Shown here piece after piece: positions 1 to 64,000 of a stretch of DNA of 64,000 bases. The position numbers and the translations under genes were made by a program. The DNA is taken from the IMG/VR virus record IMGVR_UViG_3300019360_000001. One strand, written 5' to 3'. The notes under the pieces were generated by a model, which was given only the letters and a program-made list of their open reading frames with translations, was not told where the DNA came from and made no database searches. Positions within the stretch are counted from its first letter, which is position 1. Each line of letters opens with the position of its first letter. The DNA is from a virus.

Positions 1-49
1 ACTTACGGAAGGAAACCGAAAAACGAACAAAATCGTTGATGTCAAACAT
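1..49 (-). CDS. hypothetical protein, runs off the window edge (MFDINDFVRFSVSFRK...)
   Basis: ATG at 49-47 overlaps the end of 42..236, with a purine-rich SD upstream. Confidence 0.45.
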   Translation of the reverse strand, partial: MFDINDFVRFSVSFRK

Positions 50-236
50 TTTTCCCCTTTCCTATAATACCGTTTGTCTTCAAGGTATCGACCCTGTCCA
101 AGGTATCCTTGACTACGTTGTCGATTGAATTGGTCTTCTTTAGAAGAGTATACATGTCCAAATAAAGTTCAAGAATTTCGGTTTTTGTCAATTTTTTGAA
201 CTGTCGCATAAATAAATCATACTGTGTCTCAAACAT
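42..236 (-). CDS. hypothetical protein (64 aa)
   Basis: ORF track; GAGGAG SD upstream; part of a coupled minus-strand operon. Confidence 0.7.
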   Translation of the reverse strand: MFETQYDLFMRQFKKLTKTEILELYLDMYTLLKKTNSIDNVVKDTLDRVDTLKTNGIIGKGKNV

Positions 237-390
237 TATAGGACTCCTCTACTAGAAGACCTTTCGAGCCTACCCTGCCCGGACGGGGGGCGAAGATTCG
301 CCACGGTGACAGGATCAACTGGGTTAACTTTCGCAATTCTTCCAGGTCTCCTTGAATCGACAGCTGGCCATTGATTTCCAGAGTGTACAT
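229..390 (-). CDS. hypothetical protein (53 aa, MYTLEINGQLSIQGDL...)
   Basis: Read manually; fills the gap between neighbours, TAATG coupling to upstream ORF. Confidence 0.6.
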   Translation of the reverse strand: MYTLEINGQLSIQGDLEELRKLTQLILSPWRIFAPRPGRVGSKGLLVEESYNV

Positions 391-509
391 TATTTCCTAA
401 GTCCTTTCCGTACCTTAATTTGGAGTGCCTGAAACCGAACCTTCAGCTCTGCTATTCTCTTTTTGCTCTCCGAAACCTTAGCTATAAGCTCTTCGAAGTG
501 CTTTTCCAT
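390..509 (-). CDS. small coiled-coil protein (39 aa, MEKHFEEL...)
   Basis: ATG at 509 with GAAGGGAG SD, just downstream of the sigma54 motif; the longer start at 593 would overlap the promoter. Confidence 0.65.
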   Translation of the reverse strand: MEKHFEELIAKVSESKKRIAELKVRFQALQIKVRKGLRK

Positions 510-533
510 TTTTCTCCCTTCGTTATTGATTAA

Positions 534-548
534 GCATGAATCGTGCCG
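534..548 (-). promoter_or_regulatory. sigma54 (-24/-12) promoter CGGCACGATTCATGC
   Basis: GG-N10-GC spacing, close to consensus TGGCACG-N4-TTGC; SD and ATG follow. Confidence 0.65.
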
Positions 549-664
549 TTCTCCTAAGTTCTTATTTTTCGTTGCCCCTAACCGTCTAACCAAGACTTAT
601 GGCTCGAAAAACTGTCAGATGTCCTAACATCTTTCATGTATGAAAAACATACAGTTGATTGCCT

Positions 665-693
665 AAAAAAAGGGAACCGTATTAGGTTCCCTT
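665..693 (-). terminator. intrinsic terminator
   Basis: AAGGGAACC/GGTTCCCTT stem followed by a U-tract on the minus strand, downstream of 707..1249. Confidence 0.75.
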
Positions 694-706
694 GAAGTCA
701 GATTTC

Positions 707-1249
707 TTACCTTCCGAATCTGGAAATCCGAGGAAAACAAGCTTCAACTTGTTTCGGCGAAAGGGGATACGTATATTTCCTGTCCTTTTTCGACTTTAGC
801 CAACTTAAGACTTGTTCGCACAAGTTCTTGCGGAATTCGGAACGGAATTTTCGGACCTTCATCAGCTGGAAAACCGCTTCTTTTCTATCAAAGTCGAGAG
901 TTCCCAACAGTTTGACGATTCTTCCAGCCTGAAATTTGCCGTGGTGAAGGAAGTCCACAATTCGCTTGCGGAAAATCTCGCTTTGAATCTTCTTAGCTTG
1001 TTTGTAGGCATGCCATTGAAACGCTTTGTAGGCCTCGGAGGTCTTGTCTATTTTGGGGGGTGAAACGTAATCAAAAGCATCTGTGCCTACTGGAATTGTC
1101 TCTGGCCACTGTAAGTTGAAATTCCATACGGTGATGGAATCTTCATAGATCGCCCAGTCGTTGTTCCATTTACGACAGAAGGCAACGATTCTGCCTTCAT
1201 TTGCCGTAAGTATGTCTTGCGCTTTCATTTGTGTTCCTTTCATTCGCAA
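707..1249 (-). CDS. hypothetical protein (180 aa)
   Basis: ORF track, followed by terminator. Confidence 0.75.
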   Translation of the reverse strand: MRMKGTQMKAQDILTANEGRIVAFCRKWNNDWAIYEDSITVWNFNLQWPETIPVGTDAFDYVSPPKIDKTSEAYKAFQWHAYKQAKKIQSEIFRKRIVDFLHHGKFQAGRIVKLLGTLDFDRKEAVFQLMKVRKFRSEFRKNLCEQVLSWLKSKKDRKYTYPLSPKQVEACFPRISRFGR

Positions 1250-1425
1250 AGACTTGTTTCAGTTGTTCTTACGTCAACAAAAAGGTTTCCTTTTCCGTAA
1301 ACCTTTTCCAGGATTTGGACTGCTTCAAGTGCTTCTCTCATTGTTCCGTAAGACAAGCAAAGGAATACCGATTCCACGTAACCTGTCTCATCTTCTTCGT
1401 TTAGGTAAACGTTATATCCTTCCAT
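1240..1425 (-). CDS. hypothetical acidic protein (61 aa)
   Basis: AAGGA SD, overlaps next gene. Confidence 0.65.
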   Translation of the reverse strand: MEGYNVYLNEEDETGYVESVFLCLSYGTMREALEAVQILEKVYGKGNLFVDVRTTETSLCE

Positions 1426-1454
1426 GGGTTTCCTTTATAGCCTAATGGGAATAA

Positions 1455-1477
1455 GGGGGAATGTTTACCATTCCCCC
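1455..1477 (-). terminator. hairpin / possible terminator or RNA-processing stem
   Basis: GGGGGAATG-5nt-CATTCCCCC perfect stem; weak U-tract. Confidence 0.5.
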
Positions 1478-1489
1478 ATTCAACCTTTG

Positions 1490-1645
1490 CTAGATCGACC
1501 AGTAAGGGGACCGCAAGGTGAGCGCACGAATACCGATGTAACCGGTTTCGATCGCCCACATCTCCCGGATGATGTTGTTGGGCGACTTGCTGACAGAAGC
1601 CCAGTATTTCGTCAACATCTTCAGGCGCTTGACGGCATTGACCAT
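1490..1645 (-). CDS. hypothetical protein (51 aa, MVNAVKRLKMLTKYW...)
   Basis: Read manually; AAGGAG SD; same strand as neighbours. Confidence 0.65.
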   Translation of the reverse strand: MVNAVKRLKMLTKYWASVSKSPNNIIREMWAIETGYIGIRALTLRSPYWSI

Positions 1646-1655
1646 TTGCACTCCT

Positions 1656-1739
1656 TTATCCGAGAATCGCCTTAAGGTAAGTCAGAAGGTAAATCACCAT
1701 TACGATTGCTGGCGTTACCATTAGGATTTTGATTCTCAT
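1656..1739 (-). CDS. hydrophobic micropeptide (27 aa, MRIKILMVTPAIVMVIYLLTYLKAILG), probably leaderless
   Basis: ATG lies about 13 nt past the -12 GC of the 1752-1766 promoter; stop abuts the SD of the next gene. Confidence 0.5.
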   Translation of the reverse strand: MRIKILMVTPAIVMVIYLLTYLKAILG

Positions 1740-1751
1740 AATGATGGAATA

Positions 1752-1766
1752 GCATCTTCTATGCCA
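1752..1766 (-). promoter_or_regulatory. sigma54 promoter TGGCATAGAAGATGC
   Basis: GG-N10-GC; identical copy at 2077-2091. Confidence 0.65.
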
Positions 1767-1770
1767 AAAA

Positions 1771-1797
1771 CTAAATCCTTATATTATAAAGACTTAG
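1771..1797. promoter_or_regulatory. quasi-palindromic IHF-like site CTAAATCCTTATATTATAAAGACTTAG
   Basis: Immediately upstream of a sigma54 motif; related copy at 2440-2466. Confidence 0.4.
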
Positions 1798-1894
1798 GTT
1801 TTAGAATAGGAAGGAAATGACAGTTTTAGGCGTCAAATTTTGTCTATTTTGCCATTTAATACCACATGGAAACGGTTTGAATGTCTTCCCGAAA

Positions 1895-2038
1895 TCATTT
1901 TCTCTCTATATAAGTCGCCCTTCCACCAAACAAAGCATAAAGCGAGACAAACAAAAGGGTTAATGTTAAAGTCGGAACCGTAAAGGTAGTCTCGCCATTT
2001 GACACATCGTAAAAGGTCGGGAAAATGTGTCGAATCAC
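1895..2038 (-). CDS. small membrane protein (47 aa, MIRHIFPTFYDV...)
   Basis: GTG start with AAGGA SD downstream of the promoter at 2077-2091; hydrophobic segment. Confidence 0.5.
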   Translation of the reverse strand: MIRHIFPTFYDVSNGETTFTVPTLTLTLLFVSLYALFGGRATYIERK

Positions 2039-2076
2039 GGGTTATATCCTTTTTTCTTCTTTCAATGGGATCATAC

Positions 2077-2091
2077 GCATCTTCTATGCCA
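2077..2091 (-). promoter_or_regulatory. sigma54 promoter TGGCATAGAAGATGC
   Basis: GG-N10-GC, identical to 1752-1766. Confidence 0.65.
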
Positions 2092-2312
2092 TCCTTTCTA
2101 CGCTTGAATCTAAAGGGTTTACGTTACTAGCCCTTCCCAAAACCAAGCGAAACGTCAAATGTCTGTACATCCCAGGTTTTCATAAGTCCTTATGGGATAA
2201 CGTTTCACATGGCAAAAATGGGATTTCGCCTATAGCAAAACACAAAATTCCATATAGGCAAAAATTACTTACGGATTTATTATACTTAGGACACATTCAA
2301 TTAGGCCTACTT

Positions 2313-2327
2313 GCATCTTTTATGCCA
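2313..2327 (-). promoter_or_regulatory. sigma54 promoter TGGCATAAAAGATGC
   Basis: One mismatch to the other two copies. Confidence 0.55.
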
Positions 2328-2439
2328 CTTTATTACATGCAATATTTGTTCCATCCCATCATTTCCCTAACCTATTACCACATCAAACAATAAACTTACC
2401 ATAAAGAACCGTACCAAAGACACAAGCTTGTCTGAGATG

Positions 2440-2466
2440 CTAAGTTGTTATATTGAAAGGACTTAG
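2440..2466. promoter_or_regulatory. quasi-palindromic IHF-like site CTAAGTTGTTATATTGAAAGGACTTAG
   Basis: CTAAGT...ACTTAG inverted ends, same 27-bp length as 1771-1797. Confidence 0.4.
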
Positions 2467-2544
2467 GGGAGGGTTTTTGGAATTCGTGATTTGATTGATG
2501 CGAAAAACGCCGGGGGGACTCACACAAAACATACACCCCCTATC

Positions 2545-2640
2545 TTAGTATCGTACTAACATACCAGTATCATACTAACATGCTCATACTAATATGTCTT
2601 TATATTTTAGTATTAATTATTAGGGGAGTATCGTACTAAC
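2545..2640 (+). repeat. clustered 14-bp direct repeats AGTATC(G/A)TACTAAC
   Basis: Copies at 2547-2560, 2566-2579 and 2627-2640, partial at 2584-2593; first copy sits in palindrome TTAGTA-TCG-TACTAA. Confidence 0.8.
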
Positions 2641-2681
2641 TTTGCTGTAATAAGCATGTCCCTCTTATGGATAAGTAGAGT

Positions 2682-2789
2682 ATGTACAAAATAAATATAC
2701 CAATTGAGTTTATTAATTTACGCTTAAAAAGTGGCCTTATGAAAATAATAGACAAAAATTCGATGAAGGGCATTTATTATGTTTTATGA
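2682..2789 (+). CDS. micropeptide (35 aa) ending KGIYYVL
   Basis: Read manually: MYKINIPIEFINLRLKSGLMKIIDKNSMKGIYYVL; shares its tail with the next ORFs. Confidence 0.55.
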   Translation: MYKINIPIEFINLRLKSGLMKIIDKNSMKGIYYVL

Positions 2790-3039
2790 TCCTATTCTAT
2801 CCAAAGTAGATAAAGAATTAAAGAATAAATTGCCAAAATATTTTTATATTTACAATTCGCATTTTAAGTCCAATAAAGATTTAAGTATGTCTTATTGCTT
2901 GGATAATGAATATTTTATAATAACAGTAAATTTAGAGCAATTACCTGAAATTACTCATCATAATAGAGTAAGTTTTATCACAACCAAGATAATTGAACAA
3001 ATAGCGACTCGTAAAAAAGGGCTTTATTATATTTTATAA
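2779..3039 (+). CDS. hypothetical protein ending KGLYYIL
   Basis: ORF track; shared C-terminal motif. Confidence 0.7.
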   Translation: MFYDPILSKVDKELKNKLPKYFYIYNSHFKSNKDLSMSYCLDNEYFIITVNLEQLPEITHHNRVSFITTKIIEQIATRKKGLYYIL

Positions 3040-3042
3040 GGT

Positions 3043-3315
3043 ATGTATATGCCATATGTTTTTATAGCAAGTATTCAGAAAAGAATAAGGCGAATATTAC
3101 CGATGTTTTATATCGAAGATGTACTGCCAGTTGAAAATAAAACAGAGATACATTACGGAATATATATTTTGCCCAATGTTGTGCTTGGTGATAAAATAAA
3201 AATAGATGAAACTCCGTGGCTTGAAAAGCCATACGAACAAATGGAAGATTTTATAGTTAAAGAAATAATGGCAAAAATACAAACAACAAAAAAAGGAATT
3301 TATTATATACTATGA
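3043..3315 (+). CDS. hypothetical protein ending KGIYYIL
   Basis: ORF track; shared C-terminal motif. Confidence 0.7.
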   Translation: MYMPYVFIASIQKRIRRILPMFYIEDVLPVENKTEIHYGIYILPNVVLGDKIKIDETPWLEKPYEQMEDFIVKEIMAKIQTTKKGIYYIL

Positions 3316-3467
3316 ATAAAAAATGCGAAAAATGCCAAAATAATTTTTCCACTAATTTCCCTAACAAAAGGTTTTGCTGTGCAAGATGTAGGGAGGCGAG
3401 TTCGAGACGCCGCAATTACAGCTACCAAAAGGAGTATATGAGAAAATTTAGGAGCAAAGAAAAATGA
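3312..3467 (+). CDS. small zinc-finger protein (51 aa, MNKKCEKCQNNF...FCCARC)
   Basis: Read manually; ATGA overlaps at both ends; CxxC...FCxxxC. Confidence 0.6.
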   Translation: MNKKCEKCQNNFSTNFPNKRFCCARCREASSRRRNYSYQKEYMRKFRSKEK

Positions 3468-3784
3468 TGACATCAATATACTGTGATCCAAAGATTATTA
3501 AATTAATACAAGATAGCTTTACTGATGCAGATTTATCAATGATGCAAGTACATTATTCGTACAAAAACACATATTTTACAGGAATGGTATGTATTGGAGA
3601 TATACCATTTTTCTTAGATGTTGAAATAAGAGACATTAATAAAAAAGAAGATATGTACAAAGATTCTGTAATTAAACAAATAGTTAATGAGATAGAAAAT
3701 AAATACAAACAAGTAAAGGGAAAAATTGCTAAAAAGAAAGCCAAAGAATTAGCAAAAACTAACGGTATATATTTTGCTAGATGA
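3464..3784 (+). CDS. hypothetical protein ending NGIYFAR
   Basis: ORF track; ATGA coupling. Confidence 0.7.
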   Translation: MMTSIYCDPKIIKLIQDSFTDADLSMMQVHYSYKNTYFTGMVCIGDIPFFLDVEIRDINKKEDMYKDSVIKQIVNEIENKYKQVKGKIAKKKAKELAKTNGIYFAR

Positions 3785-4092
3785 ATACTTTATATGGTTT
3801 TATTATGAAAGAAATTAATATAAGCACAGAAAAGATAGTCAAATTAATTACCAACTATTTGCCTAAGATTAAAGAAGTATCTATTACATGTGAGGCTGAA
3901 AAAGAAATTCTTATGATATATTGTGAAGCGAAATATGGGGGAATAAATATTCAGACATCTATCTCTTATACAAAATATGACCTTAGATTTTCTAGTTTTG
4001 ATATAAACTCGTTAATCTATGGCGCATTAGTTAGTGGTATATTGTTAAAACTTAAAAACTACGAAATGAAAGGGGTTTATTATGAGCGATAA
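3781..4092 (+). CDS. hypothetical protein ending KGVYYER
   Basis: ORF track; ATGA coupling. Confidence 0.7.
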   Translation: MNTLYGFIMKEINISTEKIVKLITNYLPKIKEVSITCEAEKEILMIYCEAKYGGINIQTSISYTKYDLRFSSFDINSLIYGALVSGILLKLKNYEMKGVYYER

Positions 4093-4163
4093 TTTAGTAA
4101 AATATGTAGCTGTGTTATGGATATTAATGTCCATCTTATGTTTTTAAAGGAAAGGAACAAAAT

Positions 4164-4433
4164 ATGAAGGAAGTTGTAAGGCTTTTAGTTTTAACTATTT
4201 TAGGTTTTCTTGTTGGGTTTTTCATGACTAAATTTTTGTTTGCCGATACTATTTTCTTGCATAATGGCAATGTTATAAAAGGCACAGTAATGGCTCCTCC
4301 TAACAAAGATAGTCAAAAAATACATGTTTACTTTTATAACGAGGGTAAAGGCGGAACTGTTATTCTAGACAAGAAACAAGTAAAGAAAATTGTAGTAGAT
4401 GGGAAAGATAGTACAATAAACGATGGCAAATAA
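4164..4433 (+). CDS. exported or membrane-anchored small beta-barrel protein
   Basis: N-terminal signal/TM segment followed by ADTIFLHNGNVIKG motif; AAGGA SD. Confidence 0.65.
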   Translation: MKEVVRLLVLTILGFLVGFFMTKFLFADTIFLHNGNVIKGTVMAPPNKDSQKIHVYFYNEGKGGTVILDKKQVKKIVVDGKDSTINDGK

Positions 4434-4437
4434 TTAT

Positions 4438-4535
4438 CTTTTCCTATTAAAACCCTGAACGTTTAGTTCAGGGATAAACATCGGTAACAATTTCTACTTT
4501 TCTCTAATATATTAACTATGCGAAAAACATTCAAC
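4438..4535 (+). mobile_element. relic left end of an IS200/IS605 (tnpB-type) element
   Basis: Hairpin CCCTGAAC-GTTTA-GTTCAGGG (4453-4473) resembling IS605 ends, then ATG-R-K-T-F like a TnpB start, immediately truncated. Confidence 0.4.
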
Positions 4536-4586
4536 TCTTCTAATAAATGCGACGATCTTAAGACTCATAATGAATAAAGGACAAAC

Positions 4587-5042
4587 ATGGAAATATCAAA
4601 ATTTCAGGGCGAATATAGATTCCTATCTAACTTTTGGTCCGCCACAGTTGAATTTGATGGTTTGATTTACAAATCGGTTGAACATGCATATCAAGCAGCA
4701 AAAACTTTGGATCAAGATATCAGACTAAAAATTAGAGATTTAAACTCTCCGGGAGATGCCAAGCGTTTTGCCAAAACTTTCAAGTTGCGTTCTGATTGGG
4801 AACAAGTAAAATTGGAAATAATGGAAGATTTGGTAAGGCAAAAATTTACTAATCATTCATATCTTTGCAAAAGACTTTTGGGTACTGAGGGATTTGAACT
4901 TATTGAGGGTAATACTTGGAATGATACTTTTTGGGGTGTTTGTAATGGAAAAGGAGAAAATAATTTAGGCAAAATATTAATGAAAGTGCGCAAAGAAATT
5001 AAACAACATCGGAAATTAAGACTAAAGGATGGTGATATATGA
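4587..5042 (+). CDS. NADAR family protein (YbiA-like)
   Basis: FLSNF, SVEHAYQAAK, DWEQVK, KF, LIEGNTWNDTFWG, GENNLGKILM motifs. Confidence 0.92.
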   Translation: MEISKFQGEYRFLSNFWSATVEFDGLIYKSVEHAYQAAKTLDQDIRLKIRDLNSPGDAKRFAKTFKLRSDWEQVKLEIMEDLVRQKFTNHSYLCKRLLGTEGFELIEGNTWNDTFWGVCNGKGENNLGKILMKVRKEIKQHRKLRLKDGDI

Positions 5043-5347
5043 AGAAATTATTAAAGAATAAAAAAATTCCATCTATAGTTTTTAATGAAGAAGATTTGGT
5101 TGGTTTAATTGATTCGGTAATAGGTCGTTTACAAGAAGTACAGAAAACTGCTGAGTCTATGGGATTTAACAATATTTGTTTAGATGTTTTTTCCTATGAA
5201 GGGATTAGTGTAGAAATTACTGGCGACAGATATGAAACCGATGTTGAGATTAAGAAAAGATTATTAAAAAGTAAAAAAATTAAACAAAGCAAGATAGATA
5301 GAGAGTACAAGGAATACAATAGACTAAAGGCTAAATTTGGAAAGTAA
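5039..5347 (+). CDS. hypothetical protein
   Basis: ORF track, ATGA overlap. Confidence 0.7.
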   Translation: MKKLLKNKKIPSIVFNEEDLVGLIDSVIGRLQEVQKTAESMGFNNICLDVFSYEGISVEITGDRYETDVEIKKRLLKSKKIKQSKIDREYKEYNRLKAKFGK

Positions 5348-5456
5348 TTTTTTAAGCACGGATGATTCAACGTTTTTACGTAAAAAATACCTATAAGCAA
5401 AGGATAGTAAAGGCGTTACGAATGAGTAGCTTAATGGGCGATATTAAGGAGAAATA

Positions 5457-5681
5457 ATGTTAAAGCCAGATAAAGACCTTAACCAAGGTCTTACGATAAT
5501 TAAAAGAAACGGTAGAATTACAGACGATGATTATGGTCAGATTTTGGCTATGCTTGCGATTGCATTTGCAATAGATAAATTGCAAAGCAATGGTCCATCT
5601 TTACAGTTCAAATCAATAATAGAAGAGCTACAAGGGCTATATGGTTTCTACTTTGTGGAAACCAATCAAGGGGCAAAATGA
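5457..5681 (+). CDS. hypothetical protein
   Basis: AAGGAG SD. Confidence 0.65.
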   Translation: MLKPDKDLNQGLTIIKRNGRITDDDYGQILAMLAIAFAIDKLQSNGPSLQFKSIIEELQGLYGFYFVETNQGAK

Positions 5682-5953
5682 ATTTGAATGACATTAATTC
5701 TTGGTTAATTTTATTTTTGTTTTTACATTGTATATATATTAATTATAAGTATTATTTTCTTAAGAAATCTTTAAAAAGATCTATAGAGGCAAATTTTTTA
5801 ACATTTGAGGCGTTAAAATCTTTTGTTGGGATATATAAATCTTTTATACAGGATTTATTTTTATATCTTGAAATGATATATTCTACTAATATAAACAAAG
5901 ATAGTATTGTACCAGATTCTGATATTCCTGGCCCAATAGATGAGATAAAATAA
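5678..5953 (+). CDS. hypothetical membrane protein
   Basis: N-terminal hydrophobic helix. Confidence 0.6.
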   Translation: MNLNDINSWLILFLFLHCIYINYKYYFLKKSLKRSIEANFLTFEALKSFVGIYKSFIQDLFLYLEMIYSTNINKDSIVPDSDIPGPIDEIK

Positions 5954-6684
5954 TGAAAAAAAGAAAATTTAAGAAGCAGCACAAAACAATTGTTGGCGAA
6001 GTTCTACAAGTTAAGGGCAATTACAATAAAAATTTGTGGCGAAGAAACATAGAGCCAAAAGGAGATAGGCAAAAGAAGTATTTAGAATTAATAAAGTCAA
6101 AAGATATAATTTTTGGAATAGGTCCTGCGGGTACTGGCAAAAGTCTTTTGGCTTGTAATTCTGCCATCGAACTTTTAATAGAAAGAAAAGCATCAAAGAT
6201 AATTTTGTGCAGACCAGTAGTTGAGTCTGGAGAACGACTTGGATATTTACCTGGAGATATTGAGCAAAAATTAAATCCTTATCTTCGTCCTTTGTACGAC
6301 TGTCTTTCTTATATATTTACACCAAACATAATAAATGGAATGGTGGAAGATAAAACTATAGAAATTTTGCCACTGGCCTTTACAAGAGGAATAACATTTA
6401 AGAAATCTGTTGTTATTTTAGATGAGGCACAAAACTGTACAGTGGAACAAATGAAAATGTTTTTAACAAGGCTAGGAGAAGGATCTAAGTTGATTATCAA
6501 TGGAGATGTTACTCAAGTAGACCTTGAGCATAAAAAGTCAGGATTACAAGAAGCATATAACCAACTTTGTTCTCATCCTAAGGGAGGTGTTATAGATGAA
6601 ATTGGTTCTGTTCTATTCTTAAAAGAAGACATAATAAGACATCCGGTAGTGGCTAAGATTATTGAAAAGTGGAACGGATTCTAA
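5953..6684 (+). CDS. phoH: PhoH-family ATPase
   Basis: GPAGTGKS, RPVVESGERLGYLPGD, RG, LDEAQN, TRLG, GDVTQVD, RH motifs. Confidence 0.95.
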   Translation: MKKRKFKKQHKTIVGEVLQVKGNYNKNLWRRNIEPKGDRQKKYLELIKSKDIIFGIGPAGTGKSLLACNSAIELLIERKASKIILCRPVVESGERLGYLPGDIEQKLNPYLRPLYDCLSYIFTPNIINGMVEDKTIEILPLAFTRGITFKKSVVILDEAQNCTVEQMKMFLTRLGEGSKLIINGDVTQVDLEHKKSGLQEAYNQLCSHPKGGVIDEIGSVLFLKEDIIRHPVVAKIIEKWNGF

Positions 6685-7946
6685 TGATAGATACAATAAT
6701 CCAACAAATAAAAGATATAGTACACAATAACGCCTTTTTCCAAGGTGGAGCCATAATAGCTTTATTAGGAGCTATCTTTGCCTATTGTAGAAATGTACCA
6801 AGATATATTTGGATGTGGATAAAATTTAAATTTACTGCATCCATGCAAGTTACGTCAGATTCAAACTATGAGATGTATCACTCAATCCTTTCTTGGCTTA
6901 GTTCGCACAAAAAAATTAGGTCATGTAAAAACATATCTATTTTATCTTTGCATCATTCTTTGCAAAAAGAAGGGGTTAAAAATTTTAATATAATGCCAAG
7001 GAGTGGGTTTTTTCAAGTATTTTTTAAATATTATAGATGTTTTGTAGTTACATTAACAGAGTCGAAAAGGACTGGCAATATGGCAGAAGCAATAACATAT
7101 GAAATAAATTTAACTGTTTTTCCTTGCATTAATAATAATATACTTCATAAAATAATAGATGAAGCAAAAAAATTGTATGACACCGAAAGCAATAGATTTT
7201 TAAATATAAAAACTGGAACGGAATATGAAGATAATTTAATTTCTGATAAAAGAATTCTTTCTTCAGTTATAATAACTGACGATATAAAAAAAATTGTAGT
7301 AGATGATATTAGTCAATTCTTGGCAAGTCGTGAATGGTATCTAAAAAGAGGTCTAGATTACAAAAGAGGATATTTATTATATGGTACACCTGGAAACGGG
7401 AAAACATCTTTGGTTAAAGCAATAGCAAGCCATTTTAATTTGCCAATAAACTATATCCCGATGGGCGACGTTGGAGATGCAAAGCTTTTACAAATAAGAA
7501 ATAGAAGCGTTGATCCTCATATTGTACTAATAGAAGATGTGGACACAATTAGCGCCGCTTTAAGTAGAACTAAAAAACATGAGCGAAATAAGTCAGAAAT
7601 AACAATTAATTCATTAACTTTAAGTGGATTTTTAAATTTTTTAGATGGAGTTATATCTGAAAGCGGAAGAATTTTATTTATGACTACTAATTATCCAGAA
7701 AAACTTGATAAGGCAATAATTAGAGCTGGAAGAATTGATGTTTTTGCTTGTCTTGATAATGCCACAAAAGATCAAGCGTATAGAGCGTTTAAACTTTTCT
7801 TTGGCGAAGATGATAAATGTGAGAATTTAGCTTTAAAGTTTTCAAAATCGATTCCTGAAGGCACTAATATGGCAAGTATACAAGAACATTTGTTGAAAAA
7901 TAAAAATGATATAAATATGGCCAGTGTATTTAGAGGTAGAAAATGA
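6684..7946 (+). CDS. BCS1-like membrane-anchored AAA+ ATPase
   Basis: N-terminal TM; WYLKRGLDYKRGYLLYGTPGNGKTS, IEDVD, LTLSGFLNFLDG, MTTNY, LDKAIIRAGRID; likely start 6684. Confidence 0.85.
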   Translation: MIDTIIQQIKDIVHNNAFFQGGAIIALLGAIFAYCRNVPRYIWMWIKFKFTASMQVTSDSNYEMYHSILSWLSSHKKIRSCKNISILSLHHSLQKEGVKNFNIMPRSGFFQVFFKYYRCFVVTLTESKRTGNMAEAITYEINLTVFPCINNNILHKIIDEAKKLYDTESNRFLNIKTGTEYEDNLISDKRILSSVIITDDIKKIVVDDISQFLASREWYLKRGLDYKRGYLLYGTPGNGKTSLVKAIASHFNLPINYIPMGDVGDAKLLQIRNRSVDPHIVLIEDVDTISAALSRTKKHERNKSEITINSLTLSGFLNFLDGVISESGRILFMTTNYPEKLDKAIIRAGRIDVFACLDNATKDQAYRAFKLFFGEDDKCENLALKFSKSIPEGTNMASIQEHLLKNKNDINMASVFRGRK

Positions 7947-8782
7947 AACAATATTTAGAGTTACTTTCTGATATAATGGAAAATGGAACAACAAAAAAAA
8001 CAAGAGCCGGAAATACTCTATCTATTTTTAATAAAAACTTGTCTCATAATATGTGCGATGGCTTTCCATTGTTAACTAGCAAAAAGATAGACTTTAAAAA
8101 TATCGTTATAGAAATGCTTTGGTTCCTTTCTGGGAATTCAAGTCCTAGTTTTCTGCATAAGCATAACATTCATTTTTGGGATGGATGGATTGAAAAAGAT
8201 GGAATGCTTCCAATATCTTATGGAGAAAATTGGCGTGCTTACCCTGATGGTGATTATAGTAATTTTGATCAATTTAAAGCAATTGTAGATGGCCTGAAAA
8301 AAGATAAGGATAATCGTAGATTAGTTATAGATAGATGGCATGCACCGACAGCATGGAAAGAAAAATTGCCACCATGTTTTTTTGCCTCTATTTTTAATGT
8401 ACAGTACAACAAAAATGGCGAACCGAATCTTTGTTTACATAATATAGGAAGGTCCGTAGATGCGCCAGTTGGGCTTCCTTACAATATTGCAGGATTTGCC
8501 CTTCTTCTTTGCCTTGTTTCTCATTTAACTAATATTCCTCCTGGCACAATAGCATTTTCTATGACAGATGCTCATATATATGAAAATCAAATAGATGGAG
8601 TTTCCGAACAAATAACAAGAATACCAGGAGTTTTACCAACACTTCTTATTAGTGATGATATTAAATCTATTGATGATGTGGATAATCTTATTAAAAATGG
8701 CACAACATTAGAAATAATGAATAAGTTTAAAATCATAGGATATAACCCACAATCATTTATTAAGCTCCCAGTTGCAGTTTAA
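7943..8782 (+). CDS. thyA: thymidylate synthase
   Basis: GFPLLT, EMLWFL, YG..WR, RRL, LPPC, RSVD..GLPYN, DAHIYENQ. Confidence 0.95.
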   Translation: MKQYLELLSDIMENGTTKKTRAGNTLSIFNKNLSHNMCDGFPLLTSKKIDFKNIVIEMLWFLSGNSSPSFLHKHNIHFWDGWIEKDGMLPISYGENWRAYPDGDYSNFDQFKAIVDGLKKDKDNRRLVIDRWHAPTAWKEKLPPCFFASIFNVQYNKNGEPNLCLHNIGRSVDAPVGLPYNIAGFALLLCLVSHLTNIPPGTIAFSMTDAHIYENQIDGVSEQITRIPGVLPTLLISDDIKSIDDVDNLIKNGTTLEIMNKFKIIGYNPQSFIKLPVAV

Positions 8783-8800
8783 CATAATAAAGGATAAAAT

Positions 8801-9432
8801 ATGATTTGGCCAACAGATTTTGAAAATAAGATTATTTGCGGTGATTGTTCTAGCATAATAAGAAGTATGCCAAATGAATCAGTTGATCTCATTTTTACAG
8901 ATCCTCCATATTTAAAAAGTTTTCTTAATACATATGATATTCTTGCCAATGATTGTGCTAGAATCATGAAAAGAGGAGCATCTTTAGTGACTATTGTTGG
9001 TCATTTTGCCTTACCATTGATAACAAAAAAGTTCTATGATGCAAACAAGTTAAAATATAGATGGACATTTTGTATGAATCAGTTTGATGGTTCTCATCCT
9101 AGAATGGCCATGGGCATTTAGGTTTTATGGAAGCCTATGCTTTGGTATGTTAAAGATGCATATCCTACTGGTAAAGGATTTTTAAAGGATGGTATAAAAA
9201 TATCAGGTAAAGCCGGTCAAAAAAAGTTAATCATAAATGGGAACAAGATTTGGATTGGTGTCTTTATTATATTAGCAAATTAACAAAAGAAAATGATTTA
9301 GTGTTAGATCCATTTATCGGTAGCGGCACTGTTGCTATTGCCTGTAAAAAACTCAATAGAAGATTTATTGGAATAGATGTTAATCAAGAATATATTGATA
9401 TTGCCAATAAAAGACTAAGTGAGGTTAAATAA
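8801..9432 (+). pseudogene. N6-A/N4-C DNA methyltransferase (beta class) broken by TAG and a -1 frameshift
   Basis: TDPPY in 5' part, DPFIGSGT in 3' part; TAG at 9119-9121, frame stays open, then shifts at CAA AAA AAG (about 9218-9226) into HKWEQ. Confidence 0.85.
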
Positions 9433-9433
9433 T

Positions 9434-9634
9434 ATGAAAAGGTTTATTAGTAAAGGCGAATGGTTTGATGAAGGAACCGAAGCAAAACTTATAGTTCAAT
9501 ATTTGTTTAAAGATGGTCCAAATAAAAATGCTCCACAAGATTGCGGCATTTTTGAAGGCATAAGGAACGGAAAGCTAGATGAAGAAGGTTGTGGCTTTGA
9601 TGAGTTTGATATAATAGAGGAGAACAATGATTAG
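9434..9634 (+). CDS. hypothetical acidic protein
   Basis: GAGG SD before ATG 9434. Confidence 0.7.
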   Translation: MKRFISKGEWFDEGTEAKLIVQYLFKDGPNKNAPQDCGIFEGIRNGKLDEEGCGFDEFDIIEENND

Positions 9635-10187
9635 AATAGTAGGCGCTATTTCGCTAGATAGATGTATAGGGTATTATCCAAACGGACTTCACAAAAAAGG
9701 CAGACTTCCTTGGGAACCAGAAGAAGCACAAGTAGATTTGGAACATTTCAAAGAAGTAACATCTGGGCCAAAATCTATAGTTATTATGGGCCGCAAAACG
9801 TTTGAATCTATAAACTTCATTACTCTTCCTGGTCGTTATAATATTGTGGTTTCACGAAAATCAATAAAAGAAGCTGAGAATTTACATTGGGAAGATTCGC
9901 TTGACGCAGCTATAAGTCATTGTCGTCGAAATTATCCATCAAAAGAAGGCTGGAATATTAATTTTATAGGAGGCACTCAAGTCTTTAGTGAAGGTATGCG
10001 TTTTGCCAATGAGATTATTTTGACTATTATTCCTATTAAATCATATGAAAGATATGATACTGATCAATTAGTTTATTTCCCAGATATTCCTAATAATTTT
10101 GTTAGAACAGAATGTAAAGCGCACTCTAATAACAACAGCTTATTATTAGTTAAATATCAAAGAAGGAAAGGCAAAAGTAAATGTTAA
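9627..10187 (+). CDS. folA: dihydrofolate reductase
   Basis: IG...LPW...DLEHFK, IMGRKTFES, LPGRYNIVVSR, IGG. Confidence 0.92.
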   Translation: MIRIVGAISLDRCIGYYPNGLHKKGRLPWEPEEAQVDLEHFKEVTSGPKSIVIMGRKTFESINFITLPGRYNIVVSRKSIKEAENLHWEDSLDAAISHCRRNYPSKEGWNINFIGGTQVFSEGMRFANEIILTIIPIKSYERYDTDQLVYFPDIPNNFVRTECKAHSNNNSLLLVKYQRRKGKSKC

Positions 10188-11191
10188 AAGTAAGTTTGAT
10201 TACAGGTGCTTCCGGAATGGATGGAAGTATATTATCCAAGCAATTATTAGACAAAGGGCACAAAGTAATTGCCATGCTAAGAAGAACATCATCGCCGACT
10301 AATTGGCGATGGCAAGAACTTGGAATAAATGGACATAGAAATTTACAAGTAGTTTTTGGAGATTTATCTGATCAATCTTCGATTGATAGAATAGTTGCCG
10401 AACATAAGCCAAACGAAATATATAATTTGGCAGCAAATAGTTTTGTCGGATCATCTTGGAATTTGGCAGAGTCTGTTTTAGATGTAACTGGAATTGGAGC
10501 ATTTAGAGTTTTTGAGGCTGCCAGGAAACACCGTAAAGAGGCACGAATATATTGTGCTTCGTCTTCAGAGCAGTTCGGAAATAACGAATCTCATGTTCTC
10601 AATGAAGAAAGTATAATGAGACCTGTTTCTCCTTATGGAGCCGCAAAACTTTTAGCTTATAATATGGCAAAAATATACAGAGAGTCTTATGGTATGTTTA
10701 TTAGCTGTGGAATATTGTTTAATCATTGTGGGCCATATCGTGGAGAAGAATTTGTTACAAGGAAAATTTCTAAATCAGTTGCATTAATAAAACACGGGTT
10801 ATTAGACCACATATCCTTGGGCAATATAAACACTGTAAGAGATGAGGGAAGCGCAGAAGAATATACACAGGCCATGTATTTGATATTACAAAATCCTTAT
10901 CCAGATGACTTTGTAATAGCAACGGGCAATTCTTTATCTGTTTTTGATTTTGCAACTTATGCATTTGAGGTAATTGATATTAATATTACGATGGGAAATA
11001 TTGATAAATATATAACAATAGACAAAAATCTTTTGAGACCAAAGGAATTACACTTTTTATGTGGAGATGCTTCAAAAGCAAGAGCAATTCTTAATTGGAA
11101 GCCTAAAAAAAGCGTTAAAGATATCGTTAAAGAAATGGTTGAGCATGACTTAGAAAGGGTAAAAAATGGTATGGAAAAACATGGAAATTAA
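10181..11191 (+). CDS. gmd: GDP-mannose 4,6-dehydratase
   Basis: LITGASGMDGS, EIYNLAANSFV, ASSSE, PVSPYGAAK, GILFNH, RGEEFVTRKI, LRPKE. Confidence 0.92.
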   Translation: MLKVSLITGASGMDGSILSKQLLDKGHKVIAMLRRTSSPTNWRWQELGINGHRNLQVVFGDLSDQSSIDRIVAEHKPNEIYNLAANSFVGSSWNLAESVLDVTGIGAFRVFEAARKHRKEARIYCASSSEQFGNNESHVLNEESIMRPVSPYGAAKLLAYNMAKIYRESYGMFISCGILFNHCGPYRGEEFVTRKISKSVALIKHGLLDHISLGNINTVRDEGSAEEYTQAMYLILQNPYPDDFVIATGNSLSVFDFATYAFEVIDINITMGNIDKYITIDKNLLRPKELHFLCGDASKARAILNWKPKKSVKDIVKEMVEHDLERVKNGMEKHGN

Positions 11192-12026
11192 TAAGATATA
11201 TAACGAGGATTGTTTGGCGACTCTTAATAGAATGCCAGAAAACTATGTAGACTTTGTTGTTACTAGTCCTCCTTATGGTGGTGGGCTTAAAGCAGATGAA
11301 AAAACAAAAGAAACATGGAGAACTTACAAAGGTTTTAGTTGGGATTTTGAAAAAATAGCCAAGGAACTTTATAGAGTTTTAAAACTAGGACGACATCTCA
11401 CTTGGGTTGTGGCAGATGTTACCAAGAATTTTTCTGAATCTCTAGATTCTTTTAAGCAAGCAATTTATTTTGTTGAACAGTGTGGATTTAAACTTTTAGA
11501 CACTATGATATATGAAAGATCAGGCGGACCTCCTCAATATCCGGGGCTTTTAAGATATCCTCATAGGTTTGAGTATATTTTTGTTTTATCAAAGGGAAAG
11601 CCTTCTATTTATAATCCAATTAAAGATGTTAAAAATAAATATGCTGGCACAATGAATAAAAGCAGTACACAACGTCAAAAAGATGGAACAACTAAATTTT
11701 CCGGTGATTATTTGGTAAAAGAAATGAGTATAAGAGGAAATGTTTGGAGATATAATACGGGATATAATGTAGATACGCAAGACAAATTAGCTTTTAAACA
11801 TCCTGCCAGATTTCCTGAAAAATTGGTTAACGATTTAATTGTTTCGTTCAGCAATAAAGATGATTTAGTTTACGATCCTTTTGGCGGAAGTGGAACAAGT
11901 GCTTTGATGGCAAAAATACTAGAAAGAAATTTTATTACATCTGAAATATCTAAAGAGTATTGTGAAGAAATAATACAAAAAAGATTTTCTGAAAGACTAA
12001 AATTAAATATAGGCATAATAAAATGA
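11181..12026 (+). CDS. N4-C/N6-A DNA methyltransferase (beta class)
   Basis: VTSPPY, HPARFP, DPFGGSGT. Confidence 0.92.
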   Translation: MEINKIYNEDCLATLNRMPENYVDFVVTSPPYGGGLKADEKTKETWRTYKGFSWDFEKIAKELYRVLKLGRHLTWVVADVTKNFSESLDSFKQAIYFVEQCGFKLLDTMIYERSGGPPQYPGLLRYPHRFEYIFVLSKGKPSIYNPIKDVKNKYAGTMNKSSTQRQKDGTTKFSGDYLVKEMSIRGNVWRYNTGYNVDTQDKLAFKHPARFPEKLVNDLIVSFSNKDDLVYDPFGGSGTSALMAKILERNFITSEISKEYCEEIIQKRFSERLKLNIGIIK

Positions 12027-12490
12027 GAGAAATAATAGGAGATTTGTTTAGCCAAGAATGCGATGCTATCTGTATTACAACAAGTGGGATTGTAAATCGT
12101 CATGGACAATTAATAATGGGAGCAGGATGTGCTTTAGAAGCAAAAAATAGATGGCCAAAATTACCATTTACTTTTGGCGAATTATTAGCTTTAAATGGAA
12201 ATATTCCTGTTATAATTAAAAAAGAATTTTTATTTGAAAGCAGTGATTCTATTCGGCCGTATGATATTATTAGTTTTCCAACAAAAAACCATTGGCTAGA
12301 TAAATCAGGCTTAGATCTTATTGTAAAATCTTGTGCTGGACTAATGAATATTGTAGCATTTCATGGGATTAAGAAAGTTGTATTACCAAGACCAGGTTGT
12401 GGTTGTGGAGGATTAGATTGGCAAAAGGTTAAAAATCTGATTAGCCCAATACTTGATGATAGGATATACATAATTAGTAATGGAAAATGA
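12023..12490 (+). CDS. macrodomain (ADP-ribose processing) protein
   Basis: GDLF, MGAGCA, FPTKNHW, LPRPGCGCGGLDW. Confidence 0.85.
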   Translation: MREIIGDLFSQECDAICITTSGIVNRHGQLIMGAGCALEAKNRWPKLPFTFGELLALNGNIPVIIKKEFLFESSDSIRPYDIISFPTKNHWLDKSGLDLIVKSCAGLMNIVAFHGIKKVVLPRPGCGCGGLDWQKVKNLISPILDDRIYIISNGK

Positions 12491-12899
12491 CGAAATAATA
12501 GATAGGATAATTGATAATGCGTTTAGGCTGGCAAAACTATCGGTTTATATTGTGTTCGTTTGCAAATATCGCAAGTTCATTTTGAATGGACAGATTGATG
12601 ATGATATTAAGCAATTCTGTATGGATGTCTGTAAGAAGAATGATGTCACCATTGATATGATGAATACAGACAAAGACCATATTCATTTGCTTGTAGATGT
12701 TCCTCCTACTCTATCTACTACCTCATTGGTTCAGTATCTCAAACAAGAGACAACTTGGAATATCTGGAGAACTCATTCAAATGAGTTGAAGCAACACTTC
12801 TGGAAACGTAATGTGTTTTGGAGTGATGGATACTTCGTATGTTCTACTGGTGATGTATCTACACAAACCATTTTGGAATATATCAAATCTCAAGGATAA
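12480..12899 (+). CDS. tnpA: IS200-family Y1 transposase, fused in frame to 23 aa of the disrupted phage gene
   Basis: IVFVCKYR, DHIHLL (HUH), FWSDGYF, YIKSQ catalytic Tyr. Confidence 0.9.
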   Translation: MENDEIIDRIIDNAFRLAKLSVYIVFVCKYRKFILNGQIDDDIKQFCMDVCKKNDVTIDMMNTDKDHIHLLVDVPPTLSTTSLVQYLKQETTWNIWRTHSNELKQHFWKRNVFWSDGYFVCSTGDVSTQTILEYIKSQG

Positions 12900-14116
12900 G
12901 ATGAAACAGGAATATACATACCGAATGAGATTGTATCCAAATAAGGAGCAAGAAACATTGCTCGCTAAACATTTTGGAAGTATCCGTTATGTCTATAATA
13001 TGTTTCTTGATCGAAAGACGAAGTTCTATTTGGAAGCGAAGGAAAAGCAACTTGCCAAGAAAACTTTGACCTATGTGGATATGGCAAAGGAACTGACACA
13101 GATTAAATCCAAAGAGGAAACTGAATGGTTAAATGAGTGCAATGCTCAATCACTACAACATGCCATTAAACATTTGGATGTAGCATACAATAGGTTCTTC
13201 AAGAAACTCGCCAAGTTTCCACGATTTAAGTCCAAGAAAAACAAACAATCCTTTCGTATTCCCCAATTCATAAAGGTTGAACTTGGACGCATATATTTTC
13301 CTAAGTTTAAGGAAGGAATCCGAATGGATGACCATAGAGGCATCGTAGGTGAGATTAACTATGCTACCATAACCAAGAACAAAGCAGGACAATACTATGC
13401 TTGTATTGGAGTGACCAGAGAAATTTATCCTAAAATGAAGACCAATAAAACTATTGGAATTGATTTAGGAATTAAGTCGTTGGTTGTCTGTTCCGATGGA
13501 CAGACATTTCCTAATATAAAAACAACAAAAAAGTATGAGAAACTATTAAAAATAAGACAACAAGAATTAAGTAGAACCAAGAAAGGTTCCAACGGTAGAG
13601 ACAAAGCAAGATTGAAGATTGGTAAAATCCAAGTAAAGATTGCCAACATTCGTCATAATCACCTTCACCAAATTACATCCAAATTGATTAACGAAAACCA
13701 AGTAATCTGTATGGAAGATTTGTCCGTGAAAAATATGATGTCTAATCATTGCCTTGCCAAATCCATTGGAGATGCTTCTTGGGGAGAACTTGTGAGACAA
13801 TTAACCTATAAAGCAGGTTGGTATGGAAAAAAACTCATTAAAATTGACAGGTTCTTTCTATCCAGTAAAACCTGTTCTCATTGTGGATACATTAACGAAG
13901 GTCTAACATTAGACCAAAGAGAATGGGATTGTCCACGATGCCAAAAGAAATTGGATAGAGATTTTAACGCCTCACAAAATATCCTTCGACAAGGATTGAA
14001 TTTAACGGTCGGAACGACCGGGTTAGCTGCTTGTCCTAATGTAAGACCTATCATTAGAAATAATGGGCAGTCGGTTGGAGCAGAAACCCACCTGCTTTAG
14101 CGGGTGGGTAGTTCAT
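12549..14116 (+). mobile_element. IS200/IS605 element (tnpA-tnpB), left end missing
   Basis: Starts 3' of TTTAT (12544-12548); right-end hairpin CCCACCTGC-TTTA-GCGGGTGGG then TAGTTCAT; removal restores a 58-aa ORF. Confidence 0.85.
12901..14100 (+). CDS. tnpB: RNA-guided endonuclease TnpB
   Basis: YRMRLYP, RuvC GIDLG / MEDL / DRDFNA, Zn finger CSHC-CPRC. Confidence 0.95.
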   Translation: MKQEYTYRMRLYPNKEQETLLAKHFGSIRYVYNMFLDRKTKFYLEAKEKQLAKKTLTYVDMAKELTQIKSKEETEWLNECNAQSLQHAIKHLDVAYNRFFKKLAKFPRFKSKKNKQSFRIPQFIKVELGRIYFPKFKEGIRMDDHRGIVGEINYATITKNKAGQYYACIGVTREIYPKMKTNKTIGIDLGIKSLVVCSDGQTFPNIKTTKKYEKLLKIRQQELSRTKKGSNGRDKARLKIGKIQVKIANIRHNHLHQITSKLINENQVICMEDLSVKNMMSNHCLAKSIGDASWGELVRQLTYKAGWYGKKLIKIDRFFLSSKTCSHCGYINEGLTLDQREWDCPRCQKKLDRDFNASQNILRQGLNLTVGTTGLAACPNVRPIIRNNGQSVGAETHLL

Positions 14117-14224
14117 GATAAATTGTCAAGAGGAATACCGATGGAATTTGAACAAGAACAAATGGCACAAAAATACAAAAGTTTGTTAGAGTATCAGCAA
14201 AAGCTAATAGCAAAGTTAAGGTAA
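14117..14224 (+). pseudogene. 3' half of the phage gene interrupted by the IS
   Basis: In frame with 12480-12548 once the IS is removed (…KLSVY|DKLSRG…KLR*). Confidence 0.7.
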
Positions 14225-14244
14225 TTTTTTATAAGGAGGTTTGT

Positions 14245-14538
14245 ATGGACGTTCGTTCTAGTAGTACGTTTACTTGGGATGCTGTTGCTGGGGCAGTAGA
14301 TTACCAAGTTGAACTTTCCCAGCTTAGTGGTGTAGTTGACAAAGTTGCAACAGTAACAAGTACTAGTATTATAGCTGGAGATTTGTTTACTGGTGTTACG
14401 GGTCTTGGCGTAGGATCTCAGCGTAGAGTTCGAGTGCGTGCAAGGGATGTTCTTAATGTTCCTGGTGATTGGTCAACTTTTTTGACGGTGACAATTGTGG
14501 GTTTACCAGCTCCAACTAATCTAAACGTAATTTTTTAA
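14245..14538 (+). CDS. stand-alone fibronectin type III / Ig-like protein
   Basis: FTWDAVAGAVDYQVE, VRVRARD, GDWS, PAPTNL; AAGGAGG SD. Confidence 0.75.
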   Translation: MDVRSSSTFTWDAVAGAVDYQVELSQLSGVVDKVATVTSTSIIAGDLFTGVTGLGVGSQRRVRVRARDVLNVPGDWSTFLTVTIVGLPAPTNLNVIF

Positions 14539-14550
14539 TCTAAAAGAGGA

Positions 14551-14589
14551 AGGAAGGCTTATTAAACTAGGCCTTCCTTCTTATTTTTT
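14551..14589 (+). terminator. intrinsic terminator
   Basis: AGGAAGGC...GCCTTCCT stem followed by a T-rich run. Confidence 0.6.
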
Positions 14590-14649
14590 AATACGTAGCT
14601 TAAAGATAAAGAACATAAGAACGATGATTAGAATTATGAGGGATATTTT

Positions 14650-17157
14650 ATGATAATGGAATACCTTAAAACCCCATTGCATAAATATACATTTTCTATT
14701 AGACCAATAAGAGAATGGGTAGAGAAAAATTCCAAAGGAAAGGTTCTTAATTTATTTGCAGGAAAAACCAAACTTAACTTAGATGAGTTTAGAGTTGATT
14801 GTAATAAAGATATGTTAGCAGATGTATATATGGATGCATTTGAATTTGTTACACAATGCAAAGATAAATTTGATACTATTTTATTAGACCCGCCATATTG
14901 TTATGATGATCAAACCGAGGTTCTTACGGATTCTGGTTTTAAATTTTTTAAAGATCTAGAAAAAACAGACAAAGTTGCTACTCTTAATAAAGATACCGGC
15001 ATAGTAGAATATTATTGTCCTACAGATTTTTATATTAATAAATATAATGGAGAAATGATAAAAATAAAATCAGGAAGCATTGATTTATTAGTAACTCCAA
15101 ATCATAATCTTTATATTTCAAGAATACATTCTGATAAATTTTATTTTATAGAAGCAAAAGATCTAAATTATGGTTGTGAATTTAAGGCTGAATTTAATTG
15201 GATAGCAGAAGATAAAGAGTTCTTCTGTTTGCCGGAAGTAAAATTTGATCGACATAATAGATACGGAGAAAAATTTAAAAAAATAAGAAAAATACCTATG
15301 GACATTTGGCTTAGATTTTTAGGCATATATTTATCAGAAGGGTCTGTAGACCAATACGGAACACATTATAGAATAAGAATATCCCAAAAGAAAGAGGAAA
15401 ATAGAAAAATAATAAAGAAGTGGCTTGATGAACTTGGTTTTCATTTTATTGTAGAAAAAAATGATTTTATAATATACGACAAACAGCTTTGTGTTTATTT
15501 GCGCCAGCTTGGTAAAGTTTTTGACAAATTTATTCCTTATGAAATTAAACAATTGTCAAATAGACAATTAAACATCTTATTAGATGCTCTTATATTAGGA
15601 GATGGCCATCGTTCTTCTAAGCCAAGATATAATGCTAAATATAATAAAACATATATAGATAAACATTTGAATTATTGTAGCCACTCCAAGAGACTAATAA
15701 ATGATGTTAATGAGATAGCTTTAAAGGCGGGATATGTATGCAGTATTTTTGCTAGAAAAGATGGAGGATATAGTGTTAATCTTGGACACCATAGAAAAAC
15801 CCCGATGATCATTAGGTCTAAAATAGAAAAATATATTAATAAAGTGCAATACAATGGCAATATTTATTGTATAACAGTTCCTAATAATGTTATTTATGTT
15901 AGAAGAAATAAAAATATGTGCTGGTGTGGTAATTCAGAACGAAAAAGCATGGAAATGTACAACGGTAAAAAAGTTTCTAAATTTAATAAAATAAAGGATT
16001 TTTTGCCTAACTTATTAAATGACAATGGTATTATTATTACTTTCGGATATCATTGTTTAGATGAAAAAACTCAATGTTTAACCGAAAATGGATGGAAATA
16101 TTATTATGAATTAGATAAAAACGATAAAATCGCTACGTTTAATAGAGAAAATGAAAAAATAGAATACAGCAAAATAAAAGATATGTTTTTATATAATCAT
16201 GACGGATTATTAAAACGCATATCAGATCGACATATAGACCAGTTAATAACTTTAAACCATAAGGTTGCTTTAAAATATAAACATCAAAATAATAATAAAA
16301 AGGGGGAAAATGTTACATGGAAAGACAAAACATGGCAATTAATAAAGGCTAATTCTATTACTCCGCATTCTGGAATTTATATTCCCGTTGCCGGAATTTA
16401 TAATGGGAATAAAAAAATAGGGCTAGAAATGGCAGAATTACTAGGATGGATTATATCTGAAGGTCATATGTTGGAACATGGGTCAGTTTTTATTCATCAG
16501 TCAATTAAAAATAAAAAAAATGTAGATAGAATAAGAAAATTACTTGTAAAATGTAAACTGTTTTTTACTGAAAAAATATATAAAGGTAATCCATATCTAG
16601 TTAATTTTTACATATCAAAGAGACAAAATAAAAAGTTTTATAATTTACTTGGTCATTATATAATTTCACCTAAAAAACCTAAATGGAATCTTCTTCATTT
16701 AAGAAATAATGAGCTAAAAGCGTTATTTGATGGTCTAGTAATGGGAGATGGAAGTAGGTATACAAATAAAAGCTGTATTTTTTATCAAAAGTCCAATTAT
16801 TGCAGAGAATGGTTTCAAGTATTATCTTGTCATTTAGGATATAGAACTGTTAATAATATGAAAAATAAAACAGTAAACGTGAAATTTAGCAACGAAAAAT
16901 ACATATCTAATTTAAAGTTTAGAAATAATTTTAAAAATGTTTTATATAAAGGAAAAATTTGGTGCATTAATATTAAAAATAATTGTTTTGTTATACGAAG
17001 AAATAATAAGGTTTCAATTACTGGAAATTCTGTGTCGATGGGCCAAAAAAGAGGATTTAAACAAGATAAAATTTTATTAATGAGTCATAGTGGTGGTATT
17101 CACGATACCATAGCTGTTATAGAGCGCAAAATAAATGAAAACAATACAATTAAATAG
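14650..17157 (+). CDS. minimal adenine methyltransferase (about 165 aa spliced) with two inteins
   Basis: LNLFAG (motif I), DPPY (motif IV); two C...GN/S intein blocks. Confidence 0.85.
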   Translation: MIMEYLKTPLHKYTFSIRPIREWVEKNSKGKVLNLFAGKTKLNLDEFRVDCNKDMLADVYMDAFEFVTQCKDKFDTILLDPPYCYDDQTEVLTDSGFKFFKDLEKTDKVATLNKDTGIVEYYCPTDFYINKYNGEMIKIKSGSIDLLVTPNHNLYISRIHSDKFYFIEAKDLNYGCEFKAEFNWIAEDKEFFCLPEVKFDRHNRYGEKFKKIRKIPMDIWLRFLGIYLSEGSVDQYGTHYRIRISQKKEENRKIIKKWLDELGFHFIVEKNDFIIYDKQLCVYLRQLGKVFDKFIPYEIKQLSNRQLNILLDALILGDGHRSSKPRYNAKYNKTYIDKHLNYCSHSKRLINDVNEIALKAGYVCSIFARKDGGYSVNLGHHRKTPMIIRSKIEKYINKVQYNGNIYCITVPNNVIYVRRNKNMCWCGNSERKSMEMYNGKKVSKFNKIKDFLPNLLNDNGIIITFGYHCLDEKTQCLTENGWKYYYELDKNDKIATFNRENEKIEYSKIKDMFLYNHDGLLKRISDRHIDQLITLNHKVALKYKHQNNNKKGENVTWKDKTWQLIKANSITPHSGIYIPVAGIYNGNKKIGLEMAELLGWIISEGHMLEHGSVFIHQSIKNKKNVDRIRKLLVKCKLFFTEKIYKGNPYLVNFYISKRQNKKFYNLLGHYIISPKKPKWNLLHLRNNELKALFDGLVMGDGSRYTNKSCIFYQKSNYCREWFQVLSCHLGYRTVNNMKNKTVNVKFSNEKYISNLKFRNNFKNVLYKGKIWCINIKNNCFVIRRNNKVSITGNSVSMGQKRGFKQDKILLMSHSGGIHDTIAVIERKINENNTIK
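14899..15933 (+). mobile_element. intein 1 in MTase (345 aa, LAGLIDADG)
   Basis: DPPY|CYDDQTEVLT...VTPNH...LGIYLSEG...LILGDG...WCGN|S. Confidence 0.92.
16054..17028 (+). mobile_element. intein 2 in MTase (325 aa, LAGLIDADG)
   Basis: GYH|CLDEKTQCLT...ITLNH...LGWIISEG...LVMGDG...ITGN|S. Confidence 0.92.
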
Positions 17158-17548
17158 ACAACAAGTCACAATGGTCGATGATGAGGATTTTAGTGAGCTT
17201 AATAAATATAAGTGGACTGCTCATTGGTCTAAAAGTAATAAGTCTTACTATGTAGAGCGACATGTTTCTACTTCTTCTGGTGGACGAACTACCGAACAGA
17301 TGAGTAGAAAAATTATGGGCCTTAAACATGGTAATAAAATGCAAGTTGATCACATAAATCATGATACTCTCGATAATAGGAAAGAAAATTTACGCATAGT
17401 TACTAATAGGGAAAATTGCCAGAATAAAAGATATAAATCAAAATATGGTATAGGAATATATTATGATTATAGAAATAAAAAGAATCCATATCAAGTACAA
17501 GTTATGATAAATGGAAAATTAAAATCAATTAAAGACAACAATGAATAA
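17135..17548 (+). CDS. HNH homing endonuclease (C-terminal AP2-like part truncated)
   Basis: VDDEDF, VDHINHDTLDNRKENLR. Confidence 0.88.
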   Translation: MKTIQLNRQQVTMVDDEDFSELNKYKWTAHWSKSNKSYYVERHVSTSSGGRTTEQMSRKIMGLKHGNKMQVDHINHDTLDNRKENLRIVTNRENCQNKRYKSKYGIGIYYDYRNKKNPYQVQVMINGKLKSIKDNNE

Positions 17549-17568
17549 ATATTATTTAATATTATACA

Positions 17569-17838
17569 TTGTCTAGGATGAATATTAGAAGAAGACAAAG
17601 TAGTAAAGAGTGGCATTTAAATATGAAAGATAATGATTGCGAATATATTTTCAGTCTTTTTAAAAAAGATCTTTTCAGGGCTAGCGCTGTATATTTATTG
17701 CATGCTGCTATTAATGATATTAGATGCGAAATATGCGAGAAACTTATTAAAGTACGTGATCATAAACAATGGAAAAAATTAACTACTTTCAATGATTTTA
17801 AAAAAACACACAAAGAAAGGCAAGGTAATAATGATTGA
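17569..17838 (+). CDS. hypothetical protein
   Basis: ORF track; start uncertain. Confidence 0.5.
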   Translation: MSRMNIRRRQSSKEWHLNMKDNDCEYIFSLFKKDLFRASAVYLLHAAINDIRCEICEKLIKVRDHKQWKKLTTFNDFKKTHKERQGNND

Positions 17839-18166
17839 ATATCATTTGATATTACACGTTAATCAAGGTGATAGTTTTGGCGAATTTTTAGATCAAGCAA
17901 ATGGCAATATTGCAAATGCATTCACAAAATGGGCAAATGATTTTAGATCCGTGGCAAATATTTGTGAACAACTTTCTTTAAAAATTAACAATGAGAATAT
18001 AGATGTTATGGCAGACGGTCATACTATTATATTTATGCCTAAAAATATCGTTGGACAACAAATACTAGAAGAGCTATCAGAAAATTGTATTATTGACAAA
18101 TTTGAGTTCGACGAAGACGTTATTGATGATGGTAGCTTTCACGACGATACTTTGGCAAATCTTTAA
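17831..18166 (+). CDS. hypothetical acidic protein
   Basis: AAGGT SD before ATG 17831. Confidence 0.65.
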   Translation: MIEYHLILHVNQGDSFGEFLDQANGNIANAFTKWANDFRSVANICEQLSLKINNENIDVMADGHTIIFMPKNIVGQQILEELSENCIIDKFEFDEDVIDDGSFHDDTLANL

Positions 18167-18179
18167 TTGGAAATATATA

Positions 18180-20354
18180 ATGGCGAAATTTATAAATGAG
18201 GAAGGTTTAACATTTGATGATGTCTTGCTTTTGCCAAGATATTCTTTAGGAGAATCAAGACGAAACGTTAAACTGATTACAAAGCTAACTAATAATTTTA
18301 ATATTTTAACACCAATTATCTCTGCAAACATGGATAGTATTACCACATCGGATACTATGATTTCGATGGCCAATTTGGGCGGTGTTGGCGTTTTGCACAG
18401 ATTTATGCCATTGAGTGATATTAGATTTCATGTCGAAAGATTTAGAGAAGCTACGAAATCAAACAAGTTTTATTCGCCGACATGTGTTTCTATTGGCGTT
18501 GGTCCTGAGTCTACAGAATTACTTAATCTATACAAAGAATTGAAAGTAGATATAATTGTTATAGATATTGCCCATGGATGGAGCAAAAAGGTCAAAGATC
18601 TTATTAAAAAAATAAAGGATTTTATTGGATGTAATGTTATAGCTGGAAATGTTGCTACCTACGATGCAGCAATAGATTTATATGAAGCCGGAGCCAATGC
18701 AATTAAGGTCGGAGTGGGTCCAGGTTGTTTTGCTGCTGGAACACGAATTCTAATGGCTAATGGCATTTATAAAAACATAGAAGACATAAAACCCGGAGAC
18801 AGAGTAATAAATAAATACGGATATCCAATAAATGTTAAAAAATCATTTAAAACTGGATATAGGAAAGTTTCAAAATTAAATAATAGTTTATTTTATAAAG
18901 ATACATTGGTAACAAAAGATCATAATTATTGGGTTGGAGATTTTTCAACAACAAGTTTATCAACCATAAGTTCTTATTTAAAGTTACTTGCAAAAAAAAG
19001 CAAAACTATACCAAAGACAAGTAAAATAAAATGGATGGAAATTGGCAAACTAGATAGAGGATGTATGTTAATGCCTAAAAATATTAACTTTGAACTCGCT
19101 AATACCTTTAAGGAAAAAATTTATAAAAGATGTGGTGGCCATTATAAGGCTGGGTTTAAATACAAAATTGATGTTATATTAGAACCATCGTATGATCTTG
19201 GATATATATTTGGAACATTCTTAGGAGATGGATCATCTAGCATTGCTGTTTATAAAAAATCCGAAAGAGGAGCTGTTAGGTGGTTTTTTGGTGCCAAAGA
19301 AGAAGATATTGCCAATAAATTGATAGCGTCTATAAAGAATGTTTTTAATAAAGATGCCACAATTACAAAAGAAGATAATACTACTGTAGTTAATTTTTAT
19401 TATAAGCCATTAGCTAATTATTTATGGAAATTTGGTAAAAGAAAAGATAAATTTTTACCAGAACATCTTTTGGTTAATAATATAGAATATTTGCGTGGTA
19501 TAATGCATGGACTAATAGATAGTGATGGACATTATTCTAAAGATAGGAGATTTTCTTTCTCTAATACTTCTAAAAGATTAATTGAATTATTTAATGTTAT
19601 ATTTTATATAATAGAAGGATATTTTCCAAATAATGAAGAAAATCCGCTGTCTACTGGCGGGCTTAAAAATTGTGATATAAATAATTGTAATCCAAGTTAT
19701 AGGTCTCGTTCGTTAATTAGGCCAGAATATAGACAAAATAATTATAATCAAGTAGCAAAAATATTATCATATGAAGATACTAATTTATATCTTGATGTCT
19801 ATGACATAGAGGTTGATTGTCCGACACATAGCTTTATTGCAGAGAATGCTATAGTGCATAATTCTGTATGCAGCACAAGAATTAGAACTGGTTGTGGAAA
19901 TCCTCAACTAAGTGCTATTATTGAATGTTCTGTGATTCCATGTCCTATTATCGCCGATGGCGGAATAAAAAATGGAGGGGATGTTATTAAAAGTTTAGCT
20001 GCTGGTGCTTCATCTTGCATGATAGGAAATTTGATAAGTGGCTGCACAGAATGTCCTGGGGAAATTATAGAGATGGAAGGTAAGAAATATAAAAAATACA
20101 GAGGACAAGCATCTTTTGATTTCCAAAAAGAATGGAAAGGAATAGACAAACAAGTAAATATAGAGGGCGAATCTAAATTAGTAGAAATTAAAGGTTCGAT
20201 TGAAGATGTCGTAAATGAATTGCTATCTGGAGTTCGTTCCGGATTTTCCTATTGTGGTGCTAATGACATAGAAGAGCTTAGAAAGAATGCAATTTTTCGT
20301 CGAGTTTCTTCTAATACTTTAATAGAGAATCGTCCTCATGGGAAAAGTGGCTAA
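18180..20354 (+). CDS. guaB: IMP dehydrogenase / GMP reductase family enzyme (no CBS domain) with intein
   Basis: LTFDDVLLLP, ANMD, IDIAHG, AGNVAT, KVGVGPG|SVCSTR, IIADGGI, YRGQAS, EG, RSGFSYCGA. Confidence 0.88.
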   Translation: MAKFINEEGLTFDDVLLLPRYSLGESRRNVKLITKLTNNFNILTPIISANMDSITTSDTMISMANLGGVGVLHRFMPLSDIRFHVERFREATKSNKFYSPTCVSIGVGPESTELLNLYKELKVDIIVIDIAHGWSKKVKDLIKKIKDFIGCNVIAGNVATYDAAIDLYEAGANAIKVGVGPGCFAAGTRILMANGIYKNIEDIKPGDRVINKYGYPINVKKSFKTGYRKVSKLNNSLFYKDTLVTKDHNYWVGDFSTTSLSTISSYLKLLAKKSKTIPKTSKIKWMEIGKLDRGCMLMPKNINFELANTFKEKIYKRCGGHYKAGFKYKIDVILEPSYDLGYIFGTFLGDGSSSIAVYKKSERGAVRWFFGAKEEDIANKLIASIKNVFNKDATITKEDNTTVVNFYYKPLANYLWKFGKRKDKFLPEHLLVNNIEYLRGIMHGLIDSDGHYSKDRRFSFSNTSKRLIELFNVIFYIIEGYFPNNEENPLSTGGLKNCDINNCNPSYRSRSLIRPEYRQNNYNQVAKILSYEDTNLYLDVYDIEVDCPTHSFIAENAIVHNSVCSTRIRTGCGNPQLSAIIECSVIPCPIIADGGIKNGGDVIKSLAAGASSCMIGNLISGCTECPGEIIEMEGKKYKKYRGQASFDFQKEWKGIDKQVNIEGESKLVEIKGSIEDVVNELLSGVRSGFSYCGANDIEELRKNAIFRRVSSNTLIENRPHGKSG
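18726..19862 (+). mobile_element. intein in IMPDH/GMPR (379 aa, LAGLIDADG)
   Basis: GPG|CFAAGT...VTKDH...GTFLGDG...GLIDSDG...IVHN|S. Confidence 0.93.
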
Positions 20355-20638
20355 TGATCAAAGTTGTTCACTGTATGAAAGAGCCTTATGATATTTATAT
20401 AGGGAGAGGAAAGTGCCTTAAAACAGGCAAATTAGGTAAATGGGGAAATCCGTTTGTAATTGGGAAAGATGGAGATAGAGATGAGGTTATTAAAAAGTAC
20501 GAAGAATGGTTACTAAGTAATAAGGATTTATTGATATGTTTATCTGAACTTAAAGGACAAGTTTTGGGCTGTTGGTGTGCGCCTAAATTTTGCCATGGAG
20601 ATGTTTTATTAAAATTATTAGATAATATTAAAAAATAA
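20354..20638 (+). CDS. DUF4326-like phage protein
   Basis: YDIYIGR, KWGNPF, RDEVI, LGCWCAP..CHGDVL. Confidence 0.85.
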   Translation: MIKVVHCMKEPYDIYIGRGKCLKTGKLGKWGNPFVIGKDGDRDEVIKKYEEWLLSNKDLLICLSELKGQVLGCWCAPKFCHGDVLLKLLDNIKK

Positions 20639-20715
20639 AATGGATAAAGCCAAATTTTTATGCTAAAACTAGAAAATGCATTGAGCTTTCTGGTCGTGAT
20701 ATAAAAAGTAAAAGT

Positions 20716-20916
20716 ATGGGCAAATATAAATTAGAATGCTATGAAGTGGCTGACTGTTGTGGCTCTAATTGTGATTTGTTTTTCTTTAATACTAAAGAAA
20801 CTCCATGTTGGGGCAAAGTTGATTTAATCGGTTGTGACGATCAAAATGAATGGATTCATTATTGCAAAGGACATAGTGAAAAATTAGAAGGCGGCAAATA
20901 TATTAAAAAGTATTAA
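20716..20916 (+). CDS. small Cys-rich protein
   Basis: ORF track, PCWG and CKGH motifs. Confidence 0.6.
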   Translation: MGKYKLECYEVADCCGSNCDLFFFNTKETPCWGKVDLIGCDDQNEWIHYCKGHSEKLEGGKYIKKY

Positions 20917-20988
20917 ATATGTATGATGCTGTAATTAAGAAAATAGCCAATAATTGGGATATAGAAACTAAGTAGAGGAGAATAATGT

Positions 20989-23900
20989 ATGAGCTTCAAG
21001 TTTCCCGATGCGGCATCGGAATTCGTATATTATAGATGTGTACATGTTGATACCCCGGTTCTTTGTGCGGATATGAAGTGGCGCCCAGCCGGCAGTCTAT
21101 TTGAAGGAGATGATATAATTGTTTTCGATGAAATGCCAGACAAAAGAAGTAAAAGAAAAATAAAAATAGGAAAAGTTACTCATAATCATGTAGAAAATAG
21201 AAAATGTAAAAAGATTATCTTAGAAGATGGTAGAAATTTATATTGTACTCCAGAACATCAGTGGCTAGTTCGTCTTATGCCTACACAAACTAGCCTTGAA
21301 TGGATTAAAACAGAAAATCTTTGTAATAGATCAAGAGGGACTGTTTCCTATTTGCCGCTTTTTGAAGATCCATTGGATGAAGATAATTCTTATGAAGCTG
21401 GATATTTGTCTGCTGCATTTGATGGCGAAGGATGTATAGATGGCATTTCTGCCATATGCTTTAATCAAACAGAAAATGCAATGTTTTATAAAGTAAAGAA
21501 AATTTTACAAAATAAAGGATTTAGATTTTCTTTAAAAATTAAAAACAAAAACAAACATAAAAAGTCTTTTGAATCTAAAAAAGATTGTTATGTTTTTAGT
21601 ATTTATGGCAGAGAACAAATAATGAAGCTTATTGGAATGTTCGGAACGTGTAGAATATTGGAAAACTTTCATAAAAATCTTAATAAAGATACGTTTATGC
21701 TTAAGGCAAAAAAATGGCTAAAGGTTGTTTCAGTAGAAGACGCCGGAGAAATGCCAGTGGCAGTAATGAGTACTACTCATAAAACTCATATAACTGGTGG
21801 TTTTCCAAGCCACAATACATATAGCAGGTGGCGAGATGATTTAGGGAGAAGAGAGACTTGGGAAGAGACGGTAGATAGATATATAGGATTTTTTAGAAAT
21901 AAATTTGGCGATAAGGTTCCAGAGAAAGTTTTCAAAAAGGCCAAAGAAAAGATTTTAAATTTTGAAGTGATGCCCTCGATGAGAGCTTTGTGGGCATCAG
22001 GAGATGCTCTAGAAATAAATAATTGCTGTGGTTATAATTGTTCATTTTTATTTATAGATTCTATTGAGTCATTTGCAGAACTTTTATTTTTGCTTTGTTC
22101 TGGATGTGGTGTTGGATTTTCTGTTGAAAGTTCTCATGTTGACAAATTGCCGATGATTCCAGTTCTTACTGGACAAAATGGTGGAGTATTCCAAGTACCG
22201 GATTCAAAGGAGGGATGGGCTGATTCTGTAAAAAACTTAATAAACTCTTTATATTGTGGCAATGATTTAACTATTGATTATTCATTGATAAGACCTATGG
22301 GCTCTAGATTAAAAACCATGGGAGGAAGATGTCTAACAGGTGACACGGTTGTCTATAAAGACCGTAAAAAATCTGCTGGATTTAATAAGATAACCATACA
22401 ACAACTTTTTGACATTAAGCAAAGAGAGTTGTCTGGTAAATATAGAGGCAAATTAAAAAAAATTAAACTCAGATCTTTAAATGAAGAGTCTGGAGAATTT
22501 TTTAGAAATAATCTTGTAGATGTTGTATATAATGGCATTCATCCAGTTTATCAATTAGTAACTAAGCAGGGATATAGAATAAAGTCTACATTAAATCATA
22601 GATTTATGAATTCAGCAGGTAATTATCAGTCGCTTTCTTCTTTTAATATAGGGGATTTAATAGCGGTTAATGGTTCTAAAGAATTAAAAACAGGCATTTG
22701 TTGTGATTGCAAAAAACAAATATATAGGAGATCTTTGCGCTGCATCGATTGTTCTTATTTAAGCCAAAGAAAATTTGATTGTTTGCCAAGTACTGTAAGA
22801 CAACGAAGAGAGATAAAGATATATAAAAGAAAGCATAATAATTGTGAAAATTGTGGGCTATTATTTAAATTAGAGTGTCATCATATTGACGGAAATCCTT
22901 ATAATAATGAAGAATATAATTTAAAAGTTTTATGTCCTTCGTGTCATCGTACAGAAGATATGAAGCGTGTCTATTTTGGAAATGATTATACTTGTAAATA
23001 TCTCATGTATGATGAGATTGTAGACATAATAGCAGTGGGGGAAGAAAAAGTTTATGATCTTGTAATGCAGGGTCCTAATCACAATTTTATTGCCAATGGA
23101 ATTATTTCACACAATTCTTCTGGATCTGCCCCTCTCATTCAATTACATGAATTTATTAGATCTGTTTTTAGTCAACGGCAAGGAAGCAAACTTAAACCTA
23201 TAGATTGTCTTGATATATGTAATAAAATTGGCGCTTGTATTGTTGCTGGAGGAACTAGGCGATCAGCAGAAATATCCTTCTCTGATTTATCTGACATTGA
23301 AATTGCTAAGGCAAAAATTGCCCCTTTTCCAGTTCATAGATTTTTATCCAATAACAGTGCTATATACTATGAAAAACCTACTATTACTGAATTTTTAAAA
23401 GAGTGGACTAATCTAATAGAAAGTAAAAGCGGAGAACGTGGCATATTTAATATAGAAGGAGCTAGAAACAAATCTCCACAAAGGAGAAATAAGGAACTTA
23501 TTGTTGGAGAGAATCCATGTTTTACTGGAGAAACTCTTGTTTATGTTGCCGATGGCAGAGGAAATATTCCTATAAAACAGTTGGTAAAAGAGGGAAAAGA
23601 TGTGCCAGTCTTTTGTCTTAATAATAAAAATGTTCCAGTTGTTAGATGGATGAGAGGACCAAGAATTACCGGATATAACGTTCCAGTTTATAAGGTTTTA
23701 CTAGATGATGGCTCTAGTGTTAAAGTAACTAATAATCATAAATTTTTATTAAAAAGTGGAGAATATAAAGAAACTAAAGATCTAAAAAATGGAGATAGTT
23801 TATTTTTATTAACTAGATATGAAGCTTCTATGCAGGAAATATTCAATGGAACCAATAGCAGATCTCAAGATTATTTTTGGATTAATTATGGAAGAGCAAA

Positions 23901-25953
23901 ATCACTTAGTGAGCATAGACCGATAGCCGAATTCTTTTATAATACCAATCTCAAAACTGGACAAATAGTACATCATAAAGATTATAATGCACGAAATAAT
24001 GATTATAAAAATCTTGAAATAATGACAAAGCAACAACACGATAAGTTTCATGCAAAAGATATGATTGGAGATAAAAATCCAATGCGTAGGGCAAAATATG
24101 AATGGAGTAAAGATAAATGGGATAAATATTTAGATTTATTAAGTAAAAATTTTACTGCGGAAAATAATCCAAGATATTCTGGATTTACTGATGATCAAAT
24201 AAGAGAACATGCTATTTTGTTAACAAAAAATCTTGGTAGGAGATTTTCTAATAAAGAATGGATAAAATACGCTAAACGGTATGGATTGCCTATGAATTTT
24301 AGCAAATGGAGATGTTCTCATTTGGGCGATATACGTGATTTATCTATGTGGGCAGCTAATAATATTTTGGTATCAGAAATAATACCTAAAAATCACATAA
24401 ATATTGATACAAGAACTCTTAGACGATATAAGAAGTTTTTAGATATTGGATATAATTGTGAAATAATCAACAAAGATGTGTGGTTTCATAAAAATTGTGA
24501 GTATTGCAATAATAAATTTATTACTAGACAGCATTATACTGGATTTTGTAGTGGAAGCTGTGGAAACAGGGCTAGAGATAAGGCATCTTATGATCAGGCA
24601 AAGGCTTCTGCAAAAGTTACATTTGATGATCGAAGACATAAAAACAAGGAAAAACAATCTTCTATCTTTATAGAGTTAAAAAATAAATTAGGCAGAGTGC
24701 CAGAAAAAAAAGAATGGATGAAAGAATGTAAAGATCAAGGAATTTCTTTTGAAATATCTAGAAATAGCAGTCCATTTAGATATTGGAATGATTTAAAAGA
24801 ATATGCTAGCAATATAAATCATAAAGTAGTTTCTGTTGAGCTGTGTGGATATGAAGATGTTTATAATGGCACTGTAGATGAATTTCATAATTTTTTTATT
24901 GGTGGATTTGAGAGTAAAACTCAGTCTGGCAAACGTAAGTGGTGGTATTTAAACAACTTGCAGTGTGGCGAAATACTCCTCAGAGACAAGCAATTTTGCA
25001 ATTTAACTTCTGTGGTAGTCAAAAAGGGTGATGATATAGATGATCTATTAGAGAAAGTAGAAACGGCTACCTGGCTTGGAGTATTGCAGTCTTGTTTAAC
25101 AAATTTTCCATACTTAAGAAAACAATGGGCTAAAAACTGTAAGGAAGAAAGACTTTTGGGTGTTTCGTTAAATGGACAAATGGATAATCCAGAAATATTA
25201 ACCGAGCAAACGCTTGATTCGCTAAAAAGAAAAGCAATTAAAATTGCTGAAAAAGCTTCAAAGATAATGAATATAAATATGCCTGTATCCATTACTTGTG
25301 TGAAACCAGAAGGAACTACATCACAATTAGTTGATTGTGCTTCTGGGTTACATGCAAGATATTCTGAATATTATATTAGGACATATAGAATAGCTTCAAC
25401 AGATCCATTGTTTAAAATGCTTAAAGATCAGGGCTTGAAAATGGTTCCAGATATTGGCCAAAGAGAAAAAGATTGGCATGATGCCCAGAACGGAGATATG
25501 AATAAATGTTCTATATATGAAAAGGGCAAAAGATGGACCGAAGATAAAGTACAGACATGGGTTATATCTTTCCCTATTATGTCTCCTAAAAAATCAACCA
25601 AAAGAAATGATTTAAGTGAAATACAACAATTAGAATGGGCAAAAAAATTGCAATTAAAATGGTGTGAACATTCTGCTAGTGCAACAATATATGTCAAACC
25701 TGAAAATTGGTTAGAGGTTGGTAGTTGGGTATATAATAATTGGGACTATGTGAATGGATTAAGTTTTTTACCTTGGGATGGAGGCGTCTATGAACTTGCC
25801 CCATATGAAGAAATAGATAAAGATACGTACGAAAAAATGCTTAAAGCGATGCCATCTATTGATTATTCTCAACTTAGTAAATATGAAAAGGAAGATAATA
25901 CTACCGGAAGCAGAGAATTAGCGTGCTCAGGAGGAAGCTGTGAAATCAAGTAA
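20989..25953 (+). CDS. nrdJ: class II (B12-dependent) ribonucleotide reductase, about 650 aa spliced, three inteins
   Basis: TYSRW..RRETWEETV, PSMR, YNC, GCGVG, GGTRRSA, NP|CGE, TCVKPEGT, C-terminal ACSGGSCEI. Confidence 0.93.
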   Translation: MSFKFPDAASEFVYYRCVHVDTPVLCADMKWRPAGSLFEGDDIIVFDEMPDKRSKRKIKIGKVTHNHVENRKCKKIILEDGRNLYCTPEHQWLVRLMPTQTSLEWIKTENLCNRSRGTVSYLPLFEDPLDEDNSYEAGYLSAAFDGEGCIDGISAICFNQTENAMFYKVKKILQNKGFRFSLKIKNKNKHKKSFESKKDCYVFSIYGREQIMKLIGMFGTCRILENFHKNLNKDTFMLKAKKWLKVVSVEDAGEMPVAVMSTTHKTHITGGFPSHNTYSRWRDDLGRRETWEETVDRYIGFFRNKFGDKVPEKVFKKAKEKILNFEVMPSMRALWASGDALEINNCCGYNCSFLFIDSIESFAELLFLLCSGCGVGFSVESSHVDKLPMIPVLTGQNGGVFQVPDSKEGWADSVKNLINSLYCGNDLTIDYSLIRPMGSRLKTMGGRCLTGDTVVYKDRKKSAGFNKITIQQLFDIKQRELSGKYRGKLKKIKLRSLNEESGEFFRNNLVDVVYNGIHPVYQLVTKQGYRIKSTLNHRFMNSAGNYQSLSSFNIGDLIAVNGSKELKTGICCDCKKQIYRRSLRCIDCSYLSQRKFDCLPSTVRQRREIKIYKRKHNNCENCGLLFKLECHHIDGNPYNNEEYNLKVLCPSCHRTEDMKRVYFGNDYTCKYLMYDEIVDIIAVGEEKVYDLVMQGPNHNFIANGIISHNSSGSAPLIQLHEFIRSVFSQRQGSKLKPIDCLDICNKIGACIVAGGTRRSAEISFSDLSDIEIAKAKIAPFPVHRFLSNNSAIYYEKPTITEFLKEWTNLIESKSGERGIFNIEGARNKSPQRRNKELIVGENPCFTGETLVYVADGRGNIPIKQLVKEGKDVPVFCLNNKNVPVVRWMRGPRITGYNVPVYKVLLDDGSSVKVTNNHKFLLKSGEYKETKDLKNGDSLFLLTRYEASMQEIFNGTNSRSQDYFWINYGRAKSLSEHRPIAEFFYNTNLKTGQIVHHKDYNARNNDYKNLEIMTKQQHDKFHAKDMIGDKNPMRRAKYEWSKDKWDKYLDLLSKNFTAENNPRYSGFTDDQIREHAILLTKNLGRRFSNKEWIKYAKRYGLPMNFSKWRCSHLGDIRDLSMWAANNILVSEIIPKNHINIDTRTLRRYKKFLDIGYNCEIINKDVWFHKNCEYCNNKFITRQHYTGFCSGSCGNRARDKASYDQAKASAKVTFDDRRHKNKEKQSSIFIELKNKLGRVPEKKEWMKECKDQGISFEISRNSSPFRYWNDLKEYASNINHKVVSVELCGYEDVYNGTVDEFHNFFIGGFESKTQSGKRKWWYLNNLQCGEILLRDKQFCNLTSVVVKKGDDIDDLLEKVETATWLGVLQSCLTNFPYLRKQWAKNCKEERLLGVSLNGQMDNPEILTEQTLDSLKRKAIKIAEKASKIMNINMPVSITCVKPEGTTSQLVDCASGLHARYSEYYIRTYRIASTDPLFKMLKDQGLKMVPDIGQREKDWHDAQNGDMNKCSIYEKGKRWTEDKVQTWVISFPIMSPKKSTKRNDLSEIQQLEWAKKLQLKWCEHSASATIYVKPENWLEVGSWVYNNWDYVNGLSFLPWDGGVYELAPYEEIDKDTYEKMLKAMPSIDYSQLSKYEKEDNTTGSRELACSGGSCEIK
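21037..21816 (+). mobile_element. RNR intein A (260 aa, single LAGLIDADG-like motif)
   Basis: YYR|CVHVDT...CTPEH...AAFDGEG...SHN|T. Confidence 0.9.
22330..23115 (+). mobile_element. RNR intein B (262 aa, HNH endonuclease)
   Basis: GGR|CLTGDT...STLNH...ECHHIDGNPYNN..NLKVLCPSCH...SHN|S. Confidence 0.92.
23518..24963 (+). mobile_element. RNR intein C (482 aa, HNH, C-terminal Gln)
   Basis: ENP|CFTGET...VTNNH...VHHKDYNARNN...VYNGTVDEFHNF...NNLQ|CGE. Confidence 0.9.
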
Positions 25954-26022
25954 GAAAATTTATATTGTTTTGAAAAATTTACACCATTATAATAGATTGG
26001 AATTCCAAGGATAGGTGGTTTT

Positions 26023-26838
26023 ATGCCAAATTTTATAGATTTAAGTGGCAAGGTTTTCAATAATCTTACTGTTATTAAGGCTTCGGACGAAAAACATGTG
26101 TCTAAAGAAAAACATTGGGTGTGCAAATGTTCTTGTGGCAAGGAAATAATATTGCCTTCTTATACAATAAGGCATGGAAAAAGTAAAAGTTGTGGGTGCT
26201 TACAGCACAAAGGAACGCATAAAATGTCTAATAGGCCAGAGTTTCGTACTTGGGCTGGTATGATACAGCGATGTAAAAATCCTAATAAAACTGAATACAG
26301 GTATTATGGAGGCAGAGGTATAAAAGTATGTGAAAGATGGGCCGAGAAAGGTAATGGGTTTAAGAATTTTTATGATGATATGGGTCCCAAACCAAATCCA
26401 TCTTATAGTCTAGATAGAATAGATTCTAATGGAAATTATTGTAAAGAAAATTGTAAGTGGGCAACACCCCAAGAACAATGGGACAATAGAAAGCAAATAT
26501 CTCTTTCTGTTAAAACATATCAGGATAAAACTGCCAATACTGCTATTTATCCCAAAGATGACAAATTGTGGTCGGTGTCATATTGTTTGCTAGGAATAGG
26601 TAGCGAGGCAGGAGAGCTATGTGGTATTTATAAAAAAATGATAAGAGATAATTGTTTTGATTTAACTGCCGAAGTAAAAAGGAAAATAATAGATGAGGCA
26701 GGAGATTTAGCATGGTACTTGAGTCAACTTTGCACTGAACTTGATGTAAGTTTAGAATATGTTTTAAAACATAACATCGAAAAACTTCGTTCACGCCAAG
26801 AAAGGGGAAAGTTACAAGGGTCCGGCGATAATCGTTAA
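26023..26838 (+). CDS. HNH-type endonuclease fused to MazG-like NTP pyrophosphohydrolase
   Basis: N: DLSGKVF, CKCSCG, SCGC, YGGRGIKVCERW, SLDRIDSNGNY; C: SEAGE, DEAGD, NIEKLRSRQERGKLQGSGDNR. Confidence 0.88.
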   Translation: MPNFIDLSGKVFNNLTVIKASDEKHVSKEKHWVCKCSCGKEIILPSYTIRHGKSKSCGCLQHKGTHKMSNRPEFRTWAGMIQRCKNPNKTEYRYYGGRGIKVCERWAEKGNGFKNFYDDMGPKPNPSYSLDRIDSNGNYCKENCKWATPQEQWDNRKQISLSVKTYQDKTANTAIYPKDDKLWSVSYCLLGIGSEAGELCGIYKKMIRDNCFDLTAEVKRKIIDEAGDLAWYLSQLCTELDVSLEYVLKHNIEKLRSRQERGKLQGSGDNR

Positions 26839-27005
26839 TTTTTGTTTGTGGGAGGGGTGTTTTTACGGATATTAATGTCGTTTATAAAATATCAAAAGAT
26901 TTATCCTGGAAATACATAAAACAATATATTGCGCCAAATACAATAGACATAGCGATATACAAAATATGCCTTGATTTATATATTACTAAAAAGACTATTT
27001 GGAAT

Positions 27006-27401
27006 GTGCAATCTCGCTTATCTGAAAATGGTCTTTTGTGTCTTGAATGTTCTCCAGAAAATATTAGCCAAGCAATTGGTATAATCTCAGAATCTGGCTT
27101 TAAATATTCTATTTGCTATTTATTTGGGCAAAACGACACAATTATTTGGCTTTTAGCATCTAAAAAAGCAAACCCCAAATTGCCTAAGTACTTAATTTTA
27201 AATGACTTAGAGCAAAGATCTGACACAATTTTAAATTCGGGCCAATTTTCTTCGCAAGCCGTAGTACTTCTTGTGGGAGACTCTACACTTTCATTAGTTT
27301 CATCTTTGAAAAGCAAATATGTTTATATAATTGCATTTTGCGATGATGAAATATTAATAGAAATAGCAAAGTCAGAAGGTATTAGTGTTGTGACGCCTTG
27401 A
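27006..27401 (+). CDS. hypothetical protein; frame stays open upstream to about 26860
   Basis: ORF track; true start unclear. Confidence 0.55.
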   Translation: MQSRLSENGLLCLECSPENISQAIGIISESGFKYSICYLFGQNDTIIWLLASKKANPKLPKYLILNDLEQRSDTILNSGQFSSQAVVLLVGDSTLSLVSSLKSKYVYIIAFCDDEILIEIAKSEGISVVTP

Positions 27402-27613
27402 CTTGCTTTGTTTGCCGAAAGTCAATAAAAGGGGAAAGCAGAAAAGAAGGCAATAAGATTGCCCATGCTAATTGTTTTTTGGCAAAATCGATAATTAAAA
27501 TAACTAAGATTGGTCCAGATTCCATAAGTTTTCTTCCTGGTTCAGGAATTAGCAAATCAAAGCAGAATGAAATAATATCTGATAATATACTTGGGGAAAT
27601 TAATGAACAGTAA
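27398..27613 (+). CDS. small Zn-binding protein
   Basis: CFVC...HANC. Confidence 0.55.
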   Translation: MTCFVCRKSIKGESRKEGNKIAHANCFLAKSIIKITKIGPDSISFLPGSGISKSKQNEIISDNILGEINEQ

Positions 27614-28232
27614 TGTTTTGCCATCTGGATTTACATATAACGACGTAGAAGACATAATAGAAAGGATATCCGACAAAAAGGCAAGAAAATATGGAAATGT
27701 AGGGTTTTATGATTTAGATGATTTAAAACAAGAGGCTAGAATTAAGTGTTGGTCCATTCTTGGTAGATATAATGTAAATCATGGCACTGAATTAGAAGCT
27801 TATTTAGGAATTTGTATAGAAAATAGAATAAGAGATATTAAGCGAAGTATAGTTTATAAACACAACAAGCCATGCTTTCAATGTCCGTTTTGGCAACAAG
27901 ATGCCGCATCTTCCGGGGCACATGATTGTTTAGTATTTGACAATAAAATGGAGTGCGAAAAATACGCAAGACACGAAAAATATGTGCAAATAAAACTTAG
28001 TTCTAGTCATCCAATAGATATAGATAACGAAAGAATAGAAGATGGTAAGTATGCGAATACTATTAATGGAGAAGAACTTTATGATTATGTAATTAAGCAT
28101 TTGCCTTCTGGTCACAGGCATTGTTTTGATAAGTTAGCAAACAATAATTTTAATTTAAAGTCTCTTAAAAAGAATGAGGTAAAAGCAATTGTTTCAGAAC
28201 TTAAAAAAATAATGAGTAATTTTGGTGAATAA
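27603..28232 (+). CDS. phage sigma70-family factor (region 2, Cys-rich insert)
   Basis: DLDDLKQEARI...RYN...LEAYL..CIENRIRD. Confidence 0.7.
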   Translation: MNSNVLPSGFTYNDVEDIIERISDKKARKYGNVGFYDLDDLKQEARIKCWSILGRYNVNHGTELEAYLGICIENRIRDIKRSIVYKHNKPCFQCPFWQQDAASSGAHDCLVFDNKMECEKYARHEKYVQIKLSSSHPIDIDNERIEDGKYANTINGEELYDYVIKHLPSGHRHCFDKLANNNFNLKSLKKNEVKAIVSELKKIMSNFGE

Positions 28233-29135
28233 ATGTTTAAAAAAGGAATGTCTAAAAACATTGGTATGGATTTAAATGTTGCGCCATCTGGTACAAAGCA
28301 ATCTTGGACAATGATAAGAGATACATTTAAACGAGGAAGATCTACTAAAGAAGAAGATGCCTTTATAACTGCCAATATTAATGCAATGACTAATCGTCAA
28401 ATGGCAGATTCGTTAAAAAGGAAAACACATTTCGTAGCAAACAGAATAAAAGTTCTTGAATTAAGAAGAGAAAGTACAATAAGCGAAAAACTTAGCAAGC
28501 CTTCATCTTTCTTGCATACAATGAACGACAAAGAAAAAGCTAAGTATTTTAGAACAGAAGTAACTTTATCTGCTACTTTTAGGGCACTAAAAAAATCTTT
28601 TACCGATGCAGAACAGCAATACTATATAGATAAATATGCTAACTTTATGTTAGATCCATCCATTGAAACGATGACGGCAATGGAAAAAGATGCACTGCAC
28701 GAACTTATTGTTAACCAAGTTAGAATAAACAGATGGATGCAAGAAGAAAAAGAAGACAAGGAATTGGTTGTTAAGCAAAAATTGAATAGGCAATCTATTT
28801 CTAGGTCTAGGGAAATTAAAGAGGCTCAAGAGCTAATAGCAAAATATCAAAAAAGTCTAAATGTTGAACGAGAACAAAGACTGAAAAATCAAAGTGATCA
28901 ATCTGTTACTTTTAATAATATAATAAGAGACTTGAAATCGCAGAAATCAAGAATTCAAGCAGGACAAGAAGCGGCTATGTTAAAGTATATAGCAGAAAGA
29001 TCTTATAATCATGCATTAGGAACTAATATAATTTCCGGGAAAGATAAAACTTTTGATATTGGCAAACTTTTCCATGATGGCAAAGCTCCTGATCTTAGCG
29101 CCGACTTCATACCAAAAGGATCTGGAGTTTCTTAA
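28233..29135 (+). CDS. helical DNA-binding protein, candidate terminase small subunit
   Basis: HTH-like N-terminus, coiled coil, position upstream of TerL (inference). Confidence 0.45.
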   Translation: MFKKGMSKNIGMDLNVAPSGTKQSWTMIRDTFKRGRSTKEEDAFITANINAMTNRQMADSLKRKTHFVANRIKVLELRRESTISEKLSKPSSFLHTMNDKEKAKYFRTEVTLSATFRALKKSFTDAEQQYYIDKYANFMLDPSIETMTAMEKDALHELIVNQVRINRWMQEEKEDKELVVKQKLNRQSISRSREIKEAQELIAKYQKSLNVEREQRLKNQSDQSVTFNNIIRDLKSQKSRIQAGQEAAMLKYIAERSYNHALGTNIISGKDKTFDIGKLFHDGKAPDLSADFIPKGSGVS

Positions 29136-29136
29136 A

Positions 29137-29790
29137 ATGATAAAAAAATGTAGTAATCTTAATTGCGAAAAAGAATTTTCTACTGAAAAGAAAAACAATA
29201 TATATTGCTCTAAAGAATGCTCAAAGGAATGGCAATGGAAAGATGGAAGAAGAATAGACAAGAAACATGGAGTTATTCATTTTTTAAAAGAAAATGGCGA
29301 TATAATGCAATATCCCATGCCAACCATAATTATTGATTCCAGAGAGCAAAATCCTTATTCGTTTAGATCTGTTGGGGAACTTGCAGGTGTTGCTGTTTCT
29401 GGACTAAAATTTGGAGATTATTCTATTAAAGATCATACAGATTTAATTTTTATTGAGAGGAAAAATAGCGCCTTGGAATTTTATGGTAATCTTGGCAAAG
29501 AAAGAGAAAGATTTTCCAATGAGCTAGAAAAAGCAAAGCATTGTAAATTTAAATTTATAATTATAGAAGACAAATTTAGCTCTTTGTATAGCTCTTCATA
29601 TTTGGCAAATAAATTTAGTGGTAATAAATACAAACACTCTAGCCCACGTTCAATTTTGGGATCGTTATCTTCATTTATGTTAAGTTTTAATATTAATATA
29701 ATTTTTTCTGACAATAGAGAAAATGCTCAAGACTTAGTTAGAAAACTTTTGCTAATGGCTTACAGGAAAAAAATGGAAGGTAATATATGA
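29137..29790 (+). CDS. ERCC4/XPF-domain nuclease with N-terminal Zn finger
   Basis: IIIDSREQ, LKFGDY, IFIERK, IIIE. Confidence 0.88.
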   Translation: MIKKCSNLNCEKEFSTEKKNNIYCSKECSKEWQWKDGRRIDKKHGVIHFLKENGDIMQYPMPTIIIDSREQNPYSFRSVGELAGVAVSGLKFGDYSIKDHTDLIFIERKNSALEFYGNLGKERERFSNELEKAKHCKFKFIIIEDKFSSLYSSSYLANKFSGNKYKHSSPRSILGSLSSFMLSFNINIIFSDNRENAQDLVRKLLLMAYRKKMEGNI

Positions 29791-32700
29791 AAATATCTTC
29801 CATAATAAGTCCTCAATATGACCACTATTTTAATTTGCCTGAAGTTTCTACTTTATACAATCCCCTATTAGATGTTCCACTTTATTTGCAAGAAGAAGGC
29901 GAACTTGTAGAATTTTACAAATTATCTAATGAATATTTTTCGCCAGAATTTGGTATTAAATATTTACTAGGGCTAGAATTATTTCCTTTTCAAATGGCCA
30001 TTGTAAGAGCTATCTTGGCTCATAAATTTCCAATGTTATTGTTAAGTCGTGGTGCTGGCAAGAGTTTTTTGTTGGCCATTTATGCTATTTATCATTCTAT
30101 TATGTTTCCTGGGTCAAAAATAATATTGGTGTCGGCTAGTTTTCGTCAGGCCAAAATTATATTTTCTGAAATACATAGAATATATGACAAGTCGCCATTA
30201 CTTCAGGCTCTTTCAAAAGATCAGCCTAGAGTAAGTACTGATCATTGTCATTATGAAATAGGAACATCTTCTATCAAGGCCTTGCCTCTTGGTCAAGGTG
30301 GGAAAATTAGAGGAGAAAGATCTAACGTTACATTAGTAGATGAGTTTAATGATATTCCAATAGAAATCTTTAACGTTGTTATTCGTGGATTTAGTGCCAC
30401 AGAATCTGATCCATGGAATAAATCTCGACAAATGCTTTTAGAACAAAAAAATAATACTAAAAAAATTGCAAGCGAACAAGATATGATGATTTCTGAAGGA
30501 AACAAAATTATATTATCCGGTACAGCTGGTTTTAAAGGTGGCACATATTATAAAATGTTTAGTCAGTATAATAAAATTTTAGCAAACAAAGTAGATGGTA
30601 GCGTTAACAATTACAAAGATATATTTAAGGAAGATGATTTTGAAGAGGAATACAAAATAGACTATAGAGATTTTTGTGTCGTTAAATATGCATATGATGA
30701 ACTTCCCGGTAGATTAATGGACAGAAAAACCATTGAGCACGCAAGAATAACAATGCCCAAATTTTTGTTTGATATGGAATACATGTGTTTTAAGGATGAT
30801 ACTTTAATAATAACAAATAATGGGGCTAAGAAAATTTGCAATATCAATATAGGGGATCTTGTATTAACTCACAAAGGAAGATTTAGAAAAGTAATGGAAG
30901 TATTAAAACACAATTATAAAGGAACAATGATAAATTATAAAACTTGGGGATATAATCAGAGTTGTCTAGTAACAAATAATCACCCATATTGGACTGGAGA
31001 TAATAATTGGGCTAATATTAGCGGTATAAAAGATTATATTAAACTTTCTAATTTAAAAGAATTGAACAATAAAAAATTTATTGATTTAAGAGATTATGTT
31101 AGTGATTTTATAGAGCGTGATAATAAAATTTTCCCTAAAGCTTCGCAAACGATATTAAACAATAACCAAGTTGAAGAAATATTAAGCAGTAATGAAAATA
31201 AAAAAATATTGGCTAATAGATATAACGTTTGTTTAGGAACTATTTATCAAATCAAAAATAAAAAAAATTATATTCCCAAAACTGCTATTCCTTATAACCT
31301 GAAGTTAGATTTTAATCTTGGATTAATTGTTGGATACTATGCAGCGGAGGGTTCTGTTGGTTCACACGGGAAAACAACAGTTTTTTCATTAGATGGTCAC
31401 GTTAATTTTTCTTTAGAGCTATATGTAAATCAGTTAAGTTCGGCTATTAGCAATGTGCTTGGAATTGAGCCCAAAAGGTATAAACGAGAAAATCTTATTA
31501 ATATTACTATAAACCAAAGACTATTTGCAGAGTTTATAAAAAAGATATGTCCGGGTCTCTCTACTAATAAAATGATAGATCCCGATATATTGTTTAGCAA
31601 CGAAGAATTTATGAAGGGCGTAATTACAGGATATTGGAATGGAGATGGTCATACATCTTTATATTCTAGTGTAACTAAAGCGTCTTCAGCAAGTATAAAT
31701 TTGGCTTGCCAAATAAAACTTTTATTATCTTATTTTGGAATAGCATCTGGCTTAAATTTTGTACAAACGAAGCAAGATATGCTAGTTCTTGGCAAAAAAT
31801 GTGCAATTCACGATCAATATAGCATTGATATGCAAGGAGAAAATGCCTCAAAATTTAGAAAAGTATTTTACGGACAAGAAATAAAATATATAAATACAAA
31901 AAAGTGTTATTATAATGACAAAGATTCTTCATTATTTTTATTGAAAGATAAAGAAGAGTTATTATATGATGGCATGGTTTACAACTTAGAGGTAGAAGAA
32001 GATCATAGCTATTCACTGTTTAATGCAACGGTACATAATTGTAAATTTGCGGACGATACAAATGGCTTTTTTAAAATGAAGGATATAGAATTTGCTACGG
32101 CTCCATTTAATGGATTTAATGTTATTATAAAAGGTAATGAAGGCAAAAAATATATAATAGGAGTAGATCCAGCAAGGACTATTGATAGATTTGCTATTTG
32201 TGTTATTGAGATGGGAACGCCTAATAAAGTTGTTTATGCTTGGACTTGTCAAAATAAACCATATTCTTTTGCGGCAGAAAAAATAAGAAAATTAACTAGG
32301 GCATTTGACACAAAAGGGATTGCAATAGACCAAGGGGGAGGTGGATTGGCTATTGAAGAGTTGCTAAATAAGAGCGATGTAATGCATGGTGGAGATAAAA
32401 AACTATATAGGTTTGACGATGAAACCTTTGAATCAAATAACGGATTGAAGATACTTCATATGTTTAATTTTAATTCTAATTGGATTGATGATGCCAACGT
32501 ATTATTGCAAAAAAACTTAGAAGACCGTGTTATCATGTTTCCGTATCCTCAAATTAGGGATTTTTCAGATGAAGAGGATGATGCACAATATGAAATAAGC
32601 CAAATGAAGCAGGAATTGGTGTCTATTGAAGTTACCCATACAAGAACCGGGAAAAAACATTATGATTTGGCTCCGCCTAATATAAGCAAAGACTCTTCTG

Positions 32701-32852
32701 GAACCATTAAACATAAAGACAGATATTCCGCTCTGTTATTGGCGAATTATTTGGCATCTAGGTCCAATGTCATTACTAATGACAACAAACAAGAAATTAA
32801 GGAAATGTACAGAAAAAGCAGTATGCTCGGTAATTGGGTTGAAAATATATAA
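29787..32852 (+). CDS. terL: terminase large subunit (about 603 aa spliced) with intein
   Basis: LFPFQ, SRGAGKS, SFRQAK, IRGER..LVDE, SGT, IGVDPA, IAIDQGGGG, KDRYSA. Confidence 0.93.
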   Translation: MKISSIISPQYDHYFNLPEVSTLYNPLLDVPLYLQEEGELVEFYKLSNEYFSPEFGIKYLLGLELFPFQMAIVRAILAHKFPMLLLSRGAGKSFLLAIYAIYHSIMFPGSKIILVSASFRQAKIIFSEIHRIYDKSPLLQALSKDQPRVSTDHCHYEIGTSSIKALPLGQGGKIRGERSNVTLVDEFNDIPIEIFNVVIRGFSATESDPWNKSRQMLLEQKNNTKKIASEQDMMISEGNKIILSGTAGFKGGTYYKMFSQYNKILANKVDGSVNNYKDIFKEDDFEEEYKIDYRDFCVVKYAYDELPGRLMDRKTIEHARITMPKFLFDMEYMCFKDDTLIITNNGAKKICNINIGDLVLTHKGRFRKVMEVLKHNYKGTMINYKTWGYNQSCLVTNNHPYWTGDNNWANISGIKDYIKLSNLKELNNKKFIDLRDYVSDFIERDNKIFPKASQTILNNNQVEEILSSNENKKILANRYNVCLGTIYQIKNKKNYIPKTAIPYNLKLDFNLGLIVGYYAAEGSVGSHGKTTVFSLDGHVNFSLELYVNQLSSAISNVLGIEPKRYKRENLINITINQRLFAEFIKKICPGLSTNKMIDPDILFSNEEFMKGVITGYWNGDGHTSLYSSVTKASSASINLACQIKLLLSYFGIASGLNFVQTKQDMLVLGKKCAIHDQYSIDMQGENASKFRKVFYGQEIKYINTKKCYYNDKDSSLFLLKDKEELLYDGMVYNLEVEEDHSYSLFNATVHNCKFADDTNGFFKMKDIEFATAPFNGFNVIIKGNEGKKYIIGVDPARTIDRFAICVIEMGTPNKVVYAWTCQNKPYSFAAEKIRKLTRAFDTKGIAIDQGGGGLAIEELLNKSDVMHGGDKKLYRFDDETFESNNGLKILHMFNFNSNWIDDANVLLQKNLEDRVIMFPYPQIRDFSDEEDDAQYEISQMKQELVSIEVTHTRTGKKHYDLAPPNISKDSSGTIKHKDRYSALLLANYLASRSNVITNDNKQEIKEMYRKSSMLGNWVENI
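30786..32039 (+). mobile_element. TerL intein (418 aa, LAGLIDADG)
   Basis: MEYM|CFKDDT...VTNNH...GYYAAEG...GYWNGDG...TVHN|C. Confidence 0.93.
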
Positions 32853-32875
32853 GTCGTACTAATATTTGGTGAATT

Positions 32876-34882
32876 ATGCCAGAAAAAAGAAAATATATTT
32901 CTAAGTCAGCAAAACTACAAATAAAAGAAACGAATGAATTTTTAGCCAAGGCTAGTCACGAAGACTTAGCTGTTGCTAATAGATCTCCTTGGAACGTTAG
33001 TCCTGCAAACATCAAGTTTGATGGCGCAACAGAAATGACAGGCAATGCTAATCATACGGCAAATATAATCAAAACAAGAATAGCATCTTGTCGTGAAGCA
33101 TATGAAAATGCCGGGATTATAGGAAATGCAATAGACTTAATGGTTGACTTTGCACTGGAAGGGTTTGATATAGTACATGAAGATCCTGCGATACAGACAT
33201 TTTATCAGTCTTGGGCGACAAAAATTGATCTTGGCAGCATATGCATGCAAATACTAAAGTGTTATTTTAGAGACGGCAACGTGCCAATATATACATCAAG
33301 AGGTAGGATTAAAGCCAAAGAGATTAATACACTTAAAAAGGCTGTATCTGCTAAAACACTTTTCATTAATGATAAAAACCCAGCAAAAGTAATTCCTTAT
33401 AAATACCAAATACTAGATATAATGAATCTTGATAGATATGGCAGTGAAACATTAGGAGATGTTAGATATCAGTATAAAATTTCTCTTGATGATTATGCTC
33501 TTATTAGGTCGCCAAAAACAGAACAAGACCAGGCATCTGTTAAAAGCCTAGAAAATAATATTTCAGAAGAAGATTTTAACACCATGAAAGAAGGTGGATA
33601 CATAAACATAGCGGCCGATAGACTAATAATACTATACTACAAGAAAGATGACTATAGAGCTTGGGCCAACCCTATGTTTTGGCGTATTATATCAGACATT
33701 CAATATAAAAAGCTGATGCGTGACATGGATATTAGCATATGCGAAAGCGTAATTAACACATTAACCATTGTATCTCTCGGAGCAACTAAAGAAGGATTGC
33801 CACCAGATGAAAACGTTCTAAAAAGATTTGCCAGTCTTCTTAAAACACCATCTAAATCTCAAACTATAGTTTGGAATGATCTAATTGATATTAAGTCTTC
33901 TTATCCGCCCGTTGATACAATTTTAGGGAAAGAGAAGTATGAACAAGTTGATGCCGATATCAGGGCCGGACTTGGAATTGCAGAAGTTGTATTAAATGGA
34001 CAAGGAAATAACTATTCTAATTCATTTTTGTCTGTTAAAACTCTTTTGGAAAGATTAGAGGGTGGCAGACAAGTTTTATTAGAATGGCTAACCGAAGAAA
34101 CAAACAAGGTGGCAAAGGCGATGGGCTTTAAGAAGCCAGCTTGGTTTAAAATGCATCACATGTCATTAAGAGATGAGGATGCAGAAAAGAAACTATTATT
34201 AGAACTTGTTGACAGGAATATGCTTTCTTATCAGACTTGTGTTGATCGATTCGGGGAAAACTTTGAAATAGAAGTTGCTAGAATGCGACAAGAAGACAAT
34301 TTGCGCCGCAAAGAAGAAAGAAAATATCCATTTTTGATTACTAAAGTGGGTAAATTTGGTCCAATGATGAATCAAGGGCCTATGCCTACAATAGAAATAT
34401 TAGATTCTTCTACAACAGAAGATTTAAAAAACAAGCCTGTCTCTAAAAAACAATCACCATTTATACAAGAAGAAAAGGGGAAATTAGGCGGAAGACCTAT
34501 TTTAACGAAAAAGACGCAAAAGAAGAAAGAAACACCACGAACTAAGCCAAAAGGCCAAAAGGTTACATCTTATATCAAATTTGATAATGTATATAGTATT
34601 ATAGAAAGATCTTTTGTTCAAGGAAGAAAAGTGGGCAAATTTGAGGACTTAGACAATAAAGACAAGCAAAATATATATAATAGCGTTGCTATTGTTCTTG
34701 GATCTGACTATTGCCAAGATCATATGACTACACAAGACATAAAAAACGTATTAAATAATGACAAAAATAAAAATAAACTATTCAATTTGTTTAGTGTCTC
34801 TATTGAATCTTATAAAAAATCAAAAGGAGAATATCCAAGTTTCCAGCAACAGAGAAAAATTATAGAAAGCCTTATAGAATAA
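32876..34882 (+). CDS. portal protein
   Basis: Follows TerL; IGNAIDLMVDFA...GF.I, RDGNV pattern; size. Confidence 0.8.
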   Translation: MPEKRKYISKSAKLQIKETNEFLAKASHEDLAVANRSPWNVSPANIKFDGATEMTGNANHTANIIKTRIASCREAYENAGIIGNAIDLMVDFALEGFDIVHEDPAIQTFYQSWATKIDLGSICMQILKCYFRDGNVPIYTSRGRIKAKEINTLKKAVSAKTLFINDKNPAKVIPYKYQILDIMNLDRYGSETLGDVRYQYKISLDDYALIRSPKTEQDQASVKSLENNISEEDFNTMKEGGYINIAADRLIILYYKKDDYRAWANPMFWRIISDIQYKKLMRDMDISICESVINTLTIVSLGATKEGLPPDENVLKRFASLLKTPSKSQTIVWNDLIDIKSSYPPVDTILGKEKYEQVDADIRAGLGIAEVVLNGQGNNYSNSFLSVKTLLERLEGGRQVLLEWLTEETNKVAKAMGFKKPAWFKMHHMSLRDEDAEKKLLLELVDRNMLSYQTCVDRFGENFEIEVARMRQEDNLRRKEERKYPFLITKVGKFGPMMNQGPMPTIEILDSSTTEDLKNKPVSKKQSPFIQEEKGKLGGRPILTKKTQKKKETPRTKPKGQKVTSYIKFDNVYSIIERSFVQGRKVGKFEDLDNKDKQNIYNSVAIVLGSDYCQDHMTTQDIKNVLNNDKNKNKLFNLFSVSIESYKKSKGEYPSFQQQRKIIESLIE

Positions 34883-34891
34883 GGAGTTACG

Positions 34892-35236
34892 ATGGAACTT
34901 TACCAGTGGATGATAGACTCGGCTGGAAAATGGGGACTGGGTATAGTTTTATCTATTTTATTGTTTTTTCTGTTTCGTAAGGTTCTTAGTAGGGTTTTGG
35001 ATTCATTCACTGAAGAACGTAATATCTATATAGACTTACTTAAAGATAAAAATATGACAATAGATAATCACATTGATCATATGACTAAAAGTAATGATAG
35101 ACTTTATGAGATTCTATCAGAGCTTAGAACTAATGTGGTTGTTCAAAAAGAGTGTATGGACAAAGGATTTGTTAAAGTAGTGGATGCCATAAAAGATCAA
35201 ACTACTATTTTGTCAGATAGATTAAAGAATAATTAA
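34892..35236 (+). CDS. single-TM coiled-coil protein, possible holin
   Basis: N-terminal TM followed by coiled coil. Confidence 0.45.
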   Translation: MELYQWMIDSAGKWGLGIVLSILLFFLFRKVLSRVLDSFTEERNIYIDLLKDKNMTIDNHIDHMTKSNDRLYEILSELRTNVVVQKECMDKGFVKVVDAIKDQTTILSDRLKNN

Positions 35237-35247
35237 CTGGAGGAAAT

Positions 35248-36699
35248 ATGGATCGTAATGCTTATCCTGATTGTGCATTTGCTTATGTTGGAAAGATTAA
35301 TGGTTATGACTTTAAACTTTTTAGGCATCACACAGAAAAAGCCAAAAATGGCAATGATCATGATACAGTCAATCCTACGCTTCTAAGAGCTTGTATTAGA
35401 ACAGTTAATACTTTGCCAATAGATAATAGTACAAAAGTGGAAATAAAAGCCCATCTTTTAATGCATGCTGCTTCGATCTTTAAACTTGATACTTCAGATC
35501 CAGAAACTGCAATAAAAATACTATCTCAGCAAGATGGTGGCTCTCCAGAAGTTGCTAATAAAAACTTGACCAAAACAGAACATGAGGTCATCGAACCCCA
35601 AATGGTAGCAAACGATGATAAAAATAGCCCAAACAAGGCAGGCCAAGCCACTGCACAAGAAGATTCGGCAAAGGCCGGTAAAGTTCTTCCGGGAGCCGAA
35701 GAAGTAGTTCCAAGTCCAGAAAAAGCAGGATCAGATAAGCCATTGGCTGACTCAGAACCTTATAGCACAGGAAAAACTATTGATGTTGATAATGCCGAGA
35801 AATTAATTAACAACCCAAATACCGACAAGGTTGGCAAGGCTTCTGTTACCGAAGAAGAAGATAAAAAAAAAGTAAATGAAGCTGTAAAAAAGAATAAGAA
35901 ATCTAAAAAGAAAAGACTAAAAAGATCTACATATTCCGCCAATGATTTGGTTCTTAGCAAAAGTGGAATTATTGGTATAGTAAATGAAATTAAGGACGAA
36001 AAGCCAATAGTTACAGCAATTAAAAACGGTGAACCAATAACAGAAGAGTTTGAATTACTAGCCCAAACTGAAGCAGATCTAAAATCAACTAGTGGCGGGA
36101 TAATTTTCTTGGATAATGCTGAACAGCTGATAGAAAGCCCAAACCAAGATAAAGTTGGAAAAGCAAGTTTTAGTAAACTTGTTTTAGCGGAAAACCTAAC
36201 AGAAGTTGGTCGAAAATTGGTAATTAATAGATTTGCTGCTGCATTAAAAGGAAAAACTATAGCCAAAATTCAAAAAGTTACAAAAGTAGCGTCTGTTGAA
36301 ATGGTTGATATACTTATTGGCGACAAAGATTATCCAATGTATTGTATGGTAAATGTTACTCGTAATGGAGAAGGTAAAGTTACTAGTGTTAAAATACTTA
36401 ATGAATCTCTTCCAGGAGAGGCACTAGAAGATTTTGCTAAGTTTCTAAAAGATCTTTCTGCAGAAGCTTATGATCCATACGTAGAAAAAGTTGAAACTGC
36501 AAAAGCAGATATAATTCCAGATTTAGCTACTGCTCCTGCTAAATTAGAAAAATGCACCAAAGATGTTTTAGCTGACAAGGTAAAGAAATATAAAGAAAAA
36601 CACGGCGGAAAAGATCCTTCTGAAAAAGAAAGAAAGGCAATGGAGTCTAGTGCTTACGCTATTTGCACAGCCAGCTTGAAAAAGTCAGGGACAATGTAA
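35248..36699 (+). CDS. putative internal head / morphogenesis protein with internal repeat
   Basis: Between portal and protease; DNAE.LI..PN.DKVGKAS occurs twice. Confidence 0.5.
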   Translation: MDRNAYPDCAFAYVGKINGYDFKLFRHHTEKAKNGNDHDTVNPTLLRACIRTVNTLPIDNSTKVEIKAHLLMHAASIFKLDTSDPETAIKILSQQDGGSPEVANKNLTKTEHEVIEPQMVANDDKNSPNKAGQATAQEDSAKAGKVLPGAEEVVPSPEKAGSDKPLADSEPYSTGKTIDVDNAEKLINNPNTDKVGKASVTEEEDKKKVNEAVKKNKKSKKKRLKRSTYSANDLVLSKSGIIGIVNEIKDEKPIVTAIKNGEPITEEFELLAQTEADLKSTSGGIIFLDNAEQLIESPNQDKVGKASFSKLVLAENLTEVGRKLVINRFAAALKGKTIAKIQKVTKVASVEMVDILIGDKDYPMYCMVNVTRNGEGKVTSVKILNESLPGEALEDFAKFLKDLSAEAYDPYVEKVETAKADIIPDLATAPAKLEKCTKDVLADKVKKYKEKHGGKDPSEKERKAMESSAYAICTASLKKSGTM

Positions 36700-36700
36700 T

Positions 36701-38077
36701 ATGGAACAAATGAAAACATATTTTTTAGCGAAGGCTAGTGTTGTTGAAACTGGTGAAGATGTTGACATAGAATCCATAAAAACTTATGCCAAAGTGTCAG
36801 ATGATACCAAATTGGAAAAGCAAAAAGACTTAATGTATATTGTTTCTATTTTGCTTTCTATTGGCGCTAATAAAAATGACGATTTCTTTCTTGCTAATGA
36901 AATTTTGCCAGTTAGAAATACTGGTGCTCATAAACCTTTGAATATGGAACATTCTAATGATAAGATAGTTGGGCATATAGTTAGGACATATGCTACTCTA
37001 AAAGATGGGTCAATTGTTCCTAATAGCAAGAATCCTGATACTGATAATTTTGACATAACTTCTGAAGCTGTAATGTATAAGTTTATTTTTCCAGAATTAG
37101 CTGATGAAGTAAAACAATTAGCAAAAGCAGGAAAACTGTTCGTTTCTGTTGAAGCTTGGTTTTCTAATTTTGACTATCTTGTTGGTACGAAAATAGTTAA
37201 AAGAAATAAAGATACTGCGCCAATATTAGATCATCATCTTAAGGCTAATGGAGGAGATGGGGTATTTGAGAATAAAAAGGTTCGTAGAGTATTAAGAAAT
37301 ATTACTATAGGCGGGCAAGGAATTGTTAAAACACCTGCAAATCCCACAAGTCTAATAAAAAGCGTTGCGTCAATGACTCCAGAGTTCGTATTAGAAGATA
37401 TAAAGGATGAAATCATAAAGAATAACATTACAGAAGATATTTTGTATTTGGCTACCGCCAAGGAGAAAACTATGGACTTTCAAGACGAAGTAATCGAGGA
37501 ATTGGCTCAAGTTATTGCTGCACAAAAGGTTTTGGCTTTAAAGACAGAACCAGATAAAGTTGAGATTAATACCATTCCAGAAGTAAAGGCCTTAATTGAA
37601 AGGGTTTCTGCTCTAGAAAGTGGAAATAAAGACCTAAAAGAAAAGGTTAATGCATTTGAGGCCAAAGAGGAAATTGGGAACAGGAAAGCTCAACTTAAGA
37701 AAATGGGTCTATCTGATTCATTTATCGAAGCTAATGAACCAGCACTTTCTTGCGTTAAAGAGAATTTTGATGCATTTATTAAACTTCTTGGTGCTGCTAT
37801 TTCAGATTCTAAACCACAAAAGGCAATTAATACAGAATTAGAAGTAAAAGAAGTTAAAGAGGCAGAAGTGGTTAAAAGCGATGAAAGTACCGAAATTGAA
37901 GAAGATGGGCAAGATGAAGACGTAATAACTATCGAAGAACTTGAATTGGTTGATAAAGAAATTAAAATAGAAACAGATGGCAAGAGTGGTTCTTCGCCAC
38001 AAGATATAATTTCTAGAAAGCTAAGTCAATTGATGGGTTCTAAAAGCAATAAGTGGTTAAAGATTTTTAAGAAATAA
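36701..38077 (+). CDS. prohead protease-scaffold
   Basis: NKNDDFF, PLNMEH, IVGHI, VSVE, GQGIV..PAN; acidic coiled-coil C-terminus. Confidence 0.75.
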   Translation: MEQMKTYFLAKASVVETGEDVDIESIKTYAKVSDDTKLEKQKDLMYIVSILLSIGANKNDDFFLANEILPVRNTGAHKPLNMEHSNDKIVGHIVRTYATLKDGSIVPNSKNPDTDNFDITSEAVMYKFIFPELADEVKQLAKAGKLFVSVEAWFSNFDYLVGTKIVKRNKDTAPILDHHLKANGGDGVFENKKVRRVLRNITIGGQGIVKTPANPTSLIKSVASMTPEFVLEDIKDEIIKNNITEDILYLATAKEKTMDFQDEVIEELAQVIAAQKVLALKTEPDKVEINTIPEVKALIERVSALESGNKDLKEKVNAFEAKEEIGNRKAQLKKMGLSDSFIEANEPALSCVKENFDAFIKLLGAAISDSKPQKAINTELEVKEVKEAEVVKSDESTEIEEDGQDEDVITIEELELVDKEIKIETDGKSGSSPQDIISRKLSQLMGSKSNKWLKIFKK

Positions 38078-38089
38078 TAAGGAGGAAGA

Positions 38090-38539
38090 ATGGCGACTAA
38101 ACCACATCAAGTAGTTACAAGTGATGACATTAACTTTGTTTGCGATAACGTAGTTGCAGAGGGATATGTCGTTCAGTATACAACCGGCGGACATGTGAAA
38201 AAGAGTAATAACGTCGGCGATAAAGTTGCCGGTATTATTCTAGAAAATGTTGTTGCAGGTCTTCATCCAACCAACATTAGTTTTGGGGAAGAAACTGGTA
38301 CAGTTGACAATGCCAAGAACTTCTCAAAGAATCAGACGCACGTTTCAGGAGTTGTTCGTCTGATGCGAATTGGTCAGATTGTTACTAATGCAGTTTCTGG
38401 CTCCTTTTCGGTTGGTGATATTGTAAAGAATATGGCCGGTGGGCTTATGCGAGTTGGGGGTGGAGGCCAAACAGTTGGTCATGCTCTTTCAACAAAGAGT
38501 TCCGACGGTTACGTTAAGATTTTCGTTAATATAGCTTAA
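38090..38539 (+). CDS. capsid decoration / cement protein
   Basis: Gly/Val-rich, directly before MCP, AAGGAGG SD. Confidence 0.65.
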   Translation: MATKPHQVVTSDDINFVCDNVVAEGYVVQYTTGGHVKKSNNVGDKVAGIILENVVAGLHPTNISFGEETGTVDNAKNFSKNQTHVSGVVRLMRIGQIVTNAVSGSFSVGDIVKNMAGGLMRVGGGGQTVGHALSTKSSDGYVKIFVNIA

Positions 38540-38579
38540 TTTGGTTTATTGGAAATAAAAATTTTTTTGGAGGTGTATA

Positions 38580-39596
38580 ATGGAAGTCAAGGTTGACGGC
38601 AAAACCATTGCAAGTTTTAAAGACGATGCTACTAATGCAGATGTTCTGCTTAAGGCTACTGCTTCGGGAGACTCTGCGGAAGCATATAATGCTCGAAAAG
38701 CAATTGCTGCTGCGCTTGAACAAGCATGGCGAGCAGGCGTTCTAGAGCCAGACACTCTTGGTACTATTTTCCAACGAATTGATCTCCCTGGCGGAGTAGA
38801 TGCCAAGTTTCCACTTGATTTCTATTCTCCAGAAAAAGAAGGGAATTACAAAGGCTTTGTTGTTCCAAAGCAAGGAGCAATCCCTGATCAAATAATCGAA
38901 GGCGATGAAATTCGAGTTCCAACTTATAAGATTGCCAATGCAATTTCTTGGTCTCTTGATTATGCAAGAGATGCTCGTTGGGATGTTATTGCACGGGCAC
39001 TTGAAGTTTTTACTAACGGTTTCGTTCGCAAGATTAATGATGACGGTTGGCACGTAGTTCTAAAGGCTGGTAATACTAATTCTCAGTCAGTTGTTCAGGA
39101 CGCATCTGCATCGGCCGGCGAGTTTACTAAGGCTTTGCTCACAAATATGATGGTTAAGATGTTGCGTCAGACTGGCGGGCGAAATGCTCGTCTGACTGAC
39201 CTTTATCTTTCTCCAGAAGGTCTTGCAGATATTCTAAATTTTGATGATACTACTGTTGGTAGTATTTATCTCAATTCTCTACTCTTTAAGCGAGAAGATG
39301 AATTAACGTCATTGTTTGGGGTAAGACTTCATGAACTACAAGAACTTGGAGAAAGTCAGGAATATGAGTCTTTCCTAGTGACTACACTAGGTCGTGCTCA
39401 TACTGGTGGCGATCTTGAGTTCTGTGTAGGACTTGATTTACAACACCGAGATTCATTCGTAATGCCAGTTCGGCAAAATATGGAAATGTATGATGATCCA
39501 GCATTGCATCGTTCAATGAAGGCTGGGCTATACGGATGGTTAGAACTTGGAATGGCAGCACTTGATATTCGTAGAGCCATTATAGGTTCTTTCTAA
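38580..39596 (+). CDS. major capsid protein (HK97 fold)
   Basis: Position, 338 aa, strong codon bias, terminator after. Confidence 0.85.
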   Translation: MEVKVDGKTIASFKDDATNADVLLKATASGDSAEAYNARKAIAAALEQAWRAGVLEPDTLGTIFQRIDLPGGVDAKFPLDFYSPEKEGNYKGFVVPKQGAIPDQIIEGDEIRVPTYKIANAISWSLDYARDARWDVIARALEVFTNGFVRKINDDGWHVVLKAGNTNSQSVVQDASASAGEFTKALLTNMMVKMLRQTGGRNARLTDLYLSPEGLADILNFDDTTVGSIYLNSLLFKREDELTSLFGVRLHELQELGESQEYESFLVTTLGRAHTGGDLEFCVGLDLQHRDSFVMPVRQNMEMYDDPALHRSMKAGLYGWLELGMAALDIRRAIIGSF

Positions 39597-39613
39597 TAAT
39601 TAAGTCAATTAAA

Positions 39614-39649
39614 GAAATGCCCCGGATACCCGCCGGGGCTTCTTTTTTT
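39614..39649 (+). terminator. intrinsic terminator after MCP
   Basis: GCCCCGG-ATACCCG-CCGGGGC + TTCTTTTTTT. Confidence 0.85.
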
Positions 39650-39693
39650 GCCTCTTCTGTCAAGTTCGTAATATATATTAAAGGAGAGGGAAA

Positions 39694-41175
39694 TTGGCTA
39701 CAGAAGTTATAAAATCTATAAATCCTCTTGGCGGAGGGGATTATATAAGTTTAGCTGCTTGGGTTGCTGATAGACAAGGGGATTTGGTATCTAGAGATAC
39801 AATAGAAATTGCAGAAATATATGGTGGCGAATCTGTAGGAATATTAGACTTACAGGCATCAGGATGGACCACTAATTCAACGCATTATATTATTGTTAGA
39901 GCAGCATCAAATCAAGGTCACGACGGAATATTTAATATAAATAAAGCATATGTAAAAACAACATCTGGTCCTGCCATGGTTGTGGGGGTTCCTTATACTC
40001 GAATAGGGACCGGAATTTCAATAGAAACTACAGATTCATCTGTCACGGTTCCTTCTTTATATTGTGATGCCGGTACCGGAACTTGCATATTTGAAGGATT
40101 AATAGTAAGAAATCTCAATGGCTATACGGCTAGGATGTTTTCTTCTTCTCCGTTGGCGGCAAATGGAAATTTGGCCAGAAATTGTGTATTTTTACATGGA
40201 AATGGCAAAGAAACATATTGCATCGAAACCGGAGATATAAGCGGCACTACTCCTGGTGTTCATTTTACATTTTATAATTGTACAATAGTACAGCTTAGAC
40301 TAGATGAAGATTGCGTGTTTACTAGGGCATCTTCTCCTCCGTCTGATAATGCGGCTTTTGAAAATTGTTATTTTTATGGCAATGAAATAATATATGGTGG
40401 TAACGGTGGTACTATAAAAGGCGATAATGATGCAACTAGTAATAATGAAGCAAAGCAATCTGGCCTAAGAAATGTTCTTCTTAATACCGATAATTTTACT
40501 AATGTTGACTATAGTACATTTGATGCCAGAATAAAACCAGCCTCTGTTTTAGTTAAAGCCGGCAAAAACTTGTCTGCCGGTATTTTTGGCTTTGAAATAG
40601 ATTACGAAGAAGATCCCAGAGATGGCCCATTTGATATAGGCGCAGATGAAATATATCCAAATGAAATAGTAGATCTTATAGATATGATTCAGACAGATCT
40701 AGGGCTGGATTCTTCTTTTACAGAGTCAATGATTAATACTTTCATTATTAAAGCTATCAGAAGAATAAATAGGAGACTAGGCTTTACTGGGACAAGCAAT
40801 GAAATTTCAATTGATTTTGAAAGAAAACTAATAACTCCAACGCCAAACGATACAATACTTGATTTAATCATTATGCAAACGGAATGTTTAATAATGAAAA
40901 ATAAGTCAAGCAAAGCAGGAAGTTCGGGCATAAGACTTAAAGATGGAGATTCTGAAGTTGATTTGGGAGCAGGAGCCAAGGTTACTATTGATTTAACAAA
41001 TTCAATATGCAAAGAACTAAATGATGCAATTATAGAATATCTTTATAGAGCAACTCAGGGCGATGTAATATGGTATGGAAACAGAAGAATTACACAAGAT
41101 ATGGACCACGATAACGAGGGGGATGGATCAGAAAGAGATTTTAGTTCTCCGTTTGATAGTTCAAGAGGCGCATAA
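39694..41175 (+). CDS. virion protein: beta-helix (pectin-lyase-like) module fused to adaptor-like C-terminal domain
   Basis: GGGDYISLAAW module ending DIGADE; helical C-terminus; TTG start with AGGAG SD. Confidence 0.6.
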   Translation: MATEVIKSINPLGGGDYISLAAWVADRQGDLVSRDTIEIAEIYGGESVGILDLQASGWTTNSTHYIIVRAASNQGHDGIFNINKAYVKTTSGPAMVVGVPYTRIGTGISIETTDSSVTVPSLYCDAGTGTCIFEGLIVRNLNGYTARMFSSSPLAANGNLARNCVFLHGNGKETYCIETGDISGTTPGVHFTFYNCTIVQLRLDEDCVFTRASSPPSDNAAFENCYFYGNEIIYGGNGGTIKGDNDATSNNEAKQSGLRNVLLNTDNFTNVDYSTFDARIKPASVLVKAGKNLSAGIFGFEIDYEEDPRDGPFDIGADEIYPNEIVDLIDMIQTDLGLDSSFTESMINTFIIKAIRRINRRLGFTGTSNEISIDFERKLITPTPNDTILDLIIMQTECLIMKNKSSKAGSSGIRLKDGDSEVDLGAGAKVTIDLTNSICKELNDAIIEYLYRATQGDVIWYGNRRITQDMDHDNEGDGSERDFSSPFDSSRGA

Positions 41176-42536
41176 TGCCAGATCCTTTTTATGCATCACT
41201 TAGACCAAAGGGCGGAAGCCCTTATAATAAAAGAGAATTATTATTTGGTAGCGGATTATTCGTTAATCAAGTAGGTACTAGAATTTATATTGATTTAAAT
41301 TCTCAGTCTTTTGTTTCTGGAGTAATCGGTCCACAAGGTCCATCAGGAAATCAAGGCATTCAAGGATTACAAGGAATTCAGGGAATAGCAGGACAAGACG
41401 GAGAAGATGGGCAAGATGGAGCAACAGGATCTCAAGGCCCTACAGGTCCTTCTGGTGCAATTGGACCACAAGGTGATCAAGGAATTCAAGGGCTACAAGG
41501 TATACAAGGCAACCAAGGGATTCAAGGTATCCAAGGAGTTGCTGGACCATCTGGTTTAAGCACAGCAGACCCACAACTAAGAGAAGATTTTACTAATGCT
41601 TCTGGAGTATGGGTGAAAGATGGAACTAATCTTGGACTTGGCAAAAAAGTTTTCAAGCAAAAAAACGCCTTAAATAACTTAGAATTTAGAACTATAATTG
41701 CTGGGAGCGGTATACAGTTAACTGAAAATAGCAATGATATTGTATTTGACAATACCTTAGTTGATGATCTTGCATTAACAGATAGTATAGCAACAAAACT
41801 ACGTACTGATTTTAGTAATGCATCTGGCCTATGGATAAAAACAGCTAGCAATATTGGTTCTTCAGGTATTGGTCTATTCAAGCAAAAATATGGCTCCAAT
41901 CTTGAATTCAAGAAAATAGTTGCTGAATCTAACATTACTATAACAGAAAATACTAGTTCTTTGACATTTAATAGTGATGACACAAGCAAAATTAGTACAT
42001 CTTCTAATTCTGGCTCTGGAATTACAATTGCCAAAACAAAGCTTGGAACAGATTTGCCATTTAAATCATTAGTTGGCGGTGATGCTTGTACAGTAAATAG
42101 TCAAGAAAACGAGATTGTTGTTAATTGTGGACAAGATCAATTTACTATTATAGGAGCTTCAACATCTTGGCCATTGCAACCTTCTACTTTACAAGAATTT
42201 TCTAATAATAATCAAAGAAGAATAACAGTTGATTTGATAAATTATAAAAAGTTTAGAATATTAGCTAATGTAAATACTACTGGCTCTGCTTCTTCTGTAT
42301 TAGGCATTCAATATTCATTAGATGGTGGATCTACGTGGAAAGGAATGAACAACGGAACATCAGGTTCTAATAGTACAACAACGCTTTCTTTAAATGGGAC
42401 GGGATCAAAAGTGAGTTCTTGGGCAAATATATCATCTGAGGCCATTACGTATAATATTCTAGTAAGAATAGCTGGATCTGGCGGCAATTCTCTTGCTAGT
42501 CCGGCAGTGACTTTATTTGCTATACAATTCAAGTAA
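41175..42536 (+). CDS. collagen-like fibre protein
   Basis: 27 Gly-X-Y triplets plus three fibre repeats (LEFRTIIAGSGI / LEFKKIVAESNI / LPFKSLVGGDAC). Confidence 0.8.
   Translation: MPDPFYASLRPKGGSPYNKRELLFGSGLFVNQVGTRIYIDLNSQSFVSGVIGPQGPSGNQGIQGLQGIQGIAGQDGEDGQDGATGSQGPTGPSGAIGPQGDQGIQGLQGIQGNQGIQGIQGVAGPSGLSTADPQLREDFTNASGVWVKDGTNLGLGKKVFKQKNALNNLEFRTIIAGSGIQLTENSNDIVFDNTLVDDLALTDSIATKLRTDFSNASGLWIKTASNIGSSGIGLFKQKYGSNLEFKKIVAESNITITENTSSLTFNSDDTSKISTSSNSGSGITIAKTKLGTDLPFKSLVGGDACTVNSQENEIVVNCGQDQFTIIGASTSWPLQPSTLQEFSNNNQRRITVDLINYKKFRILANVNTTGSASSVLGIQYSLDGGSTWKGMNNGTSGSNSTTTLSLNGTGSKVSSWANISSEAITYNILVRIAGSGGNSLASPAVTLFAIQFK
41319..41561 (+). repeat. collagen Gly-X-Y repeat (27 triplets)
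   Basis: GVI GPQ GPS GNQ GIQ ... GPS GLS. Confidence 0.9.
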
Positions 42537-42546
42537 TAAGGTATTT

Positions 42547-44610
42547 ATGGCAACTATAATAGAAAAATTTATAGACCCAACAGGAGCCGGAGATTATGTA
42601 ACATTATCAGGTTGGGCTGCTGATAGAGTGGGAAATATAGTGTCACGAGACACTATAGAAATAGCCTCTATTAGAGGCGGTGGATCGGTTGGAGATGTGC
42701 ATTTAGGATCTGGCCACGGATGGGTTACAGATGAAGATCACTATATACACATAAGAGCAGCTTCTGGTCATGAACATCCAGGCTGTTTTGATAACACTAA
42801 AGCATTTATAAATGGCCGTAGAGATATTCCTATTTTTTGTCAGGTTGGATTTACTAGAATAGGCCCTGGAATTTCTATATACAATAATTTTGATAATCCA
42901 GATATTCCTGAGCATCCGGCATACGGAATGGCAATACACCAAGTTCATGAAGATAAACCATGCGTTGTTGATGGTTTGGCAATAAAACTAGATATTAGTT
43001 CTGTTGGAATTCTTGTTGAATGGTGCTACGGAGAAAGAGGCCACTTTATAAAAAACTGCACTATAGTTGGAGATTCTAATCCAATAACTGCAATAAGAGT
43101 TACTAATGCTAAAGCCACTGTTTATAATTGTGCATTAATTTCTAATGGTGGAATAGGATTACAAGGTGACAATGACGGAGGAGTTTTTGAGCCTATTTTT
43201 GGTCCCGCTGCCCCAGGAATTGTAATATCAGAAAATAATTATATTAGCGCAACTTCTGGCTATGTTGCTTTTGGCTCTGGTAGCTTTTTCGTTAAAGGAC
43301 AAAGCGATGTTACTTCTACAAATGAAGCAGTTAATCCATCTTATAGAAATATAGCCTATCAAGATGCTGGATTTTTGAATCCGTTTGCTGGTTCAGGAAC
43401 AGGATTACAAGAAAGAACTTGGCAAGATTTGCATTTAATTAAAACATCTTTCTTGAGAGGCAAGGGCGTTGATTTAAGAGAGAATGAAAACCCAGAAGCC
43501 AATGTTTTAACAGACATGGATGGATTTACAAGACCAGAAACGCCAGATGTGGGAGCATTACAATTCAAGGTGCCGCAAAAAATAATAAAAACCATTAAGC
43601 CATCTGGCGGAGATTATACTACTATTAATGCTTGGGAACAAGATAGGAGAGGTAATTTAGCAAGGCGAAATTCTATAGAAATTGCTGAGATATATTCTGG
43701 TACTAATAATGTTGGCTTAAGAATGTTGGCTGGTAATTGGGGAGTAAATTTACAGTCATATCCTGTTATTAGGGCTGCAACTGGACATTCTCATTCTGGG
43801 GTATTTGATGCAAATAAGGCTTATATTAAAAATAGTACTTCTATAAAAGAAGCAATATTCTGTACAGTTGGACATACACATATTGGTCCAGGACTTTCTA
43901 TTGAAAATAGTTTTTATACTGGGGTTTCGGAAGATCCTTATTGTATAAGAGCGTCTGGACTCATTAGAGGTGGACCATTTATTATAGAGCAGTGTTGTTT
44001 AAAAAATGCCGTAGAAAAAAACAATACAAAGATGGTTAAATCGGAAATTTGTTTTTACGACCCTAGTTTTCCTCATATTATTAAAAATTGTCAAATTTTT
44101 ACTGCTGGAGGGGACACAACTGCCCAAGGGCTATTATTGCACGGCTCAAAATGGAAAGTATATAATAATATTATTTATACATTTGGGTCCTTGGCAACTG
44201 CAATTATATCAGATGGCGGAGAATTAAAATGTGAAAACAATTATATTGCTTGTAATAGAAAATCCTATGATGTGCAGGGCGGCGGCACAATAATTAAAGG
44301 ATTTAGGGATGCGACACAAAATGATGAGGCACTAAATCCCAGTTTAAGCGGTATTTTACGTATAAATAGTGTTTTCCTTGATGCTGATCCAATAGGCTAT
44401 CCTAATGTTGCACCTAATAACTATTTGCCGTTAGGATCTCCTTTAAGGGCTTCTGGCATAAACTTAAGTAATCAACATAGAGAATATCTATCGGTCGTAA
44501 AAGATATAAGGGGAAAATTAAGAACGGTTCCCTATGATATAGGAGCCTTTGAGGCTACTAATCCAGGAGAGGAATCGGTATCAACAGATAACTTTTTTGT
44601 ATTATTTTAG
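42547..44610 (+). CDS. virion protein with two tandem beta-helix modules
   Basis: GDYVTLSGW...DVGALQ and GDYTTINAW...DIGAFE. Confidence 0.7.
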   Translation: MATIIEKFIDPTGAGDYVTLSGWAADRVGNIVSRDTIEIASIRGGGSVGDVHLGSGHGWVTDEDHYIHIRAASGHEHPGCFDNTKAFINGRRDIPIFCQVGFTRIGPGISIYNNFDNPDIPEHPAYGMAIHQVHEDKPCVVDGLAIKLDISSVGILVEWCYGERGHFIKNCTIVGDSNPITAIRVTNAKATVYNCALISNGGIGLQGDNDGGVFEPIFGPAAPGIVISENNYISATSGYVAFGSGSFFVKGQSDVTSTNEAVNPSYRNIAYQDAGFLNPFAGSGTGLQERTWQDLHLIKTSFLRGKGVDLRENENPEANVLTDMDGFTRPETPDVGALQFKVPQKIIKTIKPSGGDYTTINAWEQDRRGNLARRNSIEIAEIYSGTNNVGLRMLAGNWGVNLQSYPVIRAATGHSHSGVFDANKAYIKNSTSIKEAIFCTVGHTHIGPGLSIENSFYTGVSEDPYCIRASGLIRGGPFIIEQCCLKNAVEKNNTKMVKSEICFYDPSFPHIIKNCQIFTAGGDTTAQGLLLHGSKWKVYNNIIYTFGSLATAIISDGGELKCENNYIACNRKSYDVQGGGTIIKGFRDATQNDEALNPSLSGILRINSVFLDADPIGYPNVAPNNYLPLGSPLRASGINLSNQHREYLSVVKDIRGKLRTVPYDIGAFEATNPGEESVSTDNFFVLF

Positions 44611-44619
44611 GGGGATATA

Positions 44620-45123
44620 ATGAGCTTACTGCCTTATGATAAAGGATCAACCGGAAGGTATCTAGTTATAGATCCTTCTGGCAGAGTTGTTACTACATCT
44701 GACCCTGCCGGAGGTCTTTATCCTCTAGGATTTGGAAGTACTGGGCGGGCAGTGATGGTAGATGCTTCTGGAAGATTAGTTACTTCTCCAGAAAGTTCTT
44801 TGCCAAGTGTATTAAGCTCTAATTTTGTTGAGTTGCCATCTGCAACCGGAATAACAGTAAATCTTAATGATGGTAATAATTACTTTGTTGACTTAGAACA
44901 TGATACTACGCTTACTTTAAACAATCCTACTGATGGTGCAACTTATAGATTTGTCTTTAGAAACAATGGTACATCAGATGTAACCTTTCCTGCTGCCGTT
45001 GCATTTAAAGGCGCCATAGAACCAGCACTAACACAAGTTTCTGGCGCACTTGATTTAGTTTCATTACTTTATGTTGGTCCAATTTCTACATATATTGGCG
45101 ATACCTCAACCGACTTTTCTTAA
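44620..45123 (+). CDS. virion appendage protein
   Basis: Internal repeat GSTGR..V.D.SGR.VT; C-terminal domain paralogous to 46138..46593. Confidence 0.6.
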   Translation: MSLLPYDKGSTGRYLVIDPSGRVVTTSDPAGGLYPLGFGSTGRAVMVDASGRLVTSPESSLPSVLSSNFVELPSATGITVNLNDGNNYFVDLEHDTTLTLNNPTDGATYRFVFRNNGTSDVTFPAAVAFKGAIEPALTQVSGALDLVSLLYVGPISTYIGDTSTDFS

Positions 45124-45136
45124 CTGTGAATAAAAA

Positions 45137-46138
45137 ATGCCAACTACTATAATAAAGACAATAAAACCAGGAGGCGGAGGAGATTATACATCATTAGCCG
45201 CATGGGAAGCAGACAGGCGTGGTAATATAATTACAAGGGACACAATAGAAGTAGCAGAGTGTTATAGTGGCAATTTAGGAACGCTATCTTTGGCAGATGC
45301 AAACTGGACGGTTGACTCTACACATTATGTTATTGTAAGACCTGCAACGGACCATGAACACAGAGGATTTTTTGACACAGGAAGAGCATATGTTAGTGTT
45401 TCTTCTGGAAACGGAATTTTAGTTACTGTTAAATATACAAGACTTTCAGGACTTTCTATAGAAAGCACAAGTAGCTCAACCGGAGATGCGGCAATAAATT
45501 TTTCGCCACTTTTCGGAAAGGGAATCATGGATTCTTGTATTTGTAGGAATCCTACCGGATATGCAATAAGAGCATTTTCTGATCTAAGATCAGGCGGAGA
45601 AACAAACGAAATTAGAAACTGTGTTTTCCTACATGATTCATCTGGCGATCAAGACTGCGTAGATACAGGTGATCCTTTTGGAGATAATCCTGGAATCGTT
45701 GCAAATTTTTATAATTGTACTATTATTAATTTTAGAGATTCAAGACATAATATAAATGTAAGAGCATCAAGCCCTGTTTCTGATAATGTTAAATTACAAA
45801 ATTGTTATTTATATCAACAGACTGGTGGTGTTGGCATTAATTATGGCGGAAACGGAGTCATACTCAAAGGATCAACTGACGCAACCAATAATACAGAGGC
45901 AACTAGTGTAGCACTAAGAAATATAGCGCTTAGTACAGCTAATTTTACTAATGTTTCTTATTCTACTTTCGACGCACACTTAGCAGAAGATTCTGCATTA
46001 ATAGACGAAGGAACAAATTTGTCTGCTCAAGGCGTAACAACTGACTTTGAAGGAGATACTCGTTCAGGTTCTTTTGACATAGGAGCCGACGAGGTTCCAG
46101 ATACGGGCGGAATTTCGCTTGGACTGTGGGGTGTTTAA
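45137..46138 (+). CDS. virion protein, single beta-helix module
   Basis: GGGGDYTSLAAW...DIGADE, close paralog of the 39694 N-terminus. Confidence 0.7.
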   Translation: MPTTIIKTIKPGGGGDYTSLAAWEADRRGNIITRDTIEVAECYSGNLGTLSLADANWTVDSTHYVIVRPATDHEHRGFFDTGRAYVSVSSGNGILVTVKYTRLSGLSIESTSSSTGDAAINFSPLFGKGIMDSCICRNPTGYAIRAFSDLRSGGETNEIRNCVFLHDSSGDQDCVDTGDPFGDNPGIVANFYNCTIINFRDSRHNINVRASSPVSDNVKLQNCYLYQQTGGVGINYGGNGVILKGSTDATNNTEATSVALRNIALSTANFTNVSYSTFDAHLAEDSALIDEGTNLSAQGVTTDFEGDTRSGSFDIGADEVPDTGGISLGLWGV

Positions 46139-46593
46139 TGTCTTTAAATGATAGGCTTTTTGTATATTCAAATCTTTATCCTGGCAATAGTAAACGAAAA
46201 TTAATGCCAGGATCTGGGGTTTCTTTCAGCGAGAATGAATCAACACAAGAAGTTTTTATTAACACAGAGATTAAAAGTGTTGATCTTCAGCCAATAAATA
46301 TAGTAACATTTAACGATCCTGTTAACATTGATTTAAGTTTAGGCAATATTTATAAACTTGTGTTAAGTGGTGACACTACAATTACTTTTAGTGCGCCACA
46401 ATCGGCGAAATACATACTGATCATAAAACAAGGAGTTGGCGGAAATGATGTTACTTGGCCTGTAAATGTTTTGTGGGCAGGTGGAATTACGCCAACATTG
46501 ACACAGCCAGCAAATTCTGTAGATGTATTTTCTTTCTATTATGACTCTATGGACGATGTATTTTATGCTGGATCATTGCAAGATTTGCAGTAA
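46138..46593 (+). CDS. virion appendage protein
   Basis: IDLSLGN...VTWP..V.WAGG..PTLT...VDVFSF fibre-tip-like domain. Confidence 0.6.
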   Translation: MSLNDRLFVYSNLYPGNSKRKLMPGSGVSFSENESTQEVFINTEIKSVDLQPINIVTFNDPVNIDLSLGNIYKLVLSGDTTITFSAPQSAKYILIIKQGVGGNDVTWPVNVLWAGGITPTLTQPANSVDVFSFYYDSMDDVFYAGSLQDLQ

Positions 46594-46601
46594 GGTGAAA
46601 T

Positions 46602-47138
46602 ATGGGACAGGAAAATTTACCAAGTCCAGGTCTTTATATAACAGACGCAATATCGGATTTATACACAGACAATATTAAACAATTAATTGCTGATGCTGGC
46701 AGAATAGTTACATTATATTTGCCTCCGATTGGTTCTGGTTGTCCAAACTGTTTACAAGCATTTGATGATAGTTCTCAAGGAATATATAATAGCGCAAATC
46801 CATTTACAGTTGGCGGACCTTTACATAAGCCATTTGCTACCGGAATGACTTGCCCGGTTTGCAAAGGTACTAATGAAATTAAAACTACACAGTCAATATC
46901 TTATACAGCACTAATAGCCAGAAATTTTAAAGATTTGCAGTTTTCTGCCATAGGAAAAGATTTTGAACCTAATAATGTATATAGAACAAAAATGGATAAA
47001 GTTGCAATTGAAGATTTAAAAATAGCAGATAAGGCAAAAATAGATGGAGATATTTGTGTTAGAATTTCTGATCCTGTTTTGCGAGGATTAAGGGATTTGG
47101 CTTTTGTACAATGTTTTTGGTATAAAATGGACCGCTAA
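46602..47138 (+). CDS. putative head-closure / neck protein
   Basis: Position; CPNC...CPVC. Confidence 0.5.
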   Translation: MGQENLPSPGLYITDAISDLYTDNIKQLIADAGRIVTLYLPPIGSGCPNCLQAFDDSSQGIYNSANPFTVGGPLHKPFATGMTCPVCKGTNEIKTTQSISYTALIARNFKDLQFSAIGKDFEPNNVYRTKMDKVAIEDLKIADKAKIDGDICVRISDPVLRGLRDLAFVQCFWYKMDR

Positions 47139-47776
47139 TGGCTAAGATAAGAGTTTTAAATAGCAGAGAATTAGATCTACAAATACAAAATGCCATTAAG
47201 AGCAAAATGGAGGGGGTTTTTACAAAGGCACAATCTTTGTTAATTGAACAAGCAAAAGTATATAGAGATGCTTTTGCTAATAGTGCAGAATTCAATAACA
47301 TGAAGACTAAACTAGTTGGGGAATTTGGATTTACGCCAGATGAGCTTGCCGGTCTAGATAAAGTCCTAGATTTATTAATGCCACAAAATGAAGTAACTAC
47401 ATCTTTTTTGGACACTGTTGGCTCCACAAAGTTTTTGATATTAGAATGGGTAGATTATCAGAAATTAAAAACACATCCATTGGTGCAACATCCATTAACT
47501 AAATTAGACAAATTTGGAAAAGTAGTTAGCGTAACCGATGTTATTTCTTGGGTAGAATGGCTAGAAGAAGGGGTTACTGTTGCTGGATATAGCTTTTTTA
47601 GGCCAAATAATAAAAACATTGATAGATCAAGAAGCAAACAAGGACTTATGAGAAAGTCAAATGGGTTTTTCGTAATAGATCCAACAAGAATATTTGAAAA
47701 AATAGGCAATGAAGCAAACAATAAAGTTTTGCGCCGTGGTTTTGGGGCACTTGTCCGGAAAGTAGGGAGACAATGA
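47138..47776 (+). CDS. putative neck / tail-completion protein
   Basis: Position; WVEWL, SRSKQGLM. Confidence 0.45.
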   Translation: MAKIRVLNSRELDLQIQNAIKSKMEGVFTKAQSLLIEQAKVYRDAFANSAEFNNMKTKLVGEFGFTPDELAGLDKVLDLLMPQNEVTTSFLDTVGSTKFLILEWVDYQKLKTHPLVQHPLTKLDKFGKVVSVTDVISWVEWLEEGVTVAGYSFFRPNNKNIDRSRSKQGLMRKSNGFFVIDPTRIFEKIGNEANNKVLRRGFGALVRKVGRQ

Positions 47777-48639
47777 ATACTTTTGGTCTAAGTGCGCAAA
47801 CTAGATTTAATATAAAATCAACATTAGATTTGCTTTTTATTAATAATGGACTTTATGTAAATGTAGCAAGTGGGCAATATGATGTTAGTGGCGACAGAGC
47901 TGATTTTTTAAAAAGAGTATCGTCAACACTTTATGAAAGTCCGTTTGATAACTGGATTTATGAATCAGATGCTTCTGGTATTTCTCCTTATCAGCCAGAA
48001 GTTGCCTCTGGTGTCTATATAAATGGTGCGTTCAATCAAAAGGGAAGCGGTGTTTATAAGCCAAGAATAGACTATAGAAACGGTAGAGTATTTTTTGATA
48101 ATCCTGTACCTGCGAATAGCATAATTACTGCTAAATTTTCCTATAAGGGCGTAAGAAACGATTTCCCGGACTCTAGGAAGGTAAATTGGATATTTTCCAA
48201 ACTTAAAGATGCAATAGACTTTACAGAAAACGTATATCCTTCTGGATTTCAGAGACAGCTCCCCGCTGTCATAATAGACGTACAAAAGAGATTTTCTAGG
48301 CCATTTGCTATAGGCGGAGCTAAAAATCATAACACTTTAGTTGTTTTACATGTTTTGGCCAATTCTAATAATAGCCTAGAACGTATAAATGATTTACTTA
48401 CAGAAGAGTCATTTAGGAAGCCAATAAAAGCAATAAATTTTAATAAAATACCAGTATTATTCACCAATAAAGGCGATTTAGCAACGACTTATAAACCATT
48501 TACACAGTTACAGGGAGATTTAGCATTTGAGGCCCCTAAATTGTATATTGATAAAGCCGAACTTATTAGTGTTAATGAAATAAGAGGTGTTTGGATAAGC
48601 AGAGTAGACTGGACTGTAACTAGCTATCATTTGCCCTAA
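47773..48639 (+). CDS. putative tail terminator protein
   Basis: QLPAVIID...PFAIGG...LHVLA; precedes tail tube. Confidence 0.55.
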   Translation: MNTFGLSAQTRFNIKSTLDLLFINNGLYVNVASGQYDVSGDRADFLKRVSSTLYESPFDNWIYESDASGISPYQPEVASGVYINGAFNQKGSGVYKPRIDYRNGRVFFDNPVPANSIITAKFSYKGVRNDFPDSRKVNWIFSKLKDAIDFTENVYPSGFQRQLPAVIIDVQKRFSRPFAIGGAKNHNTLVVLHVLANSNNSLERINDLLTEESFRKPIKAINFNKIPVLFTNKGDLATTYKPFTQLQGDLAFEAPKLYIDKAELISVNEIRGVWISRVDWTVTSYHLP

Positions 48640-48702
48640 TTCTAGTCTGGTCATGACGTATTCTATATAGCAATATATTAAATAAGTTAAGTGGATAATT
48701 GA

Positions 48703-49040
48703 ATGTCTAAATGTTTATGGTGTCTTAACGAGTTTGAGCCAAATAGATGTACGCAGAAGCATTGTTCTAAAAAATGCAAACAAAAGGTTGATAATAAAGA
48801 GTTTTGTAGAAAAGCTATGGAAATGGTAAGATTCATAGAAAAGGCAATGTAAGTAATAAATCTGGACGAAAATGCAATACCAGAGTTTACTTGGATGCCA
48901 TTGAGAATATACAAAATGGAGAGTATCAAATACTTTGTATGAACTGCAACTTTGCAAAAAGAACTAGCAAAGAGTGTCCGTGTAAAAAAAATAAAAGATT
49001 GTTAGTATCTAGTTATTACGAAGACTATATAAGAGAATAA
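48703..49040 (+). pseudogene. decayed Zn-finger/HNH endonuclease
   Basis: MSKCLWC...HCSKKC, stop, later YQILCMNCNFAK...CP matching the end of 59788..60420. Confidence 0.7.
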
Positions 49041-49052
49041 TGGAGGTTTATA

Positions 49053-50324
49053 ATGAATAACCGCATAATTTACTCGTGTGCCCAACTTTCATTTAAGGAT
49101 TCACGAGCTGATCCTACTAGCAGAATAATGAGTTCAAATCTAAATCCAGATGCCACATTAGCGTCTGGTATTGGACCGGCTACTGGTATTATTCAATTTA
49201 ACGAAAGCCGTTCAGGGCAATGGCCAGCTGCTGGAATGATCAGAATTAAGACTGGTGCAAACCTTTTTGAATATATTAGATATGGGACTTTTCTTGCTGC
49301 TAATAGAATTGGTGCTCTTACAAGAGGCGCCGTTACTACAACTGCACAATCACATTCTTCGGGAAACATAGCCCAGCTTTTGGGATGGGAAGTTCCTTTT
49401 GGGGTACAGTCTGTTTCAATAGGCACAACCTTTAACCTTGAAGACGTTTTCCATTTAGGGCAACTTGATGCATACGAAAACCGTGAAGGATTGCCAGAAA
49501 TTGAAATTACAACAGAACGAGTCTTTGATGGAACTAAACCAATTTGGCTAATGGCAACGGACCCAGAATTTACTTCTCTTAAAGGTAAGACAGCGAAATA
49601 TAAAACAGATGTTGCTTTAAATATTTATCCTGACACACAAGATAGTTCTTTTGGAACGCCAGACAGTACTTGTATAGGATCAGGAATGGTTGTTTCTTCT
49701 TATAGCATTTCTCTTCCAACAGACGGTAACTTTACTGAAACATTAACACTTGTTGGCAACGATAAGTTCTGGGGTTCACAAGAAGGTATTCCTTCTGGAA
49801 TATTCCCTAATTCGAGTTCTTATGATGCCGAGATAATTGGATCAGGAATCGAAAGAACAGAGGACTTCGACGAAGCAAACTCTACGCTTCCTGGAGATCT
49901 TCCTGCTGGCGATCATATTCAGTCTATCGAAGTTTCAGTAGATATTACAAGAGAAGATATCTTTGAACTAGGAACAAAAACGCCTTTCTTCCGTTCTGTG
50001 TCTTTCCCAATTTCTGTTACTTCAACGTTTGAAACTATTTCTGACAAGGGAGATTTGGTTGATGCAATTGGAGATGGTAGAAAGAACTTAGTGAATCGTA
50101 CAATTCTATTGCGCACAGATGGCGGAATGGTAATTGATCTTGGAACAAAAAATAAATTAAATAGCGTAACATTTGAAGGATTCGATGCAGGAGGGGGCAA
50201 CGGAACAGTGACTATGGAATATAGTAATTCTAACTTCCTTACAGTCACACATGAGTTCTTTAGCGCAACTGCGTATAGAACAAATTATGCTTTGCCAAAT
50301 TTCCCAGAAATTCAGCCGTCATAA
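49053..50324 (+). CDS. major tail (tube) protein
   Basis: GVQSVSI.TTFNLE.VF.LGQL; repeated IQSIEVS...REDIFELG; GGAGG SD; terminator after. Confidence 0.75.
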   Translation: MNNRIIYSCAQLSFKDSRADPTSRIMSSNLNPDATLASGIGPATGIIQFNESRSGQWPAAGMIRIKTGANLFEYIRYGTFLAANRIGALTRGAVTTTAQSHSSGNIAQLLGWEVPFGVQSVSIGTTFNLEDVFHLGQLDAYENREGLPEIEITTERVFDGTKPIWLMATDPEFTSLKGKTAKYKTDVALNIYPDTQDSSFGTPDSTCIGSGMVVSSYSISLPTDGNFTETLTLVGNDKFWGSQEGIPSGIFPNSSSYDAEIIGSGIERTEDFDEANSTLPGDLPAGDHIQSIEVSVDITREDIFELGTKTPFFRSVSFPISVTSTFETISDKGDLVDAIGDGRKNLVNRTILLRTDGGMVIDLGTKNKLNSVTFEGFDAGGGNGTVTMEYSNSNFLTVTHEFFSATAYRTNYALPNFPEIQPS

Positions 50325-50350
50325 GGGCTTATATAAAAGTATTCAATATA

Positions 50351-50385
50351 TCTGGGGAGGCTTTATTGCTTCCCCAGATTTTTTT
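50351..50385 (+). terminator. intrinsic terminator
   Basis: TCTGGGGAGGC-TTTATT-GCTTCCCCAGA + T7. Confidence 0.85.
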
Positions 50386-50399
50386 TATAAAAGGAAAGG

Positions 50400-50473
50400 G
50401 TGGCGATTGAAAGGTAACAATTATATATGCTCTTTTGGATCCTGATACATTAGAAATCAGATATGTAGTATAG
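50400..50473 (+). pseudogene. GIY-YIG endonuclease relic
   Basis: KVTIIYALLDPDTLEIRYVV* matches the IY.L.DP....IRYVG N-terminus; out of frame with GTG 50400. Confidence 0.6.
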
Positions 50474-50495
50474 TATTTATATATTAAGGCAAGGA

Positions 50496-51518
50496 ATGGA
50501 TAATCAAAGGATTATGGAAATTGTTCTCTGGGGCAAATCCTATGCCCAAGTAGCCAATCAATCTGGCGAAATCTTGTCATTTATTCTTCGTTCTTTATCA
50601 ATCAAAGAGGCTAATTTTATTAATTTTGTCTATGATAAAGAGCTTAACAAGTCTTTAAAAGAAGGTATATTGTCAAAAGAGCAGTTAAAACTTTTATTTG
50701 AAGCCAATAATGTTTGGACAGGGAAAAAAGATAATGAAATAGAAGAGCTTGGCAATAAAATTAAGGTTTTAAAAAGACAAATAGCAGACTCAGCATATAT
50801 AGCCAGCAAGAAGAAAAAGGCAGAGAAAGAATTAAAACAAACAGAAAGCAAAATTATTGAATTAAAAGAAGAAAAGGCCTCTTTGTTTAATTGCTCTGCT
50901 GAGTCTAGATCAGAAGAAATAATGCGCCGATATATGATCATGATGGCTGCCGAAAATATAAGAGAACAGCCATATTGGAAAAGCGAGGCAGAATTTTTGG
51001 CTGAATATGATTTTGTCCTTGTTTACAATTTAGCATTAGCATATTATAATAACAATATGTTTGATGAAAAGACTATTAGAAAAGTAGCTAGAAGTCCTGC
51101 TTGGCGAGTTAAATGGATTGCTTCTAAAAATGGGACTAACTTGTTTGGCAAATCAATAGCAGAATGGTCAGAAATGCAGAATTATATAGTTTATTGGTCG
51201 CAGTTTTATGATTTCGTGTACGAAAGCCTAGAGAAACCACCAGATGTCGTAATAGAAGACGATATTGCTTGTGACGAATGGGTAAAAAGCCAAAATAAAG
51301 GCAATAAGCAAAACGTTAAAAATACTAAAAAAGTTGGTGCAAAAAACTCGCATCAAGAACACTTTATAATGGTAGAAAAGGGAGACAAAGACTCTACTAA
51401 AAAGATACAAGAAATGAATAGCGCCGTTGTTAGGGCTAGATTAAAAAAAGAGCATGAAATTATAAAACAAAAGGGCAAAATAAAAGAGTGGGACCTTCGT
51501 AAGGATCAGTATATATAG
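50496..51518 (+). CDS. putative tail assembly chaperone (long paralog)
   Basis: Between tube and TMP; paralog of 51832..52479. Confidence 0.55.
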   Translation: MDNQRIMEIVLWGKSYAQVANQSGEILSFILRSLSIKEANFINFVYDKELNKSLKEGILSKEQLKLLFEANNVWTGKKDNEIEELGNKIKVLKRQIADSAYIASKKKKAEKELKQTESKIIELKEEKASLFNCSAESRSEEIMRRYMIMMAAENIREQPYWKSEAEFLAEYDFVLVYNLALAYYNNNMFDEKTIRKVARSPAWRVKWIASKNGTNLFGKSIAEWSEMQNYIVYWSQFYDFVYESLEKPPDVVIEDDIACDEWVKSQNKGNKQNVKNTKKVGAKNSHQEHFIMVEKGDKDSTKKIQEMNSAVVRARLKKEHEIIKQKGKIKEWDLRKDQYI

Positions 51519-51530
51519 GAAAGGATAATA

Positions 51531-51860
51531 ATGGCAAAAATTAACAAAATAGTAAAAAGAACAGATAGCTATTCTTTGACCTCAGAAGCTAGACTAAAAG
51601 AAATTATTGAGGCAAATATTAAAAAGGTTTATGTTGGTGCACTCAAATGTATTGAGATGAGATTTGGAGATGACTTTGAGGGATTTGATCAAATAAGACG
51701 AGAAATACTAAGAAACGGAAACGATGCAGTAAGGAATATATCTGATTTAATATCTTCTCGTTTCAATGTAGAAATAGTTCCAGATGTGGTTACGGTTAAT
51801 TTTACCAATATAGGAAAGGAAGTAGTTACAAATGAAGAAGGGCAAAGTTTTCAAGGTTAA
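51531..51860 (+). CDS. hypothetical protein
   Basis: AAGGA SD. Confidence 0.7.
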   Translation: MAKINKIVKRTDSYSLTSEARLKEIIEANIKKVYVGALKCIEMRFGDDFEGFDQIRREILRNGNDAVRNISDLISSRFNVEIVPDVVTVNFTNIGKEVVTNEEGQSFQG

Positions 51861-52479
51861 GGTAGAAGACAAAGAAATAGAACTTTGTTTTAGGGGTCCA
51901 ACACAAGAAGAACTTCTAGCAATAGACTTAGAATACCGAAAAATATTTTCTCATTGTCTCAGAGAAGGAGTTGCTTGCGAAGCAGAGACAAAAAAAATAG
52001 TACATAAAAACAATGTCTGGACAAAAGATGATGAAGATAGCATAGGCAAAACTTCAGTAGAAATTGGCCTGCTAGAAAATATAGCAGAAGATTATTTGTC
52101 TGGTAAAACCCCAGAAGATGAAAAAACAGAAAAAACTTTCACTGCTTTGTCAGAAAAAAGAGCACAGCTAATGGCGTTAATAGGACAAAAAGTTGAAATA
52201 TTTTCTAAGACCGCAGAGGGGCTAGCCAATGAACAGAAAATGCATAAATTTGTTCAATTTTGCTGTATTAAAAATGACAATTCAAGATTCTTTAATAGCC
52301 ATGAAGAGTATGTTAATTTTGCCAGGGAAAATCCAGATGTCTTATCTGAAATATACAAGCAAAGTTATATGTATGAATACGGAAACCCATTGGAGTCGAT
52401 GGAAAATTGGACAGAGGTTAAATGGGTCAAGAAAAAGCTAGAGCAAGCAGAAAAACAAACACAAGAAGTTAAAGTATAA
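51832..52479 (+). CDS. putative tail assembly chaperone (short paralog)
   Basis: Immediately before TMP; EG....E.......NNVWT shared with 50496. Confidence 0.55.
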   Translation: MKKGKVFKVKVEDKEIELCFRGPTQEELLAIDLEYRKIFSHCLREGVACEAETKKIVHKNNVWTKDDEDSIGKTSVEIGLLENIAEDYLSGKTPEDEKTEKTFTALSEKRAQLMALIGQKVEIFSKTAEGLANEQKMHKFVQFCCIKNDNSRFFNSHEEYVNFARENPDVLSEIYKQSYMYEYGNPLESMENWTEVKWVKKKLEQAEKQTQEVKV

Positions 52480-52491
52480 GGAATTTATTTA

Positions 52492-55400
52492 ATGCCAAGA
52501 GATTTAATTATACAGGCTGGGATTCAGTTTAATCCCAAAGATGTAGATACTCGTGCCATTAGAGATGCTATAACCAAAACTTTAGCAAATACCCAACTTA
52601 GTTTAAGTAAGGTAAGATTCTCTTCTGATGTAAGACGTACATTACAAGATTCTTTTAGTAAGATAACATTTTCTATAGACAAAGCCTCTATTGGCTCTAG
52701 CGCCAGAGCCAAGTTACAAGAAAATTTTGGCGCTATACATTTCGTTGTACAAAATGCTAGATTTGGTGCCCAAGCAATTGCCGGGCTAAAAGGATCTCTT
52801 AGTAATATACAAGTTTCTCTTAATCAAGTTAGATTAGCAGGAGGAGCACAAAAAGCAGTACAAAGTGCTGCCGCAGGTACAGCAGGCCCTTCGCCAATAA
52901 CAGCAAATGCTACAAATGCATTAGCTGCGGCATCAAAAACCGCTTCACAAAGATTCAAAGATCAAAATGTAAAACTGTTAGATATTGTAAATAATACAAC
53001 TGCTGCCGATAGGGCAACGCAAAACTATTTACGATCTATTATTCAAACGGCTGGTAGCGCCGAAACGTTCGGACAAAAAATTGGCCAGATTACTACAAGA
53101 TTTTCGGCCTATATTATTGCTCTAAAAGCAGTATTACTTGCACAAGAAGCATTTAATTCTTCATTAAAATTTATATTCGATTTTGATGCTGCTTTACAAG
53201 ACCTACAAAAGGTTATTAATACTACTCCAGCAGGACTAGAATCAATTTCTGCCTCCTTGTTCAATATAGCAAATAATACTGGAAAGTCTGTAACAGCAGC
53301 AGCTGCCGCATTGAACGAATTTTTTAGGGCTGGTCTTGGTACAGAAGAAGCATTAAAAAGAACAGAAGCAGCTCTTGTTGGAGTTAACGTTACTGGTCTT
53401 AGCGTAGAAGAAAGTACTAAACTTATAACTAGCGCATTAACTGTTTTCAAAGATGAGTTAAAAGATGGTATTAGTGTTATTGATTTGTTAACCGTTGCCG
53501 ATGTAAAGGCTGCTGCAAGCGCCCAAGAAATTGCTAGGGGTATATTAAGATCTGGTGCCGCTGCTGAGTCTGTAGGCGTATCATTCAAAGAACTTAATGC
53601 GGTAACAGCAGCCACAATTGAAGCAACACAACTTAGCGGATCTACTATTGGTGCAGCATTAAAAACTATCTTTGCTAATTTAGCAGGGAATTCACAACAA
53701 CTAAGGGAACAGGCAAATGCTTTTGGTGCCAATATTAATGCAGGCGATAGTTTTTTTGAAATACTTAAAAAGCTTTCTATTATATTTCCAAGATTAGGGA
53801 CTGAACAAATTGCAGTACTCAATCAACTTTTGGCTGGCAAAAGAAGATTTACCGAACTAACTGGTTTGCTTGGAAACTTTGGTAAAGCCTTACAAATTGT
53901 TGAGGCAGAAAATACAGCGACAGGGACAGCTCTTGAAAGAAATAATATAGAGCTACAAAAACTTAGTACCCAAACACAATTGACAGCCACTGCATTTCAA
54001 GAACTTATTGCCAACGTAACAGGAATTGGCAGAGGAGAAGAAGGAATAGGATCAATTAGAGACCTTCTTAAATCTGCCTTGGGTGTTGCTCGTGATTTGG
54101 CCACTGCATTAAATTTTGTAATCACTACCATTAAAGGCGCTCAGGGAGATGTATTTTCTCTTGATTCTGCATTTAAGGCCTTAATTAAGGCGGCAATTTT
54201 TACTAAGGGTATTGACATTATAAAGGGTATTATTGTAGGCTTCAAGTCTTTTATCTTTCAAAGTAATTCATTAACTTTAAGTTTAAATCAAAATACAAAA
54301 GCACTGCTTCAGCAAAATTCTGCTATTACTCAACAAGTGAGCGCAACAGCTGGTGTTGTTCAACAGCAAAGAGCTGCCTTAGCAATAGAACAAAGACGAC
54401 TTGCGATAGAAAAAGAAATAGCAGGTTTACAAGTAAAGGGCGGCGGAGCTAGTCGTCAATCTTCTGCTGGTAATGCGGCAAAAGGTTTAGTTGATTCTGT
54501 TAAGCCTGTTTTGGCCGGTGCTTTATTGATCGGAGCACAAGAATCAGCAGATGCATTAAAGAAATTGGCAAAACAAGCAGAAGAAGTAAATGGATTCGCA
54601 AGCAAACTAGAGTCAAGTTTAGAATTTGCTGCGGCTAATGGCATAGAACTTGGAGCAACATTTGCATTAATGTTTGGTGTATCAAAAGGCCTAATTGCTG
54701 GTCTTGCGTCTGCTAGTTTTTCTATATTAAACTTTGCATTGGGAGCAGAAGCATCTGCGCAAAAATTTCTAAAGGATACAGAAAAAATTAGTGCCAGAAC
54801 ACTAAAACTATCTGATGCGCAAGAGCTATTTGGCGAAAGATTTGGAAGGTCTGCATTACAAGCTGTTACTGGACTTGAAAAAGTTGGTAATAGCGCAGCT
54901 GGATTTGGCACTATTCTTGAGAGAGTTTTTACGCAGCAAGCAGATGCAAGCGATAACTTACAAGATCAATCTATTAAATTGGCACAAGCATTAGAAAAAG
55001 TAAGAGGCGAAGTGCTTGGAGGTATAAGAGCTGCTGACATAAAGAAACAATTTGAAGATACTGCTAAGGGATTTAGAGAAAGATCGGCCGCAATAGATCT
55101 TAAGATAAAGTTTGGTGATTTAGGGTCAGAATTTGCCCCTGTTACAAAATTAATATCAGAAACTAAGGCATCTTTACAAGAGTTCGTAGATCCAATAAAA
55201 ACATCTCAGGACTTATTTAATGGTATAGCCAAAGCAAATAAGGTTGTGCAAGAGCTAACGGCCGGAACAACCAGAGAAACTTCTAAAATTCTTCAAGATA
55301 ACGGACTTGTAAGCGAAAGATTAGGCGAAATAATAACACAACAAGAAAGATTAAATAAACTAGCCGAAGCCAGCAATAAAGAATTCCAAGAGGCATTTGA

Positions 55401-58188
55401 TTCTAGGCTTAAACTTAGAGATACATTAGATGCAGAGAAATCTAAGCTAGAGGGTTTGCTTGCACAGGCCAAATCTCAAAAAGCAGAAGACTTAGAAATA
55501 CAAAACATTCAAAGGCAGCTATCAGATGTAACTCAAAAAAGAGAATCATTGGAAAAAGCTGTTTCTTCTGCAAAACAATCGCAAAAATCAATTGAAGAGG
55601 AAATAGTAAAACTTGAACAAAAAGCAAGCGAAATTGCAACAGAAGACCTAAAAAAGATAACGGATATAGCCAAGGCTAGACAAAGTATTGCATCAGAAAC
55701 ACAATTAATTACTCAAGGCATTATAGCAGAAAGTGCGGAATTTAGTAGACAAGTTAAATTGCTAGAAGCACAAGCCGCAAGAAGAACCGAAATAAGTAGA
55801 CTAACTATATTAGGTGGTACACTAGCAACTAGAGCTATAGTCGAAGAAACTGCTTCCAGGCTTCAATCAGAAGAAGAAATAGGAAAACTTAGAGAAATTC
55901 AACAAAAGAGAATAAAGTTTCTTATTGCCGAGGAAACAGCAGCTAGAGCCGCAAAAGATAACGCCGAGGCAGACAGAATAAAGAAAGTAAGAGAAGAGTT
56001 TGAAAAAGCATCATCTCAACGTATTAAAGAAGTTTCTCAAGAATTTAACATTAAACTTAAAGCTACACTAGATGATAAAGCAGTAGAAAATATTAAACGT
56101 ATTGAAGATTCTTTACAACAATTTAGACTTAACACTATAGAAAGAGTTATTGAGGCAGAAAAGCAAGCAGCGCAAAAAAGAATTGATGCAGTTAAACAAA
56201 TAGGCGAAACTACTGCTGGTAAAGAATTTTTACAAAGACAATTCAAGCCTGCTCCCGAAGATGTTAGAACTTTTGGTTTTGTTGGATCAATTATTGCAGA
56301 AAATCTTGAGCAAGGTACTGATACTGCTGTTAAAGGAATGTTGCAAAAACTTGACCAACTTAGAGTTGGCGGTTTAAATTCATTTGAAGATTTGCGTTCT
56401 GCAACTGAAAAACAAAAAGAAGCTGCCGCTGAATTAGATGGACTTGTAAGAAGAGGCGCAAATGCTACTAAGATACAAGAGGCAAAAACTAAACTAGAAC
56501 AAGCTAATGCCACAGTTTTAAAATTAGCAAACAGTGGAGCAGATGCCTTTGAGATACTTGCTGCCACACAACAAAATCAATTAGATTTAATAAGACTAAA
56601 TGAAGAAGAAGTTGGGGCAAAAAGACAACTTATATTAGATAATCTAAAAGCGTCTTCAGAAAGAGTAAATGCGGCAGAGCAATCTCTTGTCGAAGCAAGA
56701 AATAAGATTCCTCCATTAAATGCACAAGTGATTGAATCAGAAAAAGAAGTCGCCGCAGCCAATGCAGAGGTATCAGTCGCAAGTCAAGAATTGCAAAAGG
56801 CTTATCAAGCAGTTGCAGATGCTCAGTTTAAATTGAACTCTGAGATAGCAATTGCAGAGTTTAGAGCAAAACAAGCAACCGGATCTTTTCATGGTACTGG
56901 CGAGCAAATAGCATTCTTACAAAATACTTTATTTCAGTTAAATACATCTATTAAGGCTTCAGCGGAAACTATACTAGAAGTTAGGCGCCAAATACTGCAA
57001 GAAGAGCTAAATCTATTACAAGGACAATTTAATACCGTTAAGAGTCTAGCATTAGAAGCAGCAACAGGAGGTCCTGAAGTAGCCGCAAGAATTACACAAC
57101 AAATTGCAGCGGCACAAGAAATTTCACGAGGAGCAAGTATAAGTGAATTTTCGCCAGACTTAATTCAGGGTATAGAAAGATTATTCGGAGTAATTGATGG
57201 ACTAGAACAAGCTGTAACAGAACAAGGTCTTGCTTCTCTTGGGTTATCTGAAAATACTCTTGACAATATGGGAGTTAGTATTGTTGAACTTAGCAAACAA
57301 ATAGCAGAAACTGGTAAAACACAAGTTGATCAAGCAGTTGAACAGGTTAGATTGGCTCAAGAAAACTTGCTAAAAGCAGAAGAGCAAAAAATCATAGCAC
57401 AACAACAATTAGAACTAACTAGAGGCAACAGAGAAATTGCACTAAGAGGAGTTTCTGCTAGTTCTGAAAGTCTTGGTATTTTGCGCTTTGGATTTAGAGA
57501 TACTCTTAATAATAGCATTAAACAATTAAGTAGACTAGAAGATTTAAGAGAAACTATTAATAATGCACAAGATGCCAACATTAAAGTTTTACAAGAATCT
57601 GTTAACCAAATAACAGAGTTAAAGGCTATTTCTGAAAAGCAATTAGGAGTTTTAAGCTCTATTTCACGATTAAGTGTTCCAACTACCGGTGGTGGAGTAA
57701 CTACTGCTGCTGGAGGTACACTTTCCGCCTTTGAATTCTTTGGCTTGTTAAAAGCTGCCAGAAAAGAAAAGAGAGGAATGCCATCAGGATCTAGATTAAT
57801 GTTGGCCAATACATCCGAGGTTGTGTTCACGAAGAAACAGGCAAAAATGCTTGGATTTGCAGGAAGACCAATGGCAAATGCACAAACTGGAAATGCAGAA
57901 GTTGTTGGCGGAGGACAAACTGAGGCACTAACAACTGCTTTGAATACTTTAATGAATAAACTAAATAACCCGGGTTTTATTAATCAAAATATTAGTGTTC
58001 AATTAGACCAACAAAGAAGAATAGATGTTAGTGGACTTGAAGGTATAGAATCTGCCGTTAAAAATGCATTTGAGCAAAGAATGCGAACAACTGCATCTAA
58101 AGATGAGCAAACGGCAATTGCTGACGTAGTTTCATCTATAGTCGGTAGGCTATCAGAATTAGGAATTGTAAATTCTCAAGGAAGCTAA
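52492..58188 (+). CDS. tail tape measure protein
   Basis: 1898 aa, Ala/Gln/Glu-rich helical, TP901-type core (SGSTIGAALKTIF). Confidence 0.92.
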   Translation: MPRDLIIQAGIQFNPKDVDTRAIRDAITKTLANTQLSLSKVRFSSDVRRTLQDSFSKITFSIDKASIGSSARAKLQENFGAIHFVVQNARFGAQAIAGLKGSLSNIQVSLNQVRLAGGAQKAVQSAAAGTAGPSPITANATNALAAASKTASQRFKDQNVKLLDIVNNTTAADRATQNYLRSIIQTAGSAETFGQKIGQITTRFSAYIIALKAVLLAQEAFNSSLKFIFDFDAALQDLQKVINTTPAGLESISASLFNIANNTGKSVTAAAAALNEFFRAGLGTEEALKRTEAALVGVNVTGLSVEESTKLITSALTVFKDELKDGISVIDLLTVADVKAAASAQEIARGILRSGAAAESVGVSFKELNAVTAATIEATQLSGSTIGAALKTIFANLAGNSQQLREQANAFGANINAGDSFFEILKKLSIIFPRLGTEQIAVLNQLLAGKRRFTELTGLLGNFGKALQIVEAENTATGTALERNNIELQKLSTQTQLTATAFQELIANVTGIGRGEEGIGSIRDLLKSALGVARDLATALNFVITTIKGAQGDVFSLDSAFKALIKAAIFTKGIDIIKGIIVGFKSFIFQSNSLTLSLNQNTKALLQQNSAITQQVSATAGVVQQQRAALAIEQRRLAIEKEIAGLQVKGGGASRQSSAGNAAKGLVDSVKPVLAGALLIGAQESADALKKLAKQAEEVNGFASKLESSLEFAAANGIELGATFALMFGVSKGLIAGLASASFSILNFALGAEASAQKFLKDTEKISARTLKLSDAQELFGERFGRSALQAVTGLEKVGNSAAGFGTILERVFTQQADASDNLQDQSIKLAQALEKVRGEVLGGIRAADIKKQFEDTAKGFRERSAAIDLKIKFGDLGSEFAPVTKLISETKASLQEFVDPIKTSQDLFNGIAKANKVVQELTAGTTRETSKILQDNGLVSERLGEIITQQERLNKLAEASNKEFQEAFDSRLKLRDTLDAEKSKLEGLLAQAKSQKAEDLEIQNIQRQLSDVTQKRESLEKAVSSAKQSQKSIEEEIVKLEQKASEIATEDLKKITDIAKARQSIASETQLITQGIIAESAEFSRQVKLLEAQAARRTEISRLTILGGTLATRAIVEETASRLQSEEEIGKLREIQQKRIKFLIAEETAARAAKDNAEADRIKKVREEFEKASSQRIKEVSQEFNIKLKATLDDKAVENIKRIEDSLQQFRLNTIERVIEAEKQAAQKRIDAVKQIGETTAGKEFLQRQFKPAPEDVRTFGFVGSIIAENLEQGTDTAVKGMLQKLDQLRVGGLNSFEDLRSATEKQKEAAAELDGLVRRGANATKIQEAKTKLEQANATVLKLANSGADAFEILAATQQNQLDLIRLNEEEVGAKRQLILDNLKASSERVNAAEQSLVEARNKIPPLNAQVIESEKEVAAANAEVSVASQELQKAYQAVADAQFKLNSEIAIAEFRAKQATGSFHGTGEQIAFLQNTLFQLNTSIKASAETILEVRRQILQEELNLLQGQFNTVKSLALEAATGGPEVAARITQQIAAAQEISRGASISEFSPDLIQGIERLFGVIDGLEQAVTEQGLASLGLSENTLDNMGVSIVELSKQIAETGKTQVDQAVEQVRLAQENLLKAEEQKIIAQQQLELTRGNREIALRGVSASSESLGILRFGFRDTLNNSIKQLSRLEDLRETINNAQDANIKVLQESVNQITELKAISEKQLGVLSSISRLSVPTTGGGVTTAAGGTLSAFEFFGLLKAARKEKRGMPSGSRLMLANTSEVVFTKKQAKMLGFAGRPMANAQTGNAEVVGGGQTEALTTALNTLMNKLNNPGFINQNISVQLDQQRRIDVSGLEGIESAVKNAFEQRMRTTASKDEQTAIADVVSSIVGRLSELGIVNSQGS

Positions 58189-58205
58189 ATGGTAAGGTAT
58201 ATAAA

Positions 58206-58400
58206 ATGAAAATTTGCAATATAGGGTTTAATAGCGGCGATAAAAGAACATGTATTAATATAGACCATGACCATAAAACAAAAAAAGTACGTGGATTATT
58301 GTGTATGAATTGTAACTTTGGGATAGGTAGCCTAAAAGATGATATTTTGATATTGATAAATGCAGTGGATTACCTAATAGAACATGAGGAGGTACAATAA
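58206..58400 (+). pseudogene. truncated endonuclease VII-type homing endonuclease
   Basis: IDHDHKTKKVRGLLCMNCNFGIG..KDD; N-terminal part missing. Confidence 0.75.
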
Positions 58401-59771
58401 ATGTCACAGCAAGTAGGTAGCACAAAAATGTTCGTGGGCCTATATCAATTTAGGCCAGTGCCATTATTTGATGTATCTACGGAACTAATAAGAGATGATG
58501 CCAATAATCCATTGTCATTAAGACATACTTATGATTTCCAAGGCACACTATTAGAAAGGCTTCCTTCTCAAAGCGGAACTTTCCCAGATATGTACTTGCA
58601 AAAAGAGCTATTGAAAAGGGCTCTTACAGAATCTGGAGTACAAGAATTTAGAATAACTTTTGAAAATAAGGTTGTTCAAAGCGGAATATTCCCAACTGTT
58701 ACTGATGTTTCATTTGAGGCTGGGGTTTGGGTAGATAGAATAAACTATACTTTTAGCTTTACTCATGACCAAGCAATTTCTGGTCAAGCTGCTATCAATG
58801 CTTTTTCTGATGAATGGACTTTTGACGAAAATGATGATAGGCGCACCATAAATGTTAACCATTCTATTTCTGCTGTTGGCGTTAATACTTCTATCTTGCC
58901 AGCCAGCAATGCATTAGATAATGCCAGAGATTTCGTTTTGCCAAGAACTGGCTATTCAAATGTTCCGGCTGGATACCCTGTTTTCGTTGAAGGATCTGGA
59001 TCTCTTAGTGCATTTCAAGAAAAGAGAAGCGAAAATATTAATGCCCAAAATGGTACATTTAGCGTTACAGAAAGTTTTATATTGTCCTCTGGCAATTTCG
59101 TTCACACACAAACAGGACAAATAAACACGGACTCAAATGGTATTAGCACAGTTTCATTAGACGGCAATATTAAAGGTCTGGGCAGAAAAGATGCCGCTTG
59201 GTTTCATGCTCTTTCTGCACTAAATACATATGTTAAGCCTTTGTTTCCATCAGATGCGTCTGGTATTTATATTGAGCTTGGCGGAGATGCAACGCTTTTT
59301 ACATTTGCACCAGAATCAGAAAGTTTTACTAAAAATAAATATACTGGTACAATTGACTATAGCATTTCTTTTACAGATGATCCTTCTCAGAATCTACCAT
59401 CTGGGATTCAAGATTTTACAATAACAGTACAAGACGATAAACCAGTAAGACTGTTTGCTTCGTTTGCTATAATGGAAAGATCTCTTGGAAATGTTGTGCA
59501 AGACATAGGAACTAGTACTGAAGGAACCTATAGTGTAGCGGGAAATGCTATAGGTGTTAGTAGTTTTCCTTTTGCGTCTCTTATTTCTTATTGTGAAGAT
59601 CGTATAAATGATCTAAAGCCCATGAGCATTAATTACGTTAATTTACGACTAGAACAACGTAGCATAACAAAAGATGAAGACCATAATACTTTATCATTTA
59701 ATATAGTATGGAAATACACTAAAGGATTAGGTGGAATACCTTCAGCAACAGATGATATAGTTTTAGATTAA
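58401..59771 (+). CDS. putative distal tail / tail-tip hub protein
   Basis: First structural gene after TMP; beta-rich. Confidence 0.6.
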   Translation: MSQQVGSTKMFVGLYQFRPVPLFDVSTELIRDDANNPLSLRHTYDFQGTLLERLPSQSGTFPDMYLQKELLKRALTESGVQEFRITFENKVVQSGIFPTVTDVSFEAGVWVDRINYTFSFTHDQAISGQAAINAFSDEWTFDENDDRRTINVNHSISAVGVNTSILPASNALDNARDFVLPRTGYSNVPAGYPVFVEGSGSLSAFQEKRSENINAQNGTFSVTESFILSSGNFVHTQTGQINTDSNGISTVSLDGNIKGLGRKDAAWFHALSALNTYVKPLFPSDASGIYIELGGDATLFTFAPESESFTKNKYTGTIDYSISFTDDPSQNLPSGIQDFTITVQDDKPVRLFASFAIMERSLGNVVQDIGTSTEGTYSVAGNAIGVSSFPFASLISYCEDRINDLKPMSINYVNLRLEQRSITKDEDHNTLSFNIVWKYTKGLGGIPSATDDIVLD

Positions 59772-59787
59772 AAATAAGGATATTTTA

Positions 59788-60420
59788 ATGGAAAATCTTT
59801 GTAAATGTTGTAATAAAATAGTAGTTGTAAATATTAGTAAATTAAAAAACTACTGTGGCATTAATTGCTATAAAAGATTTAGAAGAAGTATTGATAAAAT
59901 AGAGGAAAAAATAAAATGTATTATTTGTGGCAATGAATGTATTAAAATACAGTCAAATCACAAGTATTGTTCAAGAAAATGTTTTAATGTTACAAGAAGA
60001 AAACGTCGAATAGAATATTCTAAGGTTTGTAAACTATGCAATAAAAATTTTATATGCAAAAGAAGTACCGCTAATTTTTGCAGTGCTATTTGTTCAAGAA
60101 AAGTTTATTATAGAAATAAACCAGATTTACTTAAAGCAACTAGGAAAAGATCATCTTATAATTTAAAAGAAAAACTTTTTAATATGTATGGTAGATATTG
60201 TTATTGTTGTGGCCAATCAGAGCCCGGATTTTTAACATTGGACCATGTAAAAAATGACGGATATAAAGATAGAAAAACAGAGGGATTGAGTAGTCATGCT
60301 ATTTACAGGAAAGCAATAAAGCATTATCGTCCAGATATTTATTGTATTTTATGTTATAATTGTAATCTTGCCAAGGCACATCTTGGAATATGCCCTCATA
60401 CTACTAAAGGAGATTTATGA
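59788..60420 (+). CDS. Zn-finger repeat HNH endonuclease
   Basis: Three CxxC..(Y/F)CxxxC fingers; CYCCG..FLTLDHVKNDG...LCYNCN. Confidence 0.85.
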   Translation: MENLCKCCNKIVVVNISKLKNYCGINCYKRFRRSIDKIEEKIKCIICGNECIKIQSNHKYCSRKCFNVTRRKRRIEYSKVCKLCNKNFICKRSTANFCSAICSRKVYYRNKPDLLKATRKRSSYNLKEKLFNMYGRYCYCCGQSEPGFLTLDHVKNDGYKDRKTEGLSSHAIYRKAIKHYRPDIYCILCYNCNLAKAHLGICPHTTKGDL

Positions 60421-61001
60421 CGCCTCCAGTATTTGTATTTCATGCCTTTGATCCTTCGGGTATCAATCCTAGCGGTTTTCGCCATCTAACAACTCATCCT
60501 TCTTTTATTAAAGTGTTGTCAACGGCACAAGGTCAATTTCTTGATTTTGGCACAAAAAATATTAAAGACGGCAAACAAACATCTGATACAAAAACAGTTG
60601 TTGGATTTTTTACTCAGTTTAATAGCGCAACAGAGGCTTTATTTAATTTGAGGTTTTGGATTTCTAATTTTGATGACTGGCAAGCAGGAACTTTTTTCTT
60701 TAATGGCTTTCCCTCTGGAAGATGGATACAAGGAATTAAACTGAATGATGCATCCGGTTATTATGTGCCAACTGTTTTGCCTAGTGGACAAAATTGGTGG
60801 AGAGATGCTGGCGGACCATTCAATAGGAATGACATTGCTTTCCAAGAATTAACTGCCAGTGGAATAGAAGGAAGTGGTATACCAAGTCAAGTTACTTTTC
60901 CATTTTATTTAAGTGTTACAGTAGATACAGATGTGCCAGTTGGGGTATATGGCGGAAATAACGGAATCTGGATCTACCGCTGCACTTTTGACTTTAGATA
61001 A
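60417..61001 (+). CDS. putative tail-tip protein
   Basis: Position; beta-rich; seven SG dipeptides. Confidence 0.55.
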   Translation: MTPPVFVFHAFDPSGINPSGFRHLTTHPSFIKVLSTAQGQFLDFGTKNIKDGKQTSDTKTVVGFFTQFNSATEALFNLRFWISNFDDWQAGTFFFNGFPSGRWIQGIKLNDASGYYVPTVLPSGQNWWRDAGGPFNRNDIAFQELTASGIEGSGIPSQVTFPFYLSVTVDTDVPVGVYGGNNGIWIYRCTFDFR

Positions 61002-61026
61002 TGCCTTCGATTTTATAGGGAGTTTT

Positions 61027-61761
61027 ATGAAAAACTGCGAAATATGTAATGGACCTAATGTTCGTCGTCAATCAATATTTTGCTACGTAGAATGTTCAAA
61101 TAAAGCATATTATAATAAAAATAGACAGAACATGATAAATAGAGCGGCTAAATGGAATAGAGATAATAAAAATAAAAGAAAAAATAGAAATAGATATAAT
61201 GGCACATCCGTTTATAATGGTATCACTCAAAGATGTAATAACCCTAACGCTACAGTTTATAAATATTATGGTGCCAAGGGAATAAGGTGTCTTTTGACCA
61301 AAAATGAGTTTCAAGAAATATATTTCAATACAAATATTTGTAGTTTATGTTATTGTGAACTTTGCGATGATAATAGAAATACTCCAAATGGTAGGACTAT
61401 AGATAGAATAAACGTAAACGGCAACTATGAAAAATATAATGTTAGAATATTATGTCGTTCTTGTAATAGCAAATTATCCGGTAAAAAACTTACAATAGAA
61501 CAAAAGGAACATATAAAATCAGAATATAAATATAAAAGTGCTACAAACGGAATGATGGCACTAGCAAAAAAATATGATGTTACACCAACAACTATTTGTC
61601 AAGTTGTAAAAGATTGTCGTAAAAGTCTGATAACAAAAGAACAAGAAGACAAGATTATAGAGATGCATAAGTTTTGTGGAACAAGAAAAATAGCAAAAGA
61701 AATAGGTTGTTCTAGACAAACAGTGATAACTATAATAAAAAATATTGGCAAGAGTAGTTAA
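61027..61761 (+). CDS. HNH endonuclease with C-terminal HTH repeats
   Basis: YYGAKGI, TIDRINVNGNYEKYNVRILCRSCN, LAKKYDVTPTTI, IAKEIGCSRQTV. Confidence 0.85.
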   Translation: MKNCEICNGPNVRRQSIFCYVECSNKAYYNKNRQNMINRAAKWNRDNKNKRKNRNRYNGTSVYNGITQRCNNPNATVYKYYGAKGIRCLLTKNEFQEIYFNTNICSLCYCELCDDNRNTPNGRTIDRINVNGNYEKYNVRILCRSCNSKLSGKKLTIEQKEHIKSEYKYKSATNGMMALAKKYDVTPTTICQVVKDCRKSLITKEQEDKIIEMHKFCGTRKIAKEIGCSRQTVITIIKNIGKSS

Positions 61762-61766
61762 TATAA

Positions 61767-64000
61767 ATGAGATTTCTAGGTTTTCAGGGAATTGGATATT
61801 TGGGGCGACCTGCCGGCATAGGCAACCATCCTAAAAGATGGGCAAAATGGCCATATGCCGTATTGCAAGGTCCTTCTGGGCAATTGGTTCAGATATTGCC
61901 ACCGTCTGGAATTGCTGGTAAAATTCCAACCGCTGACCAAGTAGCCGCATTTCATTCTAATGAATGCACAATGAACCATTCATGTGTTGCTTGGAAACGT
62001 AGACACTTGGTTTTTGTTTGGTGTGATAGTAAAAACACCTCAAGTAGTATGAGATGCTATGCTTGGTCTCCTGAGCCACAAGAGGCAAGAAAAGTTAATC
62101 CGTCGGCAAACGTAAACGTAGACACAAATACAAACGTTAAAGATATAATAGTAGCAGACGGATTTCATTGGGAACTTTGGAACACATTTGCCAATATCAA
62201 AGACCATGCTGCATTGTTTGCCATTCATGATGGAATTTTATGGGTTAAAAGAGACAATGACACAAGAGATCATTGGGGAATATATAAAGGCAAAATTCCT
62301 TACAAACTAAGTACTGTCGGATATTTCTGGGCTTCAGCAGGCAATTATGGCAATCAAGGCGACCTAGAAGATGCAGGATGGTCTAGGTTACCGGAATGTG
62401 GAGCTAGTACTAGAAATATTCAAGACGGAGTAGACTTTTCTTCTCCTGGTTCTTATCCGGCAAATATTAGCCATAATTTATGTGAAATAGTAAAACATAA
62501 CGATACATTTTATGTAATAGGACAAGGATTTGTTAAAGGAATGACAATAGGCTGTAAAGGCAATTTTATTCATCATGACTATGGAATTGACAATAGAGTT
62601 GCCGTTGGTTCTTTAACTGGCTATGCGCAAAGAAAAACCAATGATGTGATAGGCGCTACCATGCGATCTGCATGTGTGCATAATGATAAAGTTTGGATGC
62701 TTACAAATGAAGGCAAAGTATATGAAATAAGACCAGGAGGACTTGTTGAGACAGCAGACTTAACTACTGTTGGGGCTCCTTGGGCCTCTGGAATAACAGG
62801 AGGGCAACTTGGAATAACGCCACCTGTTGGAGATTGGCAAGGCGCAACTGCTTTTAGGCCATTAATTAGAAGTTTTAATAATCAATTACATGCATTTCTA
62901 AACTTTAGAACATCTTATAAAATAGCTAGAGGAAAAGGAAACTTTAGCAGCAAAACACAGGGAGCAGGAATATGTTGGCTAACTTCTTTCGACGGCACAA
63001 ATTGGCATGATAGAAGCGAAATGTTGCCAACTAGCGGAATAATTACTCCAAGCGGAGGTAGGGTTCCAAAAGCAACTTGGTTGTCGCAAATAAACCCATA
63101 CATGCATTCTGCATTTACTAATACAAATTATCCTTCTGGATATGGACCAAAAGCCCCTAAGACAAACTTTCTAGGTCAAAGTGCTCCTATGTCTCAGGGT
63201 GCAGAAGCTAGGCCTTCTGGGTTAAAACAAATAACCTTATTGCCATTTTGGTCATCTGGCAATTTACTAGATGTAGAAGGGACAAAATTTAATCTATTAA
63301 AAACACCTCTTTCAAGAGGAGCTTTAAGCGGATGTTTATTTCCTACATTTATTGCTTATCCTTCTGGGTATGCATTCGTTAATCCACTTGGCGGAGATGC
63401 TTTAGGATTTTTGCCACAAGCATCTGGCGGTGTTTGGCGACCAATTAGAGGAGCCGGAAATAATGCCGGGGCTTCTGGCTGGGATTATACTGGATGTTCA
63501 AATTATCATATTGGAGGACTTACAGACAATGATACAGATGGGCAGCCTTTTTTAAGGTTATATTTTAGTAGAAATTTCGTTGGAACTACTCCCAATACAT
63601 CCAGCAAACAAATTCCTACTTTGTTTTATACATTAACAAAAGAATCTGGATTCTTGCAAGTAAACGAGGCTTGGAATGCTGGCCAATTGAATGGTGCATG
63701 TCCAGTTGAATTATACGACTATGAAGTAATTGTTCCATCTGGGGACATGTATAATCCTAATCCTAGAGTTGACACAATAAATAAACTTGCTAAATTGGAT
63801 TTTACTACTACAGATTGGTGGTTTTGGGAACCATGCAAAGTAAATATAGAATATTCAACAGATGGAGGATTAAGCTGGTTTAAAGCAAGTACAAGTGGAC
63901 AAGTTGTCAATCTTTCTACCGGAACATCTATCACAGATCCATCTGGAGTTGGTATAAGTGCTGCGCAAAATCATACAGTCTATTGGGAGTATGGCAAAGA
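61767..64000 (+). CDS. large tail-tip / receptor-binding protein, runs past the window end
   Basis: ATG 61767 (MRFLGFQGIG...); frame checked at several points up to the end; absent from ORF track because no stop is in the window. Confidence 0.7.
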   Translation, partial: MRFLGFQGIGYLGRPAGIGNHPKRWAKWPYAVLQGPSGQLVQILPPSGIAGKIPTADQVAAFHSNECTMNHSCVAWKRRHLVFVWCDSKNTSSSMRCYAWSPEPQEARKVNPSANVNVDTNTNVKDIIVADGFHWELWNTFANIKDHAALFAIHDGILWVKRDNDTRDHWGIYKGKIPYKLSTVGYFWASAGNYGNQGDLEDAGWSRLPECGASTRNIQDGVDFSSPGSYPANISHNLCEIVKHNDTFYVIGQGFVKGMTIGCKGNFIHHDYGIDNRVAVGSLTGYAQRKTNDVIGATMRSACVHNDKVWMLTNEGKVYEIRPGGLVETADLTTVGAPWASGITGGQLGITPPVGDWQGATAFRPLIRSFNNQLHAFLNFRTSYKIARGKGNFSSKTQGAGICWLTSFDGTNWHDRSEMLPTSGIITPSGGRVPKATWLSQINPYMHSAFTNTNYPSGYGPKAPKTNFLGQSAPMSQGAEARPSGLKQITLLPFWSSGNLLDVEGTKFNLLKTPLSRGALSGCLFPTFIAYPSGYAFVNPLGGDALGFLPQASGGVWRPIRGAGNNAGASGWDYTGCSNYHIGGLTDNDTDGQPFLRLYFSRNFVGTTPNTSSKQIPTLFYTLTKESGFLQVNEAWNAGQLNGACPVELYDYEVIVPSGDMYNPNPRVDTINKLAKLDFTTTDWWFWEPCKVNIEYSTDGGLSWFKASTSGQVVNLSTGTSITDPSGVGISAAQNHTVYWEYGK

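What the first reader, a model, noticed from the sequence alone, without database searches (positions are those of the whole stretch)
41175..64000. (P/A)-Ser-Gly motif enriched in exposed virion proteins: candidate virion O-glycosylation sequon linked to phage gmd
Seen (hand counts): 60417..61001 has 7 SG in 194 aa (7 of 14 Ser; PSG x4, ASG x2, GSG). 47773..48639 has 6 in 288 aa, 58401..59771 has 8 in 456 aa, the tail tube has 6, and the 61767 ORF has about 15 in about 745 aa (YPSGY x2, DPSG, WASG, QASG, GASG). Buried or lumenal proteins lack this: tape measure about 5 in 1898 aa, portal none seen, MCP 1. Ser codons vary (TCT, TCG, TCC, AGC, AGT), so the signal is at protein level. Known: Ser-Gly is the eukaryotic proteoglycan attachment motif, some phages glycosylate their virions, and Gmd starts GDP-fucose/rhamnose synthesis. 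Inference: a phage-encoded system modifies small-residue-S-G sites on tail and neck proteins to form a glycan coat. No glycosyltransferase lies in this window.
Basis: partly seen in the sequence, partly recalled or inferred. Interest (0 to 1): 0.75.

Follow-up and report, generated by a model that had tools for sequence, protein, structure and literature searches.

The report
Pro/Ala-Ser-Gly tag on phage tail proteins
The outer tail, baseplate and fibre proteins of this uncultured ~150-kb phage and its relatives carry the tripeptide Pro/Ala-Ser-Gly about eight to ten times more often than chance. The best guess, with no chemical evidence yet, is that this marks where the phage's own sugar-transfer enzymes decorate the virus particle.

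Summary
In the window's tail block, without tape measure and HNH genes, [PA]SG occurs 36 times against 4.3 expected. No shuffle out of 5000 exceeded 12. SG occurs 82 times against 39.9. Two fuller relatives repeat this: 80 vs 7.5 and 60 vs 7.4. There the excess lies almost entirely in the tail block. Tape measure, putative portal and capsid lack it.

It is not a generic beta-turn signal. [PA]DG, [PA]NG and [PA]TG, and NG, DG and TG, are not enriched. Tail proteins of T4, lambda and Bacillus phage G show nothing similar.

Ser in SG is conserved at 41 of 43 sites against 69 of 141 for other Ser. Across 72 distant subfamilies of one tail domain the density holds (SG 407 vs 140) while positions turn over, and 7 subfamilies lack it.

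Both relatives carry a GT9/GT2/GT4 cluster abutting the tail block. The sequon reading is plausible (about 0.45) but chemically unproven. The link to gmd is not supported: one relative has the motif but no true gmd.

A Ser-specific loop style with no modification remains a serious rival. Earlier unchecked notes of this scan report similar lineage-specific Ser/Thr-Gly motifs on other phage genomes.

The parts
41175..42536 (+). Collagen-like fibre protein, 453 aa. SG 13 vs 7.4 and [PA]SG 5 vs 0.63. Part of the count comes from G-P-S collagen triplets and part from a repeated NASG[VL]W unit.
   Evidence: Pfam Collagen, 52.8 bits. PHROGs tail fibre families. Shuffles. Site contexts.
42517..44610 (+). 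Fibre or baseplate-type protein, 697 aa. SG 12 vs 5.5 and [PA]SG 4 vs 0.67.
   Evidence: Shuffles, p 0.007 and 0.004. Shares a domain with the 985-aa fibre protein of G002.
44620..45123 (+). Small protein of the fibre block, 167 aa. [PA]SG 2 vs 0.26, a weak signal.
47773..48639 (+). Neck or tail-proximal protein just upstream of the tube gene, 288 aa. SG 6 vs 1.4 and [PA]SG 4 vs 0.16.
   Evidence: Shuffles, p < 0.001. 5 of 6 sites are conserved in G002. No family match.
49053..50324 (+). Tail tube protein, 423 aa. It has 6 SG (4.05 expected), all conserved in G002.
   Evidence: ESM Atlas look-alikes are Phage_tube_2 and Phi812 tail tube (score 0.96, TM 0.65-0.71).. The G002 ortholog has [PA]SG 4 vs 0.35.
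52492..58188 (+). Tape measure protein, 1898 aa. It serves as the internal negative control: SG 5 vs 10.2 and [PA]SG 1 vs 1.5.
   Evidence: Only 1 of 5 SG sites is conserved in G002. The tape measures of four relatives also lack the motif.
58401..59771 (+). First post-tape-measure protein, 456 aa. SG 8 vs 3.5, with 7 of 8 sites conserved.
   Evidence: Orthologs in all relatives are enriched.
60417..61001 (+). 194-aa beta-sandwich tail domain protein, the densest carrier of the motif. SG 7 vs 1.5 and [PA]SG 6 vs 0.16. All seven sites lie outside beta-strands in the model.
   Evidence: AlphaFold2 model with pLDDT 94.7 and pTM 0.90. Superfamily analysis.
61767..64000 (+). Large baseplate or fibre protein, 764 aa in the identical fragment L001 and cut by the window's end. 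SG 16 vs 6.4 and [PA]SG 11 vs 0.84.
   Evidence: 15 of 16 sites are conserved in G002.
10181..11191 (+). GDP-mannose 4,6-dehydratase (gmd). It is a real gene, but a link to the motif is not supported.
   Evidence: Pfam GDP_Man_Dehyd, 332.9 bits, full length. A true gmd is absent from relative c31, which keeps the motif.

Best explanation
[Pro/Ala/Gly]-Ser-Gly followed by a hydrophobic residue is a short recognition motif. It sits in ordered loops of the tube, baseplate and fibre proteins. Its Ser hydroxyl is modified in the host cytoplasm by phage-encoded soluble glycosyltransferases before or during tail assembly.

The likely enzymes are the GT9-type (heptosyltransferase-like) proteins, with extension by the GT2 and GT4 enzymes. 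They are encoded in a cluster that abuts the tail block in relatives and, according to earlier unchecked notes, about 14.6 kb past this window's end.

The result would be a sugar coat on the tail, possibly for stability, for masking, or to prevent sticking to host debris.

Shown: the motif, its specificity, its distribution, its conservation, its turnover, and the enzyme cluster and its synteny in relatives. Inferred: that the Ser is modified at all, which enzyme does it, and which sugar is used.
For: 1. Size and specificity of the signal. [PA]SG is 36 vs 4.3 in the window's tail block, 80 vs 7.5 in G002 and 60 vs 7.4 in c31. With Asp, Asn or Thr in place of Ser the same tripeptide sits at or near expectation: G002 D 4/5.4, N 6/5.8, T 4/6.3; window D 1/2.9, N 0/3.4, T 8/3.7. 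In the non-tail proteins of G002 the usual turn word [PA]DG is the enriched one (16/9.1), while [PA]SG is 11/9.9.

2. Position -1 prefers P (39/3.3), A (41/4.1) and G (26/6.6) and avoids D, N and L. Position +2 prefers V, I and F.

3. Distribution. In the complete genome G002, 15 of the 16 proteins flagged for the motif lie between 39.7 and 75.3 kb. Tape measure, chaperones, portal, capsid and about 110 other proteins lack it. Ten metagenome fragments of relatives show the same.

4. Controls. T4 tail set, SG 44 vs 41.9. Lambda tail set, SG, DG and NG all about 1.5 times expectation, which is the generic turn pattern. Phage G post-tape-measure proteins, 19 vs 21.6.

5. Selection. Ser in SG is conserved at 41/43 sites in the enriched proteins, against 69/141 for other Ser and 1/5 in the tape measure. 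Six TCN<->AGY codon switches occur at conserved sites.

6. Turnover at constant density. In 72 distant representatives of the 194-aa domain, SG is 407 vs 139.6 and [PA]SG 160 vs 16.1, while [ND]G is 119 vs 153.5. The sites spread over 71 columns and only 99 of 372 fall at the reference's columns. Seven representatives have 2 SG or fewer, so the fold does not need the motif.

7. At least nine BLAST-independent protein families carry the motif.

8. Enzymes. G002 encodes GT9, GT2, a GT9-GT2 fusion and an intein-bearing GT4 at 75.9-84.3 kb, converging on the tail block. The fusion's GT2 part matches best the flagellin O-GlcNAc transferase GmaR (E 1e-4). c31 has the same cluster in the same place. 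GT9-family contigs of 168,570, 42,359 and 173,087 bp coincide with contigs of the tail-domain family.

9. Precedent. The TibC/Aah heptosyltransferases modify Ser but not Thr, in the cytoplasm, in loops of beta-rich passenger domains. One mapped site is Ser313 in QNSGGAV (PMC4358343).

10. Complex prediction of GT9 with the 195-aa tail protein gave weak support. The score was 0.41 (runs 0.39, 0.41, 0.43) against a best control of 0.01. That mark was reached by 58 of 80 solved complexes and 2 of 110 mismatched pairs. At 0.60 or under it was reached by only 7 of the 80 solved complexes and by both mismatches that passed. The runs agree in at least 67% of contacts and the partner's pLDDT is at least 82.
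Against: - There is no chemical evidence of any modification, and the phage is uncultured.
- Near-perfect positional conservation among close relatives also fits a purely structural role.
- By sequence the GT9 proteins resemble LPS heptosyltransferases (WaaF 6e-17, WaaC), not TibC.
- Earlier unchecked notes report a PagL-like lipid A deacylase and an ADP-heptose pathway in this genome. That points to host LPS as an alternative target.
- The exposed major capsid protein lacks the motif.
- Non-target phage proteins show no depletion of [PA]SG (11 vs 9.9), although a promiscuous cytoplasmic enzyme might be expected to cause one.
- Solvent exposure of the Ser side chains could not be measured. Only secondary structure was available: none of the 7 sites lies in a strand, but about 70% of the model's residues lie outside strands anyway.
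- All three fuller genomes belong to one lineage, so motif and enzyme cluster occurring together is not independent evidence.
Confidence: 0.45

Rival explanations
1. The motif is a structural loop style with no modification. [PA]-S-G-hydrophobic would be the preferred way in this broad group of phages to build tight, ordered loops such as 3:5 hairpins with a Gly at positive phi. Ser would be chosen over Asn and Asp because Asn-Gly deamidates and Asp-Gly isomerises in long-lived extracellular particles.
For: - All seven sites of the 194-aa protein lie outside beta-strands, several directly after strand ends.
- Flanks are hydrophobic and strand-like.
- Gly is the more conserved partner at the best-conserved site (G 62 of 70, Ser 43 of 70, with Val, Ile and Ala as replacements).
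- NG is depleted in the window's tail block (19 vs 31.4), and [PA]NG is 0 in the window and in c31.
- Positions are 95% conserved between close relatives.
Against: - The SG excess (+42 in the window) far exceeds the NG and DG deficit (about -15).
- Capsid and portal, which are equally long-lived, show no shift.
- T4, lambda and phage G tail proteins show no such style.
- Seven subfamilies keep the fold without the motif. In the others the sites move while density stays at three times expectation. That pattern is unusual for a fold-determined feature.
- It gives no reason for the conserved glycosyltransferase cluster beside the tail genes.
Confidence: 0.35
2. The motif is read by something other than a glycosyltransferase. 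Candidates are another Ser modification (phosphorylation, acylation, ADP-ribosylation) or a docking signal for a tail assembly chaperone. The phage glycosyltransferases would then remodel host LPS or envelope instead.
For: - By sequence the GT9 proteins are nearest to LPS heptosyltransferases.
- G002 encodes GmhA-like and PfkB kinase genes of a heptose pathway, PMM, sugar methyltransferases and an S26 signal peptidase.
- Earlier unchecked notes report a PagL-like lipid A deacylase in this genome.
- The window carries Macro and NADAR domain proteins.
Against: - No kinase or acyltransferase was found beside the tail genes in the ORFs scanned.
- Only the nucleotide-sugar-binding half of the phage GT9 family aligns to WaaF or WaaC. 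The acceptor half is divergent, and a C-terminal four-Cys extension is added.
- The tight synteny of the GT cluster with the fibre genes in two diverged relatives is not explained by this reading.
Confidence: 0.12
3. The signal arises by chance, composition or shared ancestry alone. Either the excess reflects Ser- and Gly-rich composition, or one repeated domain has been copied many times.
For: Some carriers are paralogs: the 194-aa domain recurs in three G002 proteins, the collagen-like fibres contain internal repeats, and two fibre proteins share a domain.
Against: - All tests keep each protein's composition, and no shuffle out of 5000 comes near the observed counts.
- GS, the reverse dipeptide, is not enriched (38 vs 40).
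- At least nine BLAST-independent families carry the motif.
- Within the one superfamily examined, the sites are not inherited in place.
Confidence: 0.03

Closest known systems
Bacterial autotransporter heptosyltransferases Aah/TibC acting on AIDA-I, TibA and Ag43 (PMC4358343)
   Same: Cytoplasmic hyperglycosylation of many Ser (not Thr) in short loops between beta-strands of a beta-rich surface protein, by a GT-B enzyme of the heptosyltransferase kind. One mapped acceptor is Ser in N-S-G-G. The enzyme gene lies beside the substrate gene. The enzyme carries a four-Cys metal finger, and the phage GT9 family has four invariant C-terminal Cys.
   Different: The phage GT9 proteins do not match TibC or an NCBIfam autotransporter heptosyltransferase model. 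The Cys spacing differs. The substrates are a dozen unrelated tail proteins rather than one beta-helix. GT2 and GT4 enzymes suggest a longer glycan. No modification has been shown.
Mycobacteriophage virion glycosylation by phage-encoded glycosyltransferases (Che8-type; Freeman et al. 2023, Cell Host Microbe, cited from memory and from earlier notes, not read here)
   Same: Phage-encoded glycosyltransferases next to structural genes, with virion proteins as the proposed targets.
   Different: As I recall, the targets there are capsid and tail tube subunits, with no short sequon defined. Here the capsid lacks the motif, the targets are the tube, baseplate and fibre proteins, and a defined Ser-specific tripeptide is present. 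The host is probably Gram-negative-like.
Listeria GmaR flagellin O-GlcNAc transferase (PDB 22ao)
   Same: Best solved-structure match of the GT2 part of the 611-aa GT9-GT2 fusion (E 1e-4). It is a soluble cytoplasmic GT2 that O-glycosylates Ser/Thr of a surface filament protein before export.
   Different: The match is weak and covers only about 120 residues. GmaR has no known [PA]SG sequon.
Eukaryotic proteoglycan xylosylation at Ser-Gly
   Same: A Ser-specific O-glycosylation site followed by Gly, often preceded by Gly.
   Different: That site needs acidic flanks (from general knowledge). Here the flanks are hydrophobic and Asp at -1 is depleted (1 vs 4.2). No related enzyme was seen.
Generic type I turn plus G1 bulge hairpin loops, [P/A/E/K]-[D/N/S]-G
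   Same: The same three-residue geometry is possible, and the motif lies in loops after strands.
   Different: In ordinary proteins Asp and Asn are at least as common as Ser. Lambda's tail proteins and this phage's own non-tail proteins show that. In the tail block only Ser is enriched, about tenfold.

Membership tests
GDP-mannose 4,6-dehydratase (Pfam PF16363), window ORF 10181-11191 | Full-length match above the curated cut-off | tested here: met
   332.9 bits against a cut-off of 27, profile positions 1-332 of 332.
Glycosyltransferase family 9 (Pfam PF01075): proteins of relatives G002 and c31 | Match above the curated cut-off and similarity to solved heptosyltransferases | tested here: met
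   G002 377-aa protein 50.6 bits and the 611-aa fusion 25.6 bits, against a cut-off of 22. The family profile A2 hits WaaF (1psw) at 6e-17 and WaaC at 7e-8. c31 has two hits, 65 and 43 bits. The window's own copy lies outside the window and was not seen here.
Autotransporter O-heptosyltransferases (BAHT: Aah/TibC) | Sequence membership (TibC-like catalytic domain) | tested here: not met
   TibC is not among the PDB hits of profile A2 up to E 10. The NCBIfam hits are LPS heptosyltransferase I, II and III only, all below their cut-offs.
Autotransporter O-heptosyltransferases (BAHT: Aah/TibC) | Four-Cys iron finger inserted in the C-lobe | tested here: inconclusive
   Four invariant Cys (C307, C313, C334, C339 of the 377-aa protein) lie beyond the WaaF-like part. 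Their spacing differs from TibC's C339, C342, C358, C370 (PMC4358343). Metal binding is not testable here.
Autotransporter O-heptosyltransferases (BAHT: Aah/TibC) | Ser-only acceptors in short loops between beta-strands | tested here: inconclusive
   The motif is Ser-specific and none of the 7 modelled sites lies in a strand. That these Ser are acceptors is not shown.
Phage virion glycosylation systems (mycobacteriophage type) | Phage-encoded glycosyltransferases adjacent to structural genes | tested here: met
   Met in relatives G002 (75.9-84.3 kb, abutting a tail block that ends at 75.3 kb) and c31 (71.9-81.4 kb, abutting a tail block that starts at 82.6 kb). For this genome it is known only from earlier unchecked notes.
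Phage virion glycosylation systems (mycobacteriophage type) | Glycan mass on virion proteins | not testable with these tools
   Needs mass spectrometry or glycan staining of particles or of recombinant proteins.
Proteoglycan-type Ser-Gly xylosylation site | Acidic residues flanking (G)-S-G | tested here: not met
   Flanks are enriched in I, V, L and F. Asp at -1 is 1 vs 4.2 expected.
Generic [PA]-[DNS]-G beta-turn | Asp and Asn enriched alongside Ser | tested here: not met
   [PA]DG is 4/5.4, 9/5.6 and 1/2.9. [PA]NG is 6/5.8, 0/4.6 and 0/3.4. [PA]SG is 80/7.5, 60/7.4 and 36/4.3. The order in each case is G002, c31, window.

The most novel reading that the evidence does not exclude
A heptosyltransferase-like GT9 enzyme with its own four-Cys finger evolved separately from Aah/TibC. 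It reads [Pro/Ala/Gly]-Ser-Gly-hydrophobic in folded loops and O-glycosylates a dozen different tail, baseplate and fibre proteins in the cytoplasm. This would make a sequon-directed sugar coat on the tail. Phages gain and lose sites freely, as animal viruses do with N-glycan shields. The system would be widespread in uncultured phages, since 65 of 72 subfamilies of one tail domain keep the motif.
Probability: 0.3. Interest if true: 0.8.

Novelty: new variant of a known kind. Interest (0 to 1): 0.62.

Why it matters
If the Ser residues are glycosylated, this would be a defined, predictable sequon for phage virion O-glycosylation. It would cover many unrelated tail proteins and be readable from sequence alone. 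Glycan-coated phages could then be recognised in metagenomes. The enzyme and acceptor could be tested directly with two genes in E. coli. It would also bear on why some phages evade receptors, debris or defences through a sugar coat.

If the Ser residues are not modified, the result still shows a strong, lineage-wide, Ser-specific loop code in tail proteins. Structure prediction and annotation currently ignore it.

Tried and rejected
The genomic contexts of the 46 close homologs and 94 distant representatives, including the seven SG-poor subfamilies, could therefore not be fetched. The planned co-occurrence test across independent lineages could not be run.
- The window's own genome is not held. 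Its glycosyltransferase cluster was not seen directly. The identical fragment L001 ends about 4 kb past the window.
- The first AlphaFold2 run, with 25 close homologs, gave pLDDT 45 and was discarded.
- Fold searches with the good model found no convincing known fold. Foldseek against PDB gave nothing at E <= 0.001. VIA-align gave a best Z of 6.8 over generic beta-sandwiches and pilins. In the viral library the best matches were Bacillus phage G gp173 and an SP-15 protein at TM about 0.5.
- Sequence searches found nothing for the SG-rich proteins. This covers PDB, PHROGs and Pfam, apart from the collagen-like fibre and the fibre-tip protein 46126-46593. blastn and tblastn against cultured phages found nothing, except a weak capsid match to Bacillus phage G.
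- The ESM Atlas gave no usable hit for the 764-aa protein.
- Metagenome records behind loci are not held for whole-record search.
- Three loci around distant GT9 genes of megaphages show no motif excess. They are not tail regions, so this is uninformative.
- DNA hypermodification was considered as the glycosyltransferases' target. The window's ThyA homolog scores as a true thymidylate synthase (TIGR03284, 191 bits against a cut-off of 108). Nothing supports a hydroxymethyl-pyrimidine route, though it is not excluded.
- The Kuenenia S-layer O-glycan site (G-S/T-X, PMC5088730) is a different motif.

Full report
**What the window is.** The 64-kb window comes from an uncultured phage with low GC content (29-37%). 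All credible genes lie on the + strand.
- The first half carries PhoH, thymidylate synthase, DHFR, gmd (10181-11191), a DNA methylase, an IS200/IS605 pair, intein-bearing IMPDH/GMP reductase and ribonucleotide reductase, a sigma-70-like protein and an intein-bearing large terminase.
- Capsid-module genes follow, with the major capsid protein at 38580-39596.
- From 39.7 kb come fibre-like proteins, connectors, a tail tube protein (49053-50324), chaperones and a 1898-aa tape measure.
- After the tape measure come the baseplate or fibre proteins, interleaved with two HNH-endonuclease-like ORFs.
- No cultured phage is related, apart from a weak capsid match to Bacillus phage G.
- No whole genome is held for this window.

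**Checking the observation.**
- Composition-preserving shuffles give SG 6 vs 1.4 for 47773, 7 vs 1.5 for 60417, 16 vs 6.4 for 61767, 12 vs 5.5 for 42517 and 8 vs 3.5 for 58401. The tape measure has 5 vs 10.2.
- [PA]SG is far more extreme: 6 vs 0.16, 11 vs 0.84 and 4 vs 0.16.
- Pooled over the tail block without tape measure and HNH genes, [PA]SG is 36 vs 4.3 (maximum of 5000 shuffles 12) and SG is 82 vs 39.9 (maximum 61).
- Among all 400 dipeptides SG ranks first and PS second. GS, TG, DG and NG are at or below expectation.

**Replication in relatives.** Two fuller genomes were fetched and analysed in the same way.
- G002 is a complete 168,570-bp IMG/VR genome with terminal repeats. Its copy of the 194-aa protein is 71% identical to the window's.
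- c31 is a 154,790-bp contig binned in an Omnitrophota MAG, with 49% identity.
- In G002, SG is 168 vs 74.8 in the tail block (z 10.8) and [PA]SG is 80 vs 7.5. Of the 16 proteins flagged, 15 lie between 39.7 and 75.3 kb. Tape measure, chaperones, portal, capsid and about 110 other proteins are at expectation.
- c31 gives 60 vs 7.4, and its tape measure 2 vs 2.1.
- Ten shorter metagenome fragments show the same in every post-tape-measure protein.

**Is it only turn propensity?** No.
- In G002's tail block the tripeptide [PA]xG is 80/7.5 for Ser but 4/5.4 for Asp, 6/5.8 for Asn and 4/6.3 for Thr.
- In the rest of the same genome the ordinary turn word [PA]DG is the enriched one (16/9.1), while [PA]SG is 11/9.9. 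The window and c31 agree.
- Position -1 takes Pro, Ala or Gly and avoids Asp, Asn and Leu. Position +2 prefers Val, Ile and Phe. Positions -3 and -4 are hydrophobic.
- Control tail sets behave differently. T4 shows nothing (SG 44 vs 41.9, rank 141). Lambda shows the generic pattern, with SG, DG and NG all about 1.5 times expectation. Phage G post-tape-measure proteins show nothing (19 vs 21.6).

**Selection.**
- Between the window and G002, Ser in SG is conserved at 41 of 43 sites in the enriched proteins. Other Ser in the same proteins are conserved at 69 of 141, and SG Ser in the tape measure at 1 of 5.
- At 40 conserved sites there are 12 synonymous changes within a codon family and 6 TCN<->AGY switches.
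- At least nine BLAST-independent families carry the motif, although some carriers are paralogs.

**One carrier in depth.** The 194-aa protein (60417-61001) belongs to a large domain superfamily with 94 representatives at 50% clustering.
- With a 70-sequence alignment AlphaFold2 gives pLDDT 94.7 and pTM 0.90. The fold is a beta-sandwich with long ordered loops. None of the seven SG sites lies in a strand, and several follow strand ends directly. Coordinates are not returned, so exposure could not be measured.
- No convincing known fold was found.
- Across 72 distant representatives SG is 407 vs 139.6 and [PA]SG is 160 vs 16.1. [ND]G is 119 vs 153.5 and TG is 87 vs 114. The -1 and +2 preferences are the same as in the close relatives.
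- The sites spread over 71 alignment columns. Only 99 of 372 fall at the reference's six columns. Some of this spread is alignment error.
- Seven representatives have two SG or fewer, so the fold does not need the motif.
- Constant density with moving positions looks more like a selected short motif than a fold-determined residue.

**Enzymes.** No glycosyltransferase lies in the window.
- In G002 the tail block ends at 75.3 kb. Converging on it from the other strand are a GT9 protein (377 aa), a GT2, an MT-A70 methylase, a GT9-GT2 fusion (611 aa) and a GT4 split by an intein.
- The fusion's GT2 part matches best the flagellin O-GlcNAc transferase GmaR (E 1e-4).
- The GT9 family matches WaaF and WaaC in its nucleotide-sugar half only. 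It does not match TibC, and it carries four invariant C-terminal Cys.
- G002 also has gmd, an intein-bearing dehydratase/epimerase, a GmhA-like gene, a PfkB kinase, PMM, further GT2s and sugar methyltransferases.
- c31 has the same GT4, GT9-GT2 and GT9+GT2 cluster abutting its tail block. It has no true gmd and no GmhA-like gene on the contig. The motif therefore does not depend on phage gmd.
- Contig lengths tie three GT9 homologs to the contigs of three tail-domain homologs.
- Earlier unchecked notes place the same cluster about 14.6 kb past this window's end. They also list an ADP-heptose pathway and a PagL-like gene elsewhere in this genome.

**Mechanism proposed.** The closest working model is the Aah/TibC system. 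There a heptosyltransferase modifies many Ser, but not Thr, in the cytoplasm, in loops of a beta-rich surface protein. One mapped site is Ser in N-S-G-G (PMC4358343). I propose that a phage GT9-type enzyme does the same at [PAG]-S-G-hydrophobic loops of the tube, baseplate and fibre proteins, and that the GT2 and GT4 enzymes extend the glycan.

A complex prediction of GT9 with the 195-aa protein gave weak support:
- The score was 0.41 against a best control of 0.01.
- That mark was reached by 58 of 80 solved complexes and 2 of 110 mismatched pairs.
- At 0.60 or under it was reached by only 7 of the 80 solved complexes and by both mismatches that passed.
- The runs agree in at least 67% of contacts, and the partner's pLDDT is at least 82.

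**Rivals.**
- A purely structural, Ser-specific loop style is the main rival. It may be driven by avoidance of labile Asn-Gly and Asp-Gly. It fits the loop location, the strong positional conservation among close relatives and the NG depletion. It does not explain the size of the excess, the absence from capsid and portal, the controls, the turnover or the enzyme synteny.
- The glycosyltransferases may instead remodel host LPS. In that case the motif would need another reader.
- Chance and composition are excluded.

**Verdict.** The sequon reading is the best single explanation at about 0.45 but is unproven. The gmd link is not supported. Earlier unchecked notes of this scan describe comparable lineage-specific Ser/Thr-Gly motifs beside glycosyltransferase clusters in other phage genomes, so this may be one case of a wider pattern.

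Noticed in passing
window 59788-60420 and 60931-61761: Two HNH-endonuclease-like ORFs sit between baseplate genes. They occupy the same positions in G002 (28% and 52% identity). Relative L025 has no ORF at either position. The identical fragment L001 has a shorter second ORF (174 vs 276 aa). They are probably mobile homing genes.
   Followed up: partly
window 14650-17157, 18093-20354, 20989-25953, 29787-32852: Inteins with LAGLIDADG or HNH domains interrupt an unidentified protein, IMPDH/GMP reductase, ribonucleotide reductase and the large terminase. In G002, inteins also split the GT4, DNA polymerase III alpha and a sugar dehydratase. This is an unusually heavy intein load.
   Followed up: no
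window 12480-14100: An IS200/IS605 element (Y1 transposase plus TnpB/Cas12f-like protein) lies inside the phage genome, next to a Macro domain gene.
   Followed up: no
window 4587-5042 and 12023-12490: NADAR and Macro domain proteins are both ADP-ribose-removing folds. They may counter ADP-ribosylating host defences.
   Followed up: no
window 27591-28232: A sigma-70 region 2-like protein is the only non-structural window protein with a nominally significant [PA]SG count (2 LPSG vs 0.05 expected). This is probably chance among 58 proteins tested.
   Followed up: no
G002 (L017:17474-17974, minus strand): An S26 signal peptidase gene lies inside the phage's second sugar cluster, next to GT2s, methyltransferases and PMM.
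   Followed up: no
L043 / G008:C31 (JAJDCA010000037.1): A 154,790-bp relative of this phage is binned in an Omnitrophota MAG. Other homologs are labelled with archaeal MAG names. Bacterial-type DNA polymerase III alpha and the sigma factor argue for a bacterial host. The binning may be a host clue or an error.
   Followed up: partly
alignment A2 (GT9 family of relatives): Four invariant Cys lie near the C-terminus (C307, C313, C334, C339 of the 377-aa protein), beyond the part that aligns to WaaF. This may be a metal finger.
   Followed up: partly
window 6669-7946: A BCS1-like AAA ATPase sits between PhoH and thymidylate synthase, which is unusual for a phage.
   Followed up: no
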